Source of the DNA: a virus
Taxonomy: Duplodnaviria; Heunggongvirae; Uroviricota; Caudoviricetes
Reading direction: 5' to 3' (one strand)
Virus record (IMG/VR): IMGVR_UViG_2563366923_000005
Length of the DNA: 16,693 bases
In this document: piece by piece, positions 1 through 16,693 of the stretch
Layout of the letters: each line of letters begins with the position of its first letter
Position numbering within the stretch: position 1 is the first letter of the stretch
Notes under the pieces: generated by a model
What the model was told of the DNA's origin: nothing
The model's database searches: none
The model's input: the letters and a program-made list of their open reading frames with translations, nothing else
Translations under genes and position numbers: made by a program

Positions 1-309
1 TTAGTACTCAGGAAGGTTTTCTAAGTTATCCTTGGATGTACCATTAGGTCTAGTAGTAATGTAATCAGTACCGTTGACACGGTCCTTAACCACTTTTTGA
101 CCTTTCTTCCACTTACCGTCATCACCTTTGAAAATGGTGTAAAAGGTATAGCCGCTATCGATTTTATTCACTACCCACTGCCGTGTTTCTGATGTCCCTT
201 CTCCAACAGTATCGCCATTATCGACATGCACATACACATGGGTAATGTGAGTGTGTTTATCGTTATATCGGACTTTAGAAATAAGGTAATCAGCCCATTT
301 ATCAGTCAT
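1..309 (-). CDS. Small hypothetical protein, DUF3892-like by recollection; probable island cargo
   Basis: Complete 102-aa ORF (ATG at 307-309, TAA at 1-3). About 35% GC in a sampled 60 nt, versus GC-rich head genes. Contains an HITHV motif. Function unknown. Confidence 0.45.
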   Translation of the reverse strand: MTDKWADYLISKVRYNDKHTHITHVYVHVDNGDTVGEGTSETRQWVVNKIDSGYTFYTIFKGDDGKWKKGQKVVKDRVNGTDYITTRPNGTSKDNLENLPEY

Positions 310-459
310 ATTTCACCAGAAGTTTGAACAGGAAAAGCCCTGCAATACATTTATAAACAACAAAACAGACTCTTCCTATTCCACGACAGCAATGTAGTGA
401 TCTAGAGCAATTTTATATTCCTGATAACCTCAAGATAATTCTTCCTTTACGCTTTATGC

Positions 460-2121
460 TCAAATCCCATTAAATAAAGCCAGTCGCTCTTTGTGACTGT
501 CGCTCATATCGAAAGCAAAATCTTCGTGTTCTGCCTGGAATGTGCCGAACGCCATGAGTGCAGAAACCGCCGGGTCTATCTTGTTGGAGGATTTCTTTTT
601 GTTGGGTTTGATATTGGCGTTGGCGTCGGACTCCATCACCACGTTACCAATCGCCCAAGCCAGAACCGGATCGCCACGATGGCGCACCACCTTGCGGTTA
701 ACAAAAACCTCAAAAGATTTCGCTACCGGACTGAATTTCAGATAGGTTTGCGGGAACGGCTCCACATCGAGGCCGGCCCCCTGTAACTGGGTTCGCAAGT
801 GAGTGGCGTTCCACGTATCAAAGCCCACCAGCCGGATATTGAATGTTTCAGCATCGCGCAGGATATCGTCACGGATGCGGTCATAGTCGATACAGTCGCC
901 GGGGGTGGTTCGTATCCAGCCCGCTTTTACCCACTGGCGATAGATGGCGCGGTTTTTGTTAGCAACGTTAAGTAGCTGCGCTTCGGGCAGATAGTGCCGA
1001 GTAAGAAGCCTGATCTCGCGTTCAAACGGGAAAGCGTAACTCACGCTGGTAATATCGCTGGTTGAGGACAGGTCAAATCCGGCGTAACACTCCATCCCGA
1101 CCAGATCTTCTTCGGCATAATCGAGTGCACAGGCATCCCATGCCCCGGCACCCATCCACGGTGTAGAACCCTGACACCAGATATTGAAACGCTTGGTCAG
1201 CATCTCCACCCATTGCGACGGTATACCCCGCGCTTTTTGGATGGTGGATTCCAGCTTCGCCGCGTCAACGGACACATGCAGGTTAGGGTTGGCCTTGATC
1301 CACATTTCAGGCTGCTCAACCTCGCTTTCGTCGTCCAGCTCGTAGATCAGGACAAACAGCGAATCGTTGCTCTCTTCCCCGGCCAGAATCTGACAACAGT
1401 AGTCGTAATGCTGTTTACAGGCTGAGACAACGTTACTCCCGGCGGTCGTTATGGCGAACAAAATAGCCTCAGGACGTGCGCCCATACCCAGCTCAAGGGC
1501 GGAATAAACGCCGTTATCCGGGTGAAGGTGGTACTCATCGACAATCGCTAGGCTGGGGTTAGTCCCTTCAATGGTGGACGCTTTCGCCGCCAGCGGCTTT
1601 AGCAGGCTGTTGCTCTTCGGGAAAATGACTTTATGCGCCTGAATATTTACGCGCTTTTTCAGCGGTTTTGACAACAGGCACATCTGGCGGGCATCGTCGA
1701 ACACGATTCGGGCCTGATCCCGGCTCACCGCCGCCGTATAGATATCCTGCTGGCCCTTCTCCATTACCAGAAACCAGTTAGCCAGCATGGCGGCCACGGT
1801 GGATTTGGCATTCTTGCGCGGCACCTCAATAAAGGCGCTGCTGTACTTACGGCGGCCTGTCTCTCTGACTTTAAAGCCCAGCAGGTTAGCAAAGGCGAAC
1901 TGCTGCCACGGTTCCAGATCGATTGGCTGGCCCCGAAGCGGGCCTTTGACGTGAGGACAGAGCCGCGAGAACGCAATAAACCGCTCTACGGTCGCCGTAT
2001 CGAACTCATATCGGGGGTCATTCAGGTCTGAAAAGTACCTTTCCACGGCCTGTTTTACGCGCTTACAGGCCGGAATTTCGCCCGTTTTTATCGCATTTGC
2101 GTACTCATTCCAGACGGTCAA
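460..2121 (-). CDS. terL: Phage terminase large subunit
   Basis: 553-aa ORF with a P-loop-like segment (EVPRKNAKST) and typical length. The only possible start is TTG at 2119-2121, since an in-frame stop lies at 2143-2145 with no ATG or GTG between. It is preceded by GGAAGAGGAGGA and overlaps the terS 3' end by 17 nt. Confidence 0.9.
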   Translation of the reverse strand: MTVWNEYANAIKTGEIPACKRVKQAVERYFSDLNDPRYEFDTATVERFIAFSRLCPHVKGPLRGQPIDLEPWQQFAFANLLGFKVRETGRRKYSSAFIEVPRKNAKSTVAAMLANWFLVMEKGQQDIYTAAVSRDQARIVFDDARQMCLLSKPLKKRVNIQAHKVIFPKSNSLLKPLAAKASTIEGTNPSLAIVDEYHLHPDNGVYSALELGMGARPEAILFAITTAGSNVVSACKQHYDYCCQILAGEESNDSLFVLIYELDDESEVEQPEMWIKANPNLHVSVDAAKLESTIQKARGIPSQWVEMLTKRFNIWCQGSTPWMGAGAWDACALDYAEEDLVGMECYAGFDLSSTSDITSVSYAFPFEREIRLLTRHYLPEAQLLNVANKNRAIYRQWVKAGWIRTTPGDCIDYDRIRDDILRDAETFNIRLVGFDTWNATHLRTQLQGAGLDVEPFPQTYLKFSPVAKSFEVFVNRKVVRHRGDPVLAWAIGNVVMESDANANIKPNKKKSSNKIDPAVSALMAFGTFQAEHEDFAFDMSDSHKERLALFNGI

Positions 2122-2461
2122 GCTCGTCCTCCTCTTCCGTTTCTACCGGGTTACGGCGGCGGCTTACCGGATCAAAGCCCAGCAGCGACGACATTTTAAT
2201 CATGATTTTTTCAGCATCGGCCTTTGCACTCAGTGCAGGATTTCGGCTCTCGCCCCCCTGGCTGTTAACAATGCTGAACCCACGGCTGGCAAGGTCTTCC
2301 ACTGCTTTGCGGTACATCGAATAGTTGACGCAAAAAAGCTCAAGGTTGTTCCAGTCGGCGGGTGTCAGATCGCCACGCTCGGCCAGTTGCTTCGCTTTCG
2401 CTTTCCACTGCTGCGCGGCTAACTCATCAAGGTAAGCTGGCGGTTTTGGTGGTCTTGCCAT
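2105..2461 (-). CDS. terS: Phage terminase small subunit (P27-family-like)
   Basis: 118-aa product starting MARPPKPP (ATG at 2459-2461), with a pattern typical of P27-type small terminases (NPALSAKADAEKIM, FDPVSRRR). The ORF-track extension up to 2629 is G-rich and judged spurious. Confidence 0.8.
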   Translation of the reverse strand: MARPPKPPAYLDELAAQQWKAKAKQLAERGDLTPADWNNLELFCVNYSMYRKAVEDLASRGFSIVNSQGGESRNPALSAKADAEKIMIKMSSLLGFDPVSRRRNPVETEEEDELDRLE

Positions 2462-2736
2462 AAAAATTTCTCGTTTCCATCGCGTTTTATTTTCAAAAAA
2501 ATCACCGTGCGTAAAAATTTGAGGGGGCGGGCGGTGCCTGGCACCTTGAGGTTTGTCCTGAAAACCTCCCCCACCCCGTCCATGCGGCCTGTCAGCGGTT
2601 GCGGAAGCATTCCCGCAACTCCCGTTCACGCTCGCTCATACGCTGCACAGGCTGGCGCTCATTGCGTCTGCTTCGCCCCTGCATGAAGCCATCACGGCAG
2701 CGCATCAATGATCGGTACAGATTCACCACGTCTTTC
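2462..2736. other. Candidate cos / packaging-site region between HNH gene and terS
   Basis: 275-bp non-coding gap in the position where HK97-type genomes carry cos. It holds a GC-rich block at 2521-2578 with a perfect palindrome GGTGCC-T-GGCACC (2533-2545) and an inverted repeat GAGGTTT-N6-AAACCTC (2548-2568), flanked by a G-rich tract (2521-2534) and a C-rich tract (2565-2578). Confidence 0.35.
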
Positions 2737-3180
2737 TCATTCATTTCTGCCCTCATACATCCAGTCATTGCGATGGGCTGCACGCTCTTCCTGCTCTCGG
2801 TACAGCCCTGCCTTACGGTTCGCTTTGGTGATGGGGTCTTGCTGCGTGGTCTTCTGGTTATGATGCATCTGGCATAACGGCTGGTGATTCCACTCAGGCC
2901 AGAACAGAACATCATCACCGCCGTCGATAGGGATGATGTGATCGACAATCTTTGCAGGAACGTAGAGGCCCAACTTCTGGCACTCGACACATAGCGGCTG
3001 ACGTTTCAGATACTGAGCGCGGTACTTCTCCCATGATGCTGAGTAACCACGGGCGCGACGGTGGCCGCGTCTGGCATCTTCCGCCCGCCAGGCTTCGCGC
3101 TTGTGCTCATCGCACTTACCAGACTTCACCCGCTTATTGCATCCCGGCTCAGTGCACCGGCGCATTGGTTGCCACGGCAT
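2737..3180 (-). CDS. HNH endonuclease (terminase-associated)
   Basis: 147 aa from ATG at 3178-3180, overlapping the connector stop (ATGA). Cys clusters (CTEPGC, CDEH, CVECQ) and an HNH-like core (LCQMHHNQK). Position between connector and terS is typical of HK97-like packaging modules. Confidence 0.85.
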   Translation of the reverse strand: MPWQPMRRCTEPGCNKRVKSGKCDEHKREAWRAEDARRGHRRARGYSASWEKYRAQYLKRQPLCVECQKLGLYVPAKIVDHIIPIDGGDDVLFWPEWNHQPLCQMHHNQKTTQQDPITKANRKAGLYREQEERAAHRNDWMYEGRNE

Positions 3181-3479
3181 CAGTACACCCCCACATCGCG
3201 ATACACAGACCACAATGCAGAGATAGCAAGGGGGATCTCTTTCGCCTCCACATCACTAATCATCGTGCGGTATTCGTACAGTTGGGAAACGTACATAAGG
3301 CATCCGATCTTGATGGCAGGAGTAAATTCCAGGCCAGCACCGAACCGTTTACCGATATGCTTCTGGCAGACTTCCAGTGACGCTTCGATGTATGCCTGAA
3401 TCATTGCATCTTCATAGGAATCATCGTTATCGATGCGACAGTGAAGTTTTGCCTCATCAAGCCCAATTAGTTCACTCAC
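3180..3479 (-). CDS. gp6-like head-tail connector / DNA packaging protein
   Basis: 99 aa with GTG start at 3477-3479 preceded by GGGAGGG, and an in-frame stop directly upstream. N-terminus LDEAKLHCRIDNDDSYEDAMIQAYIEAS fits the gp6-like connector pattern. Confidence 0.75.
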   Translation of the reverse strand: MSELIGLDEAKLHCRIDNDDSYEDAMIQAYIEASLEVCQKHIGKRFGAGLEFTPAIKIGCLMYVSQLYEYRTMISDVEAKEIPLAISALWSVYRDVGVY

Positions 3480-3513
3480 GGCTTAAGCCCTCCCTTACAA
3501 AGCAACTCCAGCC

Positions 3514-4755
3514 TCATGACGCATCCTCCTTATTCTCAGAACCGGTACTGACCTTCACTTCCTGCTTCCATGCCTGGCTGTATTCGTCGCCCCCTTCACG
3601 CGGCGGCATCCCTTCGCGTTCGCGGGCTTCGTTCGGGTTCATGATCCCGTTCTTGATACCGCGCTCATAAGTTGCGTAACGTTCGGTTGGAGTGGCTCGA
3701 AGAAGATCGGCAGAGTCGAACTCCACCTGATAACGAATTCCGGGTACAGGCGATGCCACCAGCAACGCGGATTTAATCTGCTGCTCAAAGTTCGCCAGCC
3801 ACGGACGCATCGTCATGGTGAGAAATGCGCGGCTCGCCTCACTAAAGTTGCTGTAGGTGCTGTTGCTGTATTCCTGCAGGAAGATGGGGGACACGTTGAA
3901 CATGCGGGCAATGTCTTCAATGGAGAAGCGCCGGGAGGCCAGCCACTCAGCATCCTGATTGCTCATGCCAAGCTGCTTATAGTCCATGCCACCTTCAAGG
4001 ATCGGTGTTTTACCGGCATTTCTGGCACCTTTGTAGCGCTCAAGCGCGTCCAGCGCCTGTTTACCCTTCACACTATCGAGCCATTCAGCAGTAGTGACTA
4101 CGCCCGCCGCCATCATGCCATCTTTCATAATGCTGGCGCCGTGGCGCTGCTGGGCCAGACCTAACCCCAGCGCCTCACGGCAGATGGTGATCGGCGAGCG
4201 CCCCAGAAAACCATCATCGGTCGAGTAACGCAGGTGCAGAATCTCTTCCTGCAGGTAGGTGCGCACTGCCCCGGTAAACGGTTCAGTAACGGTGTATTTG
4301 TACTTATGCTGGCCGATACGCTCAGGAACAACCGCCCCCGGCGCATACGGATGCAGGGATTGCGGCTGGCCGTCACGGCCCCACTGGATCACCGCATAGG
4401 CGTTACCATTCAGCAGGCAATGACGCATCATCGTGCGCTTGAACTGGTAAGGCGTCTGACAGTCGTTCGGTTGCTCGTTAAGGAGAAAATCCACCGGGTG
4501 ATTGCTTAGCCACTCCCGCGCTTCTCGGCCGTTATCGTTGCGCACGCGGTAGAGGTAGCAGGGCATTGTTGCCACTGCCTCGCTGATAACTGATATGGCG
4601 TTCATGACCGCCGGCAGAGATTCCGCAGTACCGGCAGACACATATTCGCCTGATCCGGTATTTGGAATCCCTGCCATCGCCAGAAACTCATCAATCGTCA
4701 TGCTGCGCTGTTCGGATGGCTCAGATTTACGGCCAAAAGGCCAGATATTCCACAT
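3514..4755 (-). CDS. Phage portal protein (HK97 family)
   Basis: 413-aa ORF directly downstream of the protease gene with a 1-nt gap. Size and sequence character are typical of HK97-type portals. Confidence 0.88.
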   Translation of the reverse strand: MWNIWPFGRKSEPSEQRSMTIDEFLAMAGIPNTGSGEYVSAGTAESLPAVMNAISVISEAVATMPCYLYRVRNDNGREAREWLSNHPVDFLLNEQPNDCQTPYQFKRTMMRHCLLNGNAYAVIQWGRDGQPQSLHPYAPGAVVPERIGQHKYKYTVTEPFTGAVRTYLQEEILHLRYSTDDGFLGRSPITICREALGLGLAQQRHGASIMKDGMMAAGVVTTAEWLDSVKGKQALDALERYKGARNAGKTPILEGGMDYKQLGMSNQDAEWLASRRFSIEDIARMFNVSPIFLQEYSNSTYSNFSEASRAFLTMTMRPWLANFEQQIKSALLVASPVPGIRYQVEFDSADLLRATPTERYATYERGIKNGIMNPNEAREREGMPPREGGDEYSQAWKQEVKVSTGSENKEDAS

Positions 4756-4756
4756 A

Positions 4757-5317
4757 TCACAGCCCCGCTAAGTCAGCCCAGCGTCGGCGGTTATCACCAG
4801 CACGGCGCAGTTCAGGATGTTGGGAGAACAGAGAACGGTGCGCAATTTCCACGCCGGACTCAGGGTAAGCAGGCATAGAAGTAACGGTGATCTCCCGCAG
4901 CTCGGCAGCGGTAACAGTGCGAATATACGGTGTAGGAGTAATATCCCAGGACTCTTTCAGCGCACGGAATCCGAAGCTCATGCCGGAAATGTCTCCACGC
5001 TCCACCAGCTCCAGCACATCATTGCCAAGTTGGGTGTTTGGCGGGGTCAGCTCGAAACGCAGCCCGGTATCATCTTCGGACAACACCAGCGTGCCGGATT
5101 TGGTACGCCCCAGCAGTTGGGTATAGTTATGCTCGTACAGTGCACGCACATCGCTACCGGATGCCAGGCTGTCTTTAAACGCCCCCGGCGCAAACTGCTC
5201 GCGGAACTCATCCCAGATCACCTCTGACAGGCTGTTCCAGCGCACGGCATAGCCCACCAGCTTTTTGTTGCTGGCGCTCAGTTCGGAGGTACGGATTTCA
5301 AAATCGATTGTTTTCAT
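4757..5317 (-). CDS. Prohead maturation protease (HK97 family)
   Basis: 186 aa; the segment LVGYAVRWNSLSEVIWDEFREQFAPGAF matches the conserved N-terminal pattern of HK97 prohead proteases. GGAG lies 8 nt upstream of the ATG. Confidence 0.88.
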   Translation of the reverse strand: MKTIDFEIRTSELSASNKKLVGYAVRWNSLSEVIWDEFREQFAPGAFKDSLASGSDVRALYEHNYTQLLGRTKSGTLVLSEDDTGLRFELTPPNTQLGNDVLELVERGDISGMSFGFRALKESWDITPTPYIRTVTAAELREITVTSMPAYPESGVEIAHRSLFSQHPELRRAGDNRRRWADLAGL

Positions 5318-5340
5318 TGTTGGACTCCACAGAGGGCAAA

Positions 5341-5358
5341 AAGGGGCCGAAGCCCCTT
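5341..5358 (-). terminator. Intrinsic terminator-like hairpin between capsid and protease genes (probable partial terminator)
   Basis: On the minus strand: AAGGGGC-UUCG-GCCCCUU followed by UUUGCCC, so a 7-bp GC-rich stem with a UUCG tetraloop and a run of 5 U. It sits in the 51-nt gap after the capsid stop. Confidence 0.45.
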
Positions 5359-5368
5359 AAACGTCAGA

Positions 5369-6535
5369 TCAGGAACCGGAACCGGAAAGCTCAAGCACCT
5401 TGATGGCGTTGGAGTCCACCACACCACCGCCTAGGTATTTATCGGTGTGCACCTTGTAGAAACCAGGTTCGGTGATGTTGTCGGGGCGGGTACGCACGCC
5501 AGTGGTGTGATCCACGATGAAGTAACCGCGCTTAAAGTCGCCGACTGCCAGGAACGCTTCACCCGCAGCCGCATCAGGCATGGTTTCCAGGTATTGAACC
5601 GGACGGCCAAGGAGGGTATCGGGAGAGTCAGCGACGAGACGATCACGCCAGATGTAATCCCCGTTGCCGTTTTTCAGCTTTTGCAGCGTAGCGGCAGTGT
5701 TGGAGTTCATCACCCATACGGCATTTTTGCGGTATTTGGCTTTCAGCTTATACAGCAGGTCGATAAGACCATCAGAGGAAACGGCAGCAGCCTCCATCTT
5801 CTCCAGCGTGCCGAACGGACGGGTTTTATCGCTGGTGGCCGCACGCGGATAGGACAGGAACCCTTTGGATTTTTTATCACCGTCGCCGTTCACAAAGTCG
5901 GTTTCTTCGGTAGCAGTGAAGGTGTCGGTAATTTCGGAAGACAGCCAGCCCAGAATATCAACTTCGGAGAAGTCGAGAATTTCCTGAGTGGTTTTCGGGT
6001 AGGCGTAGATCGGGTTGAGTTTGATATCAACGCGCTCCATCTTCGGTGTGCTGGTTTCGGTACGCGCTTCGCCTTCGGTGCCGCGCTTAACGGTAGTGCC
6101 GCCCACTGACACCAGCTTCTGGTATTCGTTGGTTTTGGTGGTCTTCACCGTGGCGATGGAGCGCATAACGCTGTCATCCTGCAACTGGCGCATGATCTCT
6201 TTGTCCAGCTCAGGGATAACGGTATAGCCGCCGTCAGCCTGCACTAACGTGGAGAGAGAGCGGGTATCGCCGGTCATGATGTAGTGGCGCAGCTCATCGT
6301 TGCTTACACCTTTACCTTCAACAGAAGTACCAGGCAAATTGCGCTGATCGTCGGCGACGGCCTCAAGGCGGGTAATTTCAACTTCAAGCGCATCAGCCTG
6401 GGCGCGGAGTTCGTCGAACTGCTTTCCCTCTTCATCGTTCAGGCTTCGCTTTTCGCTGTCAGCTTTTTCCAGCATGGAACGCATCTGGGTTTTGAGTGCG
6501 GTTTTCTGCTGGCGTAATTCAAGTAATTTCTTCAT
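5369..6535 (-). CDS. Major capsid protein (HK97 fold) with N-terminal delta (scaffold-like) domain
   Basis: 388 aa from ATG at 6533-6535 (MKKLLELRQQK). The N-terminal ~100 aa are coiled-coil rich, like an HK97 delta domain, followed by a capsid-like body. The track extension to 6652 is judged spurious. Confidence 0.9.
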   Translation of the reverse strand: MKKLLELRQQKTALKTQMRSMLEKADSEKRSLNDEEGKQFDELRAQADALEVEITRLEAVADDQRNLPGTSVEGKGVSNDELRHYIMTGDTRSLSTLVQADGGYTVIPELDKEIMRQLQDDSVMRSIATVKTTKTNEYQKLVSVGGTTVKRGTEGEARTETSTPKMERVDIKLNPIYAYPKTTQEILDFSEVDILGWLSSEITDTFTATEETDFVNGDGDKKSKGFLSYPRAATSDKTRPFGTLEKMEAAAVSSDGLIDLLYKLKAKYRKNAVWVMNSNTAATLQKLKNGNGDYIWRDRLVADSPDTLLGRPVQYLETMPDAAAGEAFLAVGDFKRGYFIVDHTTGVRTRPDNITEPGFYKVHTDKYLGGGVVDSNAIKVLELSGSGS

Positions 6536-6563
6536 GGAGTGGTTTCCGTAACAATTAATGTTG

Positions 6564-6656
6564 AGACGTGAAACCTGCGCTTGGAGGGATGTCCACCTGG
6601 AAAGGAAACCGTCGCAGAACGGGAAAAAACCAGGTGGACAGTGGCGGCTCACGTCT
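6564..6656. promoter_or_regulatory. Nested inverted repeats upstream of the capsid gene
   Basis: Perfect 10-bp inverted repeat GTCCACCTGG (6591-6600) / CCAGGTGGAC (6630-6639) around a 29-nt A-rich spacer, nested inside a 7-bp inverted repeat AGACGTG (6564-6570) / CACGTCT (6650-6656). It lies 27-124 nt upstream of the capsid ATG on the minus strand. Confidence 0.35.
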
Positions 6657-6797
6657 GAGTGCCACTCTTCAAGATATACATAATAATCAATGAGTAAACA
6701 GCTCTATGTTGTCGCAAACAGCAGCGAAAACAGGAGAACAAATAATTTACAAAGTTTGATAATATGAACGGGAAAAAAACCACTTCTGGGGGATTTT

Positions 6798-7310
6798 ATG
6801 GACTTCGATTTTGATGATATGGCATACCCGGATATTTTTTTAATTTCCGGCGAGGAGTTTAAAGGAAGCCGGAACACAGGAAAAAATCAGGTAGATATCC
6901 CGTTTACTGACGAACCGCAAATTGAATTGGGCGATATTCTGATTCAGAAGATTGGAAGCCGTGAGTTAAGCCTTAAAGTTGTCGATCTTTCAATATCAAA
7001 GAATGGAACGCTGAACGTGGGTACAACGCATCCTCACTTACTGACGTTATCCGTAGAGAATCTTTCTTCCAACGCACACAGGACAGCAAAGAGTATGAAT
7101 ACTTTTAATATTGGCTCCGTCAGTGGTGAGCAAGTTCAAATAGGTGAAAGTAATCATATGCTGGTGAATATCAGTATTACTGAACTTGTCGAGAAAGTGG
7201 CTAACTCTGGCGATCCACAGGCTAAATCAATGTTGAAACAGTTACTGGAAAATAGCACCGTTGCCAGTATCGTTGGCGCTGGCGCTTCTGCGCTATTAGG
7301 TCTGCTTTAA
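6798..7310 (+). CDS. Hypothetical protein with C-terminal hydrophobic Gly/Ala-rich tail; accessory gene on the opposite strand
   Basis: 170-aa ORF with GGGGGA 4 nt before the ATG. C-terminus TVASIVGAGASALLGLL looks like a single tail anchor or glycine-zipper segment. About 43% GC in a sampled 60 nt. Only sizeable plus-strand gene inside the island besides the RHH gene. Confidence 0.6.
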   Translation: MDFDFDDMAYPDIFLISGEEFKGSRNTGKNQVDIPFTDEPQIELGDILIQKIGSRELSLKVVDLSISKNGTLNVGTTHPHLLTLSVENLSSNAHRTAKSMNTFNIGSVSGEQVQIGESNHMLVNISITELVEKVANSGDPQAKSMLKQLLENSTVASIVGAGASALLGLL

Positions 7311-7315
7311 AATAT

Positions 7316-7335
7316 GGCCTGGGAAAAACCAGGCC
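7316..7335. terminator. Bidirectional intrinsic terminator between convergent accessory genes
   Basis: GGCCTGG-GAAAAA-CCAGGCC hairpin with TTT downstream on plus and an A-rich stretch upstream. A second 8-bp hairpin GGCTGGAT / ATCCAGCC (7349-7375) spans the stop codon of the minus-strand gene. Confidence 0.6.
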
Positions 7336-7357
7336 TTTAGCTTATATGGCTGGATGA

Positions 7358-7693
7358 TTATTCTTTATCCAGCCCCCACTGATAGAAAGCCCAGCTTGCC
7401 GTTGATTGTGCGCTATGGATAGCGTTCTCAAGGCCAGAGGTTGGGTACGACAAATCAGCCGCCATCCTCTGTAGAAGATCGAGGTAAGCGCTGGCGTCTT
7501 TCGACAACTCTTGCTCCCCTTCTTCCAGCCCAGACTGGTACGATTCCAGATCAAGCTTTTCAGAAGTGACAAACGCACTCAGAGCCAGAAAATCCGTCAC
7601 TGTAATCTCATCTTTATTTGAAAGCTCATCAACGGCGCTGTAGAGAAACTTAAGATCGCTCATATGCCCGTTATCTTTGCCAATCAGTTTCAT
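7358..7693 (-). CDS. Hypothetical acidic protein (accessory / possible interference or immunity function)
   Basis: 111-aa ORF with AGAGGT 6 nt upstream of the ATG at 7691-7693. Acidic and probably helical, with no recognisable catalytic motif. Lies immediately downstream of the iteron origin. Confidence 0.6.
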   Translation of the reverse strand: MKLIGKDNGHMSDLKFLYSAVDELSNKDEITVTDFLALSAFVTSEKLDLESYQSGLEEGEQELSKDASAYLDLLQRMAADLSYPTSGLENAIHSAQSTASWAFYQWGLDKE

Positions 7694-7732
7694 TAATAAC
7701 CTCTTTATTTTTCACGTATATATACAGAACTA

Positions 7733-8011
7733 TGTTGGTTCAGTTAGTTCAGTTGGTTCAATTTGTAAAGATGATTGTTTTATAATGATTATTTCCCGTT
7801 GAGTGAACCAACAAAGCCCCGATTTGAACCAACATTGGGTATTTTCATGTTGGTTCAGTCCATGAGGTTCTAAAATGTTGGTTCAAACTGCCCGTTTGTT
7901 GGTTCAAAACTGCTATTTGTTGGTTCAGTGTTGGTTCATTTTTTGACATTAAACCCATATAAAACAGCCACATGAACATAACCCATAGACACTGAACCAA
8001 CTGAACCAACA
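7733..8011. repeat. Iteron array / replication origin (ori)
   Basis: About 10 copies of TGTTGGTTCA or its reverse complement TGAACCAACA at 7733, 7752, 7804, 7824, 7849, 7876, 7897, 7918, 7929 and 8002, with AT-rich spacers, directly downstream of the replication gene. Confidence 0.8.
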
Positions 8012-8034
8012 TTAATAACCCTCACATGTGTAAT

Positions 8035-10170
8035 TTATTCTTCTCCATCTTCCGCAACCTGGTGAAGCACATAAACGTTGATTTGACGCCCATCAATACG
8101 CGGGGATTTCTGCTGGTATCCACGCCCGCTGGACGGCTCAGAAAGCAAGCCAGCAGCGGCAAGCACGCGGGCAAACTGCCTGGCGTTAAAGCCCTGAGCT
8201 ATCTCCTTCTCAAACGTTGCGGGGAACGTATAGAACACCAGCGGCGAATCATCATGGCTGCTTTTGCGCTTTCGATACCCGGCCAGATCGCGAATCGGCA
8301 TACTGGACGGATCATAGGGCAACGGTGCAAAGCGGCTTAAACCGTAGGCATTCAGGAACGCCTCGCACTGCTCGATGATCTGCTGGTGCTCTTTGTTACC
8401 CGTGCCGAACTCTTTCACCCAGGCGTTAAAGCTATGCTGGATAGCGTCACGGCTGGCCTGTTCACTCCATCCGGTGATTGATGCACCAGTTACCAGCGCG
8501 GCTTCGAGGATTGCAAAGCGTTCGGCCACGCGGTGTACCTGCTCACCGTAATCCGCCGGGATGAGGCCGCGCCAGCGCGTTTGCGCGTCACGCACCGCCT
8601 GTTTAGCCTCCTGCTGGTTAGCCGCCAGCCATTTAACCCACTCACGCCCCGCCGCCCCGTGGTTATCAATCCAGGCTTCTTTCAGTGCGTCAGCATGAGC
8701 CTTGCCGTTTGGCAGACCGTTAAAGGCCGTCGATTTCTCCATAGGGATGTTGAGCAAGCGCACCAGTTGGCCCGCTTTCACTTTCAGCCCACCAGCAGCC
8801 AGGAAGGTTTCAATATCCATTTCCCCGGTGCTGATCGCCACAGTGCGCCAGCGTTTAAGCTCCCGATTGCCGCCCTCTTTGGCTCCCTGCAACTTTCCGG
8901 CACCGTTAAACAGGGTGTAAGCAGACGTGGCAACATCTTTGGCACTGCTGCCCTGTCCTACCTCATCAAGCGGTAACAGGCTGTCGTTATGCGCCTCCGC
9001 TTCGTTTGCTATGCCAAGCGCAGTACCGTACCAGGTAAGCCGCAACGCATCAGGCTCACCCCACAGGCTGCTCGCAATATTGGCGGTAGTGGTCTTACCG
9101 GCGCTCGACTGCTCGAACAAATGGACGCCGAAACCATCAGCACCCACCAGGCCAATAAGCGGCGCGGATAATGCCGCTGCCACGCCCAGCATCATGGACG
9201 GATTGCCCCCGGCCAGACGGGCGACGGAATCCCGCCAGGTGGCAGCAGTACCAGCAATGGCATACCCGGAAGATGCAGCGCTGCGACCGTTAAAGAGAAT
9301 GGGCGTCTCTGGATCACCAATCACTTCACCATCAGGCATGATATATGCGCCATGATGCCAGCCAGTGGTATGGGTGATAATCCATTCCCGATCAGTGCCG
9401 CTTTGCTGCAACCAGTCGGCCAGAATCGCCCGGAAGGTGCTTTTAGTGGTCACATTCACCCCACCAGCTTTAAGTGAGCGCCAGCCGTCGCGCTCACCGA
9501 TATCAGCACAGGGGATCGCCCTGGTAATATCTTCATGGCCACGCGGCGAACGCCAGCGCAAAACAAGATAGCGCTCTGCCCCGTCACTACCGGAGCCGAC
9601 CACCTCAAGAGGCGAGCACAGCCACGTTTCGTTATTGATGATCTCGCCACTATCCTTGTCCACCTTTGGCGTGATCCAGTACAGGCCATCGCTCCGGCTC
9701 TCCACGCGGGGTTTGAGTTCATCGCCCGGTTCAGGCTTTGGCTCCCGTTTTTTTACAGGCAGGTTCACCACAATGCTTTCCCCGCGTTCGGCCTCTTCTT
9801 TGAGACGTGGAAGCCTGCCCGTCCAGTCCTCCTTCGGCTGAGGCTCAAACATGCCATTAAACAGCCTGGCCTCTTTCACATCCGCCAGCGCCAGTTTGGT
9901 TGCGATAGTGCTTATCTGCATTTCGGAAAGTTCGCCAGCGCGGATCACACGAACACTGCGACGGCCGTTATCAACAATGTTTAACCGTTCCAGTTCCGCA
10001 AGTTGCCTTTTACCCAGATAAACAGGCGGTACATCATCCCATGCCCTTTTACCTTCGCTCTCGATCCAGTGCTGCACATGTGAATAGGCATCTTCACCCG
10101 CAAAGATAATCGCCTCTGTAAATTTATCTTTCGGCAGGAATTTAATATTCGGGGCATTCTTCATCTTCAT
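8035..10170 (-). CDS. Replication initiator / primase-helicase (DUF927-type P-loop NTPase)
   Basis: 711 aa with Walker A motif FEQSSAGKTT. Size and position (last gene of the operon, next to the iterons) match satellite or PICI Rep proteins. AAGGTG RBS; start overlaps the upstream gene's stop (ATGA). Confidence 0.85.
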   Translation of the reverse strand: MKMKNAPNIKFLPKDKFTEAIIFAGEDAYSHVQHWIESEGKRAWDDVPPVYLGKRQLAELERLNIVDNGRRSVRVIRAGELSEMQISTIATKLALADVKEARLFNGMFEPQPKEDWTGRLPRLKEEAERGESIVVNLPVKKREPKPEPGDELKPRVESRSDGLYWITPKVDKDSGEIINNETWLCSPLEVVGSGSDGAERYLVLRWRSPRGHEDITRAIPCADIGERDGWRSLKAGGVNVTTKSTFRAILADWLQQSGTDREWIITHTTGWHHGAYIMPDGEVIGDPETPILFNGRSAASSGYAIAGTAATWRDSVARLAGGNPSMMLGVAAALSAPLIGLVGADGFGVHLFEQSSAGKTTTANIASSLWGEPDALRLTWYGTALGIANEAEAHNDSLLPLDEVGQGSSAKDVATSAYTLFNGAGKLQGAKEGGNRELKRWRTVAISTGEMDIETFLAAGGLKVKAGQLVRLLNIPMEKSTAFNGLPNGKAHADALKEAWIDNHGAAGREWVKWLAANQQEAKQAVRDAQTRWRGLIPADYGEQVHRVAERFAILEAALVTGASITGWSEQASRDAIQHSFNAWVKEFGTGNKEHQQIIEQCEAFLNAYGLSRFAPLPYDPSSMPIRDLAGYRKRKSSHDDSPLVFYTFPATFEKEIAQGFNARQFARVLAAAGLLSEPSSGRGYQQKSPRIDGRQINVYVLHQVAEDGEE

Positions 10171-10535
10171 CAGTGCAACACCTTATTGGACATATCCGCG
10201 CCCAGGTCTTCATGCAGGTACTCAAGGTGGCAGCTTTTCACTATCTGCAACCCCATTTCGTTAATATCGCCATCGTCGGTAAAGCAGGTCAGCAGAATAT
10301 CCCGCAAACGCCTTAACCCCTCATCGCGCCCGAACTCTTCAAAGCAGCCAAAAATCATATACTTCATCAATACGTTTTCAGTTACGCGCGGCTCCAGCGT
10401 GAAGCGATAGCGGGCCATATACTTATCGCTTTCCACCAGCAAGGTTGCCGAACCGGTTTCCGCTGTCTGGTGAGCAATACAGGCTTCGGTCAGTTTGCGG
10501 AACAATGGGCCTATCACTTCAAAAATATCGGTCAT
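10170..10535 (-). CDS. Hypothetical protein (replication-operon member)
   Basis: 121-aa ORF; its stop overlaps the rep start and its start overlaps the upstream gene's stop. No recognisable motif. Confidence 0.6.
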   Translation of the reverse strand: MTDIFEVIGPLFRKLTEACIAHQTAETGSATLLVESDKYMARYRFTLEPRVTENVLMKYMIFGCFEEFGRDEGLRRLRDILLTCFTDDGDINEMGLQIVKSCHLEYLHEDLGADMSNKVLH

Positions 10536-10900
10536 TGTGGGATACCTCCGCTCATCTGAAATTTGCCAAGTAATGGGTGATACCAGTATGCAGAGCCATA
10601 TTTGCGCTTAGCACTGCGCAGCACCAACCGTGCCGCTTCCCTGAACTTTTCATCAGGTGCAACGAACCCGCCTGATTTCAGTTTAACCAGCATCACCCCT
10701 GTGTTTTTCGCCAGCTCCTCAGCCTTTTTGGTTGAGATACCGTATTCAGCAGCCAGTGTTGCTACTGGCGTCATACCCGGAGGGATTTCTCCGCCCTGAC
10801 TATCGGTAAGTGATTTAACCTGAGCCTCAAGGCGCAAGACCTTCTCAACCAGCAGATCAACGCGGTTAGCCAGTTCGTTAAACTTCACATTGCTGATCAT
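10532..10900 (-). CDS. Hypothetical protein, possible DNA-binding (HTH-like segment)
   Basis: 122 aa with an N-terminal coiled-coil-like region and a possible helix-turn-helix (TPVATLAAEYGISTKKAEELAK). Start ATG overlaps the upstream stop (ATGA). Confidence 0.6.
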   Translation of the reverse strand: MISNVKFNELANRVDLLVEKVLRLEAQVKSLTDSQGGEIPPGMTPVATLAAEYGISTKKAEELAKNTGVMLVKLKSGGFVAPDEKFREAARLVLRSAKRKYGSAYWYHPLLGKFQMSGGIPQ

Positions 10901-11124
10901 GGTCTTGCCTCCTGAGTTTCAGGGTCTGAAAAAGTAGAAATATCCAGTGAGTTTGCCAGTTCGTCAGAAAGGCGCTGAGCCAGGTGCGTTAAACTCATAA
11001 CATGGATACGCTCCGCCTCCCCCTTGATAGTTGAAAGGTAAGCAGCACATGACATGAGCGCAGCAACCTCTTGCGCCAGCAACAGCAAATCTTTTTTGCT
11101 GCGGTAGGTGTAAAAGTTATCCAT
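10897..11124 (-). CDS. Hypothetical small protein
   Basis: 75 aa from ATG at 11122-11124 (MDNFYTYRSKK). The track extension to 11184 overlaps the upstream gene and is judged less likely. Confidence 0.5.
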   Translation of the reverse strand: MDNFYTYRSKKDLLLLAQEVAALMSCAAYLSTIKGEAERIHVMSLTHLAQRLSDELANSLDISTFSDPETQEARP

Positions 11125-11314
11125 TGAGCGCCCCCTTTTTATCCTGCTCCAGCATAAAGGTGGCAATATCGCCAGAAATATCACGGGCCAGATCGATGAG
11201 GTTATCCCTCTCGTGACCTGAAATTTCGCAGTCTGAAATCACCAGAAGCAACGTTGCCAACTGACAAGCGCGGGACGTGGCTTTTTCTCTGCCAAGAGTT
11301 TCAATGTCATACAT
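11117..11314 (-). CDS. Hypothetical small protein
   Basis: 65-aa ORF whose start overlaps the Icd-like gene's stop. Part of a chain of overlapping start/stop codons. Confidence 0.5.
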   Translation of the reverse strand: MYDIETLGREKATSRACQLATLLLVISDCEISGHERDNLIDLARDISGDIATFMLEQDKKGALNG

Positions 11315-11519
11315 GTCGCACCTCCAGCATCTGAAATGCGTGGAACGGCAGGCGGGCAGCGAAAATAAGAGTTACGCCGGGCATGGTGTCGCGGGCTTCC
11401 CGTTCACTGGATGCGTTGACGTAAATCACCAACGGTTTGGCGGTAGGGTAGCGCTCAGAGGCGGAGAGAAAACGCCATGTAAATTCAGGGCGAGTTTGGG
11501 TAGACTGATTGTCAGCCAT
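11307..11519 (-). CDS. Icd-like small protein (P4/P1 family, putative cell-division inhibitor homolog)
   Basis: 70 aa from ATG at 11517-11519 (MADNQSTQTRPEFTWRF...FAARLPFHAFQMLEVRHV) with GAGGT RBS. The FTW and FAARLP pattern matches Icd-like proteins of P4-like elements as I recall them. The 250-aa track ORF is a spurious upstream extension. Confidence 0.55.
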   Translation of the reverse strand: MADNQSTQTRPEFTWRFLSASERYPTAKPLVIYVNASSEREARDTMPGVTLIFAARLPFHAFQMLEVRHV

Positions 11520-11709
11520 AACTGTTACCTCACTTAACGGTTTGTGGTCAGAGGCCCGGTTAGTGTTCCTAGCACTACCGGGCTTCGCACTTGAAAGGTG
11601 TATGTCACCTTTAATATTCAAACTAGCCCAAAGTGAAATACACTTCAAGCCTTTTTCTTTTATTTTTTTTGCGTATACTGAAATACACCTAACATAAGGA
11701 GTTTCAGTA
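11520..11709. promoter_or_regulatory. Divergent promoter / operator region
   Basis: Bulged palindrome GCCCGGTTAGTG-N7-CACTACCGGGC (11554-11583); 7-bp inverted repeat AAAGGTG-N5-CACCTTT (11594-11612); direct repeat TGAAATACAC at 11634-11643 and 11679-11688, the second next to a TATACT -10-like hexamer (11674-11679); long T tract at 11651-11670. Confidence 0.45.
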
Positions 11710-11895
11710 ATGGCAACAGGTGCGAAGAATGCAAAGTCACAAATGACCACAGTTCGAATCCCCCATGATGTGATGGAAGATATCGAACTTTTTAAACATG
11801 AAGGTGAAAGTACCGCAGGGTTTCTTGTCACTGCTGCGAAAGGCGAAATCAAACGCCGCCAGCGCCAAAAGGCAAAAGAAGAGCCAAAATCCTGA
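11710..11895 (+). CDS. Small ribbon-helix-helix-like DNA-binding protein (putative island regulator)
   Basis: 61-aa ORF with AAGGAG 9 nt upstream. TTVRIPHDVMEDIELFKHEGESTAGFLVTAAKGEI fits a beta-strand plus two helices (RHH/Arc-like), followed by a basic tail. Divergent from the replication operon. Confidence 0.55.
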   Translation: MATGAKNAKSQMTTVRIPHDVMEDIELFKHEGESTAGFLVTAAKGEIKRRQRQKAKEEPKS

Positions 11896-11902
11896 ATAAA
11901 AT

Positions 11903-11925
11903 CAGCGGGCGCAGAATTGCGCTGG
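11903..11925. terminator. Weak hairpin downstream of the RHH gene
   Basis: GCGCA-GAAT-TGCGC stem-loop (alternative CAGCG/CGCTG pairing) 8 nt after the stop codon. The U-tract is poor, so terminator function is uncertain. Confidence 0.25.
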
Positions 11926-12018
11926 CTCATTCTTTGACCACCAGCATTAACCCTGGTATGCTTAATCTGTTTCGGTTTTTCGTAGTGACATTGGCAGCTC
12001 TGCAAAGTTGCCTTTGTT

Positions 12019-12798
12019 TTATTCAGCGTCAGCATTCGGCACCTCCGGCAATACGCCACCAGCGATCAGTTTCTTCGTTAACCACTGCTCCCCCTTCCCC
12101 GTCAGCATCGTTGTGAATGAGGCTCTTACTTCGCCATTCGTTTCATACGTTCCCTGGCGAACGGCAAAATAACCGCTATCGATATAACGCTGCATAGGCA
12201 GGTTGTGGCGCTGGCCACCGTTGATGAGAATCCCCTGTTGCCTCATCCAGCCGAATAATTTGAAGGGGCCAAGCCCTACGGCTTTGGCATAGTTGGAAAT
12301 GGAAATACCCTTGCTGATCTCCGCAACGCGATCAGCGAAATCAACTTTTGGCGCAGCGGCCACCAGCCGGTTTTCAAGTTCGCTTGCCTTTTCGGCCAGA
12401 TCAGCAGCAAGGCGCAGGGCTTCCGGTAACGTCTGGGGGATATTAGCGGCGGCTTTTGCCTGGCGTTCGCAGTTGATGAAGTAGCGGCGCACCTCCCGCC
12501 CTTTTTCGTTGCGCTCAACCATTGCCAGCTCTTTACCCATGTCGATGGTGATCAGGTAATCATGTGCAATTTGTTGGCGATATTTTGCGCTCCCCGAAAC
12601 GGGGGCGCTCAAATTTTCAACCACCGTAAAATCTACACCAGCAGTAAAACCATACTGGCTGATACGCCCCTTAATCCATGTGGTGAAATCACGCCCAACG
12701 CCGAGAAACTCATGGAGTTTTTTTGCACTGACCAGCGATACCGTCACGCCGCCAATATTTCCGGGGTTAACCGGAACCAACTCATTTAATTTTTGCAT
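12019..12798 (-). CDS. Phage antirepressor (AntA N-terminal domain + KilAC C-terminal domain)
   Basis: 259 aa from ATG at 12796-12798. HDYLITIDMGKELAMVERNEKGREVRRYFINCERQ matches the AntA signature; C-terminal NLPMQRYIDSGYFAVRQGTYETNGEVRASFTTMLTGKGEQWLTKKL matches the KilAC/ANT pattern. Confidence 0.85.
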   Translation of the reverse strand: MQKLNELVPVNPGNIGGVTVSLVSAKKLHEFLGVGRDFTTWIKGRISQYGFTAGVDFTVVENLSAPVSGSAKYRQQIAHDYLITIDMGKELAMVERNEKGREVRRYFINCERQAKAAANIPQTLPEALRLAADLAEKASELENRLVAAAPKVDFADRVAEISKGISISNYAKAVGLGPFKLFGWMRQQGILINGGQRHNLPMQRYIDSGYFAVRQGTYETNGEVRASFTTMLTGKGEQWLTKKLIAGGVLPEVPNADAE

Positions 12799-12808
12799 AG
12801 CGCCCCCC

Positions 12809-13093
12809 TTACGCGGATTTACGGTTGTAAGGGGTGTTGACGTTCTCAACAGCAGGTGGATTGCGAACCCACCAAAGAACATCTGACAGAAGCCATGCGC
12901 AACTATTACGGCCAAAGTGGCAGCGTGGCGGGAATTTACCTTCGTTCTCCATATACCAGCGGGTGGAACGGGAAAGGCTGGTTATTTCGAAGCATTCACT
13001 TTCACGAATACGGCGATCAAACTTAATGCCATATTCTGCGAGAATGGTGCGGCGTTGTTCTGGTGTTGGCGGGGTAAAACGAGTATTTGACAT
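12809..13093 (-). CDS. alpA: AlpA-family transcriptional regulator (excisionase-like)
   Basis: 94 aa; LSRSTRWYMENEGKFPP...GRNSCAWLLSDVLWW fits the AlpA HTH pattern. GGAGGA RBS. Immediately upstream of the antirepressor gene. Confidence 0.8.
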   Translation of the reverse strand: MSNTRFTPPTPEQRRTILAEYGIKFDRRIRESECFEITSLSRSTRWYMENEGKFPPRCHFGRNSCAWLLSDVLWWVRNPPAVENVNTPYNRKSA

Positions 13094-13187
13094 ACTTCCT
13101 CCACTTAACGCAATCAGAAGGAGCCTTTCCTGTCTGTTCTTGCGTTGTGGGGGAAGTATTTGTCTAAAGTAAATTAATAAAAATGGC

Positions 13188-13264
13188 TTCTAAAATTTAA
13201 AAAGGCGTGTTTAATTCTAAAAAGGGTAATCTAATGATTAGAACACCCTTTCTAACGTTTAGAA
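13188..13264. repeat. Cluster of TTCTAA / TTAGAA hexamers in the alpA upstream region
   Basis: TTCTAA at 13188, 13215 and 13250; TTAGAA at 13238 and 13259, including TTAGAA-CACCCT-TTCTAA-CGT-TTAGAA. AT-rich 180-bp intergenic region. Confidence 0.3.
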
Positions 13265-13274
13265 GCTACTACAA

Positions 13275-14216
13275 TTAAAACTTAAAGTGCCTACTAATGT
13301 ATGAGGTAATTGTGTCAACGCTCTTGACCGGGCATTGTCCGTCAGGAAATAAGTGCACTCTGTCGGAAAGTTCTCTGGCCCATGCTGAGAAATTGTAGCT
13401 CCCATCTTTTTTCAAGCACTTTTCATTGAAAATATCAGAATTTGTTTCTTTGAATTTTATTGCAGCACTTAAAATTAATAGTTCATTTCGTGCATGTTTT
13501 TCTTTTGCACTTTCTGAGCGTTTATTAATACTATTTTTTGAATCAGAGTCTAAATCAGGTCGTTCAATATCATTGAGCATTGGCAGCTTATCGAAATCAA
13601 GGCCGCTTTCCATAAGCCGTTTAATATCATAATTAGTAACCCATAAATCATCATACCCGGCTTCAAACTCATAAGGGTCGAAATTAAACCTCTTGCCATT
13701 AGCCTGATCGATAAAAGGTTGGGCTGGCAGAATCTGAATTACTGGAGTTTCACCGCCTGTGAGGCACGGGAAAAATCCGGGGAAAAAATCCTTCACAGGT
13801 AAAGATGACTCAAACTGATCGGGCATTACCCGCCACAGACCTAATGCAAAGCCATATCCGACAAGGAACCCTTTACTTTCTTGTTCCGTAAAGATGTCTG
13901 AACCAGATAATAGTTTATCAGGTTCAAAATAACGGCCATTAGTAAATTCAATAAAAGAGTGATTCGTTATCGCGCGGGTTTGCCCTGACATAGAATTAAA
14001 AGTACGAGGAAAATATAGTGATGAATACCAATCCTTTACATCATTAAAATCTTCACGAAGAAGGATTCGGCAGTGAAACCTTTTCAGCATCATGCTTATT
14101 TCGATTTTATTTTCAATAGCAAGGTTGATCAAATCTGACGGTTCAACCCCCAGAAATGATGCACCTCTGGACAATCTACAATATGAAAATGGAATCTTTA
14201 TTTCTTTTTCTGCCAT
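13275..14216 (-). CDS. Hypothetical protein, AT-rich cargo gene between int and alpA (candidate defence / accessory function)
   Basis: 313-aa ORF with GAGGG RBS. 27% GC in a sampled 60 nt, far below the head genes. No family recognised by eye. Contains YDDLWVTNYDIK, a D-x8-D-x-K arrangement weakly reminiscent of a PD-(D/E)xK core. Confidence 0.65.
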   Translation of the reverse strand: MAEKEIKIPFSYCRLSRGASFLGVEPSDLINLAIENKIEISMMLKRFHCRILLREDFNDVKDWYSSLYFPRTFNSMSGQTRAITNHSFIEFTNGRYFEPDKLLSGSDIFTEQESKGFLVGYGFALGLWRVMPDQFESSLPVKDFFPGFFPCLTGGETPVIQILPAQPFIDQANGKRFNFDPYEFEAGYDDLWVTNYDIKRLMESGLDFDKLPMLNDIERPDLDSDSKNSINKRSESAKEKHARNELLILSAAIKFKETNSDIFNEKCLKKDGSYNFSAWARELSDRVHLFPDGQCPVKSVDTITSYISRHFKF

Positions 14217-14308
14217 AACGCTACCCTCAACGCCCCTAATTAACTTGCGAGCCAGGCGGGTAGGGTTTCCCGCTTTTCGGTTGGCCGACCTAGACTCGCA
14301 AGACCAGT

Positions 14309-15535
14309 TTAATCTCTATTCGCTACAGTTAACAGAACCACATTTTGATGATTACCCGCAAGAAGTTCTAAGCGATCATACCACTTATTCAGCGCGTCCA
14401 GTTTTTCCGGCAGATACAGACTACGGTTATAAATCGCCATAACCCCTGGCATTGAGTGGCCCAGCAACTGTTCAACAACGTGCGGAGCTATACCCATATT
14501 ATTCATATGCGTTGCAAGCGTTCGCCGTAGATCATGCAATGTCCACGGTTCAGAATGCCCCAGTTTTTTATAAACACTACGGCCCCACTGGCTAACCGCT
14601 TCGCTATTCTTCACAACCCCAAGAAGGTAGCCGGATGATTTTGTTTCATCGTGGAGCATTTCAATAAATGAACGCATCGCCTCTGGAACTGGACGCACAA
14701 TCTTTTCACCGCCTTTACTATGCGCTTTTGGTACTGTCCACACCCACGCCTCCATATCCCATTCGGCCCACTCTGACAATCTGGCCTCCTGGGTGCGGCA
14801 ACCAAACAAAGTGGTGATCCTGAGTAAGTTTGTGTAGTAAGGCAGAAAAACATCGCCGGACGATATAGCAGCCCACAATCCCCCAACCTCTTTATCTTTC
14901 AATACCCGATCTTTTTTCGCCTGCTTTTTACCAACATCGGGAATACTCAAATCTTCAAGGGCGGTACTGACGGCGTAACGGCGAACGCGGCAGAATTTCA
15001 GAGCCTGCTTACACATCTGGAATACATAACCCGCAGCAACTGGCGTTTTCTTTTTCATTCTGTCGAAGCAGTCAAGCCAGTATCGGGTTTCGCAGTCAGC
15101 GAGCGCCATTTTCCCAATGTAAGGGTAAATATGTTTGCGTAGCTCCGCTTTGTGCCGCTCAACGTTCGCACGATTTTCTTCCGCATATTCGCGTATCCAG
15201 TATTCGATAGCTTCCTGCACCGTGACCGGTTTAAGCGTTTCCTGAGTAGTTAGCGCCAATTGGTGCTTTGGGTCTTTACCAGAGGCCAACCACTGACGAC
15301 ATTTATCACGCGAGGAACGGGCCTCTTTGAGACTCATATCAGGGTAGCGCCCCAGAGTCAGCCGATGCAGCTTCTGCCCGTCGAGTCGGTAAGTAAACAC
15401 CCAGCTAATGCCACCAGCTTTCGTTACCTTAGCACTCAACCCGGCACCATCAGCATAAAACTCAATCTTACTGGCCGGGATGCCATGTAATCCCTTTAAC
15501 TTCCTGTCGCTCAGTTTGTTAAGTTCGCCAGCCAT
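14309..15535 (-). CDS. int: Tyrosine site-specific integrase (P4-type)
   Basis: 408 aa; C-terminal catalytic region with WTLHDLRRTLATHM, LLGHS and AIYNRS (R, H-x-x-R, Y). Lies at the element terminus next to the chromosomal junction. Confidence 0.9.
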   Translation of the reverse strand: MAGELNKLSDRKLKGLHGIPASKIEFYADGAGLSAKVTKAGGISWVFTYRLDGQKLHRLTLGRYPDMSLKEARSSRDKCRQWLASGKDPKHQLALTTQETLKPVTVQEAIEYWIREYAEENRANVERHKAELRKHIYPYIGKMALADCETRYWLDCFDRMKKKTPVAAGYVFQMCKQALKFCRVRRYAVSTALEDLSIPDVGKKQAKKDRVLKDKEVGGLWAAISSGDVFLPYYTNLLRITTLFGCRTQEARLSEWAEWDMEAWVWTVPKAHSKGGEKIVRPVPEAMRSFIEMLHDETKSSGYLLGVVKNSEAVSQWGRSVYKKLGHSEPWTLHDLRRTLATHMNNMGIAPHVVEQLLGHSMPGVMAIYNRSLYLPEKLDALNKWYDRLELLAGNHQNVVLLTVANRD

Positions 15536-15557
15536 AGACCACCACCCAGCCCAAAGT

Positions 15558-15578
15558 GTTTATACAAATGTTTATACA
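15558..15578. repeat. Tandem direct repeat GTTTATACA x2 (possible integrase arm-type sites / int promoter region)
   Basis: GTTTATACA at 15558-15566 and 15570-15578 (12-bp period), 23 bp upstream of the int start codon, within AT-rich DNA between int and the junction. Confidence 0.3.
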
Positions 15579-15708
15579 GAATTGCTTGCATAATAGCATA
15601 AACAACAAAAAGCACTGGAACAATATACAGTCACAATTTCATATAACCAATTGATTTTAAATAAAATATAAAAACCACCCCAAAGCATGAAAACAGCTAA
15701 TCTGACAG

Positions 15709-15723
15709 TACGGCATGAACTAA
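15709..15723 (+). other. fis: Displaced 3' end of fis (last 4 codons + stop); probable att core / right junction
   Basis: TAC GGC ATG AAC TAA encodes Y-G-M-N-stop, the Fis C-terminus as I recall it. The frame is closed just upstream by TGA at 15703-15705. yhdJ starts 85 nt downstream. Confidence 0.5.
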
Positions 15724-15750
15724 TTCAGGTTAGCTAAATGCTTGATTAAA

Positions 15751-15786
15751 AAGGCGCTACTCGGCATGGGGAAGCGCCTTTTTTAT
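15751..15786. terminator. Bidirectional intrinsic terminator (probably the native fis operon terminator)
   Basis: AAGGCGCT / AGCGCCTT 8-bp stem (15751-15758 and 15773-15780) with a 14-nt loop, A-run upstream and a T-run of 6 downstream. Confidence 0.6.
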
Positions 15787-15808
15787 AGGTGTCACAAAGG
15801 GAGTGACC

Positions 15809-16693
15809 ATGAGAACAGGATGTGAACCGACCCGGTTTGGTAATGAAGCTAAGACCATTATTCACGGTGATGCCCTTGCCGAACTTAAAAAGCTACCTAC
15901 TGAAAGCGTCGATCTGATCTTTGCCGACCCACCGTATAACATCGGTAAAAATTTTGATGGTCTGATCGAAGCCTGGAAAGAAGATCTGTTTATCGACTGG
16001 CTGTTTGAAGTGATTGCAGAGTGCCACCGCGTTCTGAAAAAGCAGGGCAGCATGTACATTATGAACAGTACGGAAAACATGCCCTTTATCGATCTCCAGT
16101 GCCGCAAGCTTTTTACCATCAAAAGTCGCATCGTCTGGTCATATGACAGTTCTGGAGTACAGGCGAAAAAACACTACGGCTCCATGTACGAACCCATCCT
16201 GATGATGGTGAAAGACGCAAAGAACTACACATTCAACGGTGATGCTATTCTGGTAGAAGCCAAAACCGGATCGCAGCGCGCGTTGATCGATTATCGCAAA
16301 AATCCTCCACAGCCATACAATCATCAAAAAGTACCGGGTAACGTCTGGGATTTTCCGCGCGTGCGTTATTTAATGGATGAATATGAGAACCACCCGACGC
16401 AAAAACCGGAAGCCTTACTGAAACGCATTATTCTCGCCTCTTCCAACCCAGGCGATATCGTTCTCGACCCGTTTGCCGGTAGCTTTACTACCGGTGCCGT
16501 AGCCATCGCCAGCGGACGAAAATTCATTGGTATTGAGATCAACAGCGAGTACATCAAAATGGGGCTTCGACGGCTGGATGTCGCGTCGCATTACTCCGCG
16601 GAAGAACTGGCGAAAGTGAAAAAAAGAAAGACGGGCAACCGGTCAAAACGATGCCGGGTTAGCGAAGTTGACCCCGATCTCATTGCAAAGTAA
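15809..16693 (+). CDS. yhdJ: N6-adenine DNA methyltransferase YhdJ (chromosomal flank)
   Basis: 294 aa from ATG at 15809 with AAAGGGAG RBS. DPPY catalytic motif (FADPPYN) and AdoMet-binding LDPFAGSFTTG. Near-identical to E. coli YhdJ as I recall it. The track's GTG at 15803 is less likely. Confidence 0.8.
   Translation: MRTGCEPTRFGNEAKTIIHGDALAELKKLPTESVDLIFADPPYNIGKNFDGLIEAWKEDLFIDWLFEVIAECHRVLKKQGSMYIMNSTENMPFIDLQCRKLFTIKSRIVWSYDSSGVQAKKHYGSMYEPILMMVKDAKNYTFNGDAILVEAKTGSQRALIDYRKNPPQPYNHQKVPGNVWDFPRVRYLMDEYENHPTQKPEALLKRIILASSNPGDIVLDPFAGSFTTGAVAIASGRKFIGIEINSEYIKMGLRRLDVASHYSAEELAKVKKRKTGNRSKRCRVSEVDPDLIAK

Follow-up and report, generated by a model that had tools for sequence, protein, structure and literature searches.

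The DNA analysed here (the window, 16,693 nucleotides) very probably carries a capsid-forming PICI (cf-PICI), inserted in the 3' end of fis, that has recently been immobilised by loss of its adaptor gene. Satellites of this kind make their own small heads and borrow the tails of helper phages. The family is already described, and the reversed order of the head genes is its conserved, published architecture rather than a peculiarity of this locus. The first-pass annotation had read the locus as a capsid-forming PICI-like satellite; gene order and proteins match those of the prototype EcCIEDL933, and together with the att boundaries and an empty site this supports the assignment to the family. 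Functional tail borrowing is the part of that reading that probably does not stand; the loss of the adaptor (head-completion) gene had been overlooked.

The island is an insertion of 15,880 bp (~15.9 kb) between fis and yhdJ, bracketed by an 80-bp direct repeat. The right copy, attR (15707..15786), consists of the fis 3' end and its terminator and agrees with the right boundary placed earlier at 15708. The left copy, attL, is located outside the window, 94-173 bp to the left of its first position, and is identical to attR at 79/80 positions; the same repeat was also recovered by BLAST. The left flank is supplied by the near-identical genome of E. coli KFu015 (1 SNP relative to the window inside the island), where the end of fis is 157 bp away from position 1 on the left and dusB, prmA and panF come next. 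The flank (fis, dusB, prmA) contains no phage genes, and tail or lysis genes, the finding that would have pointed to an ordinary rearranged prophage, do not occur in this leftward extension through panF. The earlier suggestion that the left end falls outside the window is correct for attL alone; fis follows directly. In E. coli C the site is empty, with a single att copy and fis and yhdJ 85 bp apart. The host DNA adenine methyltransferase gene yhdJ (15809..16693, plus strand) is chromosomal flank outside the island.

All but two of the island genes lie on the minus strand, in the order int, a gene of unknown function, alpA, antirepressor, Icd-like, four further unknowns, DUF927 primase-replicase, iteron origin and then the packaging genes (capsid, protease, portal, connector, HNH, small ORF, terS, terL, DUF3892). 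Between portal and connector a clean, in-frame deletion of 294 bp has removed the head-completion ('head-tail adaptor') gene. In the alignment with L004, window positions 1-3514 correspond to L004 1501-5014 and the window from 3508 onward to L004 from 5302 onward, which places the junction at 3508-3514, inside a 7-nt imperfect repeat (6/7 identical). The intact adaptor is a protein of 111 residues (Phage_HCP, PF05521), of which the window retains the last 12 only, within a 13-codon remnant ORF (3476..3517, minus strand; MRLELLCKGGLKP*). A second copy of the gene was not found within the window. All other island genes are full length, and the overlaps of the portal stop with an ATG and of a stop with a GTG are retained, so expression of the downstream genes should be intact. 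An in-frame, non-polar deletion with the other genes intact is also the pattern expected of a tolerated or selected change.

The deletion is rare. Nine other close relatives keep the adaptor gene (deleted in 1/10), KFu015 alone among 5,426 complete E. coli genomes has the junction, and it was not found in GTDB representatives, IMG/VR or JGI metagenomes. The deleted island is present in at least two genomes with differing yhdJ 3' sequences, which implies that the island either moved or was maintained while its flank recombined.

The backbone begins with a tyrosine integrase (14309..15535, minus) with a P4-type arm-binding N-terminus (Arm-DNA-bind_3, 3e-19; Phage_integrase, 1e-16), which would have inserted the island into the fis 3' end and terminator. 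The slot between int and alpA holds a 313-residue protein (13275..14216, minus) of low G+C content (0.39) with a full-length match to phrog_7144; searches gave no significant match in Pfam and none in NCBIfam, PADLOC or PDB, and a fold search with its AlphaFold model (pLDDT 66) found no match. Its homologues are confined to Enterobacterales and occupy the equivalent slot in Klebsiella cf-PICIs. The AlpA-family regulator (12809..13093, minus; Phage_AlpA, 2e-10) belongs to the proteins that act in Gram-negative PICIs as a switch turned on by the helper phage (10.1101/2022.09.08.507074). Downstream of alpA a variable slot carries an AntA/KilAC antirepressor (12019..12798, minus; AntA, 1e-23; ANT, 5e-26), a homologue of which is absent from the corresponding slot of L004 and EcCIEDL933. 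A small YlcI/YnfO-family protein (11710..11895, plus; NF041551, 1e-16) and the Icd-like protein (11307..11519, minus; NF033153, 6e-17) come next. Four small minus-strand ORFs upstream of the replicase (10170-10535, 10532-10900, 10897-11124 and 11117-11314, from the RefSeq annotation of KFu015) have PHROG matches solely to families of unknown function. The DUF927 primase-replicase/helicase ('pri-rep'; 8035..10170, minus; Pfam DUF927, 5e-50) contains the Walker-A P-loop SSAGKTT and weakly matches the Cch1 replicative helicase. Immediately 3' of its gene, at 7733..8011, lie 11 copies of TGTTGGTTCA with up to one mismatch, in both orientations; 1.1 copies are expected by chance, and 11 were reached in 0/200 shuffles. 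Position and SaPI/PICI precedent suggest that this array serves as the replication origin. The profile matches and the Walker-A motif confirm the satellite-type backbone recognized previously, and the iteron array named there is real.

The region ahead of the packaging operon is variable (6798..7693), with a 170-residue ORF (6798-7310, plus) and a 111-residue ORF (7358-7693, minus) on either side of a bidirectional terminator-like hairpin (7316-7335). Searches of Pfam, PHROGs and PADLOC gave no function for either; Klebsiella cf-PICIs have an opposite-strand 170-residue ORF in the position of the first. The major capsid protein (5369..6535, minus; Phage_capsid, 5e-68) has the HK97 fold and belongs to a satellite clade. 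It matches PDB 9gyi ('Major head protein', 385 residues; E = 2e-159), which equals the EcCIEDL933 capsid in length and is about equally similar to the window capsid, and has no significant BLASTP similarity to HK97 gp5. A search with the EcCIEDL933 capsid gave four 'phage' records above 58% identity, each of them a cf-PICI, a record of cf-PICI size (15-16.5 kb) or a fragment; no ordinary phage exceeded 40%. The S78 prohead serine protease (4757..5317, minus; Peptidase_S78, 6e-48), the portal (3514..4755, minus; Pfam, 1e-95, with HK97-family portals matched in PDB) and a gp6-like head-tail connector (3180..3479, minus; Phage_connect_1, 2e-7) follow. The HNH endonuclease (2737..3180, minus; 3e-4) is a borderline Pfam match, its 21.3 bits being 0.1 bit under the gathering cutoff of 21.4. 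HNH endonucleases are packaging cofactors of HK97-type terminases. The 50-residue ORF between HNH and terS (2592..2744, minus) is homologous to a small hypothetical ORF of EcCIEDL933 (42% identity, E = 5e-11) and corresponds by position to its published gene 1792, loss of which severely reduces transfer. TerS (2105..2461, minus) is of the P27 family (Terminase_4, 3e-25), TerL (460..2121, minus) has Pfam ATPase and nuclease domains, and the accessory slot after terL, the last before attL, holds a DUF3892 protein (1..309, minus; 4e-12) with no PADLOC match. The head genes are thus all confirmed by Pfam on the minus strand where they had been placed, with HNH borderline.

Upstream of terS an intergenic, G+C-rich, partly palindromic block (2462..2591) is the putative cos site. 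The region is 84% identical to its EcCIEDL933 counterpart, the linear record of vB_KppS-Ant starts and ends within the equivalent region, and the permuted copy in PQ569648.1 breaks exactly there. The SatelliteFinder definition of cf-PICIs comprises 11 core components and forbids tails and holins; 10/11 core components are present. Tail, baseplate, holin and lysin families had no match in Pfam (all 23 CDSs) or PHROGs (10 unassigned CDSs), in line with the absence of tail, baseplate and lysis genes reported initially.

EcCIEDL933 (E. coli O157:H7 EDL933, NZ_CP008957.1 1680329-1694760) is the experimentally characterised prototype (Alqurainy et al., 10.1101/2022.09.08.507074). It shares int, alpA, an Icd-like gene in the matching position, DUF927, capsid, protease, portal, connector, HNH, small ORF, terS (P27), terL and a single accessory gene after terL, and differs little in size (15.4-15.5 kb; window island, 15.9 kb). 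All eight packaging proteins of the window island have EcCIEDL933 homologues; identities are 65% for capsid, 64% for protease, 80% for portal, 61% for connector, 75% for HNH, 81% for TerS, 82% for TerL (all 553 residues), 63% for DUF927 (705 residues), 50% for Int and 47% for AlpA. The two differ in integration site (the roxA/phoQ region in EcCIEDL933), in accessory genes (SSB and PerC in EcCIEDL933; the antirepressor, the 313-residue protein, the YlcI-like gene and DUF3892 in the window) and in the adaptor gene, which EcCIEDL933 has between portal and connector and the window island lacks.

Other cf-PICIs share the fis-yhdJ att site, among them those of E. coli GN06667, GN05476, KCJ3K291 and PCP06171. 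Their DNA is 99.7% identical to the window from terL to connector and 91% from portal to capsid, but they retain the 111-residue adaptor gene; GN06667 also differs in a D5/primase-type replicase and other accessory genes. The GN06667 adaptor and the window connector are 40% and 61% identical to their EcCIEDL933 counterparts, and the same figures are published for EcCIGN02175 (10.1101/2025.02.11.637232). Matched through these identity figures rather than by sequence, the fis-yhdJ cf-PICIs probably have the packaging type that He et al. describe for EcCIGN02175. Klebsiella cf-PICIs (KpCIDSM30104 type; vB_KppS-Ant, LR881103.1; the element in PQ569648.1) share the architecture with the adaptor intact. 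The PQ569648.1 element is 97% identical to the window island, including the DUF927, 313-residue and 170-residue genes, and lacks DUF3892. These elements are recorded as phage genomes in circularly permuted (attP) form, unlike the integrated window island: the PQ569648.1 element is permuted with a single attP junction, and vB_KppS-Ant, recorded as a linear 'induced prophage' of 16.5 kb, has the layout of the window island.

Beyond what is established (gene content, boundaries, homology, the deletion and its rarity), a life cycle can be proposed from the analogy to EcCIEDL933, EcCIGN02175 and KpCIDSM30104. Once alpA had been switched on by a helper phage, the island would be excised as a 15.9-kb circle and copied by the DUF927 protein from the iteron origin, immediately downstream of the DUF927 gene. 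The island's own capsid protein, S78 protease and portal would form small T=4-class heads, and its TerS, TerL and HNH would cut cos upstream of terS and fill each head with a single island genome. Relatives that are intact would then use the gp6-like connector and the adaptor to seal the portal and attach a siphovirus tail. The 294-bp deletion at the short imperfect repeat would leave the present copy with heads that are filled yet neither retain DNA nor join tails, hence the reading as a recently immobilised cf-PICI. Excision, replication, head building and DNA packaging are probably still possible, and tail acquisition probably is not. By this analogy the deleted copy is most likely a transfer-defective derivative and not a working tail pirate; without its adaptor gene the island is probably stranded.

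That the island is instead fully functional, the adaptor being dispensable for the tails used or its role being filled by the helper or a co-resident satellite, is an improbable alternative that deserves consideration: the other genes are full length, the deletion preserves frame and translational coupling, the island stands beside two different yhdJ 3' sequences, and the SatelliteFinder authors state that many elements missing one core component are still functional. However, loss of any packaging-module gene of EcCIEDL933 abolishes transfer or, for one gene, severely reduces it, and the helper phage present rescued none of these single mutants. Moreover, cf-PICI proteins are reported to interact with cf-PICI partners only, tail compatibility is set by adaptor and connector together (10.1101/2025.02.11.637232), no second adaptor copy exists in the window, and the deletion is a near-singleton. 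The adaptor requirement is known from EcCIEDL933, whose adaptor shares just 40% identity with the deleted one.

Descent from an HK97-like prophage in which deletions and rearrangements removed the tail, lysis and immunity genes is very unlikely. HK97 (like HK022/HK106-type helpers) has the same families of TerS/TerL, HNH, portal, S78 protease, HK97-fold capsid, gp6 and gp7, its HNH gene adjoins cos and terS after circularisation, and the window has demonstrably lost one structural gene. The HK97 order is, however, terS, terL, portal, protease, capsid, gp6, gp7 and then tail genes, so that the capsid-protease-portal order of the window is reversed on the same strand, as had been noted at first. 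The window island lacks tail, lysis and immunity genes and measures 15.9 kb against 39.7 kb; it is a precise att-bounded unit with core genes on both sides, all its ORFs but one are intact, its backbone (int, alpA, pri-rep, iteron origin) is of PICI type, its architecture is conserved in E. coli, Klebsiella and the prototype at differing integration sites, and the capsids nearest to that of EcCIEDL933 are those of satellites. Least likely of all is a satellite of the classical PICI or P4-like kind, which would remodel capsids encoded by the helper. The classical PICIs of Gram-negative bacteria (EcCICFT073, EcCIED1a) and P4-like satellites share the integrase, AlpA, Icd-like, primase-replicase and rep-adjacent origin and likewise depend on helpers for spread. 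In the Pfam scan, though, no CDS matched families for the P4 capsid-size or capsid-decoration proteins (sid, psu, delta) or a capsid-redirecting protein, and those elements use helper capsid proteins and lack the portal, TerL and capsid set, whereas the window island encodes portal, TerL, capsid, protease and connector, components forbidden in or absent from the PICI model.

The window is a segment of the E. coli chromosome that matches strain KFu015 (NZ_CP147130.1) over its full length with 14 substitutions. In KFu015, fis ends 157 bp left of the window and is followed by dusB, prmA and panF, so the tail genes that the first-pass annotation had allowed for left of position 1 are not there. 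An 80-bp direct repeat, consisting of the last 15 nt of fis (through the stop codon) and the fis terminator, bounds the island: attL adjoins fis, 94–173 bp left of position 1, and attR is at 15707–15786, with one mismatch between the copies. The repeat pair at the island, set against the single copy at the empty attB of E. coli C (fis–yhdJ spacing of 85 bp), indicates site-specific insertion. The att positions predict an excised circle of 15,880 bp, and what lies outside the window is attL with ~90 bp of non-coding DNA and no other part of the element, rather than the left end with possibly missing genes envisaged earlier. A tRNA target was rejected: ARAGORN found no tRNA genes in the window, and the target is the 3′ end of fis.

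The 23 CDSs, assigned from Pfam, NCBIfam and the RefSeq annotation of KFu015, comprise 22 island genes and the host flank gene yhdJ. The minus strand carries 20 of the 22, the remaining two (marked below) being on the plus strand. Transcription order starts with the integrase (14309–15535), a low-GC gene for a 313-aa protein between int and alpA (13275–14216), AlpA (12809–13093), a two-domain AntA/KilAC antirepressor (12019–12798), an Icd-like gene (11307–11519, NCBIfam), four small unassigned ORFs (10170–11314) and a 711-aa DUF927 protein with a Walker-A loop (8035–10170). A YlcI/YnfO-like gene (11710–11895, plus strand; NCBIfam) lies within this part. Immediately 3′ of the DUF927 gene, TGTTGGTTCA occurs 11 times in the intergenic region, in both orientations, where 1.1 copies are expected. 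Genes for a 111-aa protein (7358–7693) and a 170-aa protein (6798–7310, plus strand, just upstream of the capsid gene) separate this region from the major capsid protein (5369–6535), S78 prohead protease (4757–5317) and portal (3514–4755), all identified by Pfam, and a gp6-like connector (3180–3479, Phage_connect_1). These are followed by an HNH endonuclease (2737–3180) with a borderline Pfam score, a 50-aa ORF (2592–2744), a P27-family TerS (2105–2461, Pfam), TerL (460–2121, Pfam) and, last, a DUF3892 protein (1–309). No tail, baseplate, holin or lysin family was matched among the 23 CDSs with Pfam and PHROGs. The first-pass annotation thus holds for the one-strand order from capsid to TerL (Pfam and RefSeq annotation), for the backbone of integrase, AlpA, antirepressor, Icd-like gene and P-loop Rep (the DUF927 protein; Pfam and NCBIfam), for the iteron origin and for the lack of tail, baseplate and lysis genes. 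A mechanical ORF list extends two of the genes too far upstream, capsid to 5369–6652 (427 aa) and terS to 2105–2629 (174 aa), both with GTG starts; alignment with EcCIEDL933, the prototype capsid-forming PICI (cf-PICI) of E. coli O157:H7 EDL933, and the RefSeq annotation favour ATG starts at 6535 and 2461.

This gene set identifies the island, with near certainty, as a cf-PICI, a family described by Alqurainy et al. (10.1101/2022.09.08.507074), catalogued by SatelliteFinder (PMC10085698) and extended by He et al. (10.1101/2025.02.11.637232). SatelliteFinder defines cf-PICIs by 11 core components, with tails and holins forbidden, and accepts 10 of 11 (Type B) or even nine of 11 (Type C) (PMC10085698). 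The island has 10 of the 11 and no forbidden component, as judged from the Pfam/PHROG matches of the 23 CDSs and from flanks that are host core genes. It carries an integrase at one end and att-repeat bounds in the chromosome, an AlpA-type regulator (AlpA or MerR/Stl being accepted; Phage_AlpA, 2e-10), a DUF927 primase-replicase with adjacent iterons, its own capsid protein, prohead protease and portal, its own TerS and TerL, HNH endonuclease and gp6-like connector, and has the conserved gene order and the family size of roughly 14–16 kb. The missing component is the adaptor, the head-completion protein (Phage_HCP), of which just a 13-codon remnant is found at 3476–3517. Membership stands by descent, as a deletion derivative of a complete member, while function is in doubt. 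The island adds little new in concept to the described family, and its sole unusual feature is this natural adaptor knockout.

EcCIEDL933, located in the EDL933 chromosome, has the same gene order as the island: int, alpA, a hypothetical gene, Icd-like gene, small ORFs, DUF927 and accessory genes, then capsid, protease, portal, head-closure, connector, HNH, a small ORF, terS (P27), terL and one further gene. Identities to EcCIEDL933 are highest for TerL (82%), TerS (81%), portal (80%) and HNH (75%), followed by capsid (65%), protease (64%), DUF927 (63%), connector (61%), Int (50%), AlpA (47%) and the 50-aa ORF (42%). Together with the 10 components and the att bounds, this order and these identities support the earlier reading of a capsid-forming, PICI-like satellite. 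The cf-PICI of E. coli GN06667 occupies the same fis–yhdJ site and, like the islands of related strains there, has essentially the same packaging module, but its replicase is a D5-type primase whereas that of the window is the EcCIEDL933-type DUF927 protein. The island is therefore a mosaic of an EcCIEDL933-type replicase module and a GN06667-type packaging module; module mosaicism has already been described for the family. EcCIGN02175 differs from EcCIEDL933 with 40% identity in the adaptor and 61% in the connector (10.1101/2025.02.11.637232). The fis–yhdJ adaptor (that of GN06667) and connector give the same two figures against EcCIEDL933, and this match suggests that the fis–yhdJ packaging module is of the EcCIGN02175 type. 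The cf-PICI layout is also kept in other genera and at other integration sites.

The adaptor is lost through a precise deletion. EcCIEDL933 has two genes in the neck between portal and HNH (the Phage_HCP head-completion protein and the gp6-like connector), whereas portal and connector in the window are spaced by 34 bp. Aligned with GN06667, window positions 1–3514 (99.7% identity) and 3508 onward fall on opposite sides of a 111-codon Phage_HCP gene, revealing a 294-bp in-frame deletion between the 7-nt imperfect repeats CCAGCCT and CCGGCCT (junction sequence GCAACTCCAGCCTCATGACGCATCC). The remnant is a 13-codon ORF, MRLELLCKGGLKP*, which still overlaps the portal stop (ATGA) and the connector start (GTGA), and polar effects are therefore unlikely. 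There is no second adaptor gene copy within the window, and the remaining island genes are all full length compared with their homologues. The head-to-tail gene set of the first-pass annotation is correct as to the connector, but the loss of the adaptor, evident from the GN06667 alignment, was overlooked. A survey of 5,426 complete E. coli genomes found the junction region in ten, nine of them with an intact gene and one, KFu015, with the deletion, and a junction 25-mer has no match in GTDB representative genomes, IMG/VR or JGI metagenomes. The substitutions between the window and KFu015 are unevenly placed, with one inside the island (7043) and 13 in the last 535 bp of yhdJ (16159–16685). The first 350 bp of yhdJ are identical, and the yhdJ segment of the window agrees at 100% identity with the common allele carried by E. 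coli C, ATCC 8739 and others; the pattern looks like a recombination breakpoint inside yhdJ. From this clustering, the deleted island is present in at least two genomes that differ right beside it.

The life cycle published for cf-PICIs begins when alpA is activated by a helper phage; the island then excises and uses its own origin to replicate. Small T = 4 heads (47.5 nm, holding 15.5 kb, in EcCIEDL933) are assembled from its capsid protein, protease and portal, and its TerS, TerL and HNH package unit-length island DNA into these heads alone; the DNA-filled, tail-less heads are released and then join compatible siphovirus tails. Helper-induced excision and replication, own small capsids and a transfer that needs nothing but helper tails are known only for EcCIEDL933, EcCIGN02175 and KpCIDSM30104. 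At 15.9 kb the island fits an EcCIEDL933-type head. Which tails are compatible is determined by the adaptor together with the connector (10.1101/2025.02.11.637232). In EcCIEDL933, with helper present, the packaging-module genes are each required for transfer (one hypothetical gene only partly). In SPP1/HK97-type necks the Phage_HCP protein closes the portal channel and forms the surface on which tails dock. The window island would be expected still to excise, replicate, assemble heads and package DNA, but without the adaptor the heads would leak DNA and could not acquire tails. By analogy, a transfer defect is likely, and is put no higher because essentiality was shown for an adaptor only 40% identical, in a different island.

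The island could, conceivably, be a functional satellite that does without an adaptor of its own. Such a satellite would be consistent with a non-polar deletion in an otherwise intact gene set, and with the same deleted island standing beside two different yhdJ sequences, but the deletion occurs almost as a singleton, and the genetics published for EcCIEDL933 speak against adaptor independence. It is improbable that the adaptor-less island is alive in any of three ways: it might borrow a head-completion protein from a helper phage or another satellite, which would alter its tail range; it might persist as a resident source of tail-less capsids from which the host draws some benefit; or it might spread together with adjacent chromosomal DNA through homologous recombination, a route that the occurrence of the identical island beside two yhdJ 3′ sequences could suggest. 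Were any of these true, the adaptor would be a dispensable or exchangeable part of tail piracy. A decayed prophage is excluded by the precise att-bounded unit with its PICI-type backbone, a unit that recurs, conserved, at other sites and in other genera.

Other element types were likewise rejected: a temperate HK97-like prophage, tail, lysis and immunity modules not being contiguous with the head module; a classical PICI, since the model of these helper-capsid users forbids portal, connector and adaptor, and the first two are present; and a P4-like satellite, the psu–delta–sid operon and epsilon families being absent in the Pfam/PHROG check. A gene-transfer agent was weighed because proteins of the Rhodobacter capsulatus GTA (RcGTA) are among the solved capsid and portal homologues that rank next after the satellite capsid, and was rejected for an element that is att-bounded, has an integrase and replicase and matches cf-PICIs far better. 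For the island as a cf-PICI with a probable transfer defect, the non-polar knockout offers a ready-made test of adaptor essentiality in the fis–yhdJ lineage and an example of cf-PICI decay after integration. The family itself ranks among the most abundant phage satellites and carries DNA across genera by joining its own DNA-filled heads to tails from unrelated phages.

The cos site probably lies in the 130-bp region upstream of terS (2462–2591), because this region is 84% identical to its EcCIEDL933 counterpart, because the linear record of vB_KppS-Ant (LR881103.1) starts and ends there and because the circularly permuted element of PQ569648.1 is broken there. The latter element, 97% identical to the island and with a single attP junction, has its two break points precisely at the ATG of terS and at window position 2597, which falls within the 3′ end of the 50-aa ORF. 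PQ569648.1 was rejected as proof of the exact cos ends: the record looks chimeric and indicates the region, not the cut site. The spurious TerS ‘N-terminus’ of the mechanical ORF list overlies this putative cos region. Apart from the adaptor, the island offers a cleanly delimited family member, with att sites mapped exactly at fis, together with an iteron origin and a probable cos region.

PQ569648.1 is deposited as ‘Klebsiella phage P12620-1’ (106.5 kb); it ends (90645–106503) with an attP-form island copy abruptly joined to unrelated DNA and is probably a chimeric assembly. LR881103.1, ‘Escherichia phage vB_KppS-Ant’ (16.5 kb), is itself a cf-PICI, in which a 765-aa accessory gene without a Pfam match is annotated as tape measure protein. 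Pieces 95–99% identical to parts of the island also occur in short contigs that bear the names Salmonella phage S.Kent 1-2-1 and Escherichia phage ECO95 1-6-1. The linear form of vB_KppS-Ant and the attP form in PQ569648.1 show that close relatives excise and turn up in phage preparations. For annotation, several deposited ‘phage’ records are cf-PICIs.

The best solved homologue of the capsid protein is 9gyi (E = 2e-159), a 385-aa ‘Major head protein’ equal in length to the EcCIEDL933 capsid and about equal to it in similarity, each compared with the window protein. BLASTP found no significant similarity between the window capsid and HK97 gp5. When the EcCIEDL933 capsid is searched, each of the four ‘phage’ records with more than 58% identity is itself a cf-PICI, has cf-PICI size (15–16.5 kb) or is a fragment; ordinary phages do not exceed 40%. 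In HK97 the order is terS, terL, portal, protease, capsid, gp6, gp7 and then tail genes. The capsid–protease–portal order of the island, on the same strand, is the reverse, as had been noted in the first pass; it is a conserved cf-PICI signature, however, and not a local oddity. Circularisation of the island brings HNH, cos, terS and terL next to one another, the arrangement of HK97-type phages, and only the capsid–protease–portal–neck block is truly rearranged. After 9gyi the closest solved capsids are those of RcGTA (6tb9 and 6tba, E about 1e-49), not HK97, and RcGTA portals are also among the PDB matches of the portal, which hints at a shared sub-lineage of HK97-fold systems as the origin of cf-PICI head modules and GTA heads.

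No function was found for the accessory 313-aa, 170-aa and 111-aa proteins, the DUF3892 protein or the small ORFs. PADLOC gave no match for eight proteins (six of these without assigned function, the antirepressor and the 50-aa ORF), and NCBIfam named only the Icd-like and YlcI-like proteins, with a weak helicase match for DUF927. The 313-aa protein has no significant Pfam, PADLOC or PDB sequence match. Its AlphaFold model (14 sequences, pLDDT 66) has no Foldseek match in the PDB at E ≤ 0.001, and its N-terminus gives non-significant overlaps of 32–38 residues with Xis/excisionase-type winged helices. Homologues (38–99% identity) are found only in Enterobacterales (Klebsiella, Pectobacterium, Serratia, Yersinia and Enterobacter), and the gene fills the same int–alpA slot in Klebsiella cf-PICIs with a different replicase and att site. 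The 170-aa protein has chance-level matches only in the PDB. Its ORF runs against the rest of the island and has the same length, position and orientation in Klebsiella cf-PICIs (L010–L012, 15231–15743); given this conservation it may be more than cargo. A bidirectional terminator-like hairpin (7316–7335) follows it, the exception in a scan in which promoter-like sites occurred at chance frequency and terminator-like ones below it. The slot downstream of alpA is variable, holding the AntA/KilAC antirepressor in the window and unrelated proteins with no Pfam match in EcCIEDL933 and GN06667; no Pfam families were found among the variable-slot proteins of relatives. Speculatively, the satellite antirepressor could act on a resident prophage repressor, as P4 epsilon does on P2. 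The YlcI/YnfO-like gene is opposite in strand to the antirepressor slot.

Follow-up and report, generated by a model that had tools for sequence, protein, structure and literature searches.

The window, a stretch of 16,693 nucleotides of viral DNA, carries at its first end a small minus-strand gene that lies 3' of the large terminase gene terL. The features that frame this gene are listed below.

1–309, minus strand: DUF3892 coding sequence, with the ATG at 309–307 and the TAA at 3–1, the first triplet of the window (open reading frame, PF13031, phrog_32719, AlphaFold2 model, dN/dS)
310–459, no strand: AT-rich spacer between terL and the DUF3892 gene, 150 bp, 35.3% GC, the upstream part of the cargo cassette
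460–2121, minus strand: terL, last gene of the packaging module of the capsid-forming PICI (cf-PICI), with TerL_ATPase and TerL_nuclease domains and a RefSeq annotation
15557–15578, plus strand: two TGTTTATACA arm-type repeats beside int (repeat family D2; 2 exact matches versus 0.01 expected by chance)
15709–15786, plus strand: integrase-side copy of the att direct repeat, 78 nt, consisting of the 3' end of fis and the fis terminator; its position was verified in the window, and the repeat sets the island boundaries

The open reading frame starts with ATG and its translation has 102 amino acids. The protein matched the Pfam family PF13031 (DUF3892) with a score of 46.8 bits (E 4.2e-12, residues 10–100 covered), above the curated gathering cut-off of 22.3 bits, and phrog_32719 with an E value of 7e-60. 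RefSeq already lists the product as a “DUF3892 domain-containing protein” (WP_001547818.1); what is new here is where the island ends, how the slot is defined, how the cassette is built and the evidence for its movement and solitary retention. An initial annotation had described a small DUF3892-like gene 3' of terL, which the open reading frame and the domain match bear out, and the profile search that it proposed identified DUF3892 at the E value given above. Its remark that the family is without an assigned function agrees with Pfam, with the annotation of phrog_32719 and with the literature, and no experimental study of any DUF3892 protein was found in the literature searched. The gap between the end of terL at position 460 and the DUF3892 gene is exactly 150 bp, as had been claimed. 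The region is also AT-rich relative to the head module, as described: the gap has 35.3% GC, the open reading frame 39.8% and positions 1–459 overall 38.3%, compared with 54.0% for terL, 54.7% for the head and packaging module (460–6652) and 50.4% for the island. The accompanying figure of about 35% GC is correct for the gap alone and too low for the open reading frame and for the region as a whole.

The remainder of the window codes for a tyrosine integrase (14309–15535), an AlpA-like HTH protein and a KilAC antirepressor, with a DUF927 protein (8035–10170) where a replication gene would be expected. Next come capsid, protease, portal, connector, HNH, terS and terL genes, while tail and lysis genes are absent. 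The same order is given for proteobacterial cf-PICIs in the cf-PICI preprint. Judged by genes alone, the combination of an integrase, a gene in the replication position, the head and packaging order, the absence of tail and lysis genes and a distance of about 15 kb between att sites identifies the window as a cf-PICI of approximately 15.9 kb integrated at the 3' end of fis. The absence of a “head closure” gene was considered as a sign of a defective island, and this reading was dropped after other cf-PICI lineages were found to be without the gene as well.

E. coli KFu015 carries, between fis and yhdJ, an island that matches the entire window at 99.9% identity (sequence L002, in which window position equals L002 position minus 2500). 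In KFu015 the island is flanked by a 78-nt att direct repeat at L002 2329–2406 and 18209–18286 (99% identity), composed of the last 15 nt of fis and the fis terminator, and the two copies are spaced by 15,880 bp. The partner of the integrase-side copy therefore falls 95–172 nt to the left of window position 1. From the window edge to this att copy the island has just 94 bp more, which contain a terminator hairpin and a second pair of TGTTTATACA repeats; the pair is situated 69–91 nt from the window edge, with the DUF3892 terminator on one side and att on the other, and chromosomal fis lies beyond. The TGTTTATACA pair is kept in sister islands. Because the att copy is only 94 bp left of the window, the island has no gene beyond DUF3892, and the expectation in the initial annotation that the island would continue beyond the window with further cargo did not hold when the sequence was extended leftward through the KFu015 island. 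The gene is likewise not chromosomal, because the att boundary is located 94 bp past its stop codon and not within 310–459. For genome annotation, the island ends here and the gene is to be handled as cargo and not as part of the packaging module.

Comparison with sister islands defined the position that the gene occupies. In a megablast search with positions 1–2200, sister islands with terL genes 91–95% identical to that of the window showed homology starting exactly at position 460, and an alignment of the att-side ends showed that homology returns at the terminator hairpin, approximately 20 nt past the DUF3892 stop codon. Since homology breaks and returns at these points, the slot is bounded by the stop codon of terL and the island-end terminator. 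The following contents were found in place of the DUF3892 gene at the fis site.

Islands of ET670 and PE15: a 63-aa open reading frame
Islands of 21AR0133 and OZ040669: a Lambda_tail_I-like gene and a 62-aa open reading frame
Island of E. coli SCU-125: a tail-I-like gene, a TAC-like gene, a lipoprotein gene, a hypothetical gene and an AbiJ abortive-infection gene

In all, four alternative contents of the slot were observed, with sharp breakpoints and presence/absence differences between close relatives, and the presence of other genes there next to 91–95% identical terL supports the earlier description of this position as a distal accessory cargo slot. The AbiJ gene of the SCU-125 cf-PICI, like the DUF3892 gene of the window, lies between terL and the fis-side att. 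It belongs to a recognised phage-defence family (Abi_C, E 6e-22; PADLOC AbiJ, E 5.9e-22) and has no sequence similarity to the window protein; unlike the DUF3892 gene, it is on the opposite strand and has four companion genes. A cargo slot after terL is not mentioned in the available portion of the cf-PICI preprint. The terL-end cargo slot of enterobacterial cf-PICIs is now defined and, with AbiJ in one lineage, can be mined for conflict-gene candidates.

An alignment of the gene and its flanking elements compared eight copies of the cassette, drawn from six genomic contexts: two from Klebsiella, two representing separate lineages of E. coli, and one each from Morganella, Cedecea, Pectobacterium and Pantoea. 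The elements assigned to the spacer are given below.

313–317, minus strand: probable Shine-Dalgarno sequence GGTGA, 3 nt 5' of the ATG, read from the sequence
328–343, minus strand: small stem-loop GCAGGGCTTTTCCTGT of six predicted pairs, where the transcript is predicted to start
350–355, minus strand: candidate -10 hexamer TATAAA, with TATA columns invariant in the eight cassette copies
373–378, minus strand: candidate -35 hexamer TAGGAA, 17 nt upstream of the -10 hexamer, with T.G.AA columns invariant in the eight copies

The columns of a TGCAG motif were likewise invariant in the eight-copy alignment. At the Shine-Dalgarno position, six of the eight copies have GGTGA or GGTGG, with GGAGGA in Pectobacterium and GGATA in Pantoea. 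Pairs of the stem-loop (343–328) are in register in six of seven sequences, including one compensatory change from G-C to C-G in Pantoea; the Pectobacterium stem GCAGAA/TTCTGC is intact with its register moved by one base. This conservation is regarded as modest evidence for the predicted stem-loop. The last ~90 nt of the 150-bp gap are common to the E. coli cassette and a Klebsiella copy found next to hpt, and about 70 nt 5' of the ATG are nearly invariant between the two, although 74% of synonymous sites in the coding sequence differ; the 5' region is therefore under constraint. The upstream neighbour of the Klebsiella copy is divergent, so a promoter must lie in the stretch containing the candidate -35 and -10 hexamers. 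A strict sigma-70 consensus scan reported no minus-strand promoter, and the candidate was missed because its -35 hexamer matches the consensus at only three of six positions. The promoter call rests on the phylogenetic footprint, which suggests promoter activity.

On the other side of the gene, a predicted intrinsic terminator with a 12-pair hairpin and a T-run is positioned 23–49 nt past the stop codon. It is also predicted at the ends of the sister islands and 3' of the Klebsiella and Pectobacterium copies. The terminator is thus common to the island end and is not private to the cassette. The terminator scan found no terminator-like site between terL and the DUF3892 gene. A longer hairpin in the 150-bp gap was rejected in favour of the short 16-nt hairpin: it was no better than in shuffled sequences (z = -1.1) and its 5' arm is not kept in TUM9757. 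Inspection by eye showed no LexA box (CTGT-N8-ACAG) in the conserved upstream block, and an Rfam search of the cassette and the att region gave only sub-threshold matches, which fall over the fis terminator and att.

A moron is an extra transcription unit in a temperate phage, a concept associated with Hendrix and Juhala. The cassette of the window resembles such units in its location at the edge of the element, in a base composition (38.3% GC for 1–459) that deviates from that of the island, in its presence/absence polymorphism between near-identical elements and in its predicted promoter and terminator. Phage satellites reportedly have comparable cargo hotspots, both in P4-like elements and in the accessory regions of PICIs, where immune systems are carried. 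Unlike that immune-system cargo, the cargo of the window is a single 102-aa protein that belongs to no recognised defence system; a search of PADLOC-DB 2.0 gave no matching defence family at E values up to 0.1.

Among 5,426 complete E. coli genomes, 18 carried the DUF3892 gene, and no copy was detected in the other 5,408. Eleven of these copies are in the fis-site island and are 100% identical. Four are in cf-PICIs at other sites with ~89% nucleotide identity, the two examined being located beside clpS and thiM. The remaining three copies are truncated, and the one examined (Ec1120) lies next to hpt beside a BREX island. In Klebsiella, the last gene of an island or prophage next to hpt encodes an 89%-identical protein, and this element has variable cargo that includes SEFIR/TIR, DUF4238 and IS elements. 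In three assemblies of Pectobacterium brasiliense, a 78% copy stands alone beside fis with the same terminator hairpin. The island is absent there, a second att copy was sought beside this lone cassette without success, and the copy looks like an island remnant in which only the cassette has been kept. An integrative element of Pantoea carries a 75% copy one gene away from a ThsB-type TIR protein (PADLOC E 1.5e-116). The same cassette has accordingly moved between unrelated elements. Its alleles have also been exchanged independently of terL, because in one related island (L126) terL is 96.7% identical to that of the window while the DUF3892 gene is only 73% identical.

The gene directly follows terL in the same orientation, and no terminator separates the two. 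This position would suit a factor of the satellite life cycle that acts late, alongside the packaging genes, where it might modulate cutting by terminase or HNH, stabilise heads, influence which tails are used or disturb packaging of the helper. The gene recurs after terL in several cf-PICI lineages with different att sites (fis, clpS and thiM), including records from Morganella and Klebsiella. Relatives were found on 27 of 2.9 million IMG/VR contigs, mostly cf-PICIs; 15 of the 17 close ones have a cf-PICI terL immediately upstream and lie at the end of contigs of 14–18 kb. The first 2.2 kb, comprising terL and the DUF3892 gene, are moreover 100% identical in E. coli islands with differing replication modules. 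A life-cycle role is nevertheless very unlikely. Sister islands with 91–95% identical terL do without the gene, as do nearly all complete E. coli genomes, and the same cassette occurs outside any packaging context in Klebsiella, Pectobacterium and Pantoea. No homologues were found in phages that share the HNH-terS-terL system, and the only match among 50,697 phage records was a 1.9-kb Salmonella fragment with 100% identity. Base composition and the promoter footprint also set the cassette apart as a unit. The initial annotation had named a conserved head-completion or packaging factor as the finding that would speak against an accessory gene, and the rarity of the gene in E. coli and in phages, together with the copies outside packaging modules, shows that it is not one. 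The gene is very probably an autonomous accessory cassette in the terminal slot of the cf-PICI, the last gene of the island and no part of the packaging machinery.

Sequence divergence between copies indicates that the gene is under purifying selection. The dN/dS values against three orthologues were 0.12, 0.06 and 0.29; against the Klebsiella, Pectobacterium and Pantoea copies synonymous sites were saturated and pN was 0.06–0.14. A decaying or non-functional passenger open reading frame, which the lack of a known function and the truncated copy in three E. coli genomes might suggest, is highly improbable given this strong selection. The open reading frame is intact in all eight cassette copies (five genera) and in relatives from many phyla, its fold is predicted with confidence and the regulatory elements are conserved. 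The rarity and mobility of the gene, its near-absence from phages and the purifying selection together exclude a pseudogene and are strong evidence against a function in packaging or head completion.

Structure prediction, also proposed by the initial annotation, gave a confident AlphaFold2 model with a mean pLDDT of 92.8 and a pTM of 0.83. The model has three strands (8–15, 22–30 and 35–42), a helix (43–51) and three further strands (56–61, 67–78 and 81–85), the topology of DUF3892 (PF13031). No solved structural relative of the model was found, and when PDB sequences were searched with the protein or with a profile of 44 sequences, the only matches were spurious ones to designed TIM barrels and WW domains. 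The N-terminal motif KWADYxISxVRY and the C-terminal motif DNLxxLPE[FY] are invariant or near-invariant in the 44-sequence alignment. The protein is neutral, with a predicted pI of 6.9, a value atypical for proteins that bind nucleic acids.

The DUF3892 family is large, spans Bacteria and Archaea and has a predicted role in immunity. A profile search of 1.84 billion representatives returned 1,494 clusters (50% identity) at E <= 1e-3, nearly all of ~100 aa and mostly stand-alone. Among species-representative genomes, the same motif subfamily was found in many bacterial phyla and in Archaea at 38–60% identity. The genes beside diverse relatives are themselves diverse: 118 neighbours contained 135 Pfam families, none of which occurred more than three times (the maximum being DUF2188), and 80 diverse loci had no conserved partner gene. 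Since the immediate neighbours are unrelated to each other, no conserved partner is needed.

This very broad distribution, with 40–60% identity over 100 aa, suggests a universal target and would be compatible with a factor of host physiology or stress, such as a stress-induced small regulator of translation or RNA turnover that hitch-hikes on mobile elements. Many housekeeping genes among the neighbours and the conserved chromosomal copy of Pectobacterium point the same way, as does the discussion of IrrE/DdrO in bioRxiv 10.1101/2022.04.27.489752, according to which M78/HTH modules also govern DNA-damage regulons that are not defence systems. A physiological role is harder to reconcile with a gene that is patchy and rare within a species, being confined in E. 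coli to the few genomes counted above, and that lies repeatedly at the edges of mobile elements and in defence islands. The fusion of a relative to a TIR effector, described below, and the presence of AbiJ in the same slot of a sister island likewise weigh against it, and the explanation is given a low probability.

Several observations connect the family with known defence systems. Of 80 distant loci, 11 have a Peptidase_M78 (IrrE/ImmA-type) gene upstream of the DUF3892 gene, mostly divergent, together with an HTH_3 or sigma-70-like gene. CapH/CapP, regulators that respond to DNA damage and control CBASS and further defence systems, have been linked to DUF3892 operons (Lau et al., bioRxiv 10.1101/2022.04.27.489752), and that preprint credits the prediction of an immunity role for DUF3892 to Burroughs & Aravind 2020. 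By their gene arrangement, the 11 loci match the reported CapH/CapP association, and they imply that DUF3892 alone can be the regulated output of M78/HTH modules. The DUF3892 proteins under CapH/CapP control belong to the same family as the window protein and are, like it, single-domain proteins of ~100 aa; the KWADYxIS and DNLxxLPE[FY] motifs are common to the window protein and to relatives under M78/HTH regulators. Unlike the CapH/CapP operons, the window copy has no HTH/M78 pair; the gene upstream is terL on the same strand, and the copy is carried by a cf-PICI and not by a regulator-effector operon of a chromosome. No peptidase is named in the annotations of the island genes. The window copy also appears to be read from a plain sigma-70-like promoter. 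A different line of work likened DUF3892 to the folds of dsRBD and of HPF, a ribosome hibernation factor, and proposed it as a sensor of viral RNA or modified ribosomes (bioRxiv 10.1101/2025.01.14.632903).

In one relative, AbiJ_NTD5 and a ThsB-like TIR domain are fused to DUF3892, and the defence genes found in the slot or around other copies comprise AbiJ, BREX, ThsB and SEFIR/TIR. For a protein of 100 aa whose neighbours vary so widely, the company of defence genes is in itself a weak argument.

The association with TIR proteins, as neighbours or by fusion, could also be expected of an anti-defence protein, which might sequester a TIR- or CBASS-type signalling nucleotide or block an effector and so aid the establishment of the island or its helper in new hosts. 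The protein has the size of ~100 aa, the single domain and the lack of a partner gene that would fit such a function, its conserved residues W5, Y8, R14, Y15, R43 and W67 could form a ligand pocket, and the gene is carried at the edges of mobile elements. However, DUF3892 is nearly absent from phages, where anti-defence genes concentrate, as the counts for phage records and IMG/VR contigs given above indicate. It is widespread in the chromosomes of many bacterial phyla and of Archaea, it is kept alone in the Pectobacterium chromosome, and its placement under HTH/M78 regulators of the DNA-damage type resembles that of a host system's output. Anti-defence is therefore considered improbable.

The preferred interpretation, held to be probable overall, is that positions 1–459, together with ~50 nt to their left, are a self-contained moron-type cassette in the slot between terL and att, whose most likely role is in phage conflict. 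The cassette would consist of a sigma-70-like promoter (-35 at 378–373, -10 at 355–350), a 5' hairpin, a Shine-Dalgarno sequence, the 102-aa open reading frame and the island-end intrinsic terminator. The DUF3892 gene would be driven by its own promoter, and readthrough from terL in the late operon after induction of the island is also probable because no terminator separates the two genes. The protein is a stand-alone domain with no part in capsid assembly or DNA packaging, and it may be a small binder or sensor that alters the outcome of infection by competing phages. The host would benefit from the protein, and hence the resident island would too.

Taken separately, a role in conflict with phages or other mobile elements is a tentative proposal, held with slightly less than balanced confidence, and RNA or the ribosome is an unlikely choice of target. 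It is conceivable, if doubtful, that stand-alone DUF3892 proteins represent a new single-gene effector or sensor of phage conflict, with a fold unlike solved structures and, as target, a universal component such as RNA or the ribosome; in that event, the 40–60% identity maintained from Enterobacterales to Archaea would be explained by the universality of the target. In the same reading, cf-PICIs would carry and shuffle DUF3892 alleles in their terminal slot to protect their host or to bias the competition between helper and rival phages. The locus provides a tractable E. coli representative of the family, namely a single 309-bp gene with defined, predicted regulatory elements on a mobilisable satellite, and the sister islands with other cargo in the slot are natural isogenic controls.

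The island is integrated at the 3' end of fis, and its ends are marked by the following repeats, with coordinates beyond the window given in L002, the 99.9%-identical island of E. coli KFu015.

Window 15709-15786: att direct repeat, integrase side, 78 nt
L002 2329-2406 (95-172 nt to the left of window position 1): att direct repeat, partner copy, 78 nt
Window 15557-15578 and L002 2410-2432: TGTTTATACA arm-type repeat pairs, just inside each island end

The 78-nt att repeat is a copy of the last 15 nt of fis together with the fis terminator. Since integration thereby duplicates the 3' end and terminator of the gene, fis is left intact after insertion of the island. In fis-site cf-PICIs devoid of DUF3892, the final gene before the terminator is a 62–63-aa ORF (L106 444-635, L107 3517-3708, L003 2193-2381 and L109 1092-1280), which stands alone or follows a lambda tail-I-like gene. 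Two of these ORFs were searched against Pfam and gave no match. The slot between terL and att may hold this ORF by default.

Accessory or possibly accessory genes were also observed at two other locations in the window.

13275-14216, minus strand: 313-aa gene adjoining int (phrog_7144), AT-rich (38.1% GC)
6798-7310, plus strand, opposite to the 111-aa gene: 170-aa gene between the capsid and replication modules (phrog_5789), 42% GC
7358-7693, minus strand: 111-aa gene in the same interval (phrog_7232)

The 313-aa gene returned no positive match in Pfam or PADLOC, and strain 21AR0133 has a DUF6387 gene at the corresponding position of its sister island. The integrase end is a second variable cargo slot of the island. 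GC content falls locally to 35–40% around the 170-aa and 111-aa genes, and this region may constitute a third accessory region.

The interval between the connector and portal genes differs from that of sister islands.

3180-3479: connector gene
3514-4755: portal gene
L001 21476-21811: 'phage head closure protein' gene of sister island S163-2
L003 6009-6347: 'phage head closure protein' gene of sister island 21AR0133

The sister islands carry the head closure gene (~336 bp) between the connector and portal genes, an interval reduced in the window to a 34-bp gap (3480-3513) from which the gene is missing. Its absence may be a normal variant and not a defect, because the clpS- and thiM-site cf-PICIs likewise lack it.

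The sole match to the DUF3892 protein among 50,697 phage records was OR851399.1 ('Salmonella phage S.Kent 1-2-1', 1,931 bp), which encodes an identical protein. This match suggests that the cassette at 1-459 is also present in Salmonella Kentucky, probably as part of the same island end, an occurrence that would fit with cf-PICIs spreading between genera. The protein also matches two places in Morganella morganii p46903_1 (NZ_CP070523.1, 24.7 kb), typed as a non-mobilizable plasmid. This sequence consists of a cf-PICI with DUF3892 and, from the chromosome, fis-dusB-prmA-accC-accB-aroQ. It resembles a piece of chromosome that was excised or mis-assembled more than it does a genuine plasmid.

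Among distant relatives (metagenome contigs L020–L022, proteins P0132 and P0178), DUF3892 is encoded by two genes in tandem (86 aa + 102 aa) or is repeated two to three times within one polypeptide, which hints that the domain acts as a dimer or oligomer. Three loci from Chloroflexota MAGs show a further arrangement.

L082, L083 and L085, 4000-5850: M78 peptidase upstream of DUF3892

In these loci the place of an HTH repressor beside the peptidase is taken by a sigma-70 region-2-like protein together with a ~145-aa protein, and the arrangement could be a sigma/anti-sigma/protease variant of the CapH/CapP-type switch.

Follow-up and report, generated by a model that had tools for sequence, protein, structure and literature searches.

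Gene content and setting of the island

The window, by which we mean the whole stretch of DNA analysed (16,693 nt), is an E. coli cf-PICI (capsid-forming PICI) inserted between fis and yhdJ. An island of ~16 kb with fis on one side and yhdJ on the other is found in E. coli KCJ3K291, and positions 2300-2900 (601 bases, including the gap discussed below) are 100% identical to two E. coli chromosomes. The main island genes are all encoded on the minus strand, where capsid is followed by protease, portal, connector, HNH, a 50-aa ORF, a gap, terS (P27 family), and terL. The principal genes are as follows.

1-309, minus strand, DUF3892 protein
460-2121, minus strand, terL, HK97-like large terminase (Pfam TerL_ATPase and TerL_nuclease; phrog_9, E=8e-177)
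2105-2461, minus strand, terS, small terminase of the P27 family (PF05119; Pfam Terminase_4, E=3e-25; phrog_83)
2737-3180, minus strand, HNH endonuclease (Pfam HNH; phrog_144, E=8e-43)
3180-3479, minus strand, head-tail connector
3514-4755, minus strand, portal
4757-5317, minus strand, prohead protease
5369-6652, minus strand, major capsid protein
8035-10170, minus strand, DUF927 replication protein
AntA/KilAC antirepressor, minus strand, after the integrase in transcription order
14309-15535, minus strand, tyrosine integrase

This arrangement agrees with the order published for the cf-PICIs of Proteobacteria, “capsid-protease-portal-head connectors” followed by “hnh-terS-terL” (bioRxiv 10.1101/2022.09.08.507074). 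The element is an island within the 10- to 18-kb range of cf-PICIs, with integrase, regulation, and replication modules, and the cf-PICI gene set (capsid, protease, portal, adaptor, and connector genes, together with HNH, terS, and terL) is present, except that the head-closure/connector gene is absent. No tail or lysis genes were detected among the 20 main ORFs with Pfam, or among the first ten of them with PHROGs, and the RefSeq annotation of the near-identical KCJ3K291 island lists none either. The HNH start codon (ATG, 3180-3178) and the connector stop codon overlap, and the HNH protein shares 75% identity with that of the O157:H7 cf-PICI; the island TerS shares 81% identity with its O157 cf-PICI counterpart, 38% with the TerS of phi644-2, and 33% with that of phiP27.

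Compared with the near-identical KCJ3K291 island, the window has lost 288 nt (L126 16216-16502), nearly the whole of a “phage head closure protein” gene in the portal/connector interval, and the junction shows a 7-nt overlap (3508-3514). The head-closure gene is retained in vB_KppS-Ant (gp9) and in the O157:H7 island, and the island copy lacking it may be unable to finish capsids or to package DNA.

Several other features of the island were observed. Positions 10812-11839 are the sole island stretch without a blastn match to the KCJ3K291 island (97 to 99% identical elsewhere), and they appear to be an exchanged segment of the regulatory region. The only sizeable plus-strand ORF of the island (6798-7310, 170 aa; phrog_5789, E=3e-96) lies in the replication/capsid interval and also occurs in KCJ3K291 and in the Klebsiella phage record P12620-1. 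A plus-strand N6/N4 DNA methylase ORF (15803-16693) is the host gene yhdJ, outside the island, so the window spans from the last island gene beside fis to the host DNA past the integrase. Two perfect matches to the IHF consensus WATCAANNNNTTR, at 15644-15656 and 15735-15747 (minus strand), are located between the integrase and yhdJ and are probably part of an attachment-site arm.

Layout and conservation of the interval between HNH and terS

A preliminary description, made from the sequence of the window, had taken 2462-2736 as a single GC-rich gap between HNH and terS and as the candidate cos site of the satellite. Only 2462-2591 is intergenic, a non-coding gap of 130 nt with an overall GC content of 51%; 2592-2744 is a conserved ORF, which occupies more than half of the segment so described. 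The GC-rich block is likewise real but smaller: GC reaches ~0.65 in 2521-2591 only, whereas the terS-proximal half (2460-2519, GC 0.28) is the most AT-rich DNA of the neighbourhood. The features of the interval are listed below.

2592-2744, minus strand, basic 50-aa ORF (MNEKDVV...RECFRNR; phrog_3173, E=2e-25), annotated as a hypothetical protein in RefSeq relatives
2565-2577, minus strand, G-tract, sense strand GGGGTGGGGGAGG, conserved at 90% or more across 85 variants; the predicted cohesive end lies 31 nt downstream
2534-2564, minus strand, 31-nt spacer between the G-tract and cosN, lineage-variable at its centre (2540-2552), holding most of both inverted repeats
2548-2568, no strand, second inverted repeat GAGGTTT-N7-AAACCTC, one arm falling in conserved sequence that adjoins, and in part overlaps, the G-tract
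2533-2545, no strand, perfect palindrome GGTGCC-T-GGCACC, arm 2533-2538 conserved (within 2533-2539), other arm variable
2524-2533, minus strand, predicted cosN, a 10-nt 3' cohesive end 5'-CGCCCGCCCC-3', identical to the phiP27 “cos-site”
2511-2523, minus strand, invariant post-cut block, sense CTCAAATTTTTAC, with conservation of 98% or higher at almost all positions across 85 variants
2484-2510, minus strand, AT-rich block, sense GCACGGTGATTTTTTTGAAAATAAAAC, highly conserved, ending 22 nt before the terS start codon; predicted, by analogy, as a cosB-like TerS recognition site

The start codon of the 50-aa ORF overlaps the HNH stop codon (ATGAATGA), the two genes being translationally coupled, and the product shares 43% identity with its O157 counterpart, in which the C-terminal motif (E/D)R(E/D)RE(L/V)xECFRNR is kept. 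The ORF ends 58 nt before the predicted cohesive-end 10-mer and 68 nt before the sense-strand cut. At the corresponding position no ORF was found in phiP27, phi644-2, or Pasteurella Pmp8, and the protein could assist packaging specifically in enterobacterial cf-PICIs. A mosaic boundary was seen at ~2644: three E. coli islands (L008-L010) match the window at 86 to 95% identity from terS through the gap into the 3' end of the small ORF, whereas their HNH and the 5' remainder of that ORF are unrelated; this indicates that the cos region has been inherited with terS and not with HNH.

The gap was aligned across the window, nine E. coli relatives, 80 IMG/VR loci, 25 metagenome loci, and the O157:H7-type island, yielding 85 distinct variants. 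Conservation covers the G-tract, the 10-mer, TCAAATTTTTAC, and the T-rich block but does not extend to the spacer. On the sense strand, the conserved blocks GGGGTGGGGGAGGTTTTCAGGACAA (2577-2553) and AGGCACC (2539-2533) enclose a centre of ~13 nt (2552-2540) in which conservation falls to 0.1 to 0.6 at many positions and at least four unrelated versions occur. The 10-mer varies by transitions at two positions only, and CGCCCGCCCC has one exact copy in the window, at 2524-2533. TCAAATTTT, within 2511-2523, is common to phiP27, phi644-2, and Pmp8. Of the elements compared, the three of cf-PICI type (the window, Pmp8, and the O157 island) have the AT-rich block 2484-2510 in common; phiP27 and phi644-2 carry a different sequence there, in which these two phages are alike.

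The conspicuous symmetries reported for this interval were largely found as described. The palindrome GGTGCC-T-GGCACC lies at 2533-2545, and the flanking tracts exist, the G-rich one at 2521-2534 (GAGGGGGCGGGCGG) and the C-rich one at 2565-2578; the arms GAGGTTT and AAACCTC are present at 2548-2554 and 2562-2568, but they are separated by 7 nt (GTCCTGA) and not by six. Inverted repeats exceed chance only mildly, with three observed versus 0.27 expected for arms of at least 6 nt (P ~0.015) and one versus 0.06 for arms of at least 7 nt (P ~0.05).

Correspondence with annotated and mapped phage ends

Gene context, sequence identity or similarity to cos sites, conservation, and a break in the virion assembly of a relative together lead us to conclude that the gap (2462-2591) is very probably a cos site of the phiP27/SfV-SfI/phiE125/HK97 type, carried by a cf-PICI. 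Sites of this type are cut with the help of HNH and yield cohesive 3' ends of 10 nt. In the phiP27 record (NC_003356, 21806-21815), CGCCCGCCCC is annotated as “cos-site” in the HNH/terS interval, and its 28-nt context GGNACCGCCCGCCCCNTCAAATTTTTAC matches 2511-2538 of the window (minus strand) with 0 mismatches, with 0 matches expected and 0 found in 200 shuffles. The packaging genes of SfI are phiP27-like, and run-off sequencing of its virion DNA gave a 10-nt gap, TGCCCGCCCC (PMC3636060), which is identical to the predicted cosN at 9 of 10 positions. The published ends of phage phi644-2 are 10-base 3' extensions, 5'-CGCCCGCTTC-3', and its cos is that of phiE125 as well (PMC2920897). Its HNH gene is at the right genome end and its record runs end to end; the joined ends GGGACCGCCCGCTTC|GTCAAATTTTCACGC correspond to AGGCACCGCCCGCCCC|CTCAAATTTTTACGC in the window, with the predicted cosN in register with the overhang. 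When the 35-nt core of phi644-2 was compared with both strands of the whole window, the best match fell at the predicted cosN (27/35; next best 19; background 8.8 ± 2.6), and the local alignment scored 36, against 16.5 ± 2.6 for dinucleotide shuffles, none of which (0/1000) reached 36.

These comparisons uphold the earlier placement of the satellite cos between HNH and terS, within the GC-rich block, by homology to phiP27 and phi644-2/phiE125, but they move cosN off the palindromes, to which it had been assigned. The predicted cohesive end is the adjoining 2524-2533, which had been regarded merely as part of a flanking G tract; cosN is therefore placed there, to the exclusion of the palindromes.

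An ungapped register anchored on the 10-mer can be followed across six elements, namely the window, the O157:H7 cf-PICI, Pasteurella Pmp8, phiP27, phi644-2, and HK97. Its features are a G-tract at about -45 to -32, AC at -2 to -1, ACGC at +12 to +15 (in phiP27 ACAC, in the O157 element ATGC), and a T/A-run that starts at about +20. The G-run keeps this register in phiP27, phi644-2, HK97, Pmp8, and the O157 cf-PICI; it is a candidate termination-side or HNH/terminase docking subsite. The HK97 cos alignment taken alone was not significant (score 18 versus 17 for shuffles), and HK97 is thus used as an architectural analogy only. In HK97, the site bound by TerS spans +15 to +29 downstream of the cut, where the protein recognises a G adjoining an A/T tract, and the HNH protein gp74 of HK97 stimulates cleavage (PMC11331095; for gp74, also PMC9410871). 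The block 2484-2510 corresponds to register +14 to +40 and includes the register of the HK97 TerS minimal site (+15 to +29), which reads CACGGTGATTTTTTT in the window. A PDB sequence search with the island TerS gave no match, and HK97 TerS (gp1) has no detectable sequence homology to it, so the TerS site is assigned here by analogy only.

The packaged DNA of a relative bears on the site independently of the homology argument. For vB_KppS-Ant (LR881103), a phage lysate raised on K. pneumoniae DSM 30104 was the source of the DNA, sequencing was done with Nextera XT, and the sequence is >99% identical to a region of the K. pneumoniae DSM 30104 genome (PMC8006926); vB_KppS-Ant is presumably the cf-PICI KpCIDSM30104, for which concatemers of packaged DNA have been attributed to cohesive ends (cf-PICI preprint literature). 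LR881103 is a linear assembly of 16,548 bp; its start lies 22 nt ahead of the terS ATG and its last bases are ...GGTTTTCAGGAC. It lacks 69 nt carried by integrated copies of the same lineage (variant u41), 31 nt to one side of the predicted cut and 38 nt to the other. Such an absence is expected from tagmentation of a molecule with fixed ends, whereas a permuted genome would have been assembled across the site. The break thus gives indirect support for cos, although the assembly gap could have another cause, for example, trimming or assembly failure in a GC-rich region.

Other contig ends were also inspected. Among the 80 IMG/VR loci found with TerS, most of which are prophage predictions, none ends in the gap, and a metagenome scan with a conserved 29-mer recovered 25 contigs, none of which starts or ends at the predicted cut, which is uninformative. 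Klebsiella phage P12620-1 (PQ569648.1, 106.5 kb) carries a cf-PICI appended from 90.6 kb to its end and joined to unrelated DNA just after the terS ATG, with the gap missing; it looks like an assembly chimera, and its break at the gap was given little weight as evidence of a terminus. We also observed that vB_KppS-Ant (LR881103.1) has been described as a filamentous ssDNA prophage, yet it contains a full cf-PICI gene set.

Alternative readings, proposed packaging scheme, and known systems

That the two palindromes are themselves the functional core of the gap, as a symmetric cosN or as dyad sites for terminase or HNH dimers, is in our view very unlikely. They are real, mildly enriched, and only 1 to 35 nt from the predicted cut, and the phi644-2 spacer contains an unrelated 5-bp dyad, GGAGG-N5-CCTCC, at the same position; the variable arm of the second repeat also usually retains its GGTTT/AAACC core (at least 5 of 7 pairs in 77/85 variants, all 7 in 9/85). 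The fixed arm of that repeat, however, sits in a block conserved for other reasons, and the repeat was absent from phiP27, phi644-2, and HK97 in the register comparison; equivalent dyads are missing from phiP27, HK97, and Pmp8. The perfect palindrome has all six pairs in just 11 of the 85 variants and three or fewer in 42, although the TerS proteins are 97 to 100% identical, which argues against an essential role. In addition, the mapped cohesive ends of the relatives align with the neighbouring 10-mer and not with the palindromes, and folding of the gap is no more stable than that of shuffled sequences (z = -0.4 for RNA, -0.7 for DNA). The palindromes could instead be lineage-specific protein-binding dyads. 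Still less probable is a transcription signal, either a terminator or attenuator after the HNH-small ORF pair or a promoter or leader of terS-terL. The intergenic position inside an operon, the AT-rich DNA before terS, and a GC-rich three-way hairpin followed by AAATTTTT on the sense strand would suit such a signal, but no terminator-like or sigma-70-like sites were found at 1900-3400, the fold z-score is again that of shuffles, and Rfam gave no match to the gap at E values up to 1; moreover, the stem-forming bases are the variable ones, whereas the conserved bases match phage cos sites. The gap could have a modest regulatory role alongside cos.

Two further readings concern how, or whether, the site is used. 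Pac sites too occur in or near terS, but headful packaging from a pac site is barely conceivable here: cos packaging is the mode associated with HNH-terS(P27)-terL modules (PMC11331095, PMC9410871), the packaged-DNA concatemers of the relative KpCIDSM30104 are attributed to cohesive ends, and the gap matches an annotated cos site, that of phiP27, exactly. More plausible, though still unlikely, is that the gap is a cos by descent that is inactive in this copy, a decaying cf-PICI no longer packaging itself. The 288-nt deletion relative to KCJ3K291, which took the head-closure gene, speaks for this; on the other hand, the cos subsites, HNH, terS, and terL are all intact, 2300-2900 is identical in two other strains, and the missing head-closure protein might come from a helper phage. 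Such decay would, in any case, bear on the activity of the site and not on its identity.

On the preferred reading of the gap as a cos site, packaging may proceed in the following way. By analogy with HK97, the island TerS would bind the T/A-rich block downstream of the cut, and TerL together with HNH would nick the two strands 10 nt apart, at the predicted positions 2524|2523 (minus strand) and 2533|2534 (plus strand), leaving 5'-CGCCCGCCCC-3' as a 3' extension. Packaging would then start at the terS side, run round the replicated concatemer, and stop at the next cos, where the G-tract, three helical turns upstream, may act in termination. In this scheme the exact nick positions and the overhang polarity are inferred, as are the functions given to the T/A block and the G-tract. 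The G-tract is spaced ~31 nt from the cut in cf-PICIs, phiP27, phi644-2, HK97, and the Pasteurella element, and this spacing, like the variable spacer with its lineage-specific dyads, may be undescribed for this cos type. We also entertain, as a proposal of low probability, that the G-tract ~31 nt upstream is a shared cos subsite (HNH docking or cosQ-like) and that the spacer has diversified against cross-packaging; if so, the diversity of the spacer would keep satellites and helper phages that reside together and share a cohesive end from packaging one another.

Knowledge of the cos type goes back two decades, and the description of cf-PICIs dates from 2022 to 2023; with both already known, the new part is a predicted position at the nucleotide level. 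Papers on cf-PICIs report cohesive ends and HNH-terS-terL packaging genes of the islands' own, but no nucleotide coordinates for a cf-PICI cos were found in the literature searched on cf-PICI and cos. A related gap, ~75% identical (O157:H7-type island), occurs in 534 of 5426 complete E. coli genomes (~10%), O157:H7 strains among them, and the present assignment offers a testable, nucleotide-level packaging-site position for a widespread satellite family. It also shows conspicuous palindromes to be a poor guide to cosN in the cf-PICI cos family.

Among known systems, the cos of lambda (cosQ-cosN-cosB, with the IHF site I1) shares the modular logic of a nicking site set between the side that TerS binds and an upstream element with a possible part in termination. 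In lambda the overhangs are 5' and 12 nt long, HNH is absent, and TerS is of the gpNu1 type; a lambda-like cos was rejected for the island on account of its P27-family TerS and of the cos gap, in which no IHF consensus was found. The nearest island relatives, EcCIEDL933 and KpCIDSM30104, are of the same type and gene order with their own HNH-terS-terL, the difference being that the present copy is without the head-closure gene (Alqurainy et al. 2022 preprint; He et al. 2025 preprint). HK97 likewise has its cos flanked by HNH (gp74) and terS, with a 10-nt 3' overhang; its G-run, “GAC|CGCC,” the ACGC at +12 to +15, and GATTTTTTT fall in the island register to within 1 nt, but the overhang itself is CGCCGCCAAA, unlike that of the island. 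The Burkholderia phages phiE125, phi1026b, and phi644-2 have the same architecture and register and a P27-family TerS, with ACCGCCCGC and TCAAATTTT identical to the island, whereas in the phi644-2 group the last four bases of the overhang are CTTC in place of CCCC and the downstream block differs.

The closest likeness is to the phiP27 type of cos, which the Shigella phages SfV and SfI also have (10-mer TGCCCGCCCC in SfI). In phiP27 the cos is likewise located between HNH and a P27-family terS, the 10-mer CGCCCGCCCC and the flanks GGNAC...NTCAAATTTTTAC are identical to those of the island, and a G-tract again lies 31 nt upstream. The island differs in its extra 50-aa ORF between HNH and cos and in being a satellite without detected tail or lysis genes; the 31-nt spacers are unrelated, and the terS-proximal block is ACCCGCGAAATTAAAAATTTCAGG in phiP27 and GCACGGTGATTTTTTTGAAAATAAAAC in the island. 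A cohesive end shared with phiP27 beside a terS-proximal block that is not shared fits a specificity residing in the TerS site, and 2484-2510 is a more likely seat of packaging specificity than cosN. The suggestion that cosN gives the satellite a packaging specificity of its own thus fails on its identity to phiP27; packaging exclusivity must arise at a different subsite, probably in the T/A-rich block that adjoins terS.

Follow-up and report, generated by a model that had tools for sequence, protein, structure and literature searches.

A hairpin and U run directly behind the capsid gene of a capsid-forming PICI: a probable leaky terminator in the packaging operon, and a structured RNA leader before it

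In an E. coli satellite of the capsid-forming PICI type (cf-PICI), the packaging operon contains, directly 3' of the major capsid gene, a GC-rich stem-loop followed by a run of five U, which probably acts as a partial intrinsic (Rho-independent) terminator. The element is defined on the - strand in its anatomy and position, its occurrence is not random, and it is conserved among related islands with turnover of its stem sequence. If it terminates transcription in part, as its form and placement suggest, it could set the stoichiometry of capsid to the other packaging proteins within one operon. Upstream of the same gene we find a conserved leader with well-supported predicted helices, so that the capsid message may carry a stable hairpin at its 5' as well as its 3' end.

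Results and Discussion

The hairpin lies in the packaging operon of a cf-PICI

The window, i.e., the whole stretch of 16,693 nt that was analyzed, corresponds to the chromosome of E. coli KFu015 (NZ_CP147130.1) at 100% identity. It contains an island of ~15.5 kb, inserted between fis and yhdJ and with nearly all genes on the - strand; the same fis-yhdJ insertion site is filled in other E. coli strains too. Along the direction of transcription the gene order is integrase, AlpA-family regulator, antirepressor, DUF927 primase, capsid, protease, portal, head-tail connector, HNH, TerS, TerL, and DUF3892. The following features are used below:

Integrase: tyrosine recombinase, from the RefSeq annotation
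12809-13093: AlpA-family regulator (Phage_AlpA PF05930, E=2.3e-10)
8035-10170: DNA primase (DUF927 and PHROG DNA primase matches)
5369-6535, - strand: major capsid gene, 388 aa from the ATG at 6535, HK97 fold; opens the packaging operon
5371-5369, - strand: capsid stop codon TGA
4757-5317, - strand: prohead protease (S78), Pfam PF04586 (E=5.7e-48), ATG at 5317-5315
3514-4755, - strand: portal, Pfam PF04860 (E=1.3e-95)
3180-3479, - strand: head-tail connector (Pfam, PHROG, RefSeq)
2737-3213, - strand: HNH (Pfam, PHROG, RefSeq)
2105-2461, - strand: TerS (Pfam, PHROG, RefSeq)
460-2121, - strand: TerL (Pfam, PHROG, RefSeq)
460-4755, - strand: remainder of the operon downstream of the protease gene, which would have to be reached by read-through

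The capsid gene product matches Pfam PF05065 (E=7e-68) and the PHROG major head protein, and is annotated in RefSeq as WP_001547827.1. At one end the island carries int, an alpA-type regulator and a primase/replicase, as cf-PICIs do, and it has its own attachment site and its own capsid-to-terL set in the proteobacterial order. No tail, holin, or lysin genes are annotated on its ~15.5 kb, and the reference size of cf-PICIs is ~10-15 kb. Judged by its genes, the element is a capsid-forming PICI satellite and not a phage. The same gene set and order are found in the cf-PICIs EcCIEDL933, EcCIGN02175, and KpCIDSM30104, the last of which appears to be our locus L008 from K. pneumoniae ATCC 13883 (= DSM 30104). 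In cf-PICI papers the packaging genes, including protease, portal, HNH, and terminase, are treated as one operon; its end is marked by a separate 12-bp terminator just beyond the window (6279-6253 in locus L001).

An earlier, sequence-only reading of this DNA had placed the capsid gene first, followed by protease and portal, an order that the matches to PF05065, PF04586, and PF04860 bear out. It had spoken of a head operon with inverted gene order. The packaging genes are real, but they do not form a phage head operon, since the element is a cf-PICI satellite, and what looked inverted is the regular layout of proteobacterial cf-PICIs, which runs capsid-protease-portal-connectors-hnh-terS-terL (10.1101/2022.09.08.507074).

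Anatomy of the hairpin

From the capsid stop codon to the protease start codon, the - strand reads UGA-UCUGACGUUU-AAGGGGC-UUCG-GCCCCUU-UUUGCCCUCUGU-GGAG-UCCAACA-AUG, with a gap of 51 nt between the two genes. It contains the following elements:

5358-5341, - strand: stem-loop AAGGGGC-UUCG-GCCCCUU with five G:C and two A:U pairs and a UNCG-type tetraloop
5358-5352 paired with 5347-5341, - strand: stem, enclosing the loop UUCG at 5351-5348
5342-5338, - strand: U run UUUUU, directly 3' of the GC core

The first two U of the run double as closers of the stem, pairing with AA at 5358-5357. The run is followed by GCCCUCUGU, then by the Shine-Dalgarno (SD) sequence GGAG at 5328-5325 and the protease ATG. 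Between the capsid TGA and the stem there are 10 nt, and from the end of the stem to the protease ATG the distance is 23 nt; the U run is separated by 9 nt from the protease SD and by ~20 nt from the ATG. The description given in the sequence-only reading, a 7-bp stem with a UUCG loop and 5 U after the capsid gene, is thus exact for the - strand, and the interval to which it was assigned, 5318-5368, is precisely the capsid-protease intergenic gap.

A GC-rich stem-loop on the sense strand, a 3' U tract, and a location after a stop codon are the hallmarks of intrinsic terminators, and all three are present here. The hairpin is both the MFE and the centroid structure (ViennaRNA), with an energy of -12.1 kcal/mol when all 7 bp are counted and of -9.6 kcal/mol for its GC core of 5 bp. 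We ranked every perfect hairpin on both strands of the window by a d'Aubenton-Carafa-type score with modern energies, of which only the ranking is meaningful: with d=18.6 the hairpin is the sole site with d>=10, followed by a bidirectional hairpin between two convergent genes (7316-7335) with d=4.7. When the entire window was shuffled 100 times with its dinucleotides preserved, only 2 shuffles contained a site that reached 18.6, and no other sense-strand terminator-like sites were found across the operon in the window. The opposite strand reads ...GCCCCUUAAACG and lacks a U run, so that the element is directional.

The folding energy of the 71-nt context of the hairpin is ordinary compared to shuffles (z=-0.51; about -0.5 on both strands), and the case therefore rests on shape, position, and conservation. 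The hairpin escapes a simple terminator scan of the window, since greedy extension of the stem to 7 bp consumes two of the five T and leaves three. Rfam contains no family at the hairpin site; two weak matches, one to ALIL (E=0.26) and one to the terminal portion of a Brucella sRNA (E=1.1), were dismissed as chance.

A consensus-type promoter scan, which unusual promoters would escape, gave no - strand match between the hairpin and the protease ATG. The gap between the hairpin and the protease gene also seems too short to hold a promoter. Protease, portal, and the genes behind them would then be expressed by read-through, and termination, if it occurs, would have to be partial; the putative terminator would hence be a leaky one. 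We consider it highly improbable that the hairpin is instead an efficient terminator that closes a capsid-only unit, with protease, portal, and packaging genes being transcribed from a separate promoter. Such an arrangement would resemble the capsid layout of T7-like phages with its own promoter and strong terminator (PMC10134795), and in many loci the capsid gene is indeed flanked by terminator-like sites on both sides. However, the short distances from the U run to the protease SD and ATG argue against it, as do the absence of a - strand promoter-like site at or near the junction and the treatment of these genes as one operon in the cf-PICI papers. Polymerases coming from a promoter on the upstream side of the hairpin would face it as well, and a short stem of five G:C pairs with five U is unlike a strong terminator.

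The hairpin is conserved in position while its stem sequence changes

Conservation of the element was analyzed in loci collected as relatives of the protease from complete E. coli genomes, from one genome per species, and from IMG/VR. The latter was queried with the window's protease and then with the Avibacterium and Proteus proteases; the scan with the own protease alignment gave only relatives of >=95% identity, and the distant protease queries were added. The loci span E. coli, other Enterobacterales, Morganellaceae, Pasteurellaceae, and IMG/VR, and comprise 199 loci with capsid-to-protease order which represent 103 distinct junctions. A GC-rich hairpin, with its GC core starting 5-13 nt past the capsid stop, is present in 96 of the 103 distinct junctions (~93%). 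At least four unrelated stem sequences (GGGGC/GCCCC, GGAGGC/GCCUCC, GGGCUA/UAGCCC flanked by A and U runs, and GGGCGUUCCUG/CAGGAGCGCUC) occur at the same position, each then followed by T5-6. The stems seen in the different lineages are:

GGGGC/GCCCC: commonest type
GGAGGC/GCCUCC and GGGGGC/GCCUCC: other E. coli islands
GGGGCU/AGCCCC: O157:H7 island, GGGGCU-UAAA-AGCCCC+UUU
GGGCUA/UAGCCC flanked by A and U runs, A4-5 GGGGCUA-AUU-UAGCCC U6: Pasteurellaceae
GGGCGUUCCUG-UGAUCU-CAGGAGCGCUC U5-6: Morganellaceae

The O157:H7 island is presumed, from the serotype of its host, to be of the EcCIEDL933 type, and the hairpin of the K. pneumoniae locus L008 is the same as that of the window. Within the commonest stem type, variation sits in the loop, which is mostly UNCG (UUCG 22, UACG 9, UGCG 6, UCCG 3) and in some cases 5 nt long. 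Several relatives have G.U pairs in the stem (GGGGGC/GCCUCC, GGGGC/GUCCC, GGGGU/GCCCC), which are A.C mismatches on the other strand, indicating that they are tolerated on the sense strand only. Covariation within the commonest stem is not significant (64 of 500 shuffles reach the score), because GGGGC/GCCCC is nearly invariant and homopolymeric, so that slid controls pair too. As read from the junction alignments, the evidence for conservation is fixed position combined with turnover of the stem sequence, rather than classical covariation.

The U run is a regular companion of the hairpin. Among the 96 hairpin junctions, 75 have TTT immediately 3' of the core and 74 have at least 5 T within the first 8 nt, and the mean number of T in the 6 nt downstream is 4.4 versus a mean of 2.4 A in the 6 nt upstream. 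The sequence GGAGTCC in the protease SD region is also kept in the junction alignment. We furthermore surveyed terminator-like sites over 2.5 kb on either side of the capsid stop in the 103 loci (490 kb in total). A site with d>=5 was found at the capsid-protease junction in 61 of the 103 loci; there are 43 other sense-strand sites with d>=5, and the 40 of these among the matches listed are all upstream of the capsid gene, while the antisense strand has only 4. Among the sites listed, the post-capsid hairpin is the only terminator-like signal within 2.5 kb downstream of the capsid stop. Scores of post-capsid and pre-capsid terminators showed no clear difference, and the idea that the internal terminator is weaker than the pre-capsid one was dropped for this reason.

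Insertions, losses, and decayed U runs

Several junctions represent natural experiments. Three loci (L031, L034, and L195) have acquired a free-standing gene for a homing endonuclease (HNH_3 and AP2) between the hairpin and the protease gene; the hairpin remains with the capsid gene, and its U run is shortened to UU. In another locus (L186), 505 nt have been inserted between the capsid stop and the hairpin. Insertions on either side indicate that the hairpin goes with the end of the capsid transcription unit and not with the start of the protease gene. Five of the 103 junctions, representing seven loci (L154, L173, L174 with three loci, L178, and L185), have a gap of only 4-19 nt and no hairpin, and L168 has a 43-nt gap with a mutated hairpin. 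The existence of hairpin-less junctions indicates that the element is useful but dispensable.

The hairpin could also be functionless in the satellite: it might be a relic that came along with the 3' end of a phage-derived capsid gene, or just a neutral spacer into which mobile genes insert. The losses in some cf-PICI relatives, the insertion of homing endonuclease and other genes on either side, and the related hairpins behind the capsid gene of phages with normal gene order (see below) are in line with this. Nevertheless, it is an improbable explanation: a neutral 18-nt palindrome should not keep its pairing intact where the flanking coding DNA is only ~65% identical, a neutral element should not be swapped for different hairpins at the same spot, and a stem-breaking change occurs in just 1 of 43 close variants (L073).

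Across the family the U run is short (3-6 U), and in a Xenorhabdus-like subgroup the hairpin is kept with a degenerate U run, e.g., GUCCC-UUGUUUGG or GCCCC-UGUCUGG. Retention of the hairpin with a poor U run indicates that the U run is under less constraint than the hairpin, whose persistence in these sequences suggests that the hairpin itself matters more than termination. This bears on the chief rival explanation, which is possible though doubtful, namely that the hairpin is mainly a stabilizer of an mRNA 3' end or a processing barrier which polymerase, possibly antiterminated, reads through. The polycistronic RNA would be cut downstream, the UNCG hairpin would block 3' exonucleases, and the capsid segment would outlive the rest. 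Intercistronic hairpins in the mal and puf operons are the model for such segment-specific stabilization.

The hairpin outlasts its U run in the types represented by L144-L153, L164, and L171 as well as in phages SfIV, sal3, and Gordonia Kita, and it was kept with the capsid gene after the homing endonuclease insertions in L031 and L034 although the U run was cut to UU. Moreover, extra-stable UNCG loops are favored, and the capsid mRNA also starts with a conserved 5'-terminal stem-loop (P1, see below), which fits selection for a long-lived message. The activator of the island points in the same direction. AlpA is the activator of Gram-negative PICIs (PMC6092414), and a P. aeruginosa protein likewise called AlpA acts as a processive antiterminator in the manner of Q (PMC7969949); with a terminator-resistant polymerase on the operon, little termination would be expected at the hairpin. 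In the literature we found no transcript data for cf-PICIs and no AlpA antitermination in PICIs.

On the other hand, an exonuclease barrier needs no T run, whereas such a run follows directly in most lineages, including those with the four unrelated stem types, and TTT in 75 of 96 junctions and the strong T/A asymmetry are what a terminator would have. A processing site downstream is neither known nor predicted. Termination and stabilization are compatible roles, since a terminated transcript ends in a protective hairpin.

The hairpin accompanies the capsid gene irrespective of gene order

For comparison we used seven phages with PF05065-homologous capsids and the order portal-protease-capsid. 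A strong hairpin is found a few to ~25 nt past the capsid stop in 6 of the 7:

SfIV: GGGGCGCG-GAAC-CGCGCCCC, without U run
Salmonella 118970_sal3: a related stem, without U run
Vibrio K311: CGGGGCCA...UGGCCCCG, followed by U5
Geobacillus GBK2: hairpin followed by U6
E. coli vB_EcoS-569R6 (HK97-like): ACCGCG...CGCGGU, followed by U7
Gordonia Kita: 17-bp hairpin, without U run

In the seventh, Streptococcus Javan55, the genes overlap. The stems of SfIV and sal3 start with GGGGC and end with GCCCC, as does the stem of the window, and on this similarity a common descent is possible.

In these phages the capsid gene is not promoter-proximal, and termination behind it cannot lift capsid mRNA above portal and protease mRNA; it separates the head genes from the connector and tail genes instead. 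A leaky terminator alone can raise capsid mRNA above portal and protease mRNA only where the capsid gene comes first. Since the hairpin accompanies the capsid gene irrespective of the genes behind it, it cannot explain the gene order of the satellite, and the proposal that it may account for an inverted order is not supported.

A leaky terminator could adjust capsid to portal and protease

In the reading that we consider the probable one, partial termination inside the operon, a fraction of the RNA polymerases would stop at the U run and give rise to an abundant capsid-only mRNA, whose 3' end would be the stable UNCG hairpin and would thus be shielded from 3' exonucleases. A minor read-through mRNA would encode protease, portal, connector, HNH, and terminase. 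A plausible source of leakiness is the ribosome that finishes translation of the capsid gene and could hinder formation of the hairpin; such interference is plausible because throughout the family only 5-13 nt separate the capsid stop from the GC core. The portal consists of 12 subunits in tailed-phage heads, and the head of EcCIEDL933 has T=4 symmetry with 240 MCP positions. Partial termination would fit this protein demand, as a T=4 head takes ~235-240 capsid versus 12 portal subunits.

Terminators behind capsid genes as well as leaky terminators are already known from T7 and phiX174, and the cf-PICI hairpin is a newly noted instance. In T7, the terminator Tphi lies directly after the major capsid gene, whose expression exceeds that of all other structural genes. 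T7-like phages such as LUZ100 also have a terminator immediately behind the capsid gene (PMC10134795). As in the window, the stem-loop follows right after the capsid gene and later genes need read-through; in contrast, T7 has its own single-subunit polymerase and a capsid gene in the middle of the operon with its own promoter, whereas the window is a satellite that presumably uses the host polymerase and has its capsid gene first. In phiX174, the terminators T_J, T_F, and T_G block 20-40% of transcription, thereby grading the transcripts to protein needs (10.1101/2020.03.05.979765). Its intra-operon Rho-independent terminators (T_J, T_F, T_G, T_H) follow structural genes including the capsid gene F, as we propose here, but phiX174 is an ssDNA microvirus with several successive terminators of measured efficiency, while the window has a single internal site known from sequence. 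The cf-PICI descriptions consulted mention no terminator, hairpin, or transcript structure, and the word "terminator" occurs 0 times in the two cf-PICI preprints.

cf-PICIs are induced by a helper phage, build their own small capsids, which are joined to helper tails for transfer, and are intensively studied as vehicles of interspecies gene transfer. A conserved internal terminator would be a simple account of how a 15-kb satellite could obtain ~240 capsid per 12 portal subunits from one operon, and anyone turning such islands into delivery vehicles would have to spare the hairpin site or could make use of it. The principle has long been known, and taken alone the hairpin adds a better annotation and not a new concept.

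A structured leader upstream of the capsid gene

The region upstream of the capsid ATG contains a leader which could represent a new cis-regulatory RNA and is perhaps more deserving of attention than the hairpin. The features of this region are:

6738-6753: conserved box TTTGTAAATTATTTGT, upstream of the capsid ATG
6678-6673, - strand: putative -10 box TATATC, preceding the leader
6536-6680, - strand: structured 5' leader, upstream of the capsid ATG at 6535
6665-6641, - strand: P1
6639-6630 paired with 6600-6591, - strand: P2 outer stem
6575-6570 paired with 6546-6541, - strand: P3
6656-6649 paired with 6571-6564, - strand: alternative helix

The box TTTGTAAATTATTTGT is followed on its 3' side by a variable stretch, which contains a sense-strand terminator in many relatives, and then by the near-invariant ATGTATATCTTGAAGAG-GTGGCACTCAGACGTGAGCCGCCAC. 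Next in this layout come a long stem, which differs in sequence among variants and yet always pairs, and a near-invariant segment that reaches to the start codon.

A 151-nt stretch of this region folds with z=-5.19, and 0 of 200 shuffles fold as well. In 18 diverse leaders, P1, P2, and P3 taken together reach 94.4% pairing, and both partners have changed in 10 pairs; the covariation score is reached by 0 of 500 shuffles, and slid partners drop the pairing to 32-47%. As predicted helices, P1 and P2 are well supported by these compensatory changes. The 3' half of P1 can pair instead with TCACGUCU ~85 nt downstream, and the same three sequences that carry a change from A-U to C-G in P1 carry a change from U-A to G-C in the alternative helix, which hints at two mutually exclusive folds.

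From these features the leader looks like an undescribed cis-regulatory RNA, apparently of a switch-like kind; a search of Rfam gave no match for it. A function as a cos site seems unlikely: in HNH-dependent phages cos usually lies where hnh adjoins terS, and this adjacency is kept at 2462-2736. Two other candidates were rejected: the frame of a leader peptide in ATGTATATC...TGA is lost in GTGAC variants, and Proteus-type leaders have no ATG; a sigma-54 promoter at the TGGCAC of the leader has no GC at -12 spacing.

With a structured leader of ~140 nt at one end and the terminator hairpin at the other, the capsid cistron of cf-PICIs from Enterobacterales and Morganellaceae could be a self-contained regulated cassette, in which the leader or a Q-like AlpA would switch polymerase or the ribosome-binding site upon helper induction, and the terminator would be a regulated gate for the capsid:protease:portal ratio instead of a fixed leak. 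We put this forward as a speculation that is unlikely at present.

The association of the leader with the capsid gene extends to its relatives: 134 of 187 loci have the P1 motif ahead of their capsid gene. In a scan of IMG/VR with the motif only, a capsid homolog is the first ORF in 76 of 80 loci, and the other four are cut by contig ends. The capsid start in IMG/VR lies mostly 120-150 nt downstream of the start of the P1 motif, and at 60-110 nt in three cases.

A structured leader RNA upstream of the capsid gene

The RNA 5′ of the capsid gene is predicted from folding and covariation to form a structured leader with the following elements:

6536-6680, minus strand: structured leader RNA upstream of the capsid gene
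6665-6641, minus strand: stem P1
6639-6630/6600-6591, minus strand: outer stem of P2
6575-6570/6546-6541, minus strand: stem P3
6656-6649/6571-6564, minus strand: alternative helix

The leader fold has a z-score of −5.19, compensatory changes were seen at 10 base pairs, and none of 500 shuffles reached the covariation score. Three-way covariation suggests that the leader can adopt two mutually exclusive folds. The leader is found 5′ of the capsid gene in 134 of 187 related loci, and of 80 IMG/VR loci identified using only the motif, 76 have a capsid homologue as their first downstream ORF. It is not present in O157/EDL933-type, Xenorhabdus-type or Pasteurellaceae elements, and no Rfam family matched it.

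Three features lie upstream of or at the start of this leader:

6738-6753, minus strand: conserved box TTTGTAAATTATTTGT, ∼70 nt upstream of the putative −10
6673-6700, minus strand: second stretch noted with the box, including the putative −10
6678-6673, minus strand: putative −10, TATATC

The box occurs once in the window. Many relatives carry a sense-strand terminator hairpin between box and −10, e.g., CCCCTGTCTCTGATGGGGG+TTTTCTTTATATTTT, so that in these elements the capsid gene is bracketed by terminator-like sites. The region could represent a promoter followed by a leader terminator, i.e., the layout of Q/AlpA-type antitermination, or could merely be the end of the upstream module.

Variation at the capsid-protease junction

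The junction between the capsid and protease genes has been the site of insertions. Three related loci (L031, 2459-3004; L034, 2459-2998; and L195) carry a free-standing homing endonuclease gene with HNH_3 and AP2 domains, inserted exactly behind the hairpin. This insertion leaves just UU of the U run and usurps the ribosome-binding region of the protease gene. A further locus, L186, harbors a 505-nt insertion between the capsid stop codon and the hairpin, with an ORF of ∼110 aa inside. The IMG/VR genome 2836755666 encodes five related capsid-protease-portal modules (L173, L174, L176, L177 and L178), in which the capsid-protease gap is only 4-19 nt long and the hairpin is absent. Four of these modules are located on predicted viral contigs of 42-74 kb, and L173 on a 16-kb contig.

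Satellite sequence in unexpected database records

The right end (93-106.5 kb) of the deposited 106.5-kb genome of “Klebsiella phage P12620-1” (PQ569648.1, locus L210) is a copy of this satellite, with 99.7% capsid identity and unchanged gene order from the integrase to the portal gene; the copy is truncated by the end of the record. All genes are annotated as hypothetical. The record is probably a chimeric assembly or includes a co-purified satellite. A 798-nt scaffold of a Bacteroidota assembly, Flammeovirga aprica (NZ_JABANE010000336.1, locus L019), carries part of a protease gene whose product matches the enterobacterial protease of the window at 100% amino acid identity, and its junction DNA is near-identical, with two differences in about 113 nt; this scaffold most likely reflects contamination.

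Other RNA signals and gaps in the window

Three additional features were noted:

14233-14300, minus strand: int-alpA RNA motif (Rfam RF02996), separating the integrase gene from the one that follows
7316-7335, both strands: bidirectional terminator-like hairpin GGCCTGG-N6-CCAGGCC
2462-2736, minus strand: gap separating TerS from HNH and a small ORF

The HNH-TerS gap is kept in the satellite, as in HNH-dependent cos phages, and is likely to be the place of its cos site. The match to RF02996, an already known motif, scores 63.6 bits compared to a gathering score of 35.8. The hairpin at 7316-7335, between the convergent genes 6798-7310 (plus strand) and 7358-7693 (minus strand), marks the end of the replication/accessory module ahead of the packaging operon.

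Follow-up and report, generated by a model that had tools for sequence, protein, structure and literature searches.

The nested inverted repeats that precede the capsid gene in IMG/VR virus record IMGVR_UViG_2563366923_000005 (the window, 16,693 nucleotides in full) are probably, with a probability of about 0.55, the DNA image of a cis-acting, attenuator-like RNA switch in the leader of a cf-PICI capsid operon. cf-PICIs are satellites that make their own capsids and obtain only their tails from helper phages. Comparison of related loci argues that the leader is a conserved RNA family, supported by covariation and absent from Rfam, which falls within a known kind of mechanism, and that this conserved leader RNA is cis-regulatory and confined to the capsid module of cf-PICIs.

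Genomic context of the capsid operon

The window is a cf-PICI island adjoining fis and is 100% identical to a locus in E. coli KCJ3K291; E. coli KFu015 carries the island as well. In the RefSeq annotation of the identical locus, the first part of the island encodes, in order, integrase, an AlpA-family regulator, an antirepressor, an Icd-like protein and a DUF927 primase, and the packaging part encodes capsid, protease, portal, closure/connector proteins, HNH, terS (P27 family) and terL. No tail or lysis genes were found in the island by the RefSeq annotation together with Pfam and PHROGs assignments. The genes, their order, the length of ~15 kb, the dedicated att site and the lack of tail and lysis genes agree with the published layout of cf-PICIs (10.1101/2022.09.08.507074, 10.1101/2025.02.11.637232). 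AlpA is the master inducer of PICIs (10.1101/2022.09.08.507074), and an AlpA-family protein (PF05930) is encoded by the island. An int-alpA RNA motif (Rfam RF02996) is present at 14233-14300 of the window with a score of 63.6 bits, and origin-like repeats cluster at 7804-7990, just past the primase gene. The capsid gene lies on the minus strand (ATG at 6535-6533) and encodes an HK97-type major capsid protein (Pfam Phage_capsid PF05065, E 5e-68). Between the capsid operon and the replication genes stand a divergent ORF (6798-7310) and a bidirectional terminator (7316-7335), which cut the operon off from upstream transcription, so its promoter must lie within 6536-6797.

Inverted repeats of the leader

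A repeat search found a perfect inner inverted repeat of 11 nt (6590-6600/6630-6640, TGTCCACCTGG/CCAGGTGGACA) with 29 nt between its arms, enclosed by a perfect outer inverted repeat of 8 nt (6564-6571/6649-6656, AGACGTGA/TCACGTCT). The nested repeats of 10 bp and 7 bp that the sequence-only reading had described are therefore present and slightly longer (11 bp and 8 bp, both perfect), and they lie where it had placed them, upstream of the capsid ATG, at a distance of 29-121 nt from position 6535. The full element exceeds the coordinates given in that reading, extending from approximately 6666 to 6541, plus a promoter region that reaches up to 6753. The same reading had called the repeats too elaborate to be chance, an argument that fails from the window alone because an 11-bp inverted repeat occurs in 16.5% of dinucleotide-shuffled windows; the window has six perfect inverted repeats that reach 10 bp or more and have arms no more than 60 nt apart, versus a mean of 0.73 in 200 dinucleotide shuffles. 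The 141-nt leader on the capsid strand has a predicted folding energy of -51.7 kcal/mol (z = -5.4), which was matched by 0 of 200 shuffles.

The comparative sample comprised several sets of loci. Eight E. coli relatives, which have other genes as neighbours, retain ~165 nt ahead of the capsid gene, and in them the sequence of the inner repeat changes in both arms together. A search for relatives of the capsid gene, with one genome per species, yielded 80 loci. A scan of IMG/VR for the nearly invariant core of the first hairpin of the leader (hairpin 1, described below) yielded at least 120 contigs, mostly of 14-18 kb, and in all but five of those listed a capsid ORF (MKKL[LI]E...) starts 120-146 nt downstream of the core; the five exceptions have too little downstream sequence at the locus. 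The larger IMG/VR contigs with the motif have the same cf-PICI order of genes from capsid to terL. As the core is nearly always ahead of a capsid ORF, the element is tied to the cf-PICI capsid module. Phage collections contained only cf-PICI-like records and weak chance matches for the leader; matches in plasmids resemble excised or inserted islands. A covariance model was built from the leader, and 100 distinct leaders from many genera of Enterobacterales were aligned to it.

Conservation and covariation in these 100 leaders exclude a chance origin of the repeats, and on this comparative evidence the pairings of the leader are judged to be under selection. Scarcely credible for the same region is the explanation that it is a packaging (cos) site, a replication origin or a chance repeat. 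Inverted repeats are indeed common in cos sites and origins, and the frequency of 11-bp repeats in shuffled windows (16.5%) is what would favour chance, but in LR881103, the record of a packaged cf-PICI, the first base is 22 nt before terS and the last lies beyond the HNH gene, which places cos near terS as in HK97-type phages, and the leader is in mid-record (12136-12292); the origin-like repeats of the window cluster elsewhere (7804-7990), after the primase gene; and chance is excluded as stated above.

Hairpin 1 and stem 2

Hairpin 1 (H1; 6640..6666, minus strand), with the structure AGUGGC-A-CUCA-GACG-UGAG-CC-GCCACU, occurs once in the window and begins at, or no more than 2 nt from, the predicted 5' end of the mRNA. 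Its core of 25 nt, GTGGCACTCAGACGTGAGCCGCCAC, is nearly invariant and lies just 5' of the inner repeat. At least 14 genera have the identical core ahead of capsid genes (Pluralibacter, Kosakonia, Enterobacter, Citrobacter, Kluyvera, Rahnella, Pantoea, Pectobacterium, Erwinia, Winslowiella, Rosenbergiella, Serratia, Providencia and Proteus), where the identity of the capsid goes down to ~70%. Variants of the core in Serratia, Leclercia and Xenorhabdus have paired changes. In the 100 leaders H1 is 100% paired, with compensatory changes in three of its nine pairs (GUGAC/GUCAC, AUGGC/GCCAU and CUCC/GGAG). The near-total invariance of H1, which extends to the bases of its loop and internal loop, suggests specific recognition by some factor.

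Stem 2 (S2; 6590..6640, minus strand) is the inner inverted repeat, in which 10-11 bp close a variable loop of 29 nt that in this lineage forms a small hairpin, CCGUUCUGCGACGG. The arms of S2 occur in 40 distinct combinations among the 100 leaders and are nevertheless 95.6% paired, with compensatory changes in nine of ten pairs. RNAalifold applied to 33 leaders predicted both H1 and S2, with compensatory changes in 12 of 19 pairs. The observed values for H1 and S2 were reached by 0 of 500 shuffles, and when the partner columns were slid the pairing was ~40%. G.U pairs exceed A.C pairs in S2 (31 versus 8), and all 100 leaders share a G.U pair in the outer helix, so the functional strand is the capsid-sense RNA. 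Between S2 and the third hairpin lies a pyrimidine-rich single-stranded tract, UCCCUCC (6583..6589, minus strand), of which the C/U composition is conserved across the 100 leaders and the sequence is free. A comparable tract, UUCCCC, follows the central hairpin in the class-b leaders of Xenorhabdus.

No conserved ORF was found in the leaders, the lengths of which differ by non-multiples of three. Two candidates for translation of the region, an extension of the capsid ORF to an in-frame GTG (5369-6652) and a 35-codon ORF on the plus strand across the element, were rejected on the same grounds, namely that the leader lengths vary by non-multiples of three and that the loop of stem 2 is hypervariable.

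Outer helix and hairpin 3

The 5' strand of the outer helix, AGACGUGA (6649..6656, minus strand), forms a perfect 8-nt inverted repeat with 6564-6571 and runs from the last base of the 5' arm of the apical stem in H1 through the GACG loop and along the 3' arm of that stem. The 3' strand, UCACGUCU (6564..6571, minus strand), contains GGTTTCACGTC, which is invariant or nearly so in the 100 leaders, and overlaps the 5' arm of hairpin 3 (HP3; 6541..6575, minus strand). In the minimum-free-energy fold, HP3 pairs as GGUUUC.ACG..CAA / UUG..ACGGAAACC; folded alone, it has a predicted energy of -10.7 kcal/mol. Its 3' arm ends 5 nt before the capsid AUG (6535) and holds the only Shine-Dalgarno-like bases (GGA, in ACGGAAACC), which are thus paired in this fold. 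Because nucleotides are shared, the outer helix excludes both the apical stem of H1 and HP3. The outer repeat therefore takes part in an arrangement that defines attenuators, mutually exclusive helices with nucleotides in common (the H1 apical stem, the outer helix and HP3).

Across the 100 leaders, the 7-bp core of the outer helix is 100% paired and the full helix of nine pairs, as counted, is 97.4% paired. The pair U27-A151 of the outer helix is replaced by G-C in six of the 100 leaders (Serratia and Leclercia types), and in the same six leaders G27 is also compensated inside H1 by a change of A22 to C. Position 27 is thus complementary to two partners, which indicates that both alternative pairings are maintained, as competing helices predict; this covariation of the outer helix in the leader class of the window concerns a single position in six sequences and represents one or two evolutionary events or lineages. 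HP3 is 93.9% paired in the 100 leaders with zero compensatory changes, its arms being nearly invariant, so that comparison neither supports nor refutes its pairing, and the ribosome-binding site alone could account for its conservation. HP3 is followed in the window by ACUCCAUG, not by the U-tract of an intrinsic terminator.

H1 and HP3 belong to the minimum-free-energy state in 99 of the 100 leaders, and enforcing the outer helix costs 7.8 +/- 2.2 kcal/mol with pseudoknots disallowed. The outer-helix state is thus predicted to be ~8 kcal/mol less stable and to need help or a pseudoknot; the cost would be lower for a pseudoknot in which the basal stem of H1 is retained. The stability of the state with three hairpins is also what would be expected if the leader were a static 5' UTR, in which H1 shields the long capsid mRNA from decay by RppH and RNase E, S2 may be a processing site and no switching takes place. 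The 5' stem-loop of ompA protects its mRNA from 5'-end-dependent decay in this manner; H1 starts within ~2 nt of the predicted transcription start; in 99 of 100 leaders the minimum-free-energy state comprises H1, S2 and HP3; and S2 is a long conserved helix with a sequence that is free to vary. A protective hairpin, however, requires neither an invariant sequence of 25 nt nor an invariant GACG loop, and the static structure leaves unexplained why the distal complement GGUUUCACGUC is conserved, why three-way covariation ties H1 to this complement, and why in O157-type leaders the outer helix is set against a terminator-like hairpin. For these reasons the static structure is considered unlikely, though of the rival explanations it is the one to be taken most seriously.

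Other classes of leader

The island of the O157:H7 type (EcCIEDL933 type) has a capsid gene that is ~67% identical in DNA to that of the window, and its leader was detected by the covariance model at 20.3 bits (E = 1.6e-5). The O157-type H1 has the same layout and the same GACG loop (GUGG..CCAG-GACG-CUGG..CCAC), and its S2 has arms of 17 nt. Its outer repeat is a perfect 9-bp repeat, CCAGGACGC / GCGTCCTGG (also given as GCGUCCUGG), with 108 nt between the arms, and the 3' strand of this repeat overlaps the 5' arm of the hairpin GTCCTGGAGTT (also given as GUCCUGGAGUU) / AACCCCAGGAC. This hairpin resembles a terminator, with arms of 11 nt, a loop of 8 nt, a run of U7-8 and the capsid AUG directly after; its 3' arm repeats the outer 5' strand (CCAGGAC) and contains the Shine-Dalgarno-like AGGA. 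In a model of the O157 class, the outer helix would be at once antiterminator and anti-sequestor, and the apex of H1 would be the anti-antiterminator. The terminator arrangement was seen only in this distant homolog, which is itself of little sequence diversity.

A third class of leader, in Xenorhabdus and Photorhabdus, is non-homologous and was not detected by the covariance model; its long-range helix encloses a central hairpin and a pyrimidine tract and competes with a hairpin at the Shine-Dalgarno sequence. The fourth class, found in many Xenorhabdus and Photorhabdus relatives with similar capsid genes, is short, A-rich and without structure, from which it follows that the element is not indispensable. 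When IMG/VR was searched for intermediate classes of leader with a loosened H1 pattern, only the O157 class and random coding sequences matched.

Predicted promoter and upstream DNA

A weak sigma-70 promoter of the capsid operon is predicted at 6671..6698 on the minus strand, with a -35 hexamer TTTACT (6698-6693), a 16-nt spacer and a -10 hexamer TATCTT (6676-6671). The bases of the -10 hexamer in the 100 leaders are T100 A100 T93 N T98 T100, the fourth position being free, and the hexamer TATNTT ends 5 nt before H1, the five intervening bases being variable. Transcription is predicted from these sequences to start at 6663-6666, at most 2 nt from the first base of H1. A scan with the consensus promoter did not call the capsid-operon promoter, which scores 8/12. 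A sigma-54 promoter (TGGCAC in H1) was considered on inspection and rejected, as there is no GC at -12 and the Serratia variant GTGACAC breaks the GG.

Farther upstream (6715..6753, minus strand) are a conserved motif, TTTGTAAATTATTTGTTC, and further TGTT repeats, which make up 3-4 direct repeats phased at ~10-11 bp. The motif TTTGTAAATTATTTGTTC occurs once in the window and is invariant in the E. coli relatives. Among the loci of GTDB species, the distance from TTGTAAAT to the TTTTCATG/-10 block downstream of it is 66-67 nt in all three classes of leader, Xenorhabdus included, and TTGTAAAT was found in the O157-type leader too. The phased TTGT/TTGTTC array at 6753-6715 is the most operator-like DNA of the region and possibly a binding site for an activator, for which AlpA of the excisionase family would be a reasonable candidate. 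At many loci a hairpin and T-run are found 20 nt upstream of the -10 hexamer; the notion that these are the leader terminator of a promoter at TTGTAAAT was rejected, as they are absent in the window and placed differently in the O157 class, and they are probably the terminator of a variable upstream cassette.

The repeats themselves might be bound as DNA by AlpA, by another regulator of the island or by a late activator of the helper, as the sequence-only reading had proposed. Palindromes near promoters are classic operators, and the symmetric changes in H1 (GTGAC...GTCAC and ATGGC...GCCAT) would fit a dimer on two half-sites. Against an operator, the inner repeat has 40 sequences in which the complementarity is kept rather than the sequence, and its loop varies in length; the spacing of the outer arms varies with the loop of stem 2, and the distance from the start of H1 to the capsid ORF is 120-146 nt depending on the leader; G.U pairs outnumber A.C pairs, pointing to RNA; the elements are downstream of the predicted start of transcription, whereas the AlpA site of P. 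aeruginosa sits between -35 and -10 (PMC7969949); and the phased TTGT direct repeats at 6753-6715 are a far better candidate for the site of an activator. A DNA operator is therefore highly improbable. The option of an attenuator or other RNA structure, offered in the same reading, gains support from the pairing of S2, which is kept as the sequence changes (compensatory changes in 9/10 pairs), from the excess of G.U over A.C pairs in S2 (31 versus 8), which favours the capsid-sense RNA strand, from the outer repeat, which is one of two mutually exclusive pairings that are both kept by three-way covariation, and from the homologous leader in which the outer repeat competes with a terminator-like hairpin. 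The third option of that reading, an RNA processing element, might also apply.

Proposed model of an RNA switch

In the proposed switch, the leader would be transcribed on the minus strand from the weak sigma-70-type promoter, with H1 first, followed by S2, the pyrimidine tract and HP3, which would mask the weak ribosome-binding site before the AUG. By default, H1 would fold first for kinetic reasons, being the earliest element transcribed, and would keep the outer 5' strand occupied; next, HP3 would form (in the O157 class, the terminator), so that the ribosome-binding site would be masked and expression of the capsid would be low. In the alternative state, the apex of H1 would be opened and the outer helix would close around S2, which would act as a scaffold that brings two distant outer strands together; HP3 would be prevented and the ribosome-binding site would be free. 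The flip from one state to the other may be caused by a trans-acting factor that recognizes the invariant H1, or by co-transcriptional kinetics. In this model HP3 presumably limits translation, and the state that is 'on' is presumably the one that contains the outer helix.

A tentative extension of the switch, which is rather doubtful, is that H1 may be the receptor for a specific signal in trans (a protein of the host or the island, a small RNA, a tRNA or a metabolite) that licenses the timing of capsid synthesis. Such a receptor might act, with the same degree of doubt, by anti-sequestration in the leader class of the window and by antitermination in the O157/EDL933 class, and the leaders of Xenorhabdus would have arisen convergently as sensors of other signals. 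When both strands of the window were scanned for duplexes with H1, only self-antisense matches and noise were found, and no convincing complementarity to H1 was found in the int-alpA RNA by inspection. Overexpression of AlpA alone makes EcCIEDL933 produce capsids (10.1101/2025.02.11.637232), which implies that any trigger comes from the island or the host and not from the helper phage.

Comparison with known systems

In the trp leader, alternative pairings follow the logic 1:2 / 2:3 / 3:4, and ON-type platforms such as the pbuE adenine riboswitch are also known. Like such attenuators and riboswitch platforms, the leader of the capsid operon has three overlapping pairings, in which a hairpin on the 5' side ties up one strand of a long-range helix and the long-range helix competes with a 3' hairpin just ahead of the gene; a U7-8 tail follows the 3' hairpin of the O157-type homolog. 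Unlike them, it has no leader peptide, ligand pocket or known sensor that could be found and no match in Rfam, the 3' hairpin in the window covers the ribosome-binding site without a U-tract, and the candidate sensing hairpin is at the very 5' end of the transcript. Rfam 15 gave no match at E <= 10 in 6400-6900, the int-alpA RNA elsewhere being the only match in the window, and no match at E <= 1 in four related loci that cover all classes of leader.

The int-alpA RNA (RF02996) resembles the leader in being a conserved structured RNA of the same kind of island, and differs in its locus (between int and the next gene), its sequence and its structure. Antitermination of the AlpA/lambda-Q type offers another likeness: the island encodes AlpA, and the O157-type leader has a terminator-like hairpin between the promoter and the first gene, as at alpB. 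The AlpA-binding element of P. aeruginosa is DNA between -35 and -10, GGGACG-N5-GGTA, plus a downstream terminator (PMC7969949, PMC9371919). In contrast, DNA resembling GGGACG-N5-GGTA was not seen, the repeats of the window are RNA helices downstream of the predicted start, and the leader of the window has no terminator with a U-tract.

The put RNAs of phage HK022 are cis-acting antiterminators, which bring about read-through of terminators via the beta' zinc-binding domain. They are likewise phage-related and promoter-proximal, measure 70-100 nt, fold into two stem-loops and have no known dedicated protein (PMC9378689), which raises the alternative that H1 and S2 are a put-type processive antiterminator, binding RNA polymerase so that it resists pausing and termination over the packaging operon of ~6 kb. 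As in HK022 putL (PMC9378689), the two stem-loops are adjacent, with no spacer, directly downstream of the predicted promoter, and the invariance of H1 across genera would fit contact with a conserved machine of the host such as RNA polymerase. However, the covariance model, run with its filters off on the whole HK022 genome, gave a best score of 8 bits (E = 0.54) that involved unstructured flanks only, and thus found no similarity of sequence or structure; convincing intrinsic terminators are not predicted inside the operon; relatives with short leaders express similar operons without the element; and the long-range helix that the leader adds, together with its competition with the hairpin at the ribosome-binding site or the terminator, is left unexplained. 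A put-type antiterminator is accordingly viewed as very unlikely.

Significance of the leader

In the literature that was searched on regulation of cf-PICI operons and on transcripts of EcCIEDL933, the leader is not described and there is no account of how the packaging operon is controlled. The leader is widespread and is located exactly where control of the packaging operon must act. If it is only a stabilizing 5' structure, it is still a useful marker of the capsid module. If the leader is a switch, it would be a new family among the few cis-acting regulatory RNAs of phage-like elements in Enterobacterales, and would offer a handle on the timing of capsid synthesis, on the signal that is sensed and on why these islands carry interchangeable types of leader.

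Sequences upstream of the capsid operon

Upstream of the minus-strand 5' leader RNA of the capsid operon, TTTGTAAATTATTTGTTC is followed by further TGTT direct repeats on the minus strand (6715-6753) with a phasing of approximately 10-11 bp. The distance from this array to the TTTTCATG/-10 block is constant at 66-67 nt in three leader classes among loci of GTDB species, including Xenorhabdus, and the array is also found with the O157-type leader, a distant homolog. The array looks like a binding site for an activator, and the predicted activator is possibly AlpA.

An exact 13-nt direct repeat, GAACGGGAAAAAA (plus-strand sequence), is common to the capsid leader and the region upstream of the divergent gene ORF170 (6798-7310, plus strand). 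One copy (6617-6629) is inside the loop closed by stem 2, the inner inverted repeat of the leader, and the other (6766-6778) is 20 nt ahead of the ORF170 start. Because a copy precedes ORF170, the 5' untranslated RNA of this gene would be able to base-pair with the capsid leader in its loop. Among the loci compared, the second copy is seen only in those that possess the ORF170 cassette.

Arrangements in related loci

Xenorhabdus genomes contain many copies of the capsid module, and three different leader types occur with them; within positions 1489-3364 of the Xenorhabdus kozodoii locus (L040), a short leader precedes one capsid gene, and approximately 580 nt beyond that gene there is a second leader, which is structured and of class 1. 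In two IMG/VR contigs (L098 and L169; 48 and 83 kb), the integrase gene of the island directly adjoins another terL/HNH pair that is only distantly related (33-38% identity), which suggests islands inserted inside or beside another phage-like element.

Candidate origin, cos and att sites

The intergenic space that follows the DUF927 primase gene contains a cluster of four perfect inverted repeats, each of at least 10 bp (7804-7990), and this cluster is probably the replication origin of the island. These islands probably have their cos site within the G-rich gap between HNH and terS (approximately 2630-2740 of the window, minus strand), because the deposited genome of a packaged cf-PICI (LR881103) has its first base 22 nt before terS (L092 positions 1-22) and ends past the small ORF downstream of HNH. 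Another inverted repeat (15748-15783), with perfect 10-bp arms separated by 16 nt, is located in the gap from the integrase gene to the flanking methyltransferase-like ORF and is possibly related to att or to a terminator. Between the integrase gene and a 313-aa ORF is the int-alpA RNA motif (Rfam RF02996; 14233-14300, minus strand; 63.6 bits, gathering score 35.8), which gives the island a second structured RNA that is conserved and has no known function.

Accessory genes and a putative insulator

For the accessory ORF170 and two further accessory ORFs on the minus strand (7358-7693 and 13275-14216), the only matches are to PHROGs families without a known function (phrog_5789, phrog_7232 and phrog_7144), and none received a Pfam assignment above the curated cut-offs. 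The slot between the primase and capsid genes is occupied in relatives by other cassettes, encoding for example ProQ/FinO, PerC, SSB and DUF3775 proteins, and one paper on cf-PICIs anticipates genes for immune systems at this position (10.1101/2025.02.11.637232). Between ORF170 and a convergent minus-strand ORF of 111 aa there is a bidirectional terminator-like hairpin, GGCCTGG...CCAGGCC (7316-7335), which is the predicted insulator of the capsid operon against the replication module.

Follow-up and report, generated by a model that had tools for sequence, protein, structure and literature searches.

The slot between the replication and packaging modules of PICIs has been described as a place for immune genes (PMC11364771; 10.1101/2025.02.11.637232). 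In phage phi80, the logic of the "non-contiguous operon" was shown for Tai (PMC11364771). Bab/Agp is a phage defence of E. coli, in which a membrane killer is controlled by an amyloid motif, the BASS11 motif (10.1101/2024.11.07.622273). BASS3 was reported only from multicellular Actinobacteria and Cyanobacteria, where it is paired with NLR genes (10.1101/2020.01.06.895854). In this study, a slot of the first kind was compared with these systems. It contains a 170-aa cargo gene (p170) that is convergent with a 111-aa gene (p111).

The satellite and its cargo slot

The window (the whole stretch of DNA that was analysed, 16,693 nt) holds a capsid-forming PICI (cf-PICI), which occupies the interval between the E. 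coli genes fis and yhdJ. The element is 99.9% identical to a cf-PICI at the same fis-yhdJ site in E. coli KFu015, whose gene set comprises int, alpA, a DUF927 primase, capsid, protease, portal, connector, HNH, TerS, and TerL. The capsid gene is of the HK97 type and begins at 6535 on the minus strand. The leader of the capsid operon is strongly structured (z -5.3), and its hairpins are conserved, with a few double changes. The iteron-type origin contains at least 10 copies of TGTTGGTTCA, and the DUF927 primase gene adjoins it. The features of the region are listed in Table 1.

Table 1. Features from the leader of the capsid operon to the replication origin, as positions in the window
Feature	Position	Strand	Remarks
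Capsid-operon backbone leader, also cassette border	6536..6753	-	Kept in filled and empty islands
Cargo cassette	6754..7356		Insert relative to the empty-slot islands; p170 and hairpin
p170, 170-aa cargo gene (phrog_5789)	6798..7310	+	ATG start; SD-like GGGGGA at 6788-6793, 4 nt upstream
N-terminal beta-barrel domain of p170, aa 1-100	6798..7097	+	Variable part of the family
RHIM-like motif of p170, TFNIGSVSGEQVQIGESNHMLVN, aa 102-124	7101..7169	+	Consensus NIGSxSGxQVQIGxxN
Two conserved helices of p170, aa 127-152, ELVEKVAxSxDPxAKSxLKxLLEN	7176..7256	+	From model and conservation
Hydrophobic Gly/Ala/Ser-rich C-terminal helix of p170, aa 154-170	7257..7307	+	Candidate tail anchor or glycine zipper
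GC-rich hairpin, GGCCTGG-GAAAAA-CCAGGCC	7316..7335		7-bp stem; terminator-like on both strands (scan)
p111, 111-aa backbone gene (phrog_7232)	7358..7693	-	ATG start, AGAGG upstream; acidic four-helix bundle
Iteron-type replication origin	7730..8012		5' of p111; repeat families D1, D2, and D4; many inverted pairs of TGTTGGTTCA

The borders of the cassette were placed at 6753/6754 and 7356/7357 by alignment with the empty islands L063 and L065, to which window positions 6500-6753 and 7357 onward align. In these and the other empty islands (L063-L066), homologs of p111 with 63-70% identity are found 226 bp in front of the capsid gene, and nothing lies between. Compared with the near-identical island L002, the stretch 6754-7315 is wholly different, while the flanks are 98% identical. 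L002 is one of 14 loci in which p111 is accompanied by an unrelated 156-aa cargo, and L035 and L036 are a second near-identical pair of islands with different cargo. Among 45 loci, p111 was found with an empty slot in 4, with the p156 family in 14, and with p170 in about 20. The slot is fixed in position and variable in content, being either empty or filled by the families FAM0-FAM3. When the alternative cargo (p156, 201-aa, 254-aa, and small86) was compared with defence and Pfam families, nothing rose above noise. The hairpin (-21.7 kcal/mol, z -2.9) is common to the window and the differently loaded L002 and is missing from the empty islands. The first-pass annotation had described the two genes as head-on with one shared bidirectional terminator between them, which agrees with the terminator-like signal found on both strands. 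Its reading of the place between the replication and packaging modules as an accessory slot fits the known hotspot (PMC11364771; 10.1101/2025.02.11.637232).

p111 continues the primase/ori operon and is the last gene of this leftward operon before the cargo slot and the capsid gene. Its homologs fall into 31 clusters, and the function of its phrog is given as unknown. No family matches of p111 were obtained in Pfam, NCBIfam, or PADLOC, and its family profile had no matches among PDB sequences. The product is acidic, as had been noted before (pI 4.3). This protein is a backbone gene product of the capsid-forming satellite, present whatever the slot contains. Our best guess is that it binds other proteins as a small factor in the lytic programme of the satellite itself.

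The first-pass annotation had taken the convergent layout as a sign of a toxin/immunity-like or effector/regulator pair. In such a pair, the acidic p111 would neutralise a membrane-active p170. The two genes are adjacent and convergent and have one hairpin in common, they occur together in about 20 loci, and the shape of p111, an acidic bundle of helices of small size, is often seen in protein inhibitors. Tai/Ati and Tab/anti-Tab are also precedents for neighbouring counter-defence genes. However, p111 lies equally beside an empty slot or unrelated cargo, and p170 is found alone or with another small gene, across many taxa that have no p111 homolog. In other lineages of cf-PICIs (L003-5, L011-13, and L020-21), an unrelated 82-86-aa gene (small86/82) stands beside the p170 family instead of p111, and where distant bacteria carry p170 in prophages and defence islands, neither small gene accompanies it. 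The two genes form no operon either; with the hairpin between convergent genes, the arrangement is not one of co-transcription or coupled regulation. A pair is therefore very improbable, as the genes are not conserved together and each is found without the other. The layout is explained by insertion of a cassette against the direction of the satellite's long operon and not by partnership. Since p111 is also present where the slot is empty or otherwise loaded, and since p170 is found elsewhere without either small gene, p170 and the hairpin are an exchangeable single-gene cassette in an already described PICI cargo hotspot. We firmly believe that the p170 cassette and the backbone gene p111 are not a functional pair.

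Distribution and architecture of p170

p170 matches phrog_5789 with an E value of 3e-96, and the function of this phrog is likewise given as unknown. Homologs were found in 115 clusters, and other phyla are reached at 49-55% identity. Both p170 and p111 have many homologs with evidently conserved amino acids, which indicates that they are real genes; the earlier statement that no homolog could be recognised for either protein (now phrog_5789 and phrog_7232) is corrected by these matches. Searches of p170 against Pfam, NCBIfam, and PADLOC gave zero family matches, and its family profile matched no PDB sequences. The gene lies on the opposite strand with its own ribosome-binding site, as first described (Table 1). 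In the sigma-70 promoter scan for p170, the signal was at background level, with a single weak match at 6659-6687. By eye, TGnTAATAT was read at 6757-6765, upstream of the gene.

Outside the satellites, a homolog of p170 adjoins gpD in a P2-like prophage, and another lies between Rz and the terminase genes in a lambdoid phage. Further homologs occur on contigs of Vibrio, Halomonas, Marinobacter, Sulfurimonas, and Kiritimatiellales. This indicates that p170 moves to prophage moron sites and to chromosomal defence islands of distant bacteria. The genes beside its homologs include a ThsB-like TIR (E 7e-49), a ThsA-like SIR2, DUF4917/PDC-S21, AbiV, AbiU2, and Mrr. An all-against-all BLAST of neighbours outside the satellites gave no recurring neighbour of p170. 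In its defence-gene neighbourhoods, p170 does look like a membrane-acting accessory protein, and by association with these neighbours an anti-phage role is rather probable.

The p170 product, which is also acidic (pI 4.8), consists of three parts: a variable N-terminal beta-barrel, a conserved RHIM-type motif, and two helices followed by a hydrophobic Gly/Ala tail. The barrel has a weak fold likeness to phage neck stopper proteins, and PilZ and flavin-binding barrels score nearly as high. Foldseek of p170 against viral models was uninformative (TM about 0.3), and hhalign against the cf-PICI HCP alignment gave a probability of 0.6%. The two helices were modelled at aa 127-136 and 140-151 with a pLDDT of 82-89, and D139, A142, K143, L150, and N152 are conserved in at least 90% across the types of N-domain. 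The hydrophobic Gly/Ala-rich tail noted at first reading was recovered. The protein ends in TVASIVGAGASALLGLL, its most hydrophobic 17-residue stretch, which lies at the extreme C terminus and has a Kyte-Doolittle value of 1.87 (1.45 with a 19-residue window). With its 16-17 residues, the tail is short for spanning a membrane. It forms the end of the protein in 48 of 51 homologs, and G160 is kept in 61 of 62. A phmmer search of 1.84 billion representatives gave 87 clusters, and the 70-aa module is C-terminal in essentially all of them. This module is fused to at least 14 unrelated N-terminal domains (14 N-domain clusters), and most family members carry on it an N-domain unlike that of p170.

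Across the wider family, conservation is highest in the RHIM-like motif (G116 in 62/62, N119 in 58/62, and Q114 in 55/62). The phi-Q-phi-G core with its downstream Asn is present in p170 as VQIG at aa 113-116 and N119, and it matches the G-phi-Q-phi-G/RHIM signature (10.1101/2020.01.06.895854). Judged by sequence, the motif resembles the RHIM cell-death motif of animals. The Pfam RHIM model PF12721 gave no match to the p170 of the window at its gathering threshold. It matches 4 of 62 family members, of which only P0221 passes the cut-off (24.9 vs 20 bits); the other three have E values of at most 0.01. A score of 12.1 bits was obtained for P0153. P0221 aligns to p170 over the full length (E 1e-14), motif against motif. 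In the AlphaFold monomer, the motif is a low-confidence hairpin (pLDDT 45-53). Within the window, no adjacent gene encodes a partner protein with a matching motif. At three loci (L003, L012, and L013), a 245-258-aa neighbour of p170 bears the motif, and in these p254/p170 neighbour pairs the motif similarity is no higher than between random family members. With its small length and many N, Q, and G residues, the motif may also be a product of convergence or a plain beta-hairpin linker.

Proposed action of p170 and its alternatives

We propose that p170 is a single-chain sensor-effector. In the quiescent satellite, it would be expressed from its own signals and protect the cell against other phages. 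After induction of the satellite, AlpA-type read-through from the opposite strand would cross p170 and dampen it, following the non-contiguous operon logic of Tai in phi80. The exchangeable N-domain, here the stopper-like beta-barrel, would recognise a phage component. After recognition, the RHIM-like segment with its VQIGxxN core would stack with the copies on other p170 molecules. The clustered C-terminal helices, with their glycine-zipper-like tails, would then insert into the inner membrane and damage it, and the infection would be aborted. In a milder variant, the membrane-tethered stopper-like domain would sequester a neck or tail component and block completion of the virion. As a whole, the explanation that joins the backbone gene and the p170 cassette with the anti-phage expression model and the sensor-effector mechanism is given a probability of about 0.55. 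Its RHIM-driven membrane step, read from the motif, is a tentative proposal. It is a little more doubtful that p170 founds a new single-chain anti-phage family, with an exchangeable sensor, a RHIM-type self-assembly motif, and a membrane-inserting C-terminal helix.

Other actions of p170 can be considered from the same data. The barrel, tethered to the membrane, might cap or sequester phage heads or tail ends, so that particles stay incomplete; for the satellite, this would leave helper tails free for its own capsids. The stopper likeness on which such interference with virion assembly would build is weak and without sequence support, and the other N-domains on most of the C modules fit a generic effector better than a neck mimic. 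In addition, p170 is not significantly tied to loss of the satellite's own head-closure gene in this set of non-independent loci (8/27 vs 1/17, Fisher p 0.12). We regard this action as unlikely. The same stopper-like fold could suggest a structural role for p170 as the satellite's own neck protein, since the Phage_HCP (head-closure) gene is cleanly deleted in the window island and present in L002. However, p170 and the head-closure gene occur together in 19 islands, and p170 lies outside the packaging operon, opposed to it, and also in non-satellite contexts. A hydrophobic tail and a C module shared with unrelated N-domains do not suit a neck protein, and hhalign was negative. With these islands, the Fisher p of 0.12, and the hhalign result, replacement of the head-closure gene by p170 was rejected, and a structural role is hardly credible.

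The C-terminal hydrophobic helix and the lambdoid phage homolog directly after Rz would also fit an exclusion of superinfecting phages at the inner membrane or an accessory role in lysis timing, with the RHIM-like stretch as a mere linker. Many small membrane proteins encoded by morons are exclusion factors. However, a tail-anchored p170 would have its bulk in the cytoplasm, an awkward position from which to block the entry of DNA. It is the motif that contains the best conserved residues of the family, and in most taxa the surroundings of p170 are defence islands, not lysis cassettes. Exclusion or lysis timing is thus quite unlikely.

For satellite biology, a supposed gene pair becomes a precisely bounded cargo slot with a small set of interchangeable uncharacterised cassettes, which can be cloned directly. 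If the sensor-effector proposal is true, amyloid-type (RHIM/BASS) signalling would no longer be confined to filamentous bacteria, with their two-gene NLR systems, and to one E. coli system, Bab/Agp, but would also comprise compact modules of a single gene, carried by mobile elements in many bacteria. Such signalling would be spread by phage satellites, prophages, and defence islands over several phyla, and at least 14 candidate phage-sensing domains would share one common effector. In p170, bacteria would have a single-protein equivalent of RIPK3-to-MLKL or HET-S signalling, and the family would also be relevant to the question of bacterial relatives of the animal RHIM. If, instead, the likeness to the RHIM is only due to convergence or a linker, p170 would be one more hypothetical membrane protein, of an ordinary kind, at a hotspot already described.

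Comparison with described systems

In PICIs, Tai/Ati occupy the same satellite position as p170, after pri and before the packaging module; they are also known from phi80 (PMC11364771). In both systems, the cargo is one small gene that runs against the operon around it and can be exchanged between prophages and satellites, and p170 is likewise missed by DefenseFinder or PADLOC. From Tai/Ati, p170 is distinguished by its RHIM-like motif and by the hydrophobic tail at its C terminus. An identity of p170 with Tai was rejected, since comparison with TaiEcA (phi80 orf63) gave a BLASTP E value of 0.18 and an hhalign probability of 0.1%. An identity of p111 with Ati was also rejected, as no alignment with AtiEcA (orf64) was obtained. 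Tab of Pseudomonas phages serves as a concept only, its homologs being confined to JBD26-like phages according to its paper. From stopper proteins (SPP1 gp16-like, Phage_HCP PF05521), p170 differs in lacking sequence similarity, in its genomic place, and in its extra C-terminal module.

Bab/Agp is similar to p170 in combining, within a small protein, a membrane-targeting helical part with a short N/Q/G-rich motif of amyloid type, and in its location in prophage and defence hotspots of E. coli. Ile-Gly-Ser-Val is present in both, at I87-V90 of Bab (residues as quoted in its paper) and at I105-V108 of p170. The order of the parts is reversed. The hydrophobic helix of Bab is N-terminal and its motif C-terminal, whereas p170 runs from the sensor through the motif to the helices and the hydrophobic C terminus. 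Unlike Bab/Agp, p170 has no separate large sensor (Agp) beside it. The layout of the Bell/Babybell cell-death domain, with an N-terminal hydrophobic pore-lining helix and a C-terminal motif, does not apply to p170. In the RHIM of RIPK1, RIPK3, ZBP1, and TRIF, in the fungal PP motif, and in bacterial BASS3, the core is (I/V)-Q-(I/V)-G followed by x-x-N and preceded by S/T-G. The same core is found in p170, and the same residues are the most conserved in its family. Unlike the RHIM, the motif of p170 has two extra residues between the upstream Gly and the core and is internal instead of terminal. Unlike BASS3, this putatively amyloid-forming motif occurs in Proteobacteria and others, on mobile elements, and in a single-gene form.

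Gene order of the island and its capsid-gene leader

The fis-yhdJ interval of the E. coli KFu015 chromosome is 99.9% identical to the 16.7-kb window. The minus strand carries genes for an integrase, an AlpA-type regulator, a KilAC antirepressor-like protein, an Icd-like protein and a DUF927 primase, followed by an iteron field and by genes for the HK97-type capsid protein, prohead protease, portal, head-tail connector, HNH protein, TerS and TerL. [quoted passage not shown] The iterons and the capsid gene flank the p170 (170-aa) and p111 (111-aa) genes. An int-alpA RNA lies between the integrase gene and a 313-aa gene. The DUF3892 gene, which had no PADLOC match, lies at the packaging module's other variable end, a position where PICIs are also said to bear accessory genes.

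Coordinates of features in the window, in p170 and in compared loci (L numbers); nucleotides unless residues are stated
Feature	Position	Remark
DUF3892 gene	1-309 (-)	after TerL
Head-tail connector gene	3180-3479 (-)	
Phage_HCP deletion junction	about 3480-3514	7-bp overlap
Portal gene	3514-4755 (-)	
HK97-type capsid gene	start 6535 (-)	
Capsid gene 5' leader	6536-6700 (-)	overlaps left edge of p170/p111 region
Cassette borders	6753/6754 and 7356/7357	alignment with loaded and empty islands
p170 gene	6798-7310 (+)	phrog_5789
p170, six-stranded barrel	residues 10-90	pLDDT about 80
p170, poorly defined stretch	residues 95-122	drawn as hairpin, pLDDT 45-53
p170, two confident helices	residues 127-151	
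p170, terminal hydrophobic helix	residues 153-169	
Common hairpin	7316-7335	GC-rich
p111 gene	7358-7693 (-)	phrog_7232
Iterons	7730-8012	between DUF927 primase and capsid gene
int-alpA RNA (Rfam RF02996)	14233-14300 (-)	63.6 bits, threshold 35.8
156-aa alternative cargo	L002, 4153-4623	
201-217-aa protein	L010, 4025-4630	
Motif protein of about 254 aa	L003, 7994-8770; L012, 9482-10219; L013, 9159-9923	
200-aa protein	L007, 9320-9922	weak HEPN_RiboL-PSP match
TaiEcA	L006, 6366-6980	phi80 orf63

Between the portal and connector genes, the window lacks the head-closure (Phage_HCP) gene through a clean 287-bp deletion; L002, a 97-99% identical relative, has the gene at the same place. L001, L038, L049, L003-5 and L033 lack the gene as well. 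Either a helper may have to supply the stopper, or the island may be defective.

The capsid leader is conserved and strongly structured (225-nt fold, -69 kcal/mol, z -5.3). Among 14 diverse cf-PICIs, pairing in the first hairpin, GTGGCACTCA-GACG-TGAGCCGCCAC, is kept via double changes in L061/L062; the middle hairpin keeps a long stem of wholly different sequence between lineages, and the third (GGTTTC...GAAACC) adjoins the start codon. The leader matched no Rfam family. One possible role is control of the late operon, for example as a target of antitermination or translational control.

p170 as a one-gene cassette

The first-pass annotation described two convergent genes, and the observations bear this out: each ORF has a Shine-Dalgarno-like sequence, the scan found the shared hairpin terminator-like on both strands, p111 is acidic (pI 4.3), and the C-terminal TVASIVGAGASALLGLL is the most hydrophobic stretch of p170. 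Conserved homologs form 115 clusters for p170 and 31 for p111; both are real genes. The statement that neither has a recognisable homolog is thus wrong; no family of known function matches, though, and each protein belongs to a PHROG without assigned function.

The two genes had also been proposed to form a toxin/immunity-like or effector/regulator pair. The p111 gene is restricted to Enterobacterales satellites, where the origin always lies on one side of it and the capsid operon on the other; of 5426 complete E. coli genomes, only 6 have it. In one of these (L002), p111 is 97% identical and an unrelated 156-aa gene replaces p170. We compared 45 loci of cf-PICIs, taken from genomes, IMG/VR and assemblies, for what separates the small gene from the capsid gene. 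This slot contained p170 with p111 in about 20 loci and the 156-aa family with p111 in 14; in 4 loci p170 has beside it a 201-aa protein bearing an N-terminal membrane helix. In L063-L066 (4 loci) the slot was empty, with 226 bp between p111 and the capsid gene. p170 homologs with 50-65% identity occupy the same slot in further cf-PICI lineages (L003-5, L011-13, L020-21), opposed to an unrelated 82-86-aa gene instead of p111. The hairpin is common to differently loaded islands and missing from empty ones. An all-against-all comparison of neighbours found no recurrent partner of p170 homologs outside satellites. The slot contents and the mapped borders therefore indicate, with a probability of about 0.9, that p111 belongs to the backbone and that p170 forms a cassette of one gene. 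The proposed pair does not hold, since p111 occurs with other cargo or an empty slot, and p170 with another small gene or without a recurrent partner. Nor is p111 a cargo-specific antidote, because it accompanies every kind of cargo, and none. p111 is modelled with confidence as a four-helix bundle (pLDDT 86), whose structural neighbours are all generic.

The 156-aa family (L002, L036, L039, L040, L046, L047, L050, L052, L055, L057, L059-L062) had no Pfam or PADLOC match and is another candidate accessory or defence gene. The 201-217-aa protein (MNNLITFIITIAGAVVGGAIAGYY...; L010, L051, L053, L058) adjoins p170; it belongs to no known family and has no RHIM-like motif.

C-terminal module and RHIM-like motif

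p170 was modelled with AlphaFold from a 51-sequence alignment (mean pLDDT 74). Several weak homolog matches were confined to its last 70 residues. A phmmer search of 1.84 billion representatives found this module in 87 clusters, almost all of them 150-280-aa proteins with the module at the extreme C terminus, joined to at least 14 unrelated N-terminal groups, including a zinc ribbon, winged-helix-like types and a domain of 170 aa.

The one recurrent Pfam family was RHIM (PF12721), in 4 of 62 module proteins scanned. P0221, a full-length p170 homolog (E 1e-14), scored 24.9 bits against the curated cut-off of 20, and its match aligns to p170 residues 102-120; the model did not detect p170 of the window itself. 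The family consensus is (I/F)-N-I-G-S-(I/V)-x-G-x-(Q/N)-V-Q-(V/I)-G-N-x-N-(T/S)-Q-x-x-N-I-(T/S), and, taken over all N-domain types, conservation is highest at G116 (62/62), N119 (58/62) and Q114 (55/62). This pattern fits the cores of RIPK1 (IQIGAYN) and RIPK3 (VQVGDNN). According to Dyrka et al. (10.1101/2020.01.06.895854), RHIM and its relatives, the fungal PP and bacterial BASS3 motifs, are defined by an (I/V)Q(I/V)G..N core, to which the three residues correspond.

In three islands, a second protein with the same motif and a degenerate tail is encoded directly upstream of p170; the paired motifs have no special mutual similarity. Other organisms have the N-domain of this second protein joined to the whole C-terminal module in a single chain (P0105, P0169, P0218), which parallels the two-component and all-in-one architectures of amyloid signalling.

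Defence setting, proposed action and known systems

The p170 slot lies in an established hotspot: He et al. 2024 (PMC11364771) describe a 'new accessory region' beside pri of PICIs as the site of Tai defence genes. In phi80, Tai runs against the late operon, a 'non-contiguous operon' in the authors' words; p170 is likewise opposed to the surrounding operon of the satellite. BLASTP and hhalign linked neither p170 to TaiEcA nor p111 to AtiEcA. TaiEcA itself has an R-x4-H stretch (RNDLAH) and weak PADLOC matches to CARF_HEPN models (E 0.004), hints of a HEPN-like fold that the available part of PMC11364771 does not mention.

Homologs of p170 also occur in a P2-like Pseudomonas prophage, adjoining gpD, in a lambdoid coliphage between the Rz and terminase genes, and on Vibrio, Halomonas, Marinobacter, Saccharospirillum, Sulfurimonas, Helicobacteraceae and Kiritimatiellales contigs. 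In the Pseudomonas prophage (L007), the 200-aa protein directly precedes the homolog in an accessory region beyond gpD. Within about 0.1-3 kb of homologs at non-satellite loci are genes for a ThsB-like TIR protein (L015, 97 bp downstream, PADLOC E 7e-49), a ThsA-like SIR2 protein with an AbiU2 protein (L018), DUF4917/PDC-S21 (L016), AbiV (L026) and an Mrr-type nuclease (L017). These neighbours are an association, not proof; we consider an anti-phage role of p170 somewhat probable.

For p170, the modular build, the behaviour as a cassette, the position in the hotspot, the defence-gene neighbours and the conservation of the motif are directly supported. A quiescent satellite would make p170, whose N-domain would sense part of a phage, perhaps a protein of the neck or tail end; self-assembly would be driven by the RHIM-like stretch, and the clustered C-terminal helices would damage the inner membrane. 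This RHIM-driven membrane mechanism is the one we favour, with low confidence. As a variant, p170 might merely sequester a virion part at the membrane and so block assembly in the manner of Tai or Tab. Once the satellite is induced, transcripts that read through from the p111 side would cross p170 in antisense and continue into the capsid operon, as expected from knowledge of AlpA-type regulators and the phi80 precedent.

Bab/Agp (BASS11) is an E. coli phage defence in which an amyloid motif controls a membrane-targeting killer (10.1101/2024.11.07.622273); Bab I87-G88-S89-V90, as quoted in that paper, resembles p170 I105-G106-S107-V108 in the four residues compared. Published work already covers the hotspot, the layout with opposed cargo and amyloid-type signalling in phage defence; what appears new, from sequence comparison, is a single-chain family of satellites and prophages that combines an internal RHIM-type motif with a hydrophobic helix at the C terminus.

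Follow-up and report, generated by a model that had tools for sequence, protein, structure and literature searches.

The stretch of DNA analysed here, referred to throughout as the window, is 16,693 bp long and comprises an E. coli chromosomal island situated between fis and yhdJ. A 1.1 kb query covering 7300-8400 was 100 % identical to E. coli KFu015, and annotation of the KFu015 locus in combination with Pfam matches provided the gene content of the island. The first part holds an integrase, an HTH gene that is AlpA-family by annotation of the Klebsiella copy, an AntA/KilAC antirepressor, an icd-like gene and several small ORFs; the second holds the DUF927 gene rep, orf111 and orf170; the third encodes an HK97-type major capsid protein, prohead protease, portal, head-tail connector, HNH, a TerS of the P27 family and TerL. 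Capsid-forming PICIs (cf-PICIs) have been described as elements of ~15 kb with int, an alpA-type regulator and rep, without tail genes, and with a packaging and capsid set of their own consisting of major capsid, protease, portal, head-tail connector, HNH, TerS and TerL (bioRxiv 10.1101/2022.09.08.507074). This gene set is present in the island. As integrase, an AlpA-like regulator, rep and HK97-type capsid and terminase genes occur together, we assign the element by its gene content to the cf-PICIs, as a 15-kb representative in E. coli.

Both rep (8035-10170, minus strand) and orf111 (7358-7693, minus strand), which encodes a 111-amino-acid protein of phrog_7232, are read in the same direction. 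They are separated by an intergenic region (7694-8034) with an A+T content of 65 %, compared to 50 % for the window, and this region contains a dense array of short repeats. A bidirectional terminator-like hairpin (7316-7335) lies between the convergent genes orf111 and orf170.

The Rep protein

The product of rep is a 711-amino-acid protein with a match to Pfam DUF927 (E=4.7e-50) and an assignment to PHROG 1139, features which point to an initiator-helicase. Among solved structures it matched PDB 8tch ('Pathogenicity island protein'), a homologue from a staphylococcal pathogenicity island, with E=1.1e-13 as a single sequence and E=1.9e-24 as a family profile of 30 members. The same profile matched the SCCmec helicase Cch (5dgk; E=5e-11) in an alignment that reaches the extreme C-terminal tail. 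Published work has grouped Cch and SaPIbov1 Rep in the DUF927 family; the latter is an initiator-helicase that loads itself, and its origin consists of iterons arrayed directly 3′ of rep. SaPI Reps in general are self-loading initiator-helicases in which the iterons are read by a C-terminal winged helix (PMC9371898).

We located a Walker A motif (SSAGKTTT, residues 355-362) and a Walker B motif (LPLDE, residues 399-403), of which G358, K359, T360, D402 and E403 are invariant in an alignment of 10 sequences (A2). A primase domain was not recognisable in Rep, Pfam finding DUF927 alone. AlphaFold2 modelling of the full-length protein (31-sequence alignment) gave a mean pLDDT of 52 with low values over the C-terminus, and residues 596-711 modelled separately from a shallow alignment of 67 sequences gave a mean of 45, values too low to bear out the expected winged helix; the model is confident for the N-terminal domain (residues 1-130) only. 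Foldseek with this low-confidence model returned Cch 5dgk as the top match. Residues ~610-711, encoded by 8038-8343 (minus strand) and including the tail SGRGYQQKSPRIDGRQINVYVL, form the putative iteron-recognition domain discussed below.

A clustered iteron array directly downstream of rep

We identified 12 copies of GTTGGTTCA between 7734 and 8010 (277 bp), 11 of them exact and one, GTTAGTTCA starting at 7743 on the plus strand, with a single mismatch. Eight copies are on the plus strand (starts 7734, 7743, 7752, 7849, 7877, 7898, 7919 and 7930) and four on the minus strand (7804-7812, 7825-7833, 7993-8001 and 8002-8010). The initial annotation had estimated about 10 copies of a 10-bp iteron in both orientations within 280 bp, which is borne out with the slightly higher count; its iteron length is a fair description because a T precedes 9 of the 12 copies, giving the 10-mer TGTTGGTTCA. 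Its placement of the array immediately 3′ of the Rep gene agrees with the 24 bp that separate the rep stop codon (8035-8037) from the first iteron, and the 40 bp which it gave between the last iteron and the 111-amino-acid gene proved exact (orf111 ATG at 7693-7691).

A search of the whole 16,693-bp window at ≤ 1 mismatch returned 15 matches to GTTGGTTCA, 12 of which fall in the array, while dinucleotide shuffling led to an expectation of 4.03 ± 2.01 and none of 200 shuffles reached 15. Within 277 bp approximately 0.067 matches are expected (Poisson P ~1.6e-23 for the clustering), and a chance origin of the array was rejected since the clustering far exceeds the shuffle expectation. The three remaining matches, each with one mismatch (2275, 12773 and 15823), are isolated and compatible with chance, and no second cluster was found anywhere in the window in the same search. 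An ORF of 55 amino acids inside the array (7845-8012, minus strand) was also considered as a coding sequence and discarded; it is broken by stops and indels in two other E. coli loci (L002 and L003) and is without annotation by PGAP.

Architecture of the candidate origin

Read from rep, the array opens with a tandem doublet at 9-bp spacing (7993-8010, minus strand), followed by spacer 1 (7939-7992; 54 bp, 67 % A+T), a candidate unwinding element with convergent iterons on its flanks. Five iterons in the orientation opposite to the doublet come next (7849-7938, plus strand), with start-to-start spacings from the rep side of 11, 21, 21 and 28 bp, the first three being in helical phase. Two iterons 21 bp apart (7804-7833, minus strand) then begin a distal, mirror-image module, which continues with spacer 2 (7761-7803; 43 bp, 74 % A+T) and ends in a tandem triplet at 9-bp spacing (7734-7760, plus strand), the middle copy of which is GTTAGTTCA. 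The arrangement can be written as >>, 54-bp spacer, <<<<<, then >>, 43-bp spacer, <<<, with both spacers bounded by iterons that face each other. That the distal half mirrors the proximal half is also apparent from an inverted repeat (I3) of 22 nt with 95 % complementarity. Duplex stability in the origin region is lowest within spacer 2 (25-mer dG of -24.7 against a window mean of -34.2 ± 3.2), the 3′ part of which, ...atctttacaaat, is conserved. Following the terminal triplet is a conserved non-iteron box, TTCTGTATATATACGTGAAAAA (7708-7729, minus strand), referred to below as the AT box. It lies in the A+T-rich tail of 40 bp between the triplet and orf111, which ends at the orf111 Shine-Dalgarno sequence (AAGAGG, 7700-7705) and ATG.

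Within the origin region we found no perfect DnaA boxes and only weak IHF-like matches with one mismatch. GATC sites number zero in the 340 bp, which at the density of the window is not significant, and an Rfam scan of the region returned no RNA family. An iteron plasmid origin of the Rep_3/RepA type was rejected on the grounds that DUF927 is the only domain found, the repeats are of 9-10 bp and in both orientations, and a perfect DnaA box is lacking. An arrangement of the P4 ori/crr type was likewise rejected, there being a single cluster in 16.7 kb and a helicase of DUF927 type in which Pfam finds no primase domain.

Conservation of the array across relatives

A scan with the Rep alignment, taking one genome per species, returned 79 loci of which 66 were informative. 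Most of these 66 relatives carry 5-12 copies of one 9-mer within the 450-520 bp past the rep stop codon. An orientation pattern of '>><<<<<>><<<' and a spacing of 9, ~64, 11, 21, 21, variable, 24, 21, 52, 9, 9 recur with differing iteron sequences, and a closely similar layout was present in Actinobacillus despite a Rep that is only ~38 % identical. The 11/21/21 spacing is nearly invariant between iteron classes, and in every relative the A+T fraction of the proximal spacer is high (0.67-0.91). Short, single-module arrays ('>>><<<', spacing 9, 9, 52, 11, 21), found in many relatives, match the rep-proximal module of the window in layout; all long arrays have the proximal doublet, with a triplet in its place in the short ones. 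A further subtype, '>>><<<<<><<<', has a distal spacer that is G+C-rich in five of six loci.

The array is conserved as a footprint: in six loci belonging to four genera (E. coli, Pantoea, Citrobacter and Apirhabdus), columns within iterons were 98.9 % identical compared to 59.0 % for all other columns. L002, a classical PICI with PerC, and L003, the Rep of which has a primase N-terminus, are E. coli loci with unrelated cargo that share the same 12 iterons in the same order between diverged spacers. Arrays of GTTGGTTCA were found in ~40 loci, in which the genes up- and downstream differ and Rep is the sole protein in common; the small proteins neighbouring the array in the window have homologs in just 2-4 of the fetched loci each.

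Repeated sequences are a common target of terminase small subunits, and the island encodes TerS, TerL and HNH, so we considered that the array could be a cos/pac packaging site for this machinery. The same array and iteron, however, occur in elements such as L002, whose fetched locus is free of capsid and terminase genes, and the array always directly follows rep, which here places it > 5 kb from terS. In EcCICFT073 the tested origin occupies the equivalent place and putative cos sequences are given separately. Because the array occurs without packaging genes and always abuts rep, we regard a packaging site as the least credible of the alternatives, with hardly any probability.

Iteron class follows the C-terminal tail of Rep

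Among the relatives the iteron class tracks the C-terminal tail of Rep and not the helicase core or the N-terminus. Reps with a tail ...GRGYQRKSPRIDGRQINVYV go with the iteron GTTGGTTCA, those with ...GRGYQGRVREDGRQIRVYV with TGTTGTCTC, those with ...GRHKKKALRKMGGKQHVFYV with GTGGGTTA(T) and those with ...WQIRTPRLKHLNNARPWTYV with CTTATCCCA. Iteron variants matched to C-terminal tails in this manner include GTTGGTTCA, TGTTGTCTC, GTGGGTTAT, CTTATCCCA and TTTGGACTA, among others. The clearest break was seen in L032, where Rep is 94-98 % identical to that of the window over residues 150-600, 61 % over 601-660 and 39 % over 661-711; identity breaks at approximately residue 610, is ~50 % beyond it and falls to 20-30 % in the last 30 residues, and the iteron, AGTGGGTTA, differs from that of the window. 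Conversely, L069, L016 and L022 have cores only 64-76 % identical yet the same tail motif and the same iteron as the window. The N-terminal domain was rejected as the iteron reader, as L003 has the same iteron with a primase in place of this domain and N-terminal identity ignores iteron class.

The Rep C-terminal domain (~610-711) would thus appear to recognise the iterons. Part of the co-variation could be due to linkage because the iterons physically adjoin the sequence encoding the Rep C-terminus. The tail-iteron module is bounded by recombination on both sides, however, which is what a functional unit predicts. The tail/iteron pairs and the break at ~residue 610 constitute a specificity map that is experimentally tractable and could serve studies of origin reading by self-loading helicases and of the ways in which co-resident satellites avoid cross-talk. 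Together with the conserved two-module architecture, this catalogue of pairs is the most useful by-product of the analysis.

These observations also bear on whether the array might be unrelated to replication and serve as an operator for a transcription factor of the island, such as the AlpA-type HTH protein, the antirepressor partner or the product of a small upstream ORF. Operators, too, typically have short repeats, both inverted and direct, clustered in the intergenic DNA just before a gene, and phasing at 21 bp would suit cooperative binding. Against this, the 2-4 loci with homologs of each neighbouring protein compare with ~40 loci of GTTGGTTCA arrays that share Rep only, the iteron class follows the Rep C-terminus, a promoter is not predicted, and 12 sites over 277 bp would be excessive for an operator. 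An operator role is very unlikely, given that Rep alone is common to the array loci.

The array as a probable SaPI/PICI-type origin

SaPI origins have been described as 6-12 iterons right after rep with an AT-rich centre, at least two iterons lying on each side in opposite directions (PMC9371898). Gram-negative PICIs share the same rep-ori organisation, and a rep-ori segment of EcCICFT073 replicates a plasmid (PMC6092414). In the window the iterons fall within this range, with at least two opposed copies per side of an AT-rich region; they lie immediately 3′ of rep, as in most of the 66 relatives, and the adjacent gene encodes an AAA+ DUF927 initiator-helicase homologous to SaPI Rep/Cch. The array is accordingly classified by its organisation as an origin of the SaPI/PICI type, a well-preserved instance of an already known design and not a new kind of system. 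The initial annotation had called it a classic satellite ori arrangement, a reading which gains support from the Rep family, the location, the copy number and orientations of the iterons and the AT-rich spacers, in addition to the conserved footprint and the co-variation of iteron and Rep C-terminus. Taking these lines of sequence evidence together, we consider it highly probable that vegetative replication of the fis/yhdJ cf-PICI starts in the 277-bp array and that Rep acts on it in the manner proposed below. What was an unannotated gap of 340 bp beside a 'DUF927 domain-containing protein' can in this way be annotated as a cf-PICI replicon consisting of rep and ori. Literature searches with the literal iteron strings returned unrelated primer matches only, and the strings were absent from the text of the Fillol-Salom 2018 supplement.

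Following induction and excision, the DUF927 Rep would combine the roles of initiator and helicase. The iteron of 9-10 bp, (T)GTTGGTTCA, would be bound by the Rep C-terminal domain, Rep oligomers formed on iterons that face each other would melt the A+T-rich spacer between them, and Rep would load itself onto the melted DNA as a hexameric helicase, with host enzymes priming and copying. Priming by the host is proposed because the Rep of the window is without a primase domain; the SaPI primase is not essential (PMC7581432). The rep-proximal module (~7849-8010) is the likely core origin, since the short arrays match it and its spacer is A+T-rich in every locus, and the distal module (7734-7833) together with the AT box would be accessory. 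Binding, melting, loading and this division of labour between the modules are all deduced from comparison of sequences. Either of the two spacers may be the one that melts, since the proximal one has an A+T content of only 67 % and duplex stability is lowest in the distal one.

A circular form of the island was found among deposited genomes. The origin at near full length and ≥ 97 % identity was present in only 6 of 5,426 complete E. coli genomes, and records from Klebsiella, Salmonella and Enterobacter include closely related Reps (96-99 % identical). In K. pneumoniae FDAARGOS_1323 the island is deposited as a closed circular, non-mobilizable 'plasmid' of 15,995 bp, which is colinear with the window over 15.3 kb, 97.9 % identical over the origin region, and has no replication gene besides rep in its record. 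A classical PICI with a related Rep, of TOPRIM and DUF927 composition, has also been deposited as a circle, of 12,152 bp. These deposits are consistent with autonomous replication, but such circular records could represent excised or packaged DNA rather than sustained replication. A head-closure gene of the Klebsiella circle is missing from the E. coli copy in the window, and the whole element may for this reason not be fully functional.

The distal module, the AT box and orf111

The AT box has a family consensus of approximately TTTTTGYTTATATATAGAGAAAAA and is kept in long arrays of several iteron classes, including those of Pasteurellaceae, while being absent from short arrays. Its conservation across iteron classes implies a recogniser different from the Rep C-terminus. 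In six loci (the window, L008, L009, L013, L032 and L054) a gene preceded by a Shine-Dalgarno sequence begins ~20-35 nt past the box. A scan of 7300-8300 for sigma-70 promoters and terminators found none between rep and orf111, and inspection by hand gave no usable -35 element at a distance of 16-18 bp upstream of the TATATA of the box. The AT box may act as a promoter that depends on an activator or is modulated by Rep, as a host-factor site, or as an AT tract that makes melting easier.

As neither a promoter nor a terminator is predicted between the two genes, orf111 is probably read through from rep, with transcription ending at the 7316-7335 hairpin. Among the fetched loci orf111 was found only in the element of the window and is no conserved partner of the origin; it would close the rep transcription unit and is variable cargo that stands outside the replicon. 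It had been suggested from the proximity of orf111 that Rep binding could also influence its expression. This idea is speculative, with the conserved AT box between the last iterons and orf111 as its only support.

A related question is whether the distal half (7734-7833) and the AT box form a Rep-responsive control region, acting as a promoter or roadblock or as copy-control 'handcuffing' iterons, with only the proximal module firing. The many relatives that have a proximal-type module only and no box would fit such an arrangement, as would the conservation of the box in several iteron classes, the position of genes with Shine-Dalgarno sequences just past it, and the distal spacer of the '>>><<<<<><<<' subtype, which is not an obvious unwinding element because it is G+C-rich in all but one of its loci. 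On the other hand, the lack of a predicted sigma-70 promoter or an acceptable -35 and the variation of the downstream gene between elements speak against it, the distal spacer of the window has the lowest duplex stability of the region, and a distal layout that mirrors the proximal one suits a second loading site equally. We therefore judge a control region to be unlikely on balance, if by some way the most plausible of the alternatives to the full array being the origin. It would refine that explanation and not replace it.

We also put forward, as a doubtful extension, that the array consists of a minimal origin module, composed of tandem and helically phased iterons around an AT-rich spacer, which has been duplicated in inverted orientation. 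One Rep hexamer would be loaded per module, always with the same polarity, so that two-module origins would fire bidirectionally and single-module origins unidirectionally, and the AT box would be a host-factor or RNA polymerase site that couples firing to the expression of cargo. Were this true, the family would offer a natural, swappable code of initiator tails and iterons, with at least 10 iteron variants and distinct tails.

Comparison with known replication systems

The rep-ori of SaPIbov1 and SaPI1, as far as it is described by Ubeda et al. (2007, 2012) through PMC9371898 and PMC7581432, is among the closest in design. There too the origin is directly 3′ of rep and has an AT-rich region with opposed sets of short iterons, 6-12 in all, on its two sides, the initiator is a DUF927 protein and self-loading AAA+ helicase with specificity assigned to its C-terminal domain, and the element is a helper-dependent satellite. 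The iterons of the window are longer (9-10 bp against 5-6 bp in SaPIs), and the array differs in having two mirror-image modules with two AT-rich spacers, a very regular spacing of 9/11/21 bp and the additional conserved distal AT box; a primase is neither separate nor fused, and the host is Gram-negative.

The EcCICFT073 rep-ori (Fillol-Salom et al. 2018, PMC6092414) has the same position after rep in an island of similar organisation, with 9-bp iterons (CTGTCTACC) and inverted tandem doublets at both ends. Its Rep is 41 % identical to that of the window in the N-terminal domain but shows no significant similarity by BLASTP beyond the N-terminal ~160 residues; it is annotated as a 'DNA primase family protein' and not as DUF927, the iteron sequence differs, and EcCICFT073 is a classical PICI whereas the element of the window is capsid-forming. 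For SCC elements no origin of replication had previously been identified (PMC7581432). The SCCmec protein Cch (5dgk) is a DUF927-family homolog that aligned with the Rep profile over most of its length, from a different type of element.

Iteron plasmids and phage lambda have direct repeats of ~17-22 bp, read by a winged-helix Rep or by O, which recruits the host DnaB, and DnaA boxes are usually present. In pSC101, P1, F, R6K and RK2 (PMC4980987), and in lambda, the repeats for initiator binding likewise stand beside an AT-rich unwinding element with the initiator gene adjacent. The window differs from these in that initiator and helicase are one protein, the short repeats run in either orientation, and perfect DnaA boxes are absent. 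Satellite P4 resembles it as an E. coli phage satellite in which a multifunctional replication protein uses its C-terminus to bind short iterons. Replication of P4 requires both ori and crr, two cis elements that lie apart, and its alpha protein is a primase-helicase of another family; the window has a single cluster and no primase domain. By analogy, SV40 large T antigen and papillomavirus E1 (PMC7581432) are initiator-helicases that act as two hexamers at opposed short repeats with AT-rich or easily melted flanks, but belong to eukaryotic viruses and have a DNA-binding domain that is N-terminal and unrelated.

Modular Rep proteins and a common origin design

The experimentally validated origin of the classical E. 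coli PICI EcCICFT073 (7010-7237 of its locus L087, from E. coli CFT073) is built on CTGTCTACC iterons and carries at either end a 9-bp tandem doublet in inverted orientation; its design is like that of the origin proposed in the window though only the N-terminal domain is common to the two Reps. This domain (residues 1-130, window 9781-10170), for which a confident structure model was obtained (pLDDT 80-90), shares 41 % identity with the EcCICFT073 Rep N-terminus, while similarity between the rest of that protein and window Rep is not significant. In the related Reps of L003, L004 and P0084 its place is taken by a Zn-ribbon and TOPRIM primase, and a primase is not recognisable in the window Rep. 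The N-terminal domain of Rep is a shuffled module.

Motifs and RNA elements flanking the replication genes

Directly after the terminal iteron triplet of the window lies an AT-rich box resembling TTTTTGYTTATATATAGAGAAAAA (7708-7729, minus strand), which is also found just past the last iteron in the related loci L006-L009, L017, L032, L046, L053 and L078-L080. It is kept across several iteron classes after the terminal triplet of long, two-module arrays and is missing from short ones. A usable -35 element was not found for the box at 7708-7729, which may act as a promoter, bind a host factor or help unwinding. After short single-module arrays a different common motif, CTGGCTGGTGG or a close variant, often stands in place of the AT box; it directly follows the '>>><<<' arrangement in L010, L025, L028, L029, L031, L068 and L070.

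A bidirectional terminator-like hairpin (7316-7335; 7 pairs, 6/7 of them G-C) separates the convergent genes orf111 and orf170 and is where the replication transcription unit ends. An int-alpA RNA (Rfam RF02996; 14233-14300, minus strand; 63.6 bits, E=1.9e-11) is positioned between the integrase gene and a 313-aa ORF.

Related elements in Klebsiella and in plasmid and phage records

When the E. coli island is set against L085, the circular 15,995-bp copy from Klebsiella, a deletion of ~288 bp is seen at ~3508-3514; it takes out a gene for a 'phage head closure protein' located between the connector and portal genes. The packaging module of the E. coli copy may therefore be impaired. The two copies are 95-98 % identical outside 10812-11881, a block of small ORFs around an icd-like gene that is mostly unalignable (87-bp match only), which points to a replaced cassette.

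Small 'plasmids' of 15,995 bp and 12,152 bp in public databases are PICIs of the window's replicon family. Large Klebsiella plasmids, of 180 kb and 692 kb, and a 106-kb 'Klebsiella phage' record also contain a 97.9 % match to the origin/rep segment. Taken together, these entries (NZ_CP069874.1 (L085), NZ_CP148430.1 (L086), NZ_MK433207.1, NZ_CP129771.1 and PQ569648.1) are a matter of database labelling and also a hint that these PICIs integrate into plasmids.

Follow-up and report, generated by a model that had tools for sequence, protein, structure and literature searches.

A chain of overlapping small genes leading into the replicase of a capsid-forming PICI, and a candidate antisense RNA over its first start codon

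The locus and its setting

Six genes on the minus strand make up the segment discussed here: an Icd-like gene (G1), four further small genes (G2 to G5) and rep, which encodes the replicase (Table 1). An iteron array lies just downstream of rep; at and beyond the other end of the chain there are a candidate antisense RNA, a putative promoter and a divergent gene. The window, i.e., the whole stretch of 16,693 nucleotides that was analysed, is a capsid-forming PICI (cf-PICI) of E. coli KFu015, situated between fis and yhdJ. In the identical KFu015 region, NCBI PGAP calls exactly the same coding sequences from G1 to rep. According to this annotation, the island of ~15.6 kb contains int, alpA and rep as well as a packaging set of its own (major capsid protein, prohead protease, portal, connector, HNH, TerS and TerL), and no tail genes. 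AlpA, DUF927 and Ant domains were detected in the window by profile searches, and an int-alpA RNA was detected, too. With this gene content, and at a size near the expected 15 kb, the island agrees with the definition of a cf-PICI. The segment from G1 to rep is best read as the promoter-proximal part of its early (replication) operon.

Table 1. Features of the segment and its flanks (positions of the window)
Feature	Position	Strand	Remarks
Iteron array TGTTGGTTCA	7730..8015	.	at least 14 copies (full or near), in both orientations; directly follows rep
rep	8035..10170	-	711 aa; DUF927 helicase-type replicase
G5	10170..10535	-	121 aa; orphan alpha/beta fold (predicted)
G4	10532..10900	-	122 aa; predicted coiled coil and MerR/excisionase-like winged helix
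G3	10897..11124	-	75 aa; small protein
G2	11117..11314	-	65 aa; small protein
G1	11307..11519	-	70 aa; Icd-like, first ORF of the operon
Candidate cis-antisense RNA	11514..11606	+	probable length ~75-80 nt, with its end near 11590
Putative promoter of the G1-rep operon	11620..11648	-	TTGAAG-17-TAGTTT, read from the sequence
Divergent YlcI/YnfO-family gene	11710..11895	+	61 aa; NCBIfam NF041551, 1.1e-16

The chain and its junctions

The five small genes are indeed chained into rep by ATGA or other short overlaps, as an earlier note on this DNA had described. The junctions G1/G2 and G2/G3 overlap by 8 nt (ATGTATGA and ATGGATAA, respectively), G3/G4 and G4/G5 by 4 nt, which is ATGA in both cases, and G5/rep by 1 nt, the ATG of rep sharing one base with the stop of G5 (TGATG). 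An SD-like motif is found 6-10 nt ahead of every start (GAGG, GGAGG, GGGGG, AGGAGG, GGAGG, AAGGTG). At all five junctions it sits within the preceding ORF; the C-terminus of G1 (...EVRHV-stop), for example, encodes both the SD and the overlapping start of G2. A start on or at a stop, with its SD in the upstream ORF, is the structure of a translationally coupled operon, and at the level of sequence the five junctions carry all its hallmarks. Independent initiation at the internal starts is possible, each having a good SD of its own. The predicted accessibility of their ribosome-binding sites (0.19-0.44) does not differ clearly from that at random positions (0.39 ± 0.12).

Overlaps are generally quoted for roughly 15-30% of co-directional bacterial gene pairs. 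At this rate, five in succession are unlikely to have arisen by chance; all 5 junctions of the chain overlap, but of the 7 between same-strand genes in the island's packaging module 3 do. For this type of operon the overlap chain is the norm, the junctions of related islands being mostly -8, -4 or -1. Internal promoters or terminators within the chain were considered and rejected, since a consensus scan of 7900-13300 yielded no more promoter- and terminator-like sites than shuffled sequence.

Judged by their conservation, all five small ORFs are real protein genes. Their lengths are kept in homologues and dN/dS is below 1 throughout: 0.12 for G1 (computed against the relative locus L061), 0.46 for G2, 0.18 for G3, 0.03-0.07 for G4 (obtained at saturated dS) and 0.11-0.27 for G5. 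Spurious ORFs were rejected on these grounds. Broken reading frames in related islands, by which the earlier note proposed to refute its view, were not encountered: all relatives examined have the ORFs intact, without a single frameshifted copy.

The individual proteins

G1 matches the Icd-like family NF033153 of NCBIfam over residues 13-58 (E 5.7e-17, 61.5 bits versus a cut-off of 25), is named Icd-like by PGAP too, and is 42% identical to the Icd of phage D6 (E 3e-4). By analogy, it is probably a cell-division inhibitor. P1 Icd binds FtsZ and blocks cell division (PMC11897509), which was shown for the P1 protein only.

G2 and G3 are small and evolve fast. G2 is the fastest-evolving gene of the chain, with 46% amino acid identity, at the dN/dS given above, between islands whose neighbouring genes are 87-88% identical. 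A search of 1.84 billion proteins gave 10 representatives of its homologues, with lengths of 60-65 aa. The G2 profile matches family F10 (97.5%), with weaker links to F3, F20 and F21; these G2-like families form a loose superfamily found in tandem arrays. That G2 and G3 are paralogues was rejected, the link to G3 not being significant (E 0.004 over 20 columns). The homologues of G3 fall into 69 protein clusters, nearly all of 75 aa, and G3 has no match in Pfam, NCBIfam or PHROG. "Aminotransferase", the database name of G3 homologues, is implausible at 75 aa; it is a widespread misannotation that is corrected here.

G4 is very strongly conserved: there are 420 clusters of homologues, and among the 120 clusters listed all have 122 aa. 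It matches phrog_6610 and no Pfam family above threshold. Its AF2 model (pLDDT 67.5) retrieved BldC, RacA, Pukovnik Xis and pSK1 Par with Foldseek (prob 0.94-0.99, TM(target) 0.65-0.78, E 0.05-0.5). G4 is tentatively predicted to consist of an N-terminal coiled coil and a MerR/Xis-like winged-helix DNA binder. G5, whose homologues form 25 clusters that are all at least 68% identical, is modelled as a confident alpha/beta fold (pLDDT 90.1) with no significant match in PDB or BFVD (best E 0.17 and 0.43); ribosomal protein S7-like matches were discarded as weak (TM ~0.36-0.40). Sequence searches against PDB gave no match for G4 or G5. Nor was any similarity found that would make the two split-off pieces of longer (~920-aa) replicases. 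Rep itself is clearly assigned (Pfam DUF927, 4.7e-50; phrog_1139 DNA primase, 1e-184) and has 57 relatives in other species.

The claim that four of the products lack a recognisable function holds at the level of sequence. At the level of fold, the structure prediction that had been called for yielded a winged-helix-like model for G4, which may be a DNA binder, and for G5 a confident fold without structural match. G2, G3 and G5 are presumably accessory proteins. A literature search on these small genes, or on antisense RNA at Icd-like genes, found nothing specific.

Related islands: mosaic cargo, constant junctions

The design is shared by ~140 related enterobacterial satellites, in which an Icd-like ORF is followed by 1-5 small ORFs and these by a replicase. 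Four architectures occur at the replicase position, namely DUF927, AAA_25, D5_N/DUF5906 and Zn-ribbon-Toprim-D5_N. In the genome set, -4 was counted 110 times, -8 81 times and -1 25 times. In the separate IMG/VR set, 67 of 79 chains run through 1-5 small genes into a protein of 400 aa or more, the junctions being -8 in 139 and -4 in 93 cases. Among the relatives, an SD-like motif stands ahead of 157 of the 158 distinct junctions of the -8 type and of 151 of the 165 of the -4 type. These signals persist where the flanking genes are replaced by non-homologous ones. The overlaps may be conserved linkers for the exchange of modules.

Of course, the overlaps could result from compaction only, i.e., from keeping a ~15-kb satellite small, each gene having its own SD and the arrangement no regulatory meaning. 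The SD-like motif at nearly every junction, the random-like accessibility of the ribosome-binding sites and the overlaps in the packaging module would all fit. The junction is, however, stereotyped: the -8 type is ATGnnTGA after ...EVxHx-stop and survives replacement of both flanking genes. Further, the first ORF is always Icd-like and always covered by an RNA element, be it C4 or the antisense motif discussed below, and the icd-first arrangement of P1 is reported to couple translation. We regard compaction as the sole cause as rather unlikely.

The cargo is exchangeable. G4 occurs without G5 and precedes AAA_25, D5_N/DUF5906 and DUF927 replicases; G5 is missing where G4 feeds a RepA-type helicase and has been seen only upstream of DUF927 replicases (10 of 10 occurrences). 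In a tblastn search of 57 rep-related islands of other species, G2, G3 and G5 were found in 0/57 and G4 in 1/57; almost no island of another genus with a related rep has G2 to G5. The cassette G1-G3 is swapped wholesale between otherwise near-identical islands, its forms being only 20-50% identical where G5 is 97-98% and rep 91-100% identical.

The array downstream of rep is the probable replication origin. Its motif occurs in 44 of 64 loci, and in the great majority of these the cluster follows rep, with or without G4 and G5. G4 as the binder of these iterons was rejected: nearly all loci with TGTTGGTTCA lack G4, and L061 has G4 and no array.

The earlier note had deduced a fixed stoichiometry from the overlaps. 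The five proteins and Rep would then form a complex whose composition is set by coupled translation, and the tightness of the overlaps and the restriction of G5 to DUF927 replicases could be cited in its favour. The small-gene set is exchangeable, however, not fixed, and a stoichiometric complex is therefore very improbable; G4 does without G5 and serves at least three types of replicase, the rep-related islands of other species dispense with G2, G3 and G5 and, but for one, with G4, G1-G3 are exchanged as a block, and the origin iterons follow rep, not G4 or G5.

A different question is what the small proteins do. They, above all G1-G2-G3, might act on the helper or the host (helper sensing, interference, division arrest), their diversity reflecting an arms race. 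This reading concerns protein function and is compatible with the operon model proposed below. For helper sensing in particular, it is the fast divergence of the cassette that speaks. For the reading as a whole, the divergence of G1-G3 next to highly similar G5 and rep, the high dN/dS of G2, the tandem arrays of G2-like families and the FtsZ block by P1 Icd speak for it; against it, PADLOC defence models match neither G1-G5 nor the neighbouring hypothetical genes, and no dN/dS exceeds 1. It is a somewhat doubtful, if reasonable, proposal.

The control region and a candidate antisense RNA

The putative operon promoter is interleaved with operator-like repeats. It went unreported by the consensus scan because only 7 of its 12 positions match; relatives have TTGACA at the equivalent site, with island-specific repeats. 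Between G1 and the divergent gene, TGAAATACAC occurs twice and AGGTGTATGTCACCT forms a palindrome. The YlcI/YnfO-family protein is a candidate for a small DNA-binding regulator of this shared control region.

On the strand opposite to G1, a two-hairpin motif lies exactly over the SD and start codon of the Icd-like gene, in the window as well as in ~110 relatives. In its 5' part the candidate RNA is the complement of the SD and start codon of G1, the loop of hairpin 2 (11528-11534, CCUCACU) carries the anti-SD, and hairpin 1 (11551-11586) is terminator-like. A covariance model matches the element in the window with 80.8 bits. In the genome set, 31 of the 64 loci have a match, exactly one each, and in all of them it lies on the strand that does not encode rep. 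In IMG/VR, 81 matches in 80 loci all lie over an ATG that opens an Icd-like ORF; these loci had been retrieved with a search pattern that derives from the motif and does not include the hairpin's 3' half. In 29 + 55 distinct homologues, with alignments fitted to the covariance model itself, 97.6-97.8% of the cells are paired and 8-10 of 19 pairs show compensatory changes (0/500 shuffles).

Alternatively, the hairpins might function in the G1 mRNA, as an attenuator or a structured 5'-UTR. In favour of this, the element is situated in the leader of G1, where hairpin 2 of the sense strand would either expose the SD or hide it. Pairing, however, is worse there (489/551 cells with 1 G.U, versus 539/551 with 51 G.U in the antisense strand), the consensus fold is weaker (-16.0 versus -27.1 kcal/mol), and in the consensus a U-rich tail follows the hairpin on the antisense strand only. 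A function in the sense strand is quite unlikely. The window's own tail after the terminator-like hairpin is only weakly U-rich (CUUCGCACUU). The proposed antisense promoter has a poor -35. A -10-like TAGACT is present at 11501-11506, and such an element (TGnTATGAT or TATGCT/TAGACT) is conserved at the right distance; it is located within coding sequence, and its conservation may partly be due to the peptide.

The element is not catalogued in Rfam. The only match at the site is a weak one to SymR (RF01809; 32.1 bits, E 1.8e-4 to 5e-4), below the gathering score of 61, and C4 and isrK (RF01695, RF01394) gave no match in the window at the gathering score. C4 and isrK are found upstream of the Icd-like gene in the relatives L015, L031, L040 and L046 (70-78 bits), and c4-a1b1, too, precedes Icd-like genes in relatives.

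A possible mechanism

The replication switch of Gram-negative PICIs and cf-PICIs is only partly understood; AlpA is required, and we know of no repressor of their replication genes. We lean slightly to a switch in which an RNA gates the translation of G1 and the overlapping chain hands this control on to rep. The antisense RNA would pair via its anti-SD loop with the translation-initiation region of G1 and leave G1 untranslated. Silencing of G1 would reach rep because every downstream start sits on the previous stop: the loss of translation would spread by lost re-initiation and Rho-dependent polarity, and rep and the replication of the island would stay off. As soon as transcription of the operon exceeds what the antisense RNA can hold down, the six proteins would be produced jointly. 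The overlaps would then be a transmission line for one regulated ribosome-binding site, not the mark of a complex of fixed stoichiometry.

More tentatively, the two-hairpin element could be a new family of cis-antisense RNA. It might serve many enterobacterial satellites (PICIs, cf-PICIs and P4-like relatives) as immunity or silencing switch in place of C4/CI RNA, blocking the Icd-like leader ORF so that chain and replicase stay off until the helper arrives, and the same control module may have been borrowed by a plasmid-borne WYL-BREX defence locus. This wider proposal is conceivable, and we would not yet bet on it.

A chain of overlapping genes as such is ordinary for phage-like early operons. 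What appears of value is an operon organised in the manner of immI in P1 and the left operon in P4, with small genes as interchangeable cargo held by conserved junction signals, and a conserved, uncatalogued candidate antisense element on the one ribosome-binding site that could control everything downstream. G4, the strongly conserved predicted DNA binder, and G5 with its orphan fold deserve attention as neighbours of the replicase.

Comparison with known systems

The prototype of the cf-PICIs, EcCIEDL933, resembles the island in having int, alpA, rep and its own capsid and packaging genes without tail genes. Its description reports induction by a helper phage via alpA and transfer in own capsids with helper tails (10.1101/2022.09.08.507074). 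A dissection of the small genes between alpA and rep was not found in the passages searched of that work and of bioRxiv 10.1101/2025.02.11.637232, the latter stating that the gene downstream of alpA is variable and its function not known. A phage record from strain EDL933 (ATCC 43895) matches the window over 86 nt only, comprising the 5' end of G1 and the leader.

In SymR/SymE, too, a small gene has a short RNA encoded against its 5' end; this RNA spans the SD and the start codon, and its last element is a terminator hairpin. The similarity to SymR, however, resides mostly in the hairpin and scores 32 bits where 61 would be the gathering score; a SymE-like protein is absent. The likeness is probably analogy, not homology.

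The left (alpha) operon of P4 is likewise an early operon of a satellite in which several small ORFs are followed by a primase-helicase, and a small RNA belonging to the C4 clan controls it (CI RNA immunity). Some relatives of the island even end in a P4-alpha-like Zn-ribbon/Toprim/D5_N protein. Instead of the sid, psu and delta of P4-like elements, the island, being a cf-PICI, carries int, alpA and capsid genes of its own; its replicase is of the DUF927 type, and the window contains no CI/C4 RNA.

The immI operon of P1/P7 (c4 RNA - icd - ant1/2) also starts with an Icd-type small ORF, at whose ribosome-binding site an RNA regulator acts. The gene that follows has its start within icd or at its end and relies on icd being translated; translation of icd is reportedly needed for ant expression. 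Repression of Ant requires C4 RNA, and icd is involved in the regulation of ant (PMC8198154). The payload differs, being an antirepressor there and small genes plus a replicase here, and G1 is only distantly related to phage Icd. While the window has an opposite-strand, cis-encoded motif instead of C4 or isrK, the relatives mentioned above carry the true C4, isrK or c4-a1b1 before their Icd-like gene, just as immI does with its c4.

The Island and Its Chain of Small Genes

The window agrees at 100% identity with a stretch of the E. coli KFu015 chromosome; it holds an island of about 15.6 kb, which is flanked by fis and yhdJ. On the minus strand, the island starts with int, a hypothetical gene, alpA and an Ant/KilAC antirepressor. 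After a small YlcI/YnfO gene on the opposite strand follow five small genes (G1 to G5), a DUF927 replicase (rep) and two hypothetical genes; the end is made up of major capsid protein, prohead protease, portal, head-tail connector, HNH, TerS and TerL. The gene content, which includes no tail genes, matches that of the capsid-forming PICIs, of which EcCIEDL933 is a described one (10.1101/2022.09.08.507074). Judged by gene content, the island is a capsid-forming PICI. Rfam detects an int-alpA RNA (RF02996, 63.6 bits) in the gap that separates int from the 313-aa hypothetical gene.

The earlier note had described five small genes chained by overlaps into rep. This is exact, and the same coding sequences are called by NCBI's PGAP. 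From G1 to rep, the overlaps are ATGTATGA, ATGGATAA, ATGA, ATGA and TGATG.

Features of the chain and its surroundings (window positions)
Feature	Position	Strand	Remark
int-alpA RNA	14233-14300	minus	RF02996
YlcI/YnfO gene	11710-11895	plus	divergent; candidate regulator
Operator-like repeats	11594-11700		TGAAATACAC twice, palindrome AGGTGTATGTCACCT
Putative G1-rep promoter	11648-11620	minus	TTGAAG-17-TAGTTT; weak; inferred
Candidate antisense RNA motif	11514-11606	plus	two hairpins
G1	11519-11307	minus	70 aa
G2	11314-11117	minus	65 aa
G3	11124-10897	minus	75 aa
G4	10900-10532	minus	122 aa
G5	10535-10170	minus	121 aa
rep	10170-8035	minus	711 aa
rep residues 1-140	9750-10170	minus	phrog_2850
Iteron array	7730-8015	both	TGTTGGTTCA

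The Reading Frames and Their Products

The ORFs are genuine. Broken frames in related islands had been named as the observation that would speak against them; all are intact in five E. coli relatives (L059-L063), and their lengths are conserved. Database searches yielded 420 clusters of G4 homologues (122 aa in all 120 listed), 69 of G3 (nearly all 75 aa), 25 of G5 (mostly 120-121 aa) and, at the 50% clustering level, 10 representatives of G2 (60-65 aa). The dN/dS ratio is 0.03-0.07 for G4, with synonymous sites saturated, and 0.11-0.27 for G5; against L061, the island of strain 2022CK-00450, it is 0.12 for G1, 0.18 for G3 and 0.46 for G2.

G1 matches the Icd-like family above the cut-off and is 42% identical to Icd of phage D6. 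The Icd of P1 binds FtsZ and thus blocks division (PMC11897509). G2 can be placed in a loosely knit superfamily of proteins of 60-75 aa, which often occur several in tandem; among the small-protein families, F15 and F10 match at 97.5%, and weaker links lead to F3, F20 and F21. For G3 no relatives were detected beyond its own family. Its 75-aa homologues (P0147-P0201) are called "aminotransferase" in many NCBI records, which is implausible because of their mere 75 residues without a Pfam domain; the name is probably a propagated misannotation.

The model of G4 (pLDDT 67.5) opens with a long helix at the N-terminus, followed by a beta-helix-helix-wing domain, another helix and a beta hairpin. 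For the domain in the middle, Foldseek returns similarity to BldC, RacA, Xis of mycobacteriophage Pukovnik and Par of pSK1 with probabilities of 0.94-0.99 and TM scores on the target of 0.65-0.78, but with E values of only 0.05-0.5. We read G4 as a predicted coiled-coil DNA-binding protein. The fold of G5 is predicted with confidence (pLDDT 90.1) and has no structural match in PDB or BFVD. None of the five proteins matches a known defence protein.

A dense array of iterons in both orientations is found just downstream of rep, with nine exact copies and about 14 if near copies are included. The motif is held by 44 of 64 loci, in most of which the cluster likewise follows rep, and the array is a probable replication origin. 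G4 was considered as its binder and rejected: the iterons follow rep mostly in loci devoid of G4 and are absent from L061, which has it.

A Mosaic of Genes

The association of the small genes is loose. A tblastn search of the 57 islands that a rep-based scan had revealed in other species produced one match each for G2 and G4, and none for G3 and G5. The Icd-like gene is present in many rep-related islands (39 loci with three Icd queries). Within E. coli, a cassette that begins within G1 and includes all of G2 and G3 is swapped for forms of 20-50% identity, while the leader remains about 90% identical in DNA, G5 97-98% and rep 91-100%; the G4 protein is 84-95% identical despite saturated synonymous sites. 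In L061, G1-G4 lead via ATGA directly to a RepA-type (AAA_25) helicase, without G5. The small proteins of all chains fall into some 25 families that are shuffled among the islands. The second sample, 80 loci from IMG/VR, contained 79 chains; in 67 of them, one to five small genes lead up to a protein of 400 aa or more. There, the gene after the G4 homologue is an AAA_25 helicase (10), a DUF927 replicase (7), G5 (5) or D5_N/DUF5906 (3).

Tight association is limited to G5 with the DUF927 replicase. The earlier note had deduced a fixed stoichiometry from the overlaps; this claim finds no support, since G4 is found without G5 and before several types of replicase and the G1-G3 cassette is swapped. 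A complex of fixed composition is unlikely because the gene set is mosaic, and one that unites the five proteins with Rep in fixed stoichiometry is very improbable. A helper- or host-directed role of the variable G1-G3 cassette is a tentative possibility, compatible with either view of the chain discussed below. The N-terminal domain of rep (about 140 residues, MKxAPNxKxxPKDKFTE..., no Pfam match) recurs (L103, L112, L134 and others) on three helicase cores, DUF927, AAA_25 and D5_N/DUF5906.

Conserved Junctions

What stays constant is the way the genes are joined. The overlaps are 8, 8, 4, 4 and 1 nt in all six E. coli islands regardless of the genes, L061 having 8, 8, 4 and 4 in keeping with its missing G5. 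The most frequent junctions in both samples are -8 (ATGnnTGA), -4 (ATGA) and -1. The consensus of the -8 junction is aGGaGGtg..cCATGc.TGA; this gives unrelated upstream proteins similar C-termini, such as ...EVRHA and ...EVSHA. An SD-like motif lies 5-16 nt upstream in 157 of 158 distinct -8 and 151 of 165 distinct -4 junctions. The main rival of coupled translation, according to which the overlaps reflect nothing but compaction and every SD sequence initiates on its own, appears rather unlikely. By their sequence, the junctions carry the hallmarks of termination-reinitiation coupling. By analogy with the boundary sequences of lambdoid phages, such conserved stretches of about 20 nt could also be points of module exchange.

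An Antisense RNA Candidate in the G1 Leader

The leader of G1 contains two hairpins in the 90 nt upstream of the start, common to 15 "type A" islands. Folding of the alignment in the sense strand yields -16.0 kcal/mol, and the non-pairing cells are mostly C-A or A-C. The opposite strand reaches -27.1 kcal/mol with 19 pairs, seven of them with compensatory changes; here G.U pairs take the place of C-A, and many sequences show a U-rich tail after the 3' hairpin.

A covariance model built from the leader alignment finds exactly one match per locus in 31 of 64 loci, including the window, always opposite to the rep strand. All 80 IMG/VR loci, which were retrieved by means of a seed pattern derived from the motif, contain it; the 81 matches each cover the ATG start codon of an Icd-like ORF. 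In alignments fitted to the model, 97.6-97.8% of the cells are paired in both sets, and 8-10 of 19 pairs show a compensatory change; none of 500 shuffles did as well, and in slid controls pairing amounts to 37-47%. In the first set (A5), G.U pairs number 51 on the antisense strand versus 1 on the other. The loop of the 5' hairpin, CCUCACU, is complementary to the SD of G1, and a -10-like element is placed at the right distance in the opening codons of G1; it reads TGnTATGAT in one class and TATGCT or TAGACT in the second. In the window, the U-tail is weak, the -35 is poor and the -10-like element lies within coding sequence. Rfam has no entry for the motif; at its site only a sub-threshold match to SymR (32 bits) was obtained.

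Because strand-specific folding, covariation, G.U pairs, anti-SD loop and -10-like element come together, the best reading is that of a candidate cis-antisense RNA covering ribosome binding site and start of G1.

Two copies of the motif (9679-9774 and 10471-10560), about 800 nt apart, are seen in the IMG/VR contig L067, where an artefactual 442-aa ORF runs across two Icd-like stretches; the control module may have been duplicated in tandem there. The leader/antisense module recurs together with a YlcI-like gene on the plasmid pECO-6dfa (NZ_CP026200.1, 2694-3414; 86% identity to window 11416-11582), where they precede a 105-aa ORF, a WYL-domain protein and a BREX system. There, the control region seems to have been put to new use in driving a defence locus. 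Of 48 E. coli matches, 32 are on plasmids.

A Possible Mode of Control

The operator-like repeats surround the putative promoter between the G1 operon and the divergent YlcI/YnfO gene. Related islands have repeats in the same place, each with a sequence of its own, pointing to a regulatory protein whose operators are particular to each island. A consensus scan of 7900-13300 revealed no excess of promoter- or terminator-like sites over shuffled sequence.

The operon would be transcribed from this weak promoter, with the YlcI/YnfO protein as candidate regulator. The antisense RNA would block translation of G1. As every subsequent start codon overlaps the stop before it, this block would spread to rep via lost re-initiation and polarity. 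Upon induction, all six proteins would be made together. We lean slightly towards such gating of G1, passed along the chain to rep. The spread would resemble what is reported for icd and ant in P1.

Comparison with Known Systems

isrK, C4 and c4-a1b1 are RNA elements of P1 immI and of P4 immunity. In four loci with a longer replicase of about 920 aa (L015, L031, L040 and L046), Rfam places isrK and C4 immediately before the Icd-like gene, with c4-a1b1 in addition in L046; none of the three has a match in the window. Their position links this family of operons with RNA immunity of the P1/P4 type. The P1 operon and its requirement for C4 have been described (PMC8198154).

The overlapping chain in itself is unsurprising: the immI operon of P1, the left operon of P4 and the early operons of PICIs display the same arrangement. 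New is that one design extends over some 140 satellites with four types of replicase, and that conservation rests in the junction signals, not in the genes. New, too, and accounting for most of the interest, is the antisense element: at the position where their cousins keep C4, members of one branch carry a structured motif that is absent from Rfam.

Follow-up and report, generated by a model that had tools for sequence, protein, structure and literature searches.

Results

Gene content of the locus

The sequence analysed here, referred to as the window, is the whole 16,693-nucleotide stretch of the IMG/VR virus record IMGVR_UViG_2563366923_000005. It is 100% identical to a locus of E. coli KFu015, where PGAP annotation places an island of about 15 kb between fis and yhdJ. 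The island carries int, alpA, primase, capsid, protease, portal, connector, HNH and TerS/TerL genes, with Pfam support, and no tail or lysis genes. In gene content it is a capsid-forming PICI (cf-PICI), helper dependence being inferred.

Within the island, a 61-codon gene diverges from a six-gene operon that begins with an Icd-like gene and ends with a DUF927 primase (Table 1). The 61-aa protein is annotated by PGAP as a YlcI/YnfO family protein and matches NCBIfam NF041551 at 60.6 bits against a cutoff of 30. The first gene of the operon matches the Icd-like cell-division inhibitor family NF033153 at 61.5 bits against a cutoff of 25, division inhibition itself being inferred from this match alone. 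Pfam gave no match for either protein. AlpA was identified by Pfam PF05930 and PHROG 2790. An Rfam search of the whole window at gathering thresholds found only the int-alpA RNA.

Table 1. Positions of genes and of predicted regulatory features in the window.
Feature	Position	Strand	Remarks
Five further operon genes	8035-11314	-	End with the DUF927 primase; each overlaps its neighbour by 1-8 nt
Icd-like gene	11307-11519	-	First cistron; predicted target of the antisense RNA
Candidate -35 of the antisense RNA	11478-11483	+	TGTAAA
Predicted -10 of the antisense RNA	11501-11506	+	TAGACT, inside icd-like codons 5-7
SymR-like cis-antisense RNA (predicted)	11514-11594	+	About 76-81 nt; ends in a U-rich tail
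SL1	11515-11548	+	Anti-Shine-Dalgarno CCUC in its loop; followed by a single-stranded UGGUCAGA box
icd-like ATG	11517-11519	-
Divergent spacer	11520-11709		190 bp
icd-like Shine-Dalgarno sequence	11528-11531	-
SL2	11551-11586	+	Interrupted palindrome GAGGCCCGGT / ACCGGGCTTC
7-bp inverted repeat	11594-11612		AAAGGTG / CACCTTT; flanks of O1
Predicted operator O1	11598-11608	-	GTGACATACAC on the minus strand; just downstream of the P_icd -10
-10 of predicted P_icd	11620-11625	-	TAGTTT; 17-bp spacer
Predicted operator O2	11633-11643	+	GTGAAATACAC; in the P_icd spacer, abutting the -35
TGAAATACAC, two copies	11634 and 11679		Second copy abuts TATACT
-35 of predicted P_icd	11643-11648	-	TTGAAG
-10 of the 61-aa gene	11674-11679	+	TATACT
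Predicted operator O3	11678-11688	+	CTGAAATACAC; overlaps the -10 and start site of the 61-aa gene
61-aa YlcI/YnfO-family gene	11710-11895	+	Predicted RHH repressor; predicted base-reading strand residues 12-16 (MTTVR)
Terminator-like hairpin plus T-run	11993-12012	+	After the 61-aa gene; plus strand only
AlpA-family gene	12809-13093	-	Known PICI activator; upstream of icd on the same strand
int-alpA RNA (Rfam)	14233-14300

An earlier note made from the sequence alone had described the divergent ribbon-helix-helix (RHH)-like and Icd-like genes, the 190-bp region between them, a bulged palindrome, a 7-bp inverted repeat and two copies of TGAAATACAC, one next to a -10-like hexamer. Each of these features was found where the note had placed it, and the observation is confirmed.

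Three predicted operators lie at two predicted promoters

To determine whether the repeat was more than chance, the whole window was searched for the 11-mer GTGAAATACAC. Only three matches with at most 1 mismatch were found, all within 91 bp, where about 0.27 are expected by simple calculation. The third, an inverted copy (O1), had not been noticed in the earlier note. Outside the switch region only 2-mismatch matches exist, at chance frequency, and operator-like sites elsewhere in the island were therefore rejected.

About 90 related loci were then compared. The three sites share the form xTG-N5-CAC, and in 46 loci from Enterobacterales and Gilliamella they hold near-fixed positions, matching each other with at most 1 mismatch in 39 of 46 loci. 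The start of O2 lies 76-79 nt (77 nt in 39) upstream of the RHH ATG in 41 of 46 loci, and 84-85 nt upstream in the five Serratia and Gilliamella loci.

O1 and O2 bracket a conserved leftward promoter (P_icd) predicted to drive the icd-like-to-primase operon. Among 44 distinct intergenic regions, TTGAnn abuts O2 in 42, and a TAnnnT hexamer lies 17-18 bp after the -35 in 42. The window's own P_icd -10 is weak and fell below the threshold of a generic promoter scan. That scan missed both promoters proposed here and listed only a plus-strand TTGAAA/AATATT pair, which is not conserved in relatives. The -10 of the 61-aa gene was invariant in one alignment of the region, and a TAnnnT hexamer sits at this place in all 44 distinct regions (TATACT in 34, TATAAT in 4, other TAnnnT hexamers in 6). 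No LexA box was found in the spacer, and LexA control was rejected.

Operator class follows the N-terminus of the 61-aa protein

The 5-bp core changes together at all three sites, giving at least 15 classes, and each core class pairs with one motif at residues 12-15 of the 61-aa protein. Examples are MTTVR with AAATA, QLNAR with AATCG, ALKAR with TGGCC, S(V/I)T(A/V)R with TCTTA and KLQAR with GACTC. An independent IMG/VR set reproduced three of these pairings and added new ones, with Gln12 always going with core AAT. In total, operator class follows these residues in about 60 loci. Because the operators and the gene lie side by side, their co-variation is partly co-inheritance, although concerted change at three sites cannot be explained in that way.

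To identify which protein sets the specificity, closely related islands of the comparison set (designated L003, L004 and so on) were compared. L003 and L004 are about 100% identical from ylcI codon 40 through AlpA and carry the same AlpA protein, WP_032354309.1, yet they differ in the operators plus YlcI residues 1-39, and also in the first icd-like gene with SL1. L003 and L016 share operators and YlcI at 99.4% identity but carry different icd-like genes. Taken together, these comparisons leave the YlcI N-terminus as the only candidate determinant that tracks operator class. On this reading the L004 allele would prefer GTGAATCGCAC in place of GTGAAATACAC.

The 61-aa protein is predicted to have an RHH fold

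An AlphaFold2 model (pLDDT 82.9) has extended residues 12-18, a helix at 19-28, a G32-E-S34 loop and a helix at 35-57, in agreement with the beta-alpha-alpha fold of about 45 residues that is typical of the Arc/MetJ/CopG superfamily. G32-E33-S34, corresponding to the G-x-S/T/N turn before helix B, is nearly invariant. An hhalign comparison, at a probability of only 21.6%, aligned K9-G32 with Arc K6-N29, placing M12, T14 and R16 opposite the Arc base-contacting residues Q9, N11 and R13. No curated RHH sequence model was matched: the window protein had no Pfam RHH match at E<=10, although the L047-type protein that occupies the same position matched HicB (E=9.7e-6, above its cutoff) and, weakly, RHH_1. 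A sequence-profile search of the PDB gave only noise (brinker and RPN8 at E>0.2), and Foldseek against the PDB gave only SeqA N-terminal matches at E>4.

A conserved structured RNA is selected on the plus strand

The palindrome at SL2 was analysed together with its flanks as a possible RNA. The plus-strand sequence 11513-11595 folds at -37.4 kcal/mol, with a z-score of -5.3 against shuffles. In the consensus fold of the related loci, 96.9% of cells are paired, against 39-52% for slid controls, and 13 of 20 pairs show double changes; no shuffle out of 500 reached the observed values. The covarying helices include SL1, SL2 and an outer GCCA/UGGU helix. To determine which strand is selected, wobble pairs were counted: G·U versus A·C cells number 142 versus 6 (58 versus 2 in SL2), and RNAalifold gives -22.1 kcal/mol on the plus strand and -4.1 on the minus strand.

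A search against Rfam matched symR (RF01809) at 32.1 bits (E=5e-4, positions 11514-11589), and locus L033 matched at 24.9 bits; both are well below the gathering score of 61. In the reverse direction, a covariance model built here only from satellite sequences (R1) scored 80.3 bits in the window and matched the annotated K-12 symR end to end at 31.3 bits (E=1.2e-4). No C4, CI, IsrK or Esr41 match was found, the C4, CI and IsrK searches extending to E<=10; Esr41 is a separate Rfam family located in O-island OI-43.

The predicted RNA is antisense to the icd-like Shine-Dalgarno sequence and start codon. A TAnnnT hexamer ends exactly 10 nt before the C of CAT in every leader of this type, giving the same layout as at symR (-10, then 7 nt, then AG(U/C)CAU). 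This hexamer is homologous in position to the symR -10 that was abolished by mutation (symE CATTCT to CACTCC; PMC1891008). The candidate -35 is weak. The U-tract after SL2 is interrupted in the window and was not called by a terminator scan, so the plus-strand transcript may read on.

The module is widespread

R1 found one copy at the expected place in every related locus, including loci that were not in its training set, and 47 strong hits among IMG/VR contigs. Of the 43 distinct hits with enough flank to read, 41 are followed by a small RHH-type gene. The module is present in the prototype island EcCICFT073, next to roxA, where the RNA corresponds to NC_004431.1:1380772-1380852, minus strand. 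A 401-bp query from the module matched 721 of 5,426 complete E. coli genomes.

Discussion

The region is best explained, with moderate confidence, as a two-layer negative-control switch of a phage satellite. The anatomy of the sequence, its conservation, the covariation, the strand under selection, the fold and the homologies are shown by the analyses above, whereas DNA binding, expression of either component and the route of induction are inferred. In the first layer, the 61-aa protein would act as an RHH repressor whose N-terminal beta-strand (residues 12, 14 and 16), presumably as a dimer, reads the three sites. Occupancy of O1 and O2 should block the sigma-70-type P_icd, and O3 would give autoregulation. 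In the second layer, proposed by homology with SymR, an RNA of about 80 nt starting near 11514 should block translation of any leaky icd-like mRNA and destabilise it. Because all six cistrons overlap, the operon is likely translationally coupled to icd, and loss of icd translation should spread to the primase through coupling and polarity.

The route of induction is speculative. No minus-strand terminator was detected between alpA and icd, and leftward transcription driven by helper-dependent AlpA would run antisense through the repressor gene and into the operon. AlpA overexpression is enough to induce EcCICFT073 (PMC6092414), and any repression must therefore be overridable.

The interpretation in the earlier note is thus partly supported. 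Its reading of a divergent control region between an RHH-type gene and an operon beginning with an Icd-like gene, of the repeated TGAAATACAC as an operator element, and of possible RNA-based control is upheld. Its reading of the bulged palindrome as a protein operator is not supported, since this is the 3' stem-loop of a conserved RNA, and neither is a c4/CI-type processed leader on the icd strand. There are three predicted sites, not two, and the 7-bp inverted repeat is simply the flanks of O1.

Of the alternatives, the least unlikely is that the plus-strand RNA is the long 5' leader of a second, upstream-initiated transcript of the RHH gene, with antisense effects on icd as a by-product. The weak U-tract, the shared strand and the near-constant adjacency of RNA and gene are consistent with this. 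However, the RHH gene has its own -10 at a fixed position, and the homologous K-12 SymR is an annotated, discrete 77-nt RNA with no downstream RHH gene. In many relatives SL2 is followed by a good T-run, for example GTTGTTTTTTT, and the distance between RNA and gene differs between RHH subfamilies (about 55-65 nt against about 115-122 nt) while the RNA is unchanged.

It is also unlikely that another protein binds the repeats, whether AlpA, a known DNA-binding regulator of these islands (PMC6092414), the Icd-like protein, whose family PHROG 1743 is annotated 'transcriptional repressor', or the replication initiator, in which case the repeats would be iterons. L003 and L004 have different operator cores despite the same AlpA and helicase regions 93% identical in DNA, L003 and L016 have the same operators but different Icd-like genes, and in some loci the first cistron is not Icd-like at all, yet the operators and RHH gene remain.

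A still less likely possibility is that the hairpins act in the minus-strand icd mRNA leader, as a c4/CI-like processed RNA, an attenuator or a translational operator. The minus-strand leader also folds better than shuffles (z=-3.1), and P1 and P4 offer precedents, but the 142 G·U cells would be A·C mismatches on that strand, its RNAalifold energy is poor and C4 gave no match. That the palindromes are DNA operators for a dimeric protein, with no RNA element, is very unlikely: co-evolving half-sites could produce the symmetric arm changes seen between relatives, but the directional wobble bias, the second covarying helix SL1 and the outer helix, the homology to a known RNA, and the hairpin sequence, which does not co-vary with any nearby protein class, all speak against it.

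Literature searches on YlcI, YnfO, DUF3950, cf-PICI repressors, and SymR together with satellites found no description of this module. It offers a candidate for the repressor that has been missing for satellites of Gram-negative bacteria, with a second, RNA-based brake, and proposes a function for the uncharacterised YlcI/YnfO and DUF3950 family. It supplies a natural recognition table of at least 15 strand and operator pairs for a predicted RHH protein, and extends SymR from a single chromosomal locus to a widespread, portable antisense cassette. The operator classes could predict cross-talk between co-resident satellites and help in designing PICI-based delivery vehicles. More tentatively, the two components may be the long-sought master repression system of Gram-negative PICIs, cf-PICIs and related satellites. 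The operator and beta-strand classes would then define 'immunity groups' that decide which co-resident islands cross-repress, and the chromosomal symE-symR pair of K-12 would be a domesticated remnant of this 5' cassette, with a LexA box in place of the RHH operators.

Among the closest known systems are SymR and symE of E. coli K-12 (PMC1891008). SymR and the predicted RNA are cis-antisense RNAs of about 77-80 nt with a promoter inside the first codons of the target, the layout -10, 7 nt, AG(U/C)CAUAACUG, and two stem-loops separated by a UUGUG(A/G)U(U/C)AG box, and both cover the target's Shine-Dalgarno sequence and start codon. In both, a repressor-controlled target promoter (here predicted) lies just beyond the 3' end of the RNA. 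The target here is an Icd-like protein at the head of a replication operon and not the AbrB-fold SymE, to which BLASTP found no similarity; the target promoter carries predicted RHH operators instead of a LexA box; and the context is a mobile satellite and not the hsd/mcr region.

In layout, and without any claim of sequence homology, the region recalls phage P22 immI, in which the RHH repressors Mnt and Arc act on a promoter for an early or anti-immunity operon, a divergent RHH gene is present and a small cis-antisense RNA, sar, covers the ribosome-binding site of ant. Here the operon encodes an Icd-like protein and a primase and not an antirepressor, and the RNA is SymR-like. In P1 immI (c4-icd-ant) and with the P4 CI RNA (Rfam C4, RF01695), an Icd-family first cistron is likewise held in check by an RNA masking its ribosome-binding site, and downstream genes depend on its translation, as the overlapping cistrons suggest here. 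However, c4 and CI are processed from the same transcript as their target and act through short a/b matches, whereas the RNA proposed here is encoded on the opposite strand and is fully complementary.

The Stl/Rpr master repressors of Gram-positive PICIs (SaPIs; PMC6092414) are also transcribed divergently from the excision and replication operon, and the allele-specific diversity seen here is consistent with element-specific control. They are larger HTH proteins, in contrast to the predicted 61-aa RHH protein, for which no helper-protein antirepressor is known; Gram-negative PICIs also need the activator AlpA, and an RNA layer is added.

YlcI (DLP12) and YnfO (Qin) of E. coli K-12 sit in lambdoid prophages in another gene context, and no published function is known for them or was found in the literature search. 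The window protein belongs to their NCBIfam family but does not reach the Pfam DUF3950 threshold, whereas its relatives L042 and L044 match DUF3950 above its cutoff.

Genomic context of the regulatory region

The sequence is 100% identical to the chromosome of E. coli KFu015 and covers an island of roughly 15 kb inserted between fis and yhdJ. Reading leftward on the minus strand, the island carries an integrase, a 313-aa protein of unknown function, an AlpA-family regulator and an AntA/KilAC protein. The only plus-strand regulatory gene follows, a 61-aa ORF annotated YlcI/YnfO, and then an Icd-like gene, four small genes and a DUF927 primase. A complete head and packaging module comes next (capsid, protease, portal, connector, HNH, TerS and TerL), with no tail genes. 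This is the gene set of a capsid-forming PICI (cf-PICI). An Rfam int-alpA RNA (RF02996), a known motif that is not known to have a function, lies between the integrase gene and the 313-aa gene and matches at 63.6 bits against a gathering score of 35.8. The 313-aa protein (PHROG 7144) has a weak DUF3950 match at residues 267-282 (E=0.005, below the cutoff), DUF3950 being the family matched by relatives of the 61-aa protein.

The observation made in the earlier note held in full, as each feature it listed is present in the sequence where the note had placed it. Both gene families were confirmed with NCBIfam, YlcI_YnfO_N at 60.6 bits and phage_ICD_like at 61.5 bits. The repeat pointed out in the note is not chance: the window holds only three matches to GTGAAATACAC with at most 1 mismatch, all within 91 bp, and the third, an inverted copy, had been missed.

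A 401-bp query spanning the intergenic region and the 61-aa gene was searched against 5,426 complete E. coli genomes, and matches were found in 721, mostly at 65-80% identity. Eight annotated E. coli loci and 37 loci from other Enterobacterales and from Gilliamella were collected, to which were added one further locus (L047), the prototype PICI EcCICFT073 and 80 IMG/VR contigs. The layout is the same in nearly all: int, an AlpA-type HTH gene, the small plus-strand gene, the intergenic region, the Icd-like gene, further small genes, then a primase or helicase. This layout spans classical PICIs, cf-PICIs and elements with TOPRIM-DUF927 primases.

Coordinates of features in the window and in related loci
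Feature	Sequence	Coordinates	Strand
Predicted operator O1, inverted copy of the repeat	window	11598-11608	
Longer palindrome around O1, AAAGGTG-N5-CACCTTT	window	11594-11612	
-35 of the predicted icd promoter, TTGAAG	window	11648-11643	minus
-10 of the predicted icd promoter, TAGTTT	window	11625-11620	minus
Rfam SymR match	window	11514-11589	plus
Stretch compared with the first codons of the unrelated first cistrons	window	11478-11519	
AntA plus KilAC gene	window	12019-12798	minus
313-aa protein of unknown function	window	13275-14216	minus
int-alpA RNA (RF02996)	window	14233-14300	minus
LexA box CTGTATATATCATCAG	L051 (E. coli K-12, NC_000913.3)	7913-7935	
Two full RNA copies and a third, weak R1 match	L002 (E. 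coli UC4224 island)	4254-4331, 5000-5079 and 5741-5797	
First cistron of four codons	L022 (Dryocola)	about 3800-3830	
Second, weak R1 match	L059 (IMG/VR contig)	10085-10168	
Second, weak R1 match	L076 (IMG/VR contig)	3044-3127	
Second, weak R1 match	L081 (IMG/VR contig)	6207-6290	
Second, weak R1 match	L087 (IMG/VR contig)	406-489	
Second, weak R1 match	L116 (IMG/VR contig)	4560-4643	

Three predicted operators change in concert

Alignment of the loci shows three sites of the form xTG-N5-CAC, designated O1, O2 and O3. Among 46 loci, O2 starts 76-79 nt (77 nt in 39) upstream of the ATG of the small gene in 41 loci, and 84-85 nt upstream in the five Serratia and Gilliamella loci. O1 lies 22-36 bp further upstream, 35 bp in the commonest arrangement and 22-25 bp in most of the others, and O3 overlaps the -10 of the small gene. 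Within a locus the sites match each other with at most 1 mismatch in 39 of 46 loci. Between loci the 5-bp core differs, and it differs in the same way at all three sites; observed cores include AAATA, AATCG, AAACA, ATACA, TGGCC, GACTC, TCTTA and TTGAA. Shared ancestry cannot produce concerted change at three separate sites, which requires selection for recognition by one specificity determinant. O1 is embedded in a longer palindrome whose flanks also change in step in relatives, for example CAAGGTG...CACCTTG and TGGTG...CACCA. In the minus-strand mRNA this palindrome would form a 5'-terminal hairpin, and it may be either an extended operator or an mRNA-stabilising stem.

Operator class follows the N-terminus of the small protein

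Each core class pairs with one sequence at residues 12-15 of the small protein. The IMG/VR set was used as an independent test; it reproduced three pairings and added new ones. Gln12 always goes with a core that starts AAT.

Pairing of small-protein residues with operator cores
Residues 12-16	Operator core
MTTVR	AAATA
QLNAR	AATCG
LTTVR	AAACA
ALKAR	TGGCC
KLQAR	GACTC
S(V/I)T(A/V)R	TCTTA
TVAAR	TTGAA
Pairings added by the IMG/VR set (protein motif, operator core)	
TQIASR	CTAAC
QIVSR	AATGC
QVNVR	AATAG
QISIR	AATCA
KMSAR	site CTGGCACCCA

Because adjacency could in principle explain the pairing of protein and site, recombinants were sought. Two of the collected islands, L003 and L004, are about 100% identical from codon 40 of the small gene onward, through the next gene, AlpA and into int, and carry the same AlpA protein, WP_032354309.1. 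They are also 85-100% identical further left, but differ in the operators plus codons 1-39, and in the first icd-like gene with SL1 (the first stem-loop of the RNA described below). L003 and a further locus, L016, share operators and the small gene at 99.4% identity but have different icd-like genes. AlpA, the Icd-like protein, the helicase and the gene downstream of the small gene are therefore excluded as determinants, and the N-terminal part of the small protein remains.

The small protein is predicted to adopt a ribbon-helix-helix fold

AlphaFold2 gives an extended segment at residues 12-18, a helix at 19-28, a G32-E-S34 turn and a helix at 35-57, with pLDDT 82.9. An hhalign comparison aligned residues 9-32 with Arc residues 6-29, although at a low probability of 21.6%, and placed M12, T14 and R16 on the base-contacting Arc residues Q9, N11 and R13. 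Residues 12 and 14 are the ones that vary between classes, whereas R16 is invariant, as is the outer TG...CAC of the sites. The L047-type protein that occupies the same position matches HicB and, weakly, RHH_1.

Predicted promoters overlap the operators

On the minus strand, TTGAnn abuts O2 and a TAnnnT hexamer follows 17-18 bp later in 42 of 44 distinct regions. O2 therefore fills the spacer of this predicted icd promoter (P_icd), and O1 lies at about +5 to +15, or over the -10 in the short-spacing class, both being standard positions for repression. On the plus strand a TAnnnT hexamer, usually TATACT, overlaps O3.

The palindrome is part of a predicted structured plus-strand RNA

To investigate the interrupted palindrome, 43 distinct sequences from just inside icd to O1 were aligned. 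RNAalifold on the plus strand gives three elements: an outer helix that pairs GCCA, the anti-start sequence, with the UGGU box; SL1, which has the anti-Shine-Dalgarno CCUC in its loop; and SL2, which is the palindrome itself. In this fold 96.9% of cells are paired, against 39-52% when the 3' partners are slid, and 13 of 20 pairs show changes on both sides; no shuffle out of 500 reached any observed measure. The paired columns hold 142 G·U cells and 6 A·C cells, and the same alignment read as the minus strand folds at only -4.1 kcal/mol, against -22.1 for the plus strand. Selection therefore acts on a plus-strand RNA, antisense to the icd-like leader, Shine-Dalgarno sequence and start codon, although the 3' end of this RNA is uncertain. 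The interpretation in the earlier note, an immunity or induction switch with palindromic operators, was supported in part; this palindrome is a stem-loop of the predicted RNA.

The predicted antisense RNA resembles SymR

The only notable sub-threshold Rfam match in the region is SymR, at 32.1 bits and E=5e-4, and it recurs in one of the related loci, L033. A covariance model built only from satellite sequences (R1) scores 80.3 bits on the window and, on loci outside its training set, 74 bits on L047 and 60 bits on EcCICFT073. In 14 kb of E. coli K-12 it matches the annotated symR gene end to end, at 31.3 bits and E=1.2e-4. The relationship to SymR rests on these two reciprocal matches of about 31-32 bits plus positional homology. 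The local layout is the same: K-12 has TAGAAT, 7 nt, AGUCAUAACUGCUA, and the window has TAGACT, 7 nt, AGCCAUAACUGUUA. Kawano et al. abolished SymR with silent changes CATTCT to CACTCC in symE, which is exactly this hexamer (PMC1891008). In the satellites a TAnnnT hexamer ends exactly 10 nt before the C of CAT in every leader of this type, and the codon that supplies the second base of the hexamer always ends in T, although it encodes Ser, His, Cys, Phe or Asp. The targets are unrelated, as BLASTP found no similarity between the Icd-like protein and SymE. In K-12 a LexA box lies immediately after the 3' end of symR, at the position where the satellites carry RHH operator O1.

The predicted antisense RNA and the divergent RHH-type gene form a modular unit

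The first cistron behind the RNA is Icd-like in most loci. In three loci, L028, L030 and L044, it is an unrelated protein (73, 161 and 113 aa, respectively) that keeps only the same first 13 or so codons (M-A-x-x-x-x-T-Q-T-R-P-E-F) as the Icd-like genes. That stretch holds the -35, spacer and -10 of the predicted antisense promoter, and the conserved N-terminal peptide may therefore be a by-product of nucleotide-level selection. In the Dryocola locus the first cistron is cut to four codons (MAKK, then a stop) and the antisense -10 sits at a different distance, yet the RNA itself and the operators are still intact (R1 at 72.8 bits); this may be a decaying copy.

In IMG/VR, R1 gave 47 strong hits. 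Of the 43 distinct hits with enough flank to read, 41 are followed on the plus strand by a small RHH-type gene, and these genes fall into four subfamilies: YlcI-like, DUF3950-like, and two classical RHH types ending in ...GIEPKG. The pairing of an antisense RNA with a divergent RHH gene is therefore the conserved unit, and each half can be exchanged. The E. coli UC4224 island carries two full copies of the RNA, two YlcI genes of different operator class and a third weak R1 match (36 bits); the module appears to be tandemly duplicated or recombined there, and an ash pseudogene lies beside it. In one group of IMG/VR contigs a second, weak R1 match of 28-31 bits with very low GC (0.27-0.30) lies about 30 nt downstream of the true RNA.

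Proposed mechanism and relation to known systems

RHH repressors and SymR are both known. What appears not to have been described is their combination as the control region of Gram-negative satellites, the functional assignment for the YlcI/YnfO family, the operator classes and the spread of SymR-type RNAs beyond symE; no description of any of these was found in the searchable literature. PHROGs lists the protein family as 'unknown function', and the founding paper on Gram-negative PICIs leaves the existence of a repressor open.

The anatomy, conservation, covariation, strand of selection, fold and homology are established by the sequence analysis, whereas transcription of the RNA, DNA binding by the protein and the mechanism that follows are inferred. 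In this model the RHH protein would occupy O1 and O2 and shut P_icd, and would occupy O3 and limit its own synthesis, while the antisense RNA would block translation of leaky icd-like mRNA. All six cistrons from the icd-like gene to the primase overlap by 1-8 nt, and the block should therefore spread to the replication genes.

The induction route is conjecture. No terminator was detected between 14400 and 11200 in the path of AlpA-driven leftward transcription, which could therefore run antisense through the RHH gene and into the operon. This would fit the published finding that AlpA overexpression alone induces EcCICFT073. The AntA plus KilAC 'antirepressor' gene, which sits between alpA and the RHH gene, could act on a helper repressor or on the RHH protein. 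The cf-PICI preprint calls the gene downstream of alpA a variable region of unknown function, and most related islands lack the AntA plus KilAC gene at this position.

Follow-up and report, generated by a model that had tools for sequence, protein, structure and literature searches.

A gene labelled as an antirepressor on a phage satellite raises the question of whose regulation its product would alter: that of the satellite, of a helper phage or of the host. In the 16,693-nucleotide stretch of DNA analysed here (the window), this gene, ant, lies on the minus strand at 12019–12798. Its reading frame is intact, running from an ATG at 12798–12796 to a TAA at 12021–12019, and encodes 259 amino acids. 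Pfam places an AntA domain (PF08346, E 1e-23) at residues 23–97 (12508–12732, minus strand) and an ANT/KilAC domain (PF03374, E 5.3e-26) at residues 143–244 (12067–12372, minus strand). The matches score 84.1 and 91.5 bits against gathering cut-offs of 27 and 25.3 bits, cover profile positions 1–68 of 68 and 2–105 of 108, and are far above chance level. The AntA module as a whole spans approximately residues 1–117, and the linker to the KilAC module, IPQTLPEALRLAADLAEK, starts at residue 120. The product also matches phrog_63, 'anti-repressor Ant', at E 3.9e-76, and is identical to RefSeq WP_001547838.1 of E. coli KFu015, annotated as a 'phage antirepressor KilAC domain-containing protein'. 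The full AntA/KilAC gene reported in the initial annotation is thus borne out. The word 'antirepressor' is a family label here and denotes a predicted activity at most.

The gene was also said to be carried by a satellite, and this holds. ant resides in a 15,880-bp E. coli island whose insertion site is the 3′ terminus of fis. A direct repeat, at least 64 bp long and including this terminus, marks the two island boundaries, with copies at 2830 and 18710 in the L001 locus. In the window, a repeat search located the attR copy, which duplicates the fis 3′ end, at 15709–15772; empty-site matches begin at 15709. Nearly all of the 5,426 complete E. coli genomes lack an insertion at this site. The island encodes a tyrosine integrase (int, 14309–15535, minus strand, Pfam), AlpA, a DUF927 primase/replicase (pri, 8035–10170, minus strand, Pfam E 4.7e-50) and a capsid and packaging module (460–6535, minus strand), for which the RefSeq annotation of the identical locus gives TerL, TerS, HNH, connector, portal, protease and an HK97-type major capsid protein. 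It contains no tail or lysis genes. This gene set, the size of ~15 kb, the att repeats and the lack of tail and lysis genes correspond to the layout of a capsid-forming PICI (cf-PICI).

Three further genes surround the alpA-ant unit. The int-proximal, variable orf313 (13275–14216, minus strand, GC 38%) matches phrog_7144 at E 2e-225 and no Pfam, NCBIfam or PADLOC family. A Pfam scan of its N-terminus returned nothing, and its AF2 model, built without an alignment, has a pLDDT of 39, too low to bear on a conjectured HTH repressor fold. On the other side, a ylcI/ynfO-family gene (ylcI, 11710–11895, plus strand, NCBIfam NF041551, E 1e-16) lies between ant and an icd-like gene (11307–11519, minus strand, NCBIfam NF033153, E 5.7e-17), which leads the replication-side operon. 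For orf313 and YlcI no match to a repressor family was obtained, and Pfam, NCBIfam and PADLOC scans of the regulatory-side ORFs of the island found no phage-type master repressor, in agreement with what had been noted before. When Ant and its neighbours were scanned with PADLOC and NCBIfam, no defence family and no repressor family was matched, and PDB sequence searches with the Ant profile and with YlcI yielded no matches. An Rfam scan for an immunity RNA of the C4/CI type found none, returning only the int-alpA RNA and a sub-threshold SymR-like match. The step originally taken from the missing island repressor to an action on the helper is a weak one, because Gram-negative PICIs rely on the activator AlpA and normally lack a protein repressor (PMC6092414).

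[quoted passage not shown] At the junction (12799–12811, minus strand), the alpA stop codon TAA (12811–12809) is followed by GGGGGGCGCT and then by the ATG of ant. The start of ant lies 10 nt past alpA, its Shine-Dalgarno sequence overlaps the alpA stop, and the gap holds no promoter-like and no terminator-like site on the minus strand. By this layout ant is transcribed with alpA, so that its product is made together with the satellite activator once the satellite cycle is switched on. Translation of ant is probably coupled to that of alpA. No own-strand intrinsic terminator was seen after ant, and transcripts of the unit may therefore extend into the icd operon.

Upstream, the alpA leader (13098–13153, minus strand) contains an inverted repeat (CCCCCAC...GTGGAGG), seen in an alignment of 10 satellite leaders, that would sequester the alpA ribosome-binding site. 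The leader moves along with alpA-ant, and the homology block common to the L088 locus stops at 13160. The adjacent region (13160–13274, minus strand) holds operator-like repeats (TTCTAA-N3-TTAGAA and TTAGAA copies) and the orf313 terminator hairpin. These repeats belong to the orf313 module and not to alpA-ant: in L088 they are replaced jointly with orf313, and other satellites have different palindromes at this position. No perfect LexA box (CTGT-N8-ACAG) occurs anywhere in the searched sequence; sites with one mismatch number 10 against 4.9 expected, none of them upstream of alpA. The LexA box at the operon promoter that marks LexA-controlled antirepressor modules of the Gifsy GfoA or 186 Tum type is therefore absent. 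The alpA gene of the model PICI EcCICFT073 is SOS-independent (PMC6092414).

Comparison of related loci bears on whether the target of Ant lies inside the island. Ant proteins of 92–99% identity are found with differing integrases, int-proximal genes (orf313, DUF6387 and others) and replication modules. They are accompanied by YlcI at 100%, 64%, 57% or 54% identity, or by no YlcI at all. YlcI at 86–90%, in turn, occurs beside Ant proteins that share only the N-terminal module, at 43–49%. We found no co-variation of Ant with orf313/DUF6387, YlcI, AlpA, Int or Pri, and an island-specific partner of Ant was rejected on this ground. No island DNA motif co-varies with the Ant allele either; the repeats upstream of alpA track orf313. 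ant is absent from EcCICFT073 and from the AST20 cf-PICI, and PICIs without ant still have ylcI at its usual place. Experiments show that EcCICFT073 can complete its cycle (PMC6092414). From the lack of a co-varying island gene and the existence of ant-less satellites, we infer that Ant acts in trans on a target that is very probably outside the island, probably a co-resident phage or the host and not the satellite.

The gene itself is built from parts that move separately. Of 160 retrieved loci, 75 have a satellite context. The C-terminal module in these 75 is the KilAC type found here in 18, a second KilAC type in one and a non-KilAC domain in 54; arguments based on KilAC thus cover only a minority variant. 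The AntA module is 49–100% identical across cf-PICI, PICI and P4-like contexts in which Int is ~25% identical. Ant is only 35–49% identical in satellites where AlpA reaches 64–83% and capsid and portal 68–98%, and a mosaic breakpoint lies near 12388 in the Kluyvera locus L005. Satellites keep the AntA module and exchange the C-terminal module, a pattern that is new here. The KilAC alleles of both types have counterparts of 61–70% identity in temperate phages, each in a different phage group, which fits phage-matched specificity. Overall, the comparisons portray ant as an accessory, cassette-like gene for a two-module regulator of the Ant/Roi/AriS class.

Genes in this slot have been recorded before. 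Near-identical cf-PICIs differ from one another in only four regions. The gene that follows alpA is among these, and the discoverers of cf-PICIs labelled it 'of unknown function'. E. cloacae cf-PICIs are listed with 'AntA/AntB antirepressor, YlcI/YnfO, Icd', which is the slot of ant (PMC13612085). EcCIMP1, with an 'antirepressor' (PMC11773190), and an O157:H7 PICI carry an ant-class gene in the corresponding slot. The presence of such a gene in these satellites is therefore already catalogued. The reports of AntA/AntB, BRO and Rha 'antirepressors' in PICIs and cf-PICIs are descriptive, and most of the proteins have a non-KilAC C-terminal domain.

The preferred reading is that Ant acts on a co-resident phage and favours its lytic growth, a real possibility although not one we would call probable. 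Its point of action would most likely be the circuit for lysis-lysogeny or early regulation in a temperate phage of the lambdoid HK022 type or the P1 type, which it would push into lytic development or hold there. The satellite would thereby obtain lysis and tails. The single most likely molecular mode is sequestration of the phage immunity repressor, on the model of P1 Ant and C1, but this narrower version is itself doubtful. The operon structure shared with alpA, the slot order int-X-alpA-ant-...-icd-...-pri, kept in ~24 genome loci, the hypervariability of Ant beside AlpA, capsid and portal, and its independence from cis partners speak for an action directed at a co-resident phage.

P1 Ant is the biochemically proven precedent, and the P1 record annotates a complex of Ant1, Ant2 and C1. 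Residues 172–344 of P1 Ant1 align with the KilAC module and linker of Ant over ~170 residues, at 48% identity by BLASTP (E 2e-50) and 51% by hhalign (probability 99.9). The island and the c4-icd-ant operon of P1 both have an icd-like gene. The likeness ends there. The two proteins do not align in their N-terminal parts, where P1 Ant lacks an AntA domain, and P1 Ant targets the repressor of its own phage. P1 ant lies downstream of icd, is coupled to it and is under the control of the C4 antisense RNA, whereas the island gene follows alpA, with icd 500 nt further on beyond the opposite-strand ylcI and no C4 RNA. The ant locus thus lacks both icd coupling and C4 RNA, the two marks of a P1 immI-type module (c4 RNA - icd - ant).

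The closest relative of the KilAC module is HK022 Roi, a nin-region protein, of which residues 100–234 are 61% identical over 136 aa (E 2e-58). Roi is also present in HK620, HK75, HK140, mEpX1, Stx phages and Kapi1. Of these phages, HK022 has been documented to donate tails to cf-PICIs, and the PICI EcCIMP1 has Kapi1 as its helper. Roi differs from Ant in its N-terminal domain, which is pRha, and its gene lies between the replication genes and Q in the phage. Several phage records annotate Roi as a DNA-binding protein. Work by Clerget and Boccard from 1996 is said to describe Roi as binding DNA site-specifically and as preventing lytic growth in IHF mutants; Roi is not known as an antirepressor. 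That the best KilAC match is a DNA-binding protein counts against a helper derepressor. HK106, for which the role of helper to the prototype cf-PICI EcCIEDL933 is proven, has a lambda-CI-like cleavable repressor and no roi or KilAC gene; mimicry of the helper's Roi is weakened as a general rule.

The initial annotation had likened Ant to P4 epsilon, and the analogy holds in position. Helper derepressors encoded by satellites have precedents in P4 epsilon/Ash and RS1 RstC. [quoted passage not shown] It is a small protein unrelated to Ant, for which the Pfam scan gives AntA and ANT only, outside the Ash family. Some PICIs contain both ash and AntA/ant genes (PMC11773190), so the two are not simple alternatives, which we count against a helper derepressor.

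A further comparison is offered by AntB/ant of Stx phages, whose AntA module is 46% identical to that of Ant. Knock-out of ant in phi24B weakens late-promoter activation on induction (PMC3064807), and the protein was called a 'lytic induction enhancer' (PMC3430580). phi24B Ant differs in being encoded by a phage, near int, and its C-terminal part is not KilAC but, according to its authors, 82% identical to P22 Ant (PMC3064807). The architecture AntA+P22_AR_C is present among the ant homologues (P0050).

Timing complicates the preferred reading. In the studied PICIs, alpA fires only once the helper is already lytic (PMC6092414), and a helper derepressor made together with AlpA would be superfluous there. 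The same study saw no induction of prophages when a Gram-negative PICI came in (PMC6092414), but we set this result aside because EcCICFT073, the E. coli model of that study, has no ant. The original proposal of a helper-prophage derepressor is thus upheld in part, by a target very probably outside the island, the ant-less satellites and the similarity to P1 Ant, while the relationship to Roi and to the SOS-inhibiting AriS proteins discussed below speaks against it.

In an extended form, which we regard as unlikely, the protein of the slot after alpA would be a modular device for matching helpers, combining AntA with a C-terminal module captured from Roi or Ant of local phages; the KilAC allele here would let the cf-PICI induce resident HK022- or P1-type prophages independently of SOS. 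It would amount to a P4-like reciprocal induction that secures lysis and tails for the tail-less cf-PICI capsids. cf-PICIs cross genera, and lysis and tails are all that they require of a phage; ant may bear on which resident phages are exploited. If Ant derepresses prophages, satellites of this class would be active triggers of induction, including that of Stx-type phages, and not passive passengers.

An effect on prophages opposite to the one first proposed would follow if Ant were a dual regulator like AriS, which we consider somewhat unlikely. Its KilAC domain would damp SOS by acting on a host target that is conserved, either RecA/SOS or cell division, restraining other SOS-inducible prophages or delaying host responses, and AntA would tune satellite transcription. 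AriS of the Listeria phage phi10403S and A118 Gp42 share both Pfam domains and their order with Ant, at nearly equal length (262 against 259 aa). Full-length homology extends to A118 Gp42 (34%, E 7e-42, residues 5–245) and to Javan553 Ant (36%, E 1e-47), a protein counted as AriS-like in the AriS paper. By its homology to a tested member and its combination of an AntA/Bro-N/pRha N-terminal domain with KilAC, Ant falls by sequence in the AriS-like class. The KilAC domain of AriS inhibits SOS, probably via RecA, and blocks prophage induction, while the AntA domain of AriS reduces transcription of the phage that encodes it. AriS/A118 Gp42 is the only studied protein with the exact AntA+KilAC architecture, and it is not an antirepressor. 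In A118 and Javan553 the gene comes after the cI/cro region and before the replication genes, which the position of ant after alpA parallels. The activity of the Listeria KilAC domain persists at 30% identity and with a different N-terminal domain. KilA-C of phi11 Gp07 makes E. coli cells filament and inhibits their growth, which suggests that its target is shared between phyla (PMC5944126).

The distribution of the domains argues the other way. AriS-like proteins belong to Gram-positive phages, and in their family KilAC is constant and the N-terminal domain varies, the reverse of the satellites. An unrelated C-terminal domain replaces KilAC in 54 of the 75 satellite loci, including sister cf-PICIs with 95–98% capsid and portal identity, and activity on the conserved RecA is not expected of a swapped module. 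The KilAC domain here is far closer to P1 Ant and Roi (48–61%) than to AriS-like proteins (~35%), and a clear benefit for the satellite is not apparent. If Ant is AriS-like, satellites would damp SOS and stabilise co-resident prophages. Either outcome would give a function to a gene class found in many E. coli, Klebsiella and Enterobacter satellites.

It is also conceivable, though unlikely, that Ant is a sequence-specific DNA-binding regulator of the satellite, and perhaps of helper promoters, like Roi, Rha and Bro. It would adjust when the icd-primase or packaging operons are expressed once AlpA has acted and would not sequester a repressor. Both modules take DNA-binding-like folds in the structural model, which matches APSES/KilA-N-type (as for AntA) and MerR/excisionase-type domains; this counts against a helper derepressor. 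The model has only moderate confidence (pLDDT 69.6). The DNA-binding annotation of Roi, the lowered phage transcription caused by the AriS AntA domain, the conservation of the AntA module with the satellite backbone and the possible read-through from ant into the icd operon are all in line with such a regulator. However, the ant-less EcCICFT073 and AST20 cf-PICI share the flanking layout, and the former completes its cycle, which argues that Ant is not a core regulator. Nor does any island DNA motif track the Ant allele.

Less likely still, and indeed improbable, is that Ant is cargo for conflict between elements, directed against competitors or phages other than the helper, which it might, for example, induce too early or stop from developing. 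The cassette-like, accessory nature of ant and its place in a listed variable region would suit this role. Immunity systems are frequent in PICI variable regions, and KilAC/KilA proteins can harm the host (P1 kilA annotation; Gp07, PMC5944126). However, ant has no PADLOC match and no evident partner gene, and it lies within a regulatory operon, outside the flanking cargo hot-spots.

That Ant antagonises an island-encoded repressor, YlcI or orf313, in a positive feedback on satellite induction, which the initial annotation named as its refuting case, is very hard to sustain: the opposite-strand ylcI between ant and the icd operon looks switch-like and palindromic repeats linked to orf313 precede alpA, but near-identical Ant proteins occur with orf313, with DUF6387 or with neither and also without any YlcI, YlcI persists beside Ants that share the N-terminal module alone and in PICIs without ant, and neither candidate matches a repressor family.

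The module-swapping pattern supplies domain-swap constructs and candidate partner phages. Near-identical matches in the phage database were rejected as a phage context for ant, being fragments of 2–3 kb and a 106-kb record, 'Klebsiella phage P12620-1', that simply contains the cf-PICI. The best genuine phages with a full-length Ant homologue are Ralstonia phages, in which it is only ~41% identical.

The ant gene (12019-12798, minus strand) is an uninterrupted ORF of 259 codons, read from an ATG at 12798 to a TAA at 12021-12019, with a GC content of 52%. Its product matches the Pfam domains AntA/AntB (aa 23-97, E = 1e-23) and KilAC/ANT (aa 143-244, E = 5.3e-26), clearing the curated cut-offs by a wide margin in both cases, as well as the PHROGs family phrog_63, 'anti-repressor Ant' (E = 3.9e-76). 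The E. coli KFu015 chromosome is 99.9% identical to the whole window, and RefSeq labels the gene there 'phage antirepressor KilAC domain-containing protein'. No solved structure for Ant is detectable by sequence search; the matches listed for the predicted structure include DdrC. As the structure-match tool gives no aligned ranges, we infer that the APSES-like matches belong to the N-terminal module and the winged-helix matches to KilAC. These predicted folds fit an old proposal, cited in the paper on the Listeria phi10403S regulator AriS, that AntA- and KilAC-type domains are DNA-binding modules.

The surrounding island spans 15,880 bp between two direct-repeat copies of the fis 3' end, each at least 64 bp long (15709-15772 in the window, 2830-2893 in the compared record L001). 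Since the repeat takes in the last fis codons, integration occurs at the 3' end of this gene and restores it. The fis-yhdJ junction is unbroken in nearly all of 5,426 complete E. coli genomes, only 6 of which contain at least 80% of the island. Its genes run leftward, the exception marked in the gene order being ylcI on the opposite strand: int, orf313, alpA, ant, ylcI, an icd-like gene, four small ORFs and a DUF927 primase, followed by two accessory ORFs, major capsid protein, protease, portal, connector, HNH, TerS, TerL and DUF3892. Tail and lysis genes are absent from the island. By sequence, this content matches the definition of a capsid-forming PICI (cf-PICI), a phage satellite. The intact ORF, its Pfam and PHROGs matches and the cf-PICI around it bear out the initial annotation, which had described a full AntA/KilAC gene in a satellite. 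In Pluralibacter gergoviae ATCC 33028 (NZ_BCZS01000045), the int-orf313-alpA-ant block is 97.7% DNA-identical to the E. coli window, and beyond ant the segment with ylcI and the replication genes has been exchanged. It is an example of spread between genera combined with reshuffling of modules, which agrees with the known cross-genus movement of cf-PICIs. The accessory ORFs flanking the packaging module (6798-7310, plus strand, phrog_5789; 7358-7693, minus, phrog_7232; 1-309, minus, DUF3892 protein) occupy sites at which immunity systems are reported for cf-PICIs; PADLOC matches none of them.

An alignment of Ant homologues was searched against one genome per species and IMG/VR, yielding 160 loci. 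In 75 of these the context is a satellite, with at least one of AlpA, Icd, YlcI, orf122, a P4-like/DUF927 primase or a cf-PICI capsid protein nearby. All 14 IMG/VR loci with at least 82% full-length identity to Ant are cf-PICIs, on contigs of 14-20 kb and one of 46 kb. No close full-length homologue was found in genuine phages, where the best match is about 41% identical (Ralstonia phages). Two other E. coli PICIs carry an AntA-family gene after alpA, directly or one ORF later. In EcCICFT073 and the E. coli AST20 cf-PICI, the gene immediately after alpA is the opposite-strand ylcI, and icd comes next; neither ant nor a remnant of it is present. These contexts identify Ant as accessory cargo of a defined slot. 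Genes of AntA/AntB, BRO and Rha 'antirepressor' types have already been catalogued in PICIs and cf-PICIs (PMC13612085; PMC11773190). Near-identical 'phage' matches to Ant were rejected as short fragments and one mis-assigned 106.5-kb record. The latter, deposited as the complete genome of 'Klebsiella phage P12620-1' (GenBank PQ569648), contains this cf-PICI, with int, orf313 and primase of the same size as in the window and a 98.8% identical Ant, followed by capsid, protease and portal. The record carries only 67 annotated features, and its appearance is that of a chromosomal or chimeric assembly, not of a phage.

Alignment of close homologues reveals a conserved N-terminal AntA half and a C-terminal KilAC half that occurs as two sharply different alleles. 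Rarer combinations are AntA with P22_AR_C, and pRha with the KilAC allele of the window. In more distant satellites the N-module is 49-72% identical, and the C-terminal 130 aa belong to another, unrelated domain of non-KilAC type. For this domain there is a match to the C-terminal portion of phrog_2657 and a weak one to the C-terminal end of a Rha-family regulator from a phage. The C-module is this domain in 54 of the 75 satellite loci, KilAC type 1 (that of the window) in 18, KilAC type 2 in one and another type in two. A sister cf-PICI (L025) has capsid and portal proteins 95-98% and AlpA 81% identical to those of the window, yet its Ant is only 36% identical overall. DNA comparison places one mosaic breakpoint at the domain boundary (~12388), and homology blocks repeatedly end 90-100 nt beyond the ant stop codon (~11925-11932).

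The window KilAC allele is 61% identical to the C-terminal half of HK022 Roi (E = 2e-58), 60-62% to Roi-type genes of HK620, HK75, HK140, HK542, HK633, mEpX1, several Stx phages and Kapi1, and 48-51% to the KilAC part of P1 Ant1/Ant2. KilAC type 2 has 65-70% counterparts in Cronobacter ENT47670 and in Hafnia, Yersinia, Proteus and Stx1a phages, all temperate. For the AntA module, satellites of different families share 64-73%, above the best genuine phage matches of 46-58% (Moraxella Mcat28, Edwardsiella EPP-1, Bordetella phages, Stx-phage AntB). What these comparisons chiefly add is a new rule for satellites, in which AntA is constant and the C-module is swapped, with KilAC alleles probably derived from phages. 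HK022 has been documented to supply tails to cf-PICIs, and a PICI is known to use Kapi1 as its helper. A universal link between the Ant KilAC domain and helper Roi is untenable, because HK106, which serves the prototype cf-PICI as helper, lacks a roi/KilAC gene and encodes a repressor resembling lambda CI.

The stop codon of alpA, which encodes the satellite master activator, lies at 12811-12809. It is joined directly to the ant ATG by GGGGGGCGCT, so that the ant ribosome-binding site overlaps it. No promoter- or terminator-like site was found between the two genes, and ant is predicted to be the second cistron of the alpA unit. AlpA of the studied Gram-negative PICI is a master activator that also activates its own gene; alpA transcription there does not depend on SOS and starts in response to a lytic helper phage, and a global repressor is not known (PMC6092414; cf-PICI preprint). 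Likewise, Pfam, NCBIfam and PADLOC detect no repressor in the island, as the initial annotation had assumed for phage-type master repressors. Because this absence is a property of the class, it does not by itself point to the helper as the Ant target. No LexA box is associated with the alpA-ant unit.

The alpA leader contains an inverted repeat, CCCCCAC...GTGGAGG (13098-13153, minus strand), through which an upstream anti-SD would base-pair with the alpA Shine-Dalgarno. Nine other satellites share a CCTCCAC/GTGGAGG version in their alpA leaders, and the element may be a translational control point for helper-dependent activation. Palindromic repeats (TTCTAA-N3-TTAGAA plus TTAGAA copies) lie further upstream at 13160-13274 (minus). 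They are element-specific, with different palindromes in the same place in other satellites: TGGATTCCA types in those with a 216-aa int-proximal ORF, TTCCGGAA in locus L076 and, in L086, an inverted repeat of CATACTGATA. In E. coli 21AR0133 the repeats and orf313 are replaced together (by DUF6387), and alpA-ant is still 96% identical. This suggests that the int-proximal variable gene and the palindromic sites form one putative regulatory or sensor module. The window gene, orf313 (13275-14216, minus; GC 38%), matches phrog_7144 and no Pfam, NCBIfam or PADLOC family; a homologue with 30% identity occupies the equivalent position in the AST20 cf-PICI. Either a cargo or a regulatory role is conceivable for orf313; its single-sequence AF2 model (pLDDT 39) is unusable. 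Between int and orf313 sits the int-alpA RNA (RF02996; 14233-14300, minus; Rfam 63.6 bits, E = 1.9e-11, above the gathering score), already described as a candidate structured RNA.

Characterised relatives of Ant differ in activity. AriS and its homologue A118 Gp42 share the architecture of the window Ant (Gp42 34% identical end to end, E = 7e-42); their KilAC domain inhibits SOS, probably via RecA, and so prophage induction, while the AntA domain lowers the transcription and replication of their own phage (AriS paper). P1 Ant1/Ant2 antagonises the C1 repressor by complex formation, according to the P1 record annotation. The KilA-C domain of phi11 Gp07 leads to filamentation in E. coli, and when phi24B Ant, whose C-terminal part shares 82% identity with P22 Ant, is knocked out, late promoters are activated less strongly on induction. 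HK022 Roi is reportedly a DNA-binding protein that inhibits lytic growth in IHF mutants. For the AntA+KilAC architecture the label 'antirepressor' is thus not a reliable guide to function; the demonstration that it cannot be read as one is, besides the module rule, the second addition made here.

Near-identical Ant (92-99%) occurs with orf313, DUF6387 or other int-proximal genes, with three integrase types, with YlcI at 100%, 64%, 57% or 54% identity or without it, and with different replication modules. The palindromes upstream of alpA are exchanged with orf313, not with alpA-ant. Together with the similar ant-less satellites, this argues against an island-encoded partner and favours a target in trans, in a co-resident phage or the host. 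Of the helper-prophage derepressor initially proposed by analogy with P4 epsilon, the location of the target outside the island is the part that finds support here, and the argument from the missing repressor is weak.

The best single explanation, which we hold tentatively, is that Ant, made with AlpA, would act on a co-resident temperate phage to favour lytic development. Its phage-matched C-module would meet a phage-specific partner, either a repressor or a phage DNA site. Strict repressor sequestration makes up the larger part of this explanation and is unlikely when taken by itself. The phage-matched C-module, the homology to P1 Ant and the precedents of P4 epsilon and RS1 RstC speak for a lytic-favouring action. 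Against it count the alpA-coupled expression, which follows helper induction in the studied systems, and the presence of both ant and ash in other PICIs. The AriS precedent speaks for an opposite effect, SOS damping plus self-regulation by Ant; a variable C-module is harder to reconcile with conserved RecA than with a phage-specific partner, and we regard this role as doubtful. The DNA-binding-like folds predicted for both modules also count against the lytic-favouring explanation; that Ant is instead a DNA-binding fine-tuner of satellite or helper transcription has a somewhat smaller chance. A role as inter-phage conflict cargo is improbable. Antagonism of an island-encoded repressor is highly improbable, given the varied island partners of near-identical Ant and the similar ant-less satellites.

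According to a published statement, no prophage induction by an incoming Gram-negative PICI was seen (PMC6092414). This does not bear on Ant, because the E. coli model used, EcCICFT073, lacks ant; no functional test of a satellite ant was found in the literature searched. That Ant-bearing cf-PICIs induce resident prophages seems unlikely to us, and would, if true, notably revise the current view of Gram-negative PICI biology.

A YlcI/YnfO-family gene (11710-11895, plus strand) separates the alpA unit from the icd operon. Its position is conserved across PICIs and cf-PICIs, also in those that lack ant, such as EcCICFT073. As no intrinsic terminator was found after ant, alpA-ant transcription may run antisense through ylcI. 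A strong stem-loop, GCCCGGTTAGTG...CACTACCGGGC (11514-11589, plus), is antisense to the start of the icd-like gene and has a sub-threshold SymR-like Rfam match (32 bits, E = 0.0096, versus a gathering score of 61). It could be an antisense RNA controlling the replication-side operon.
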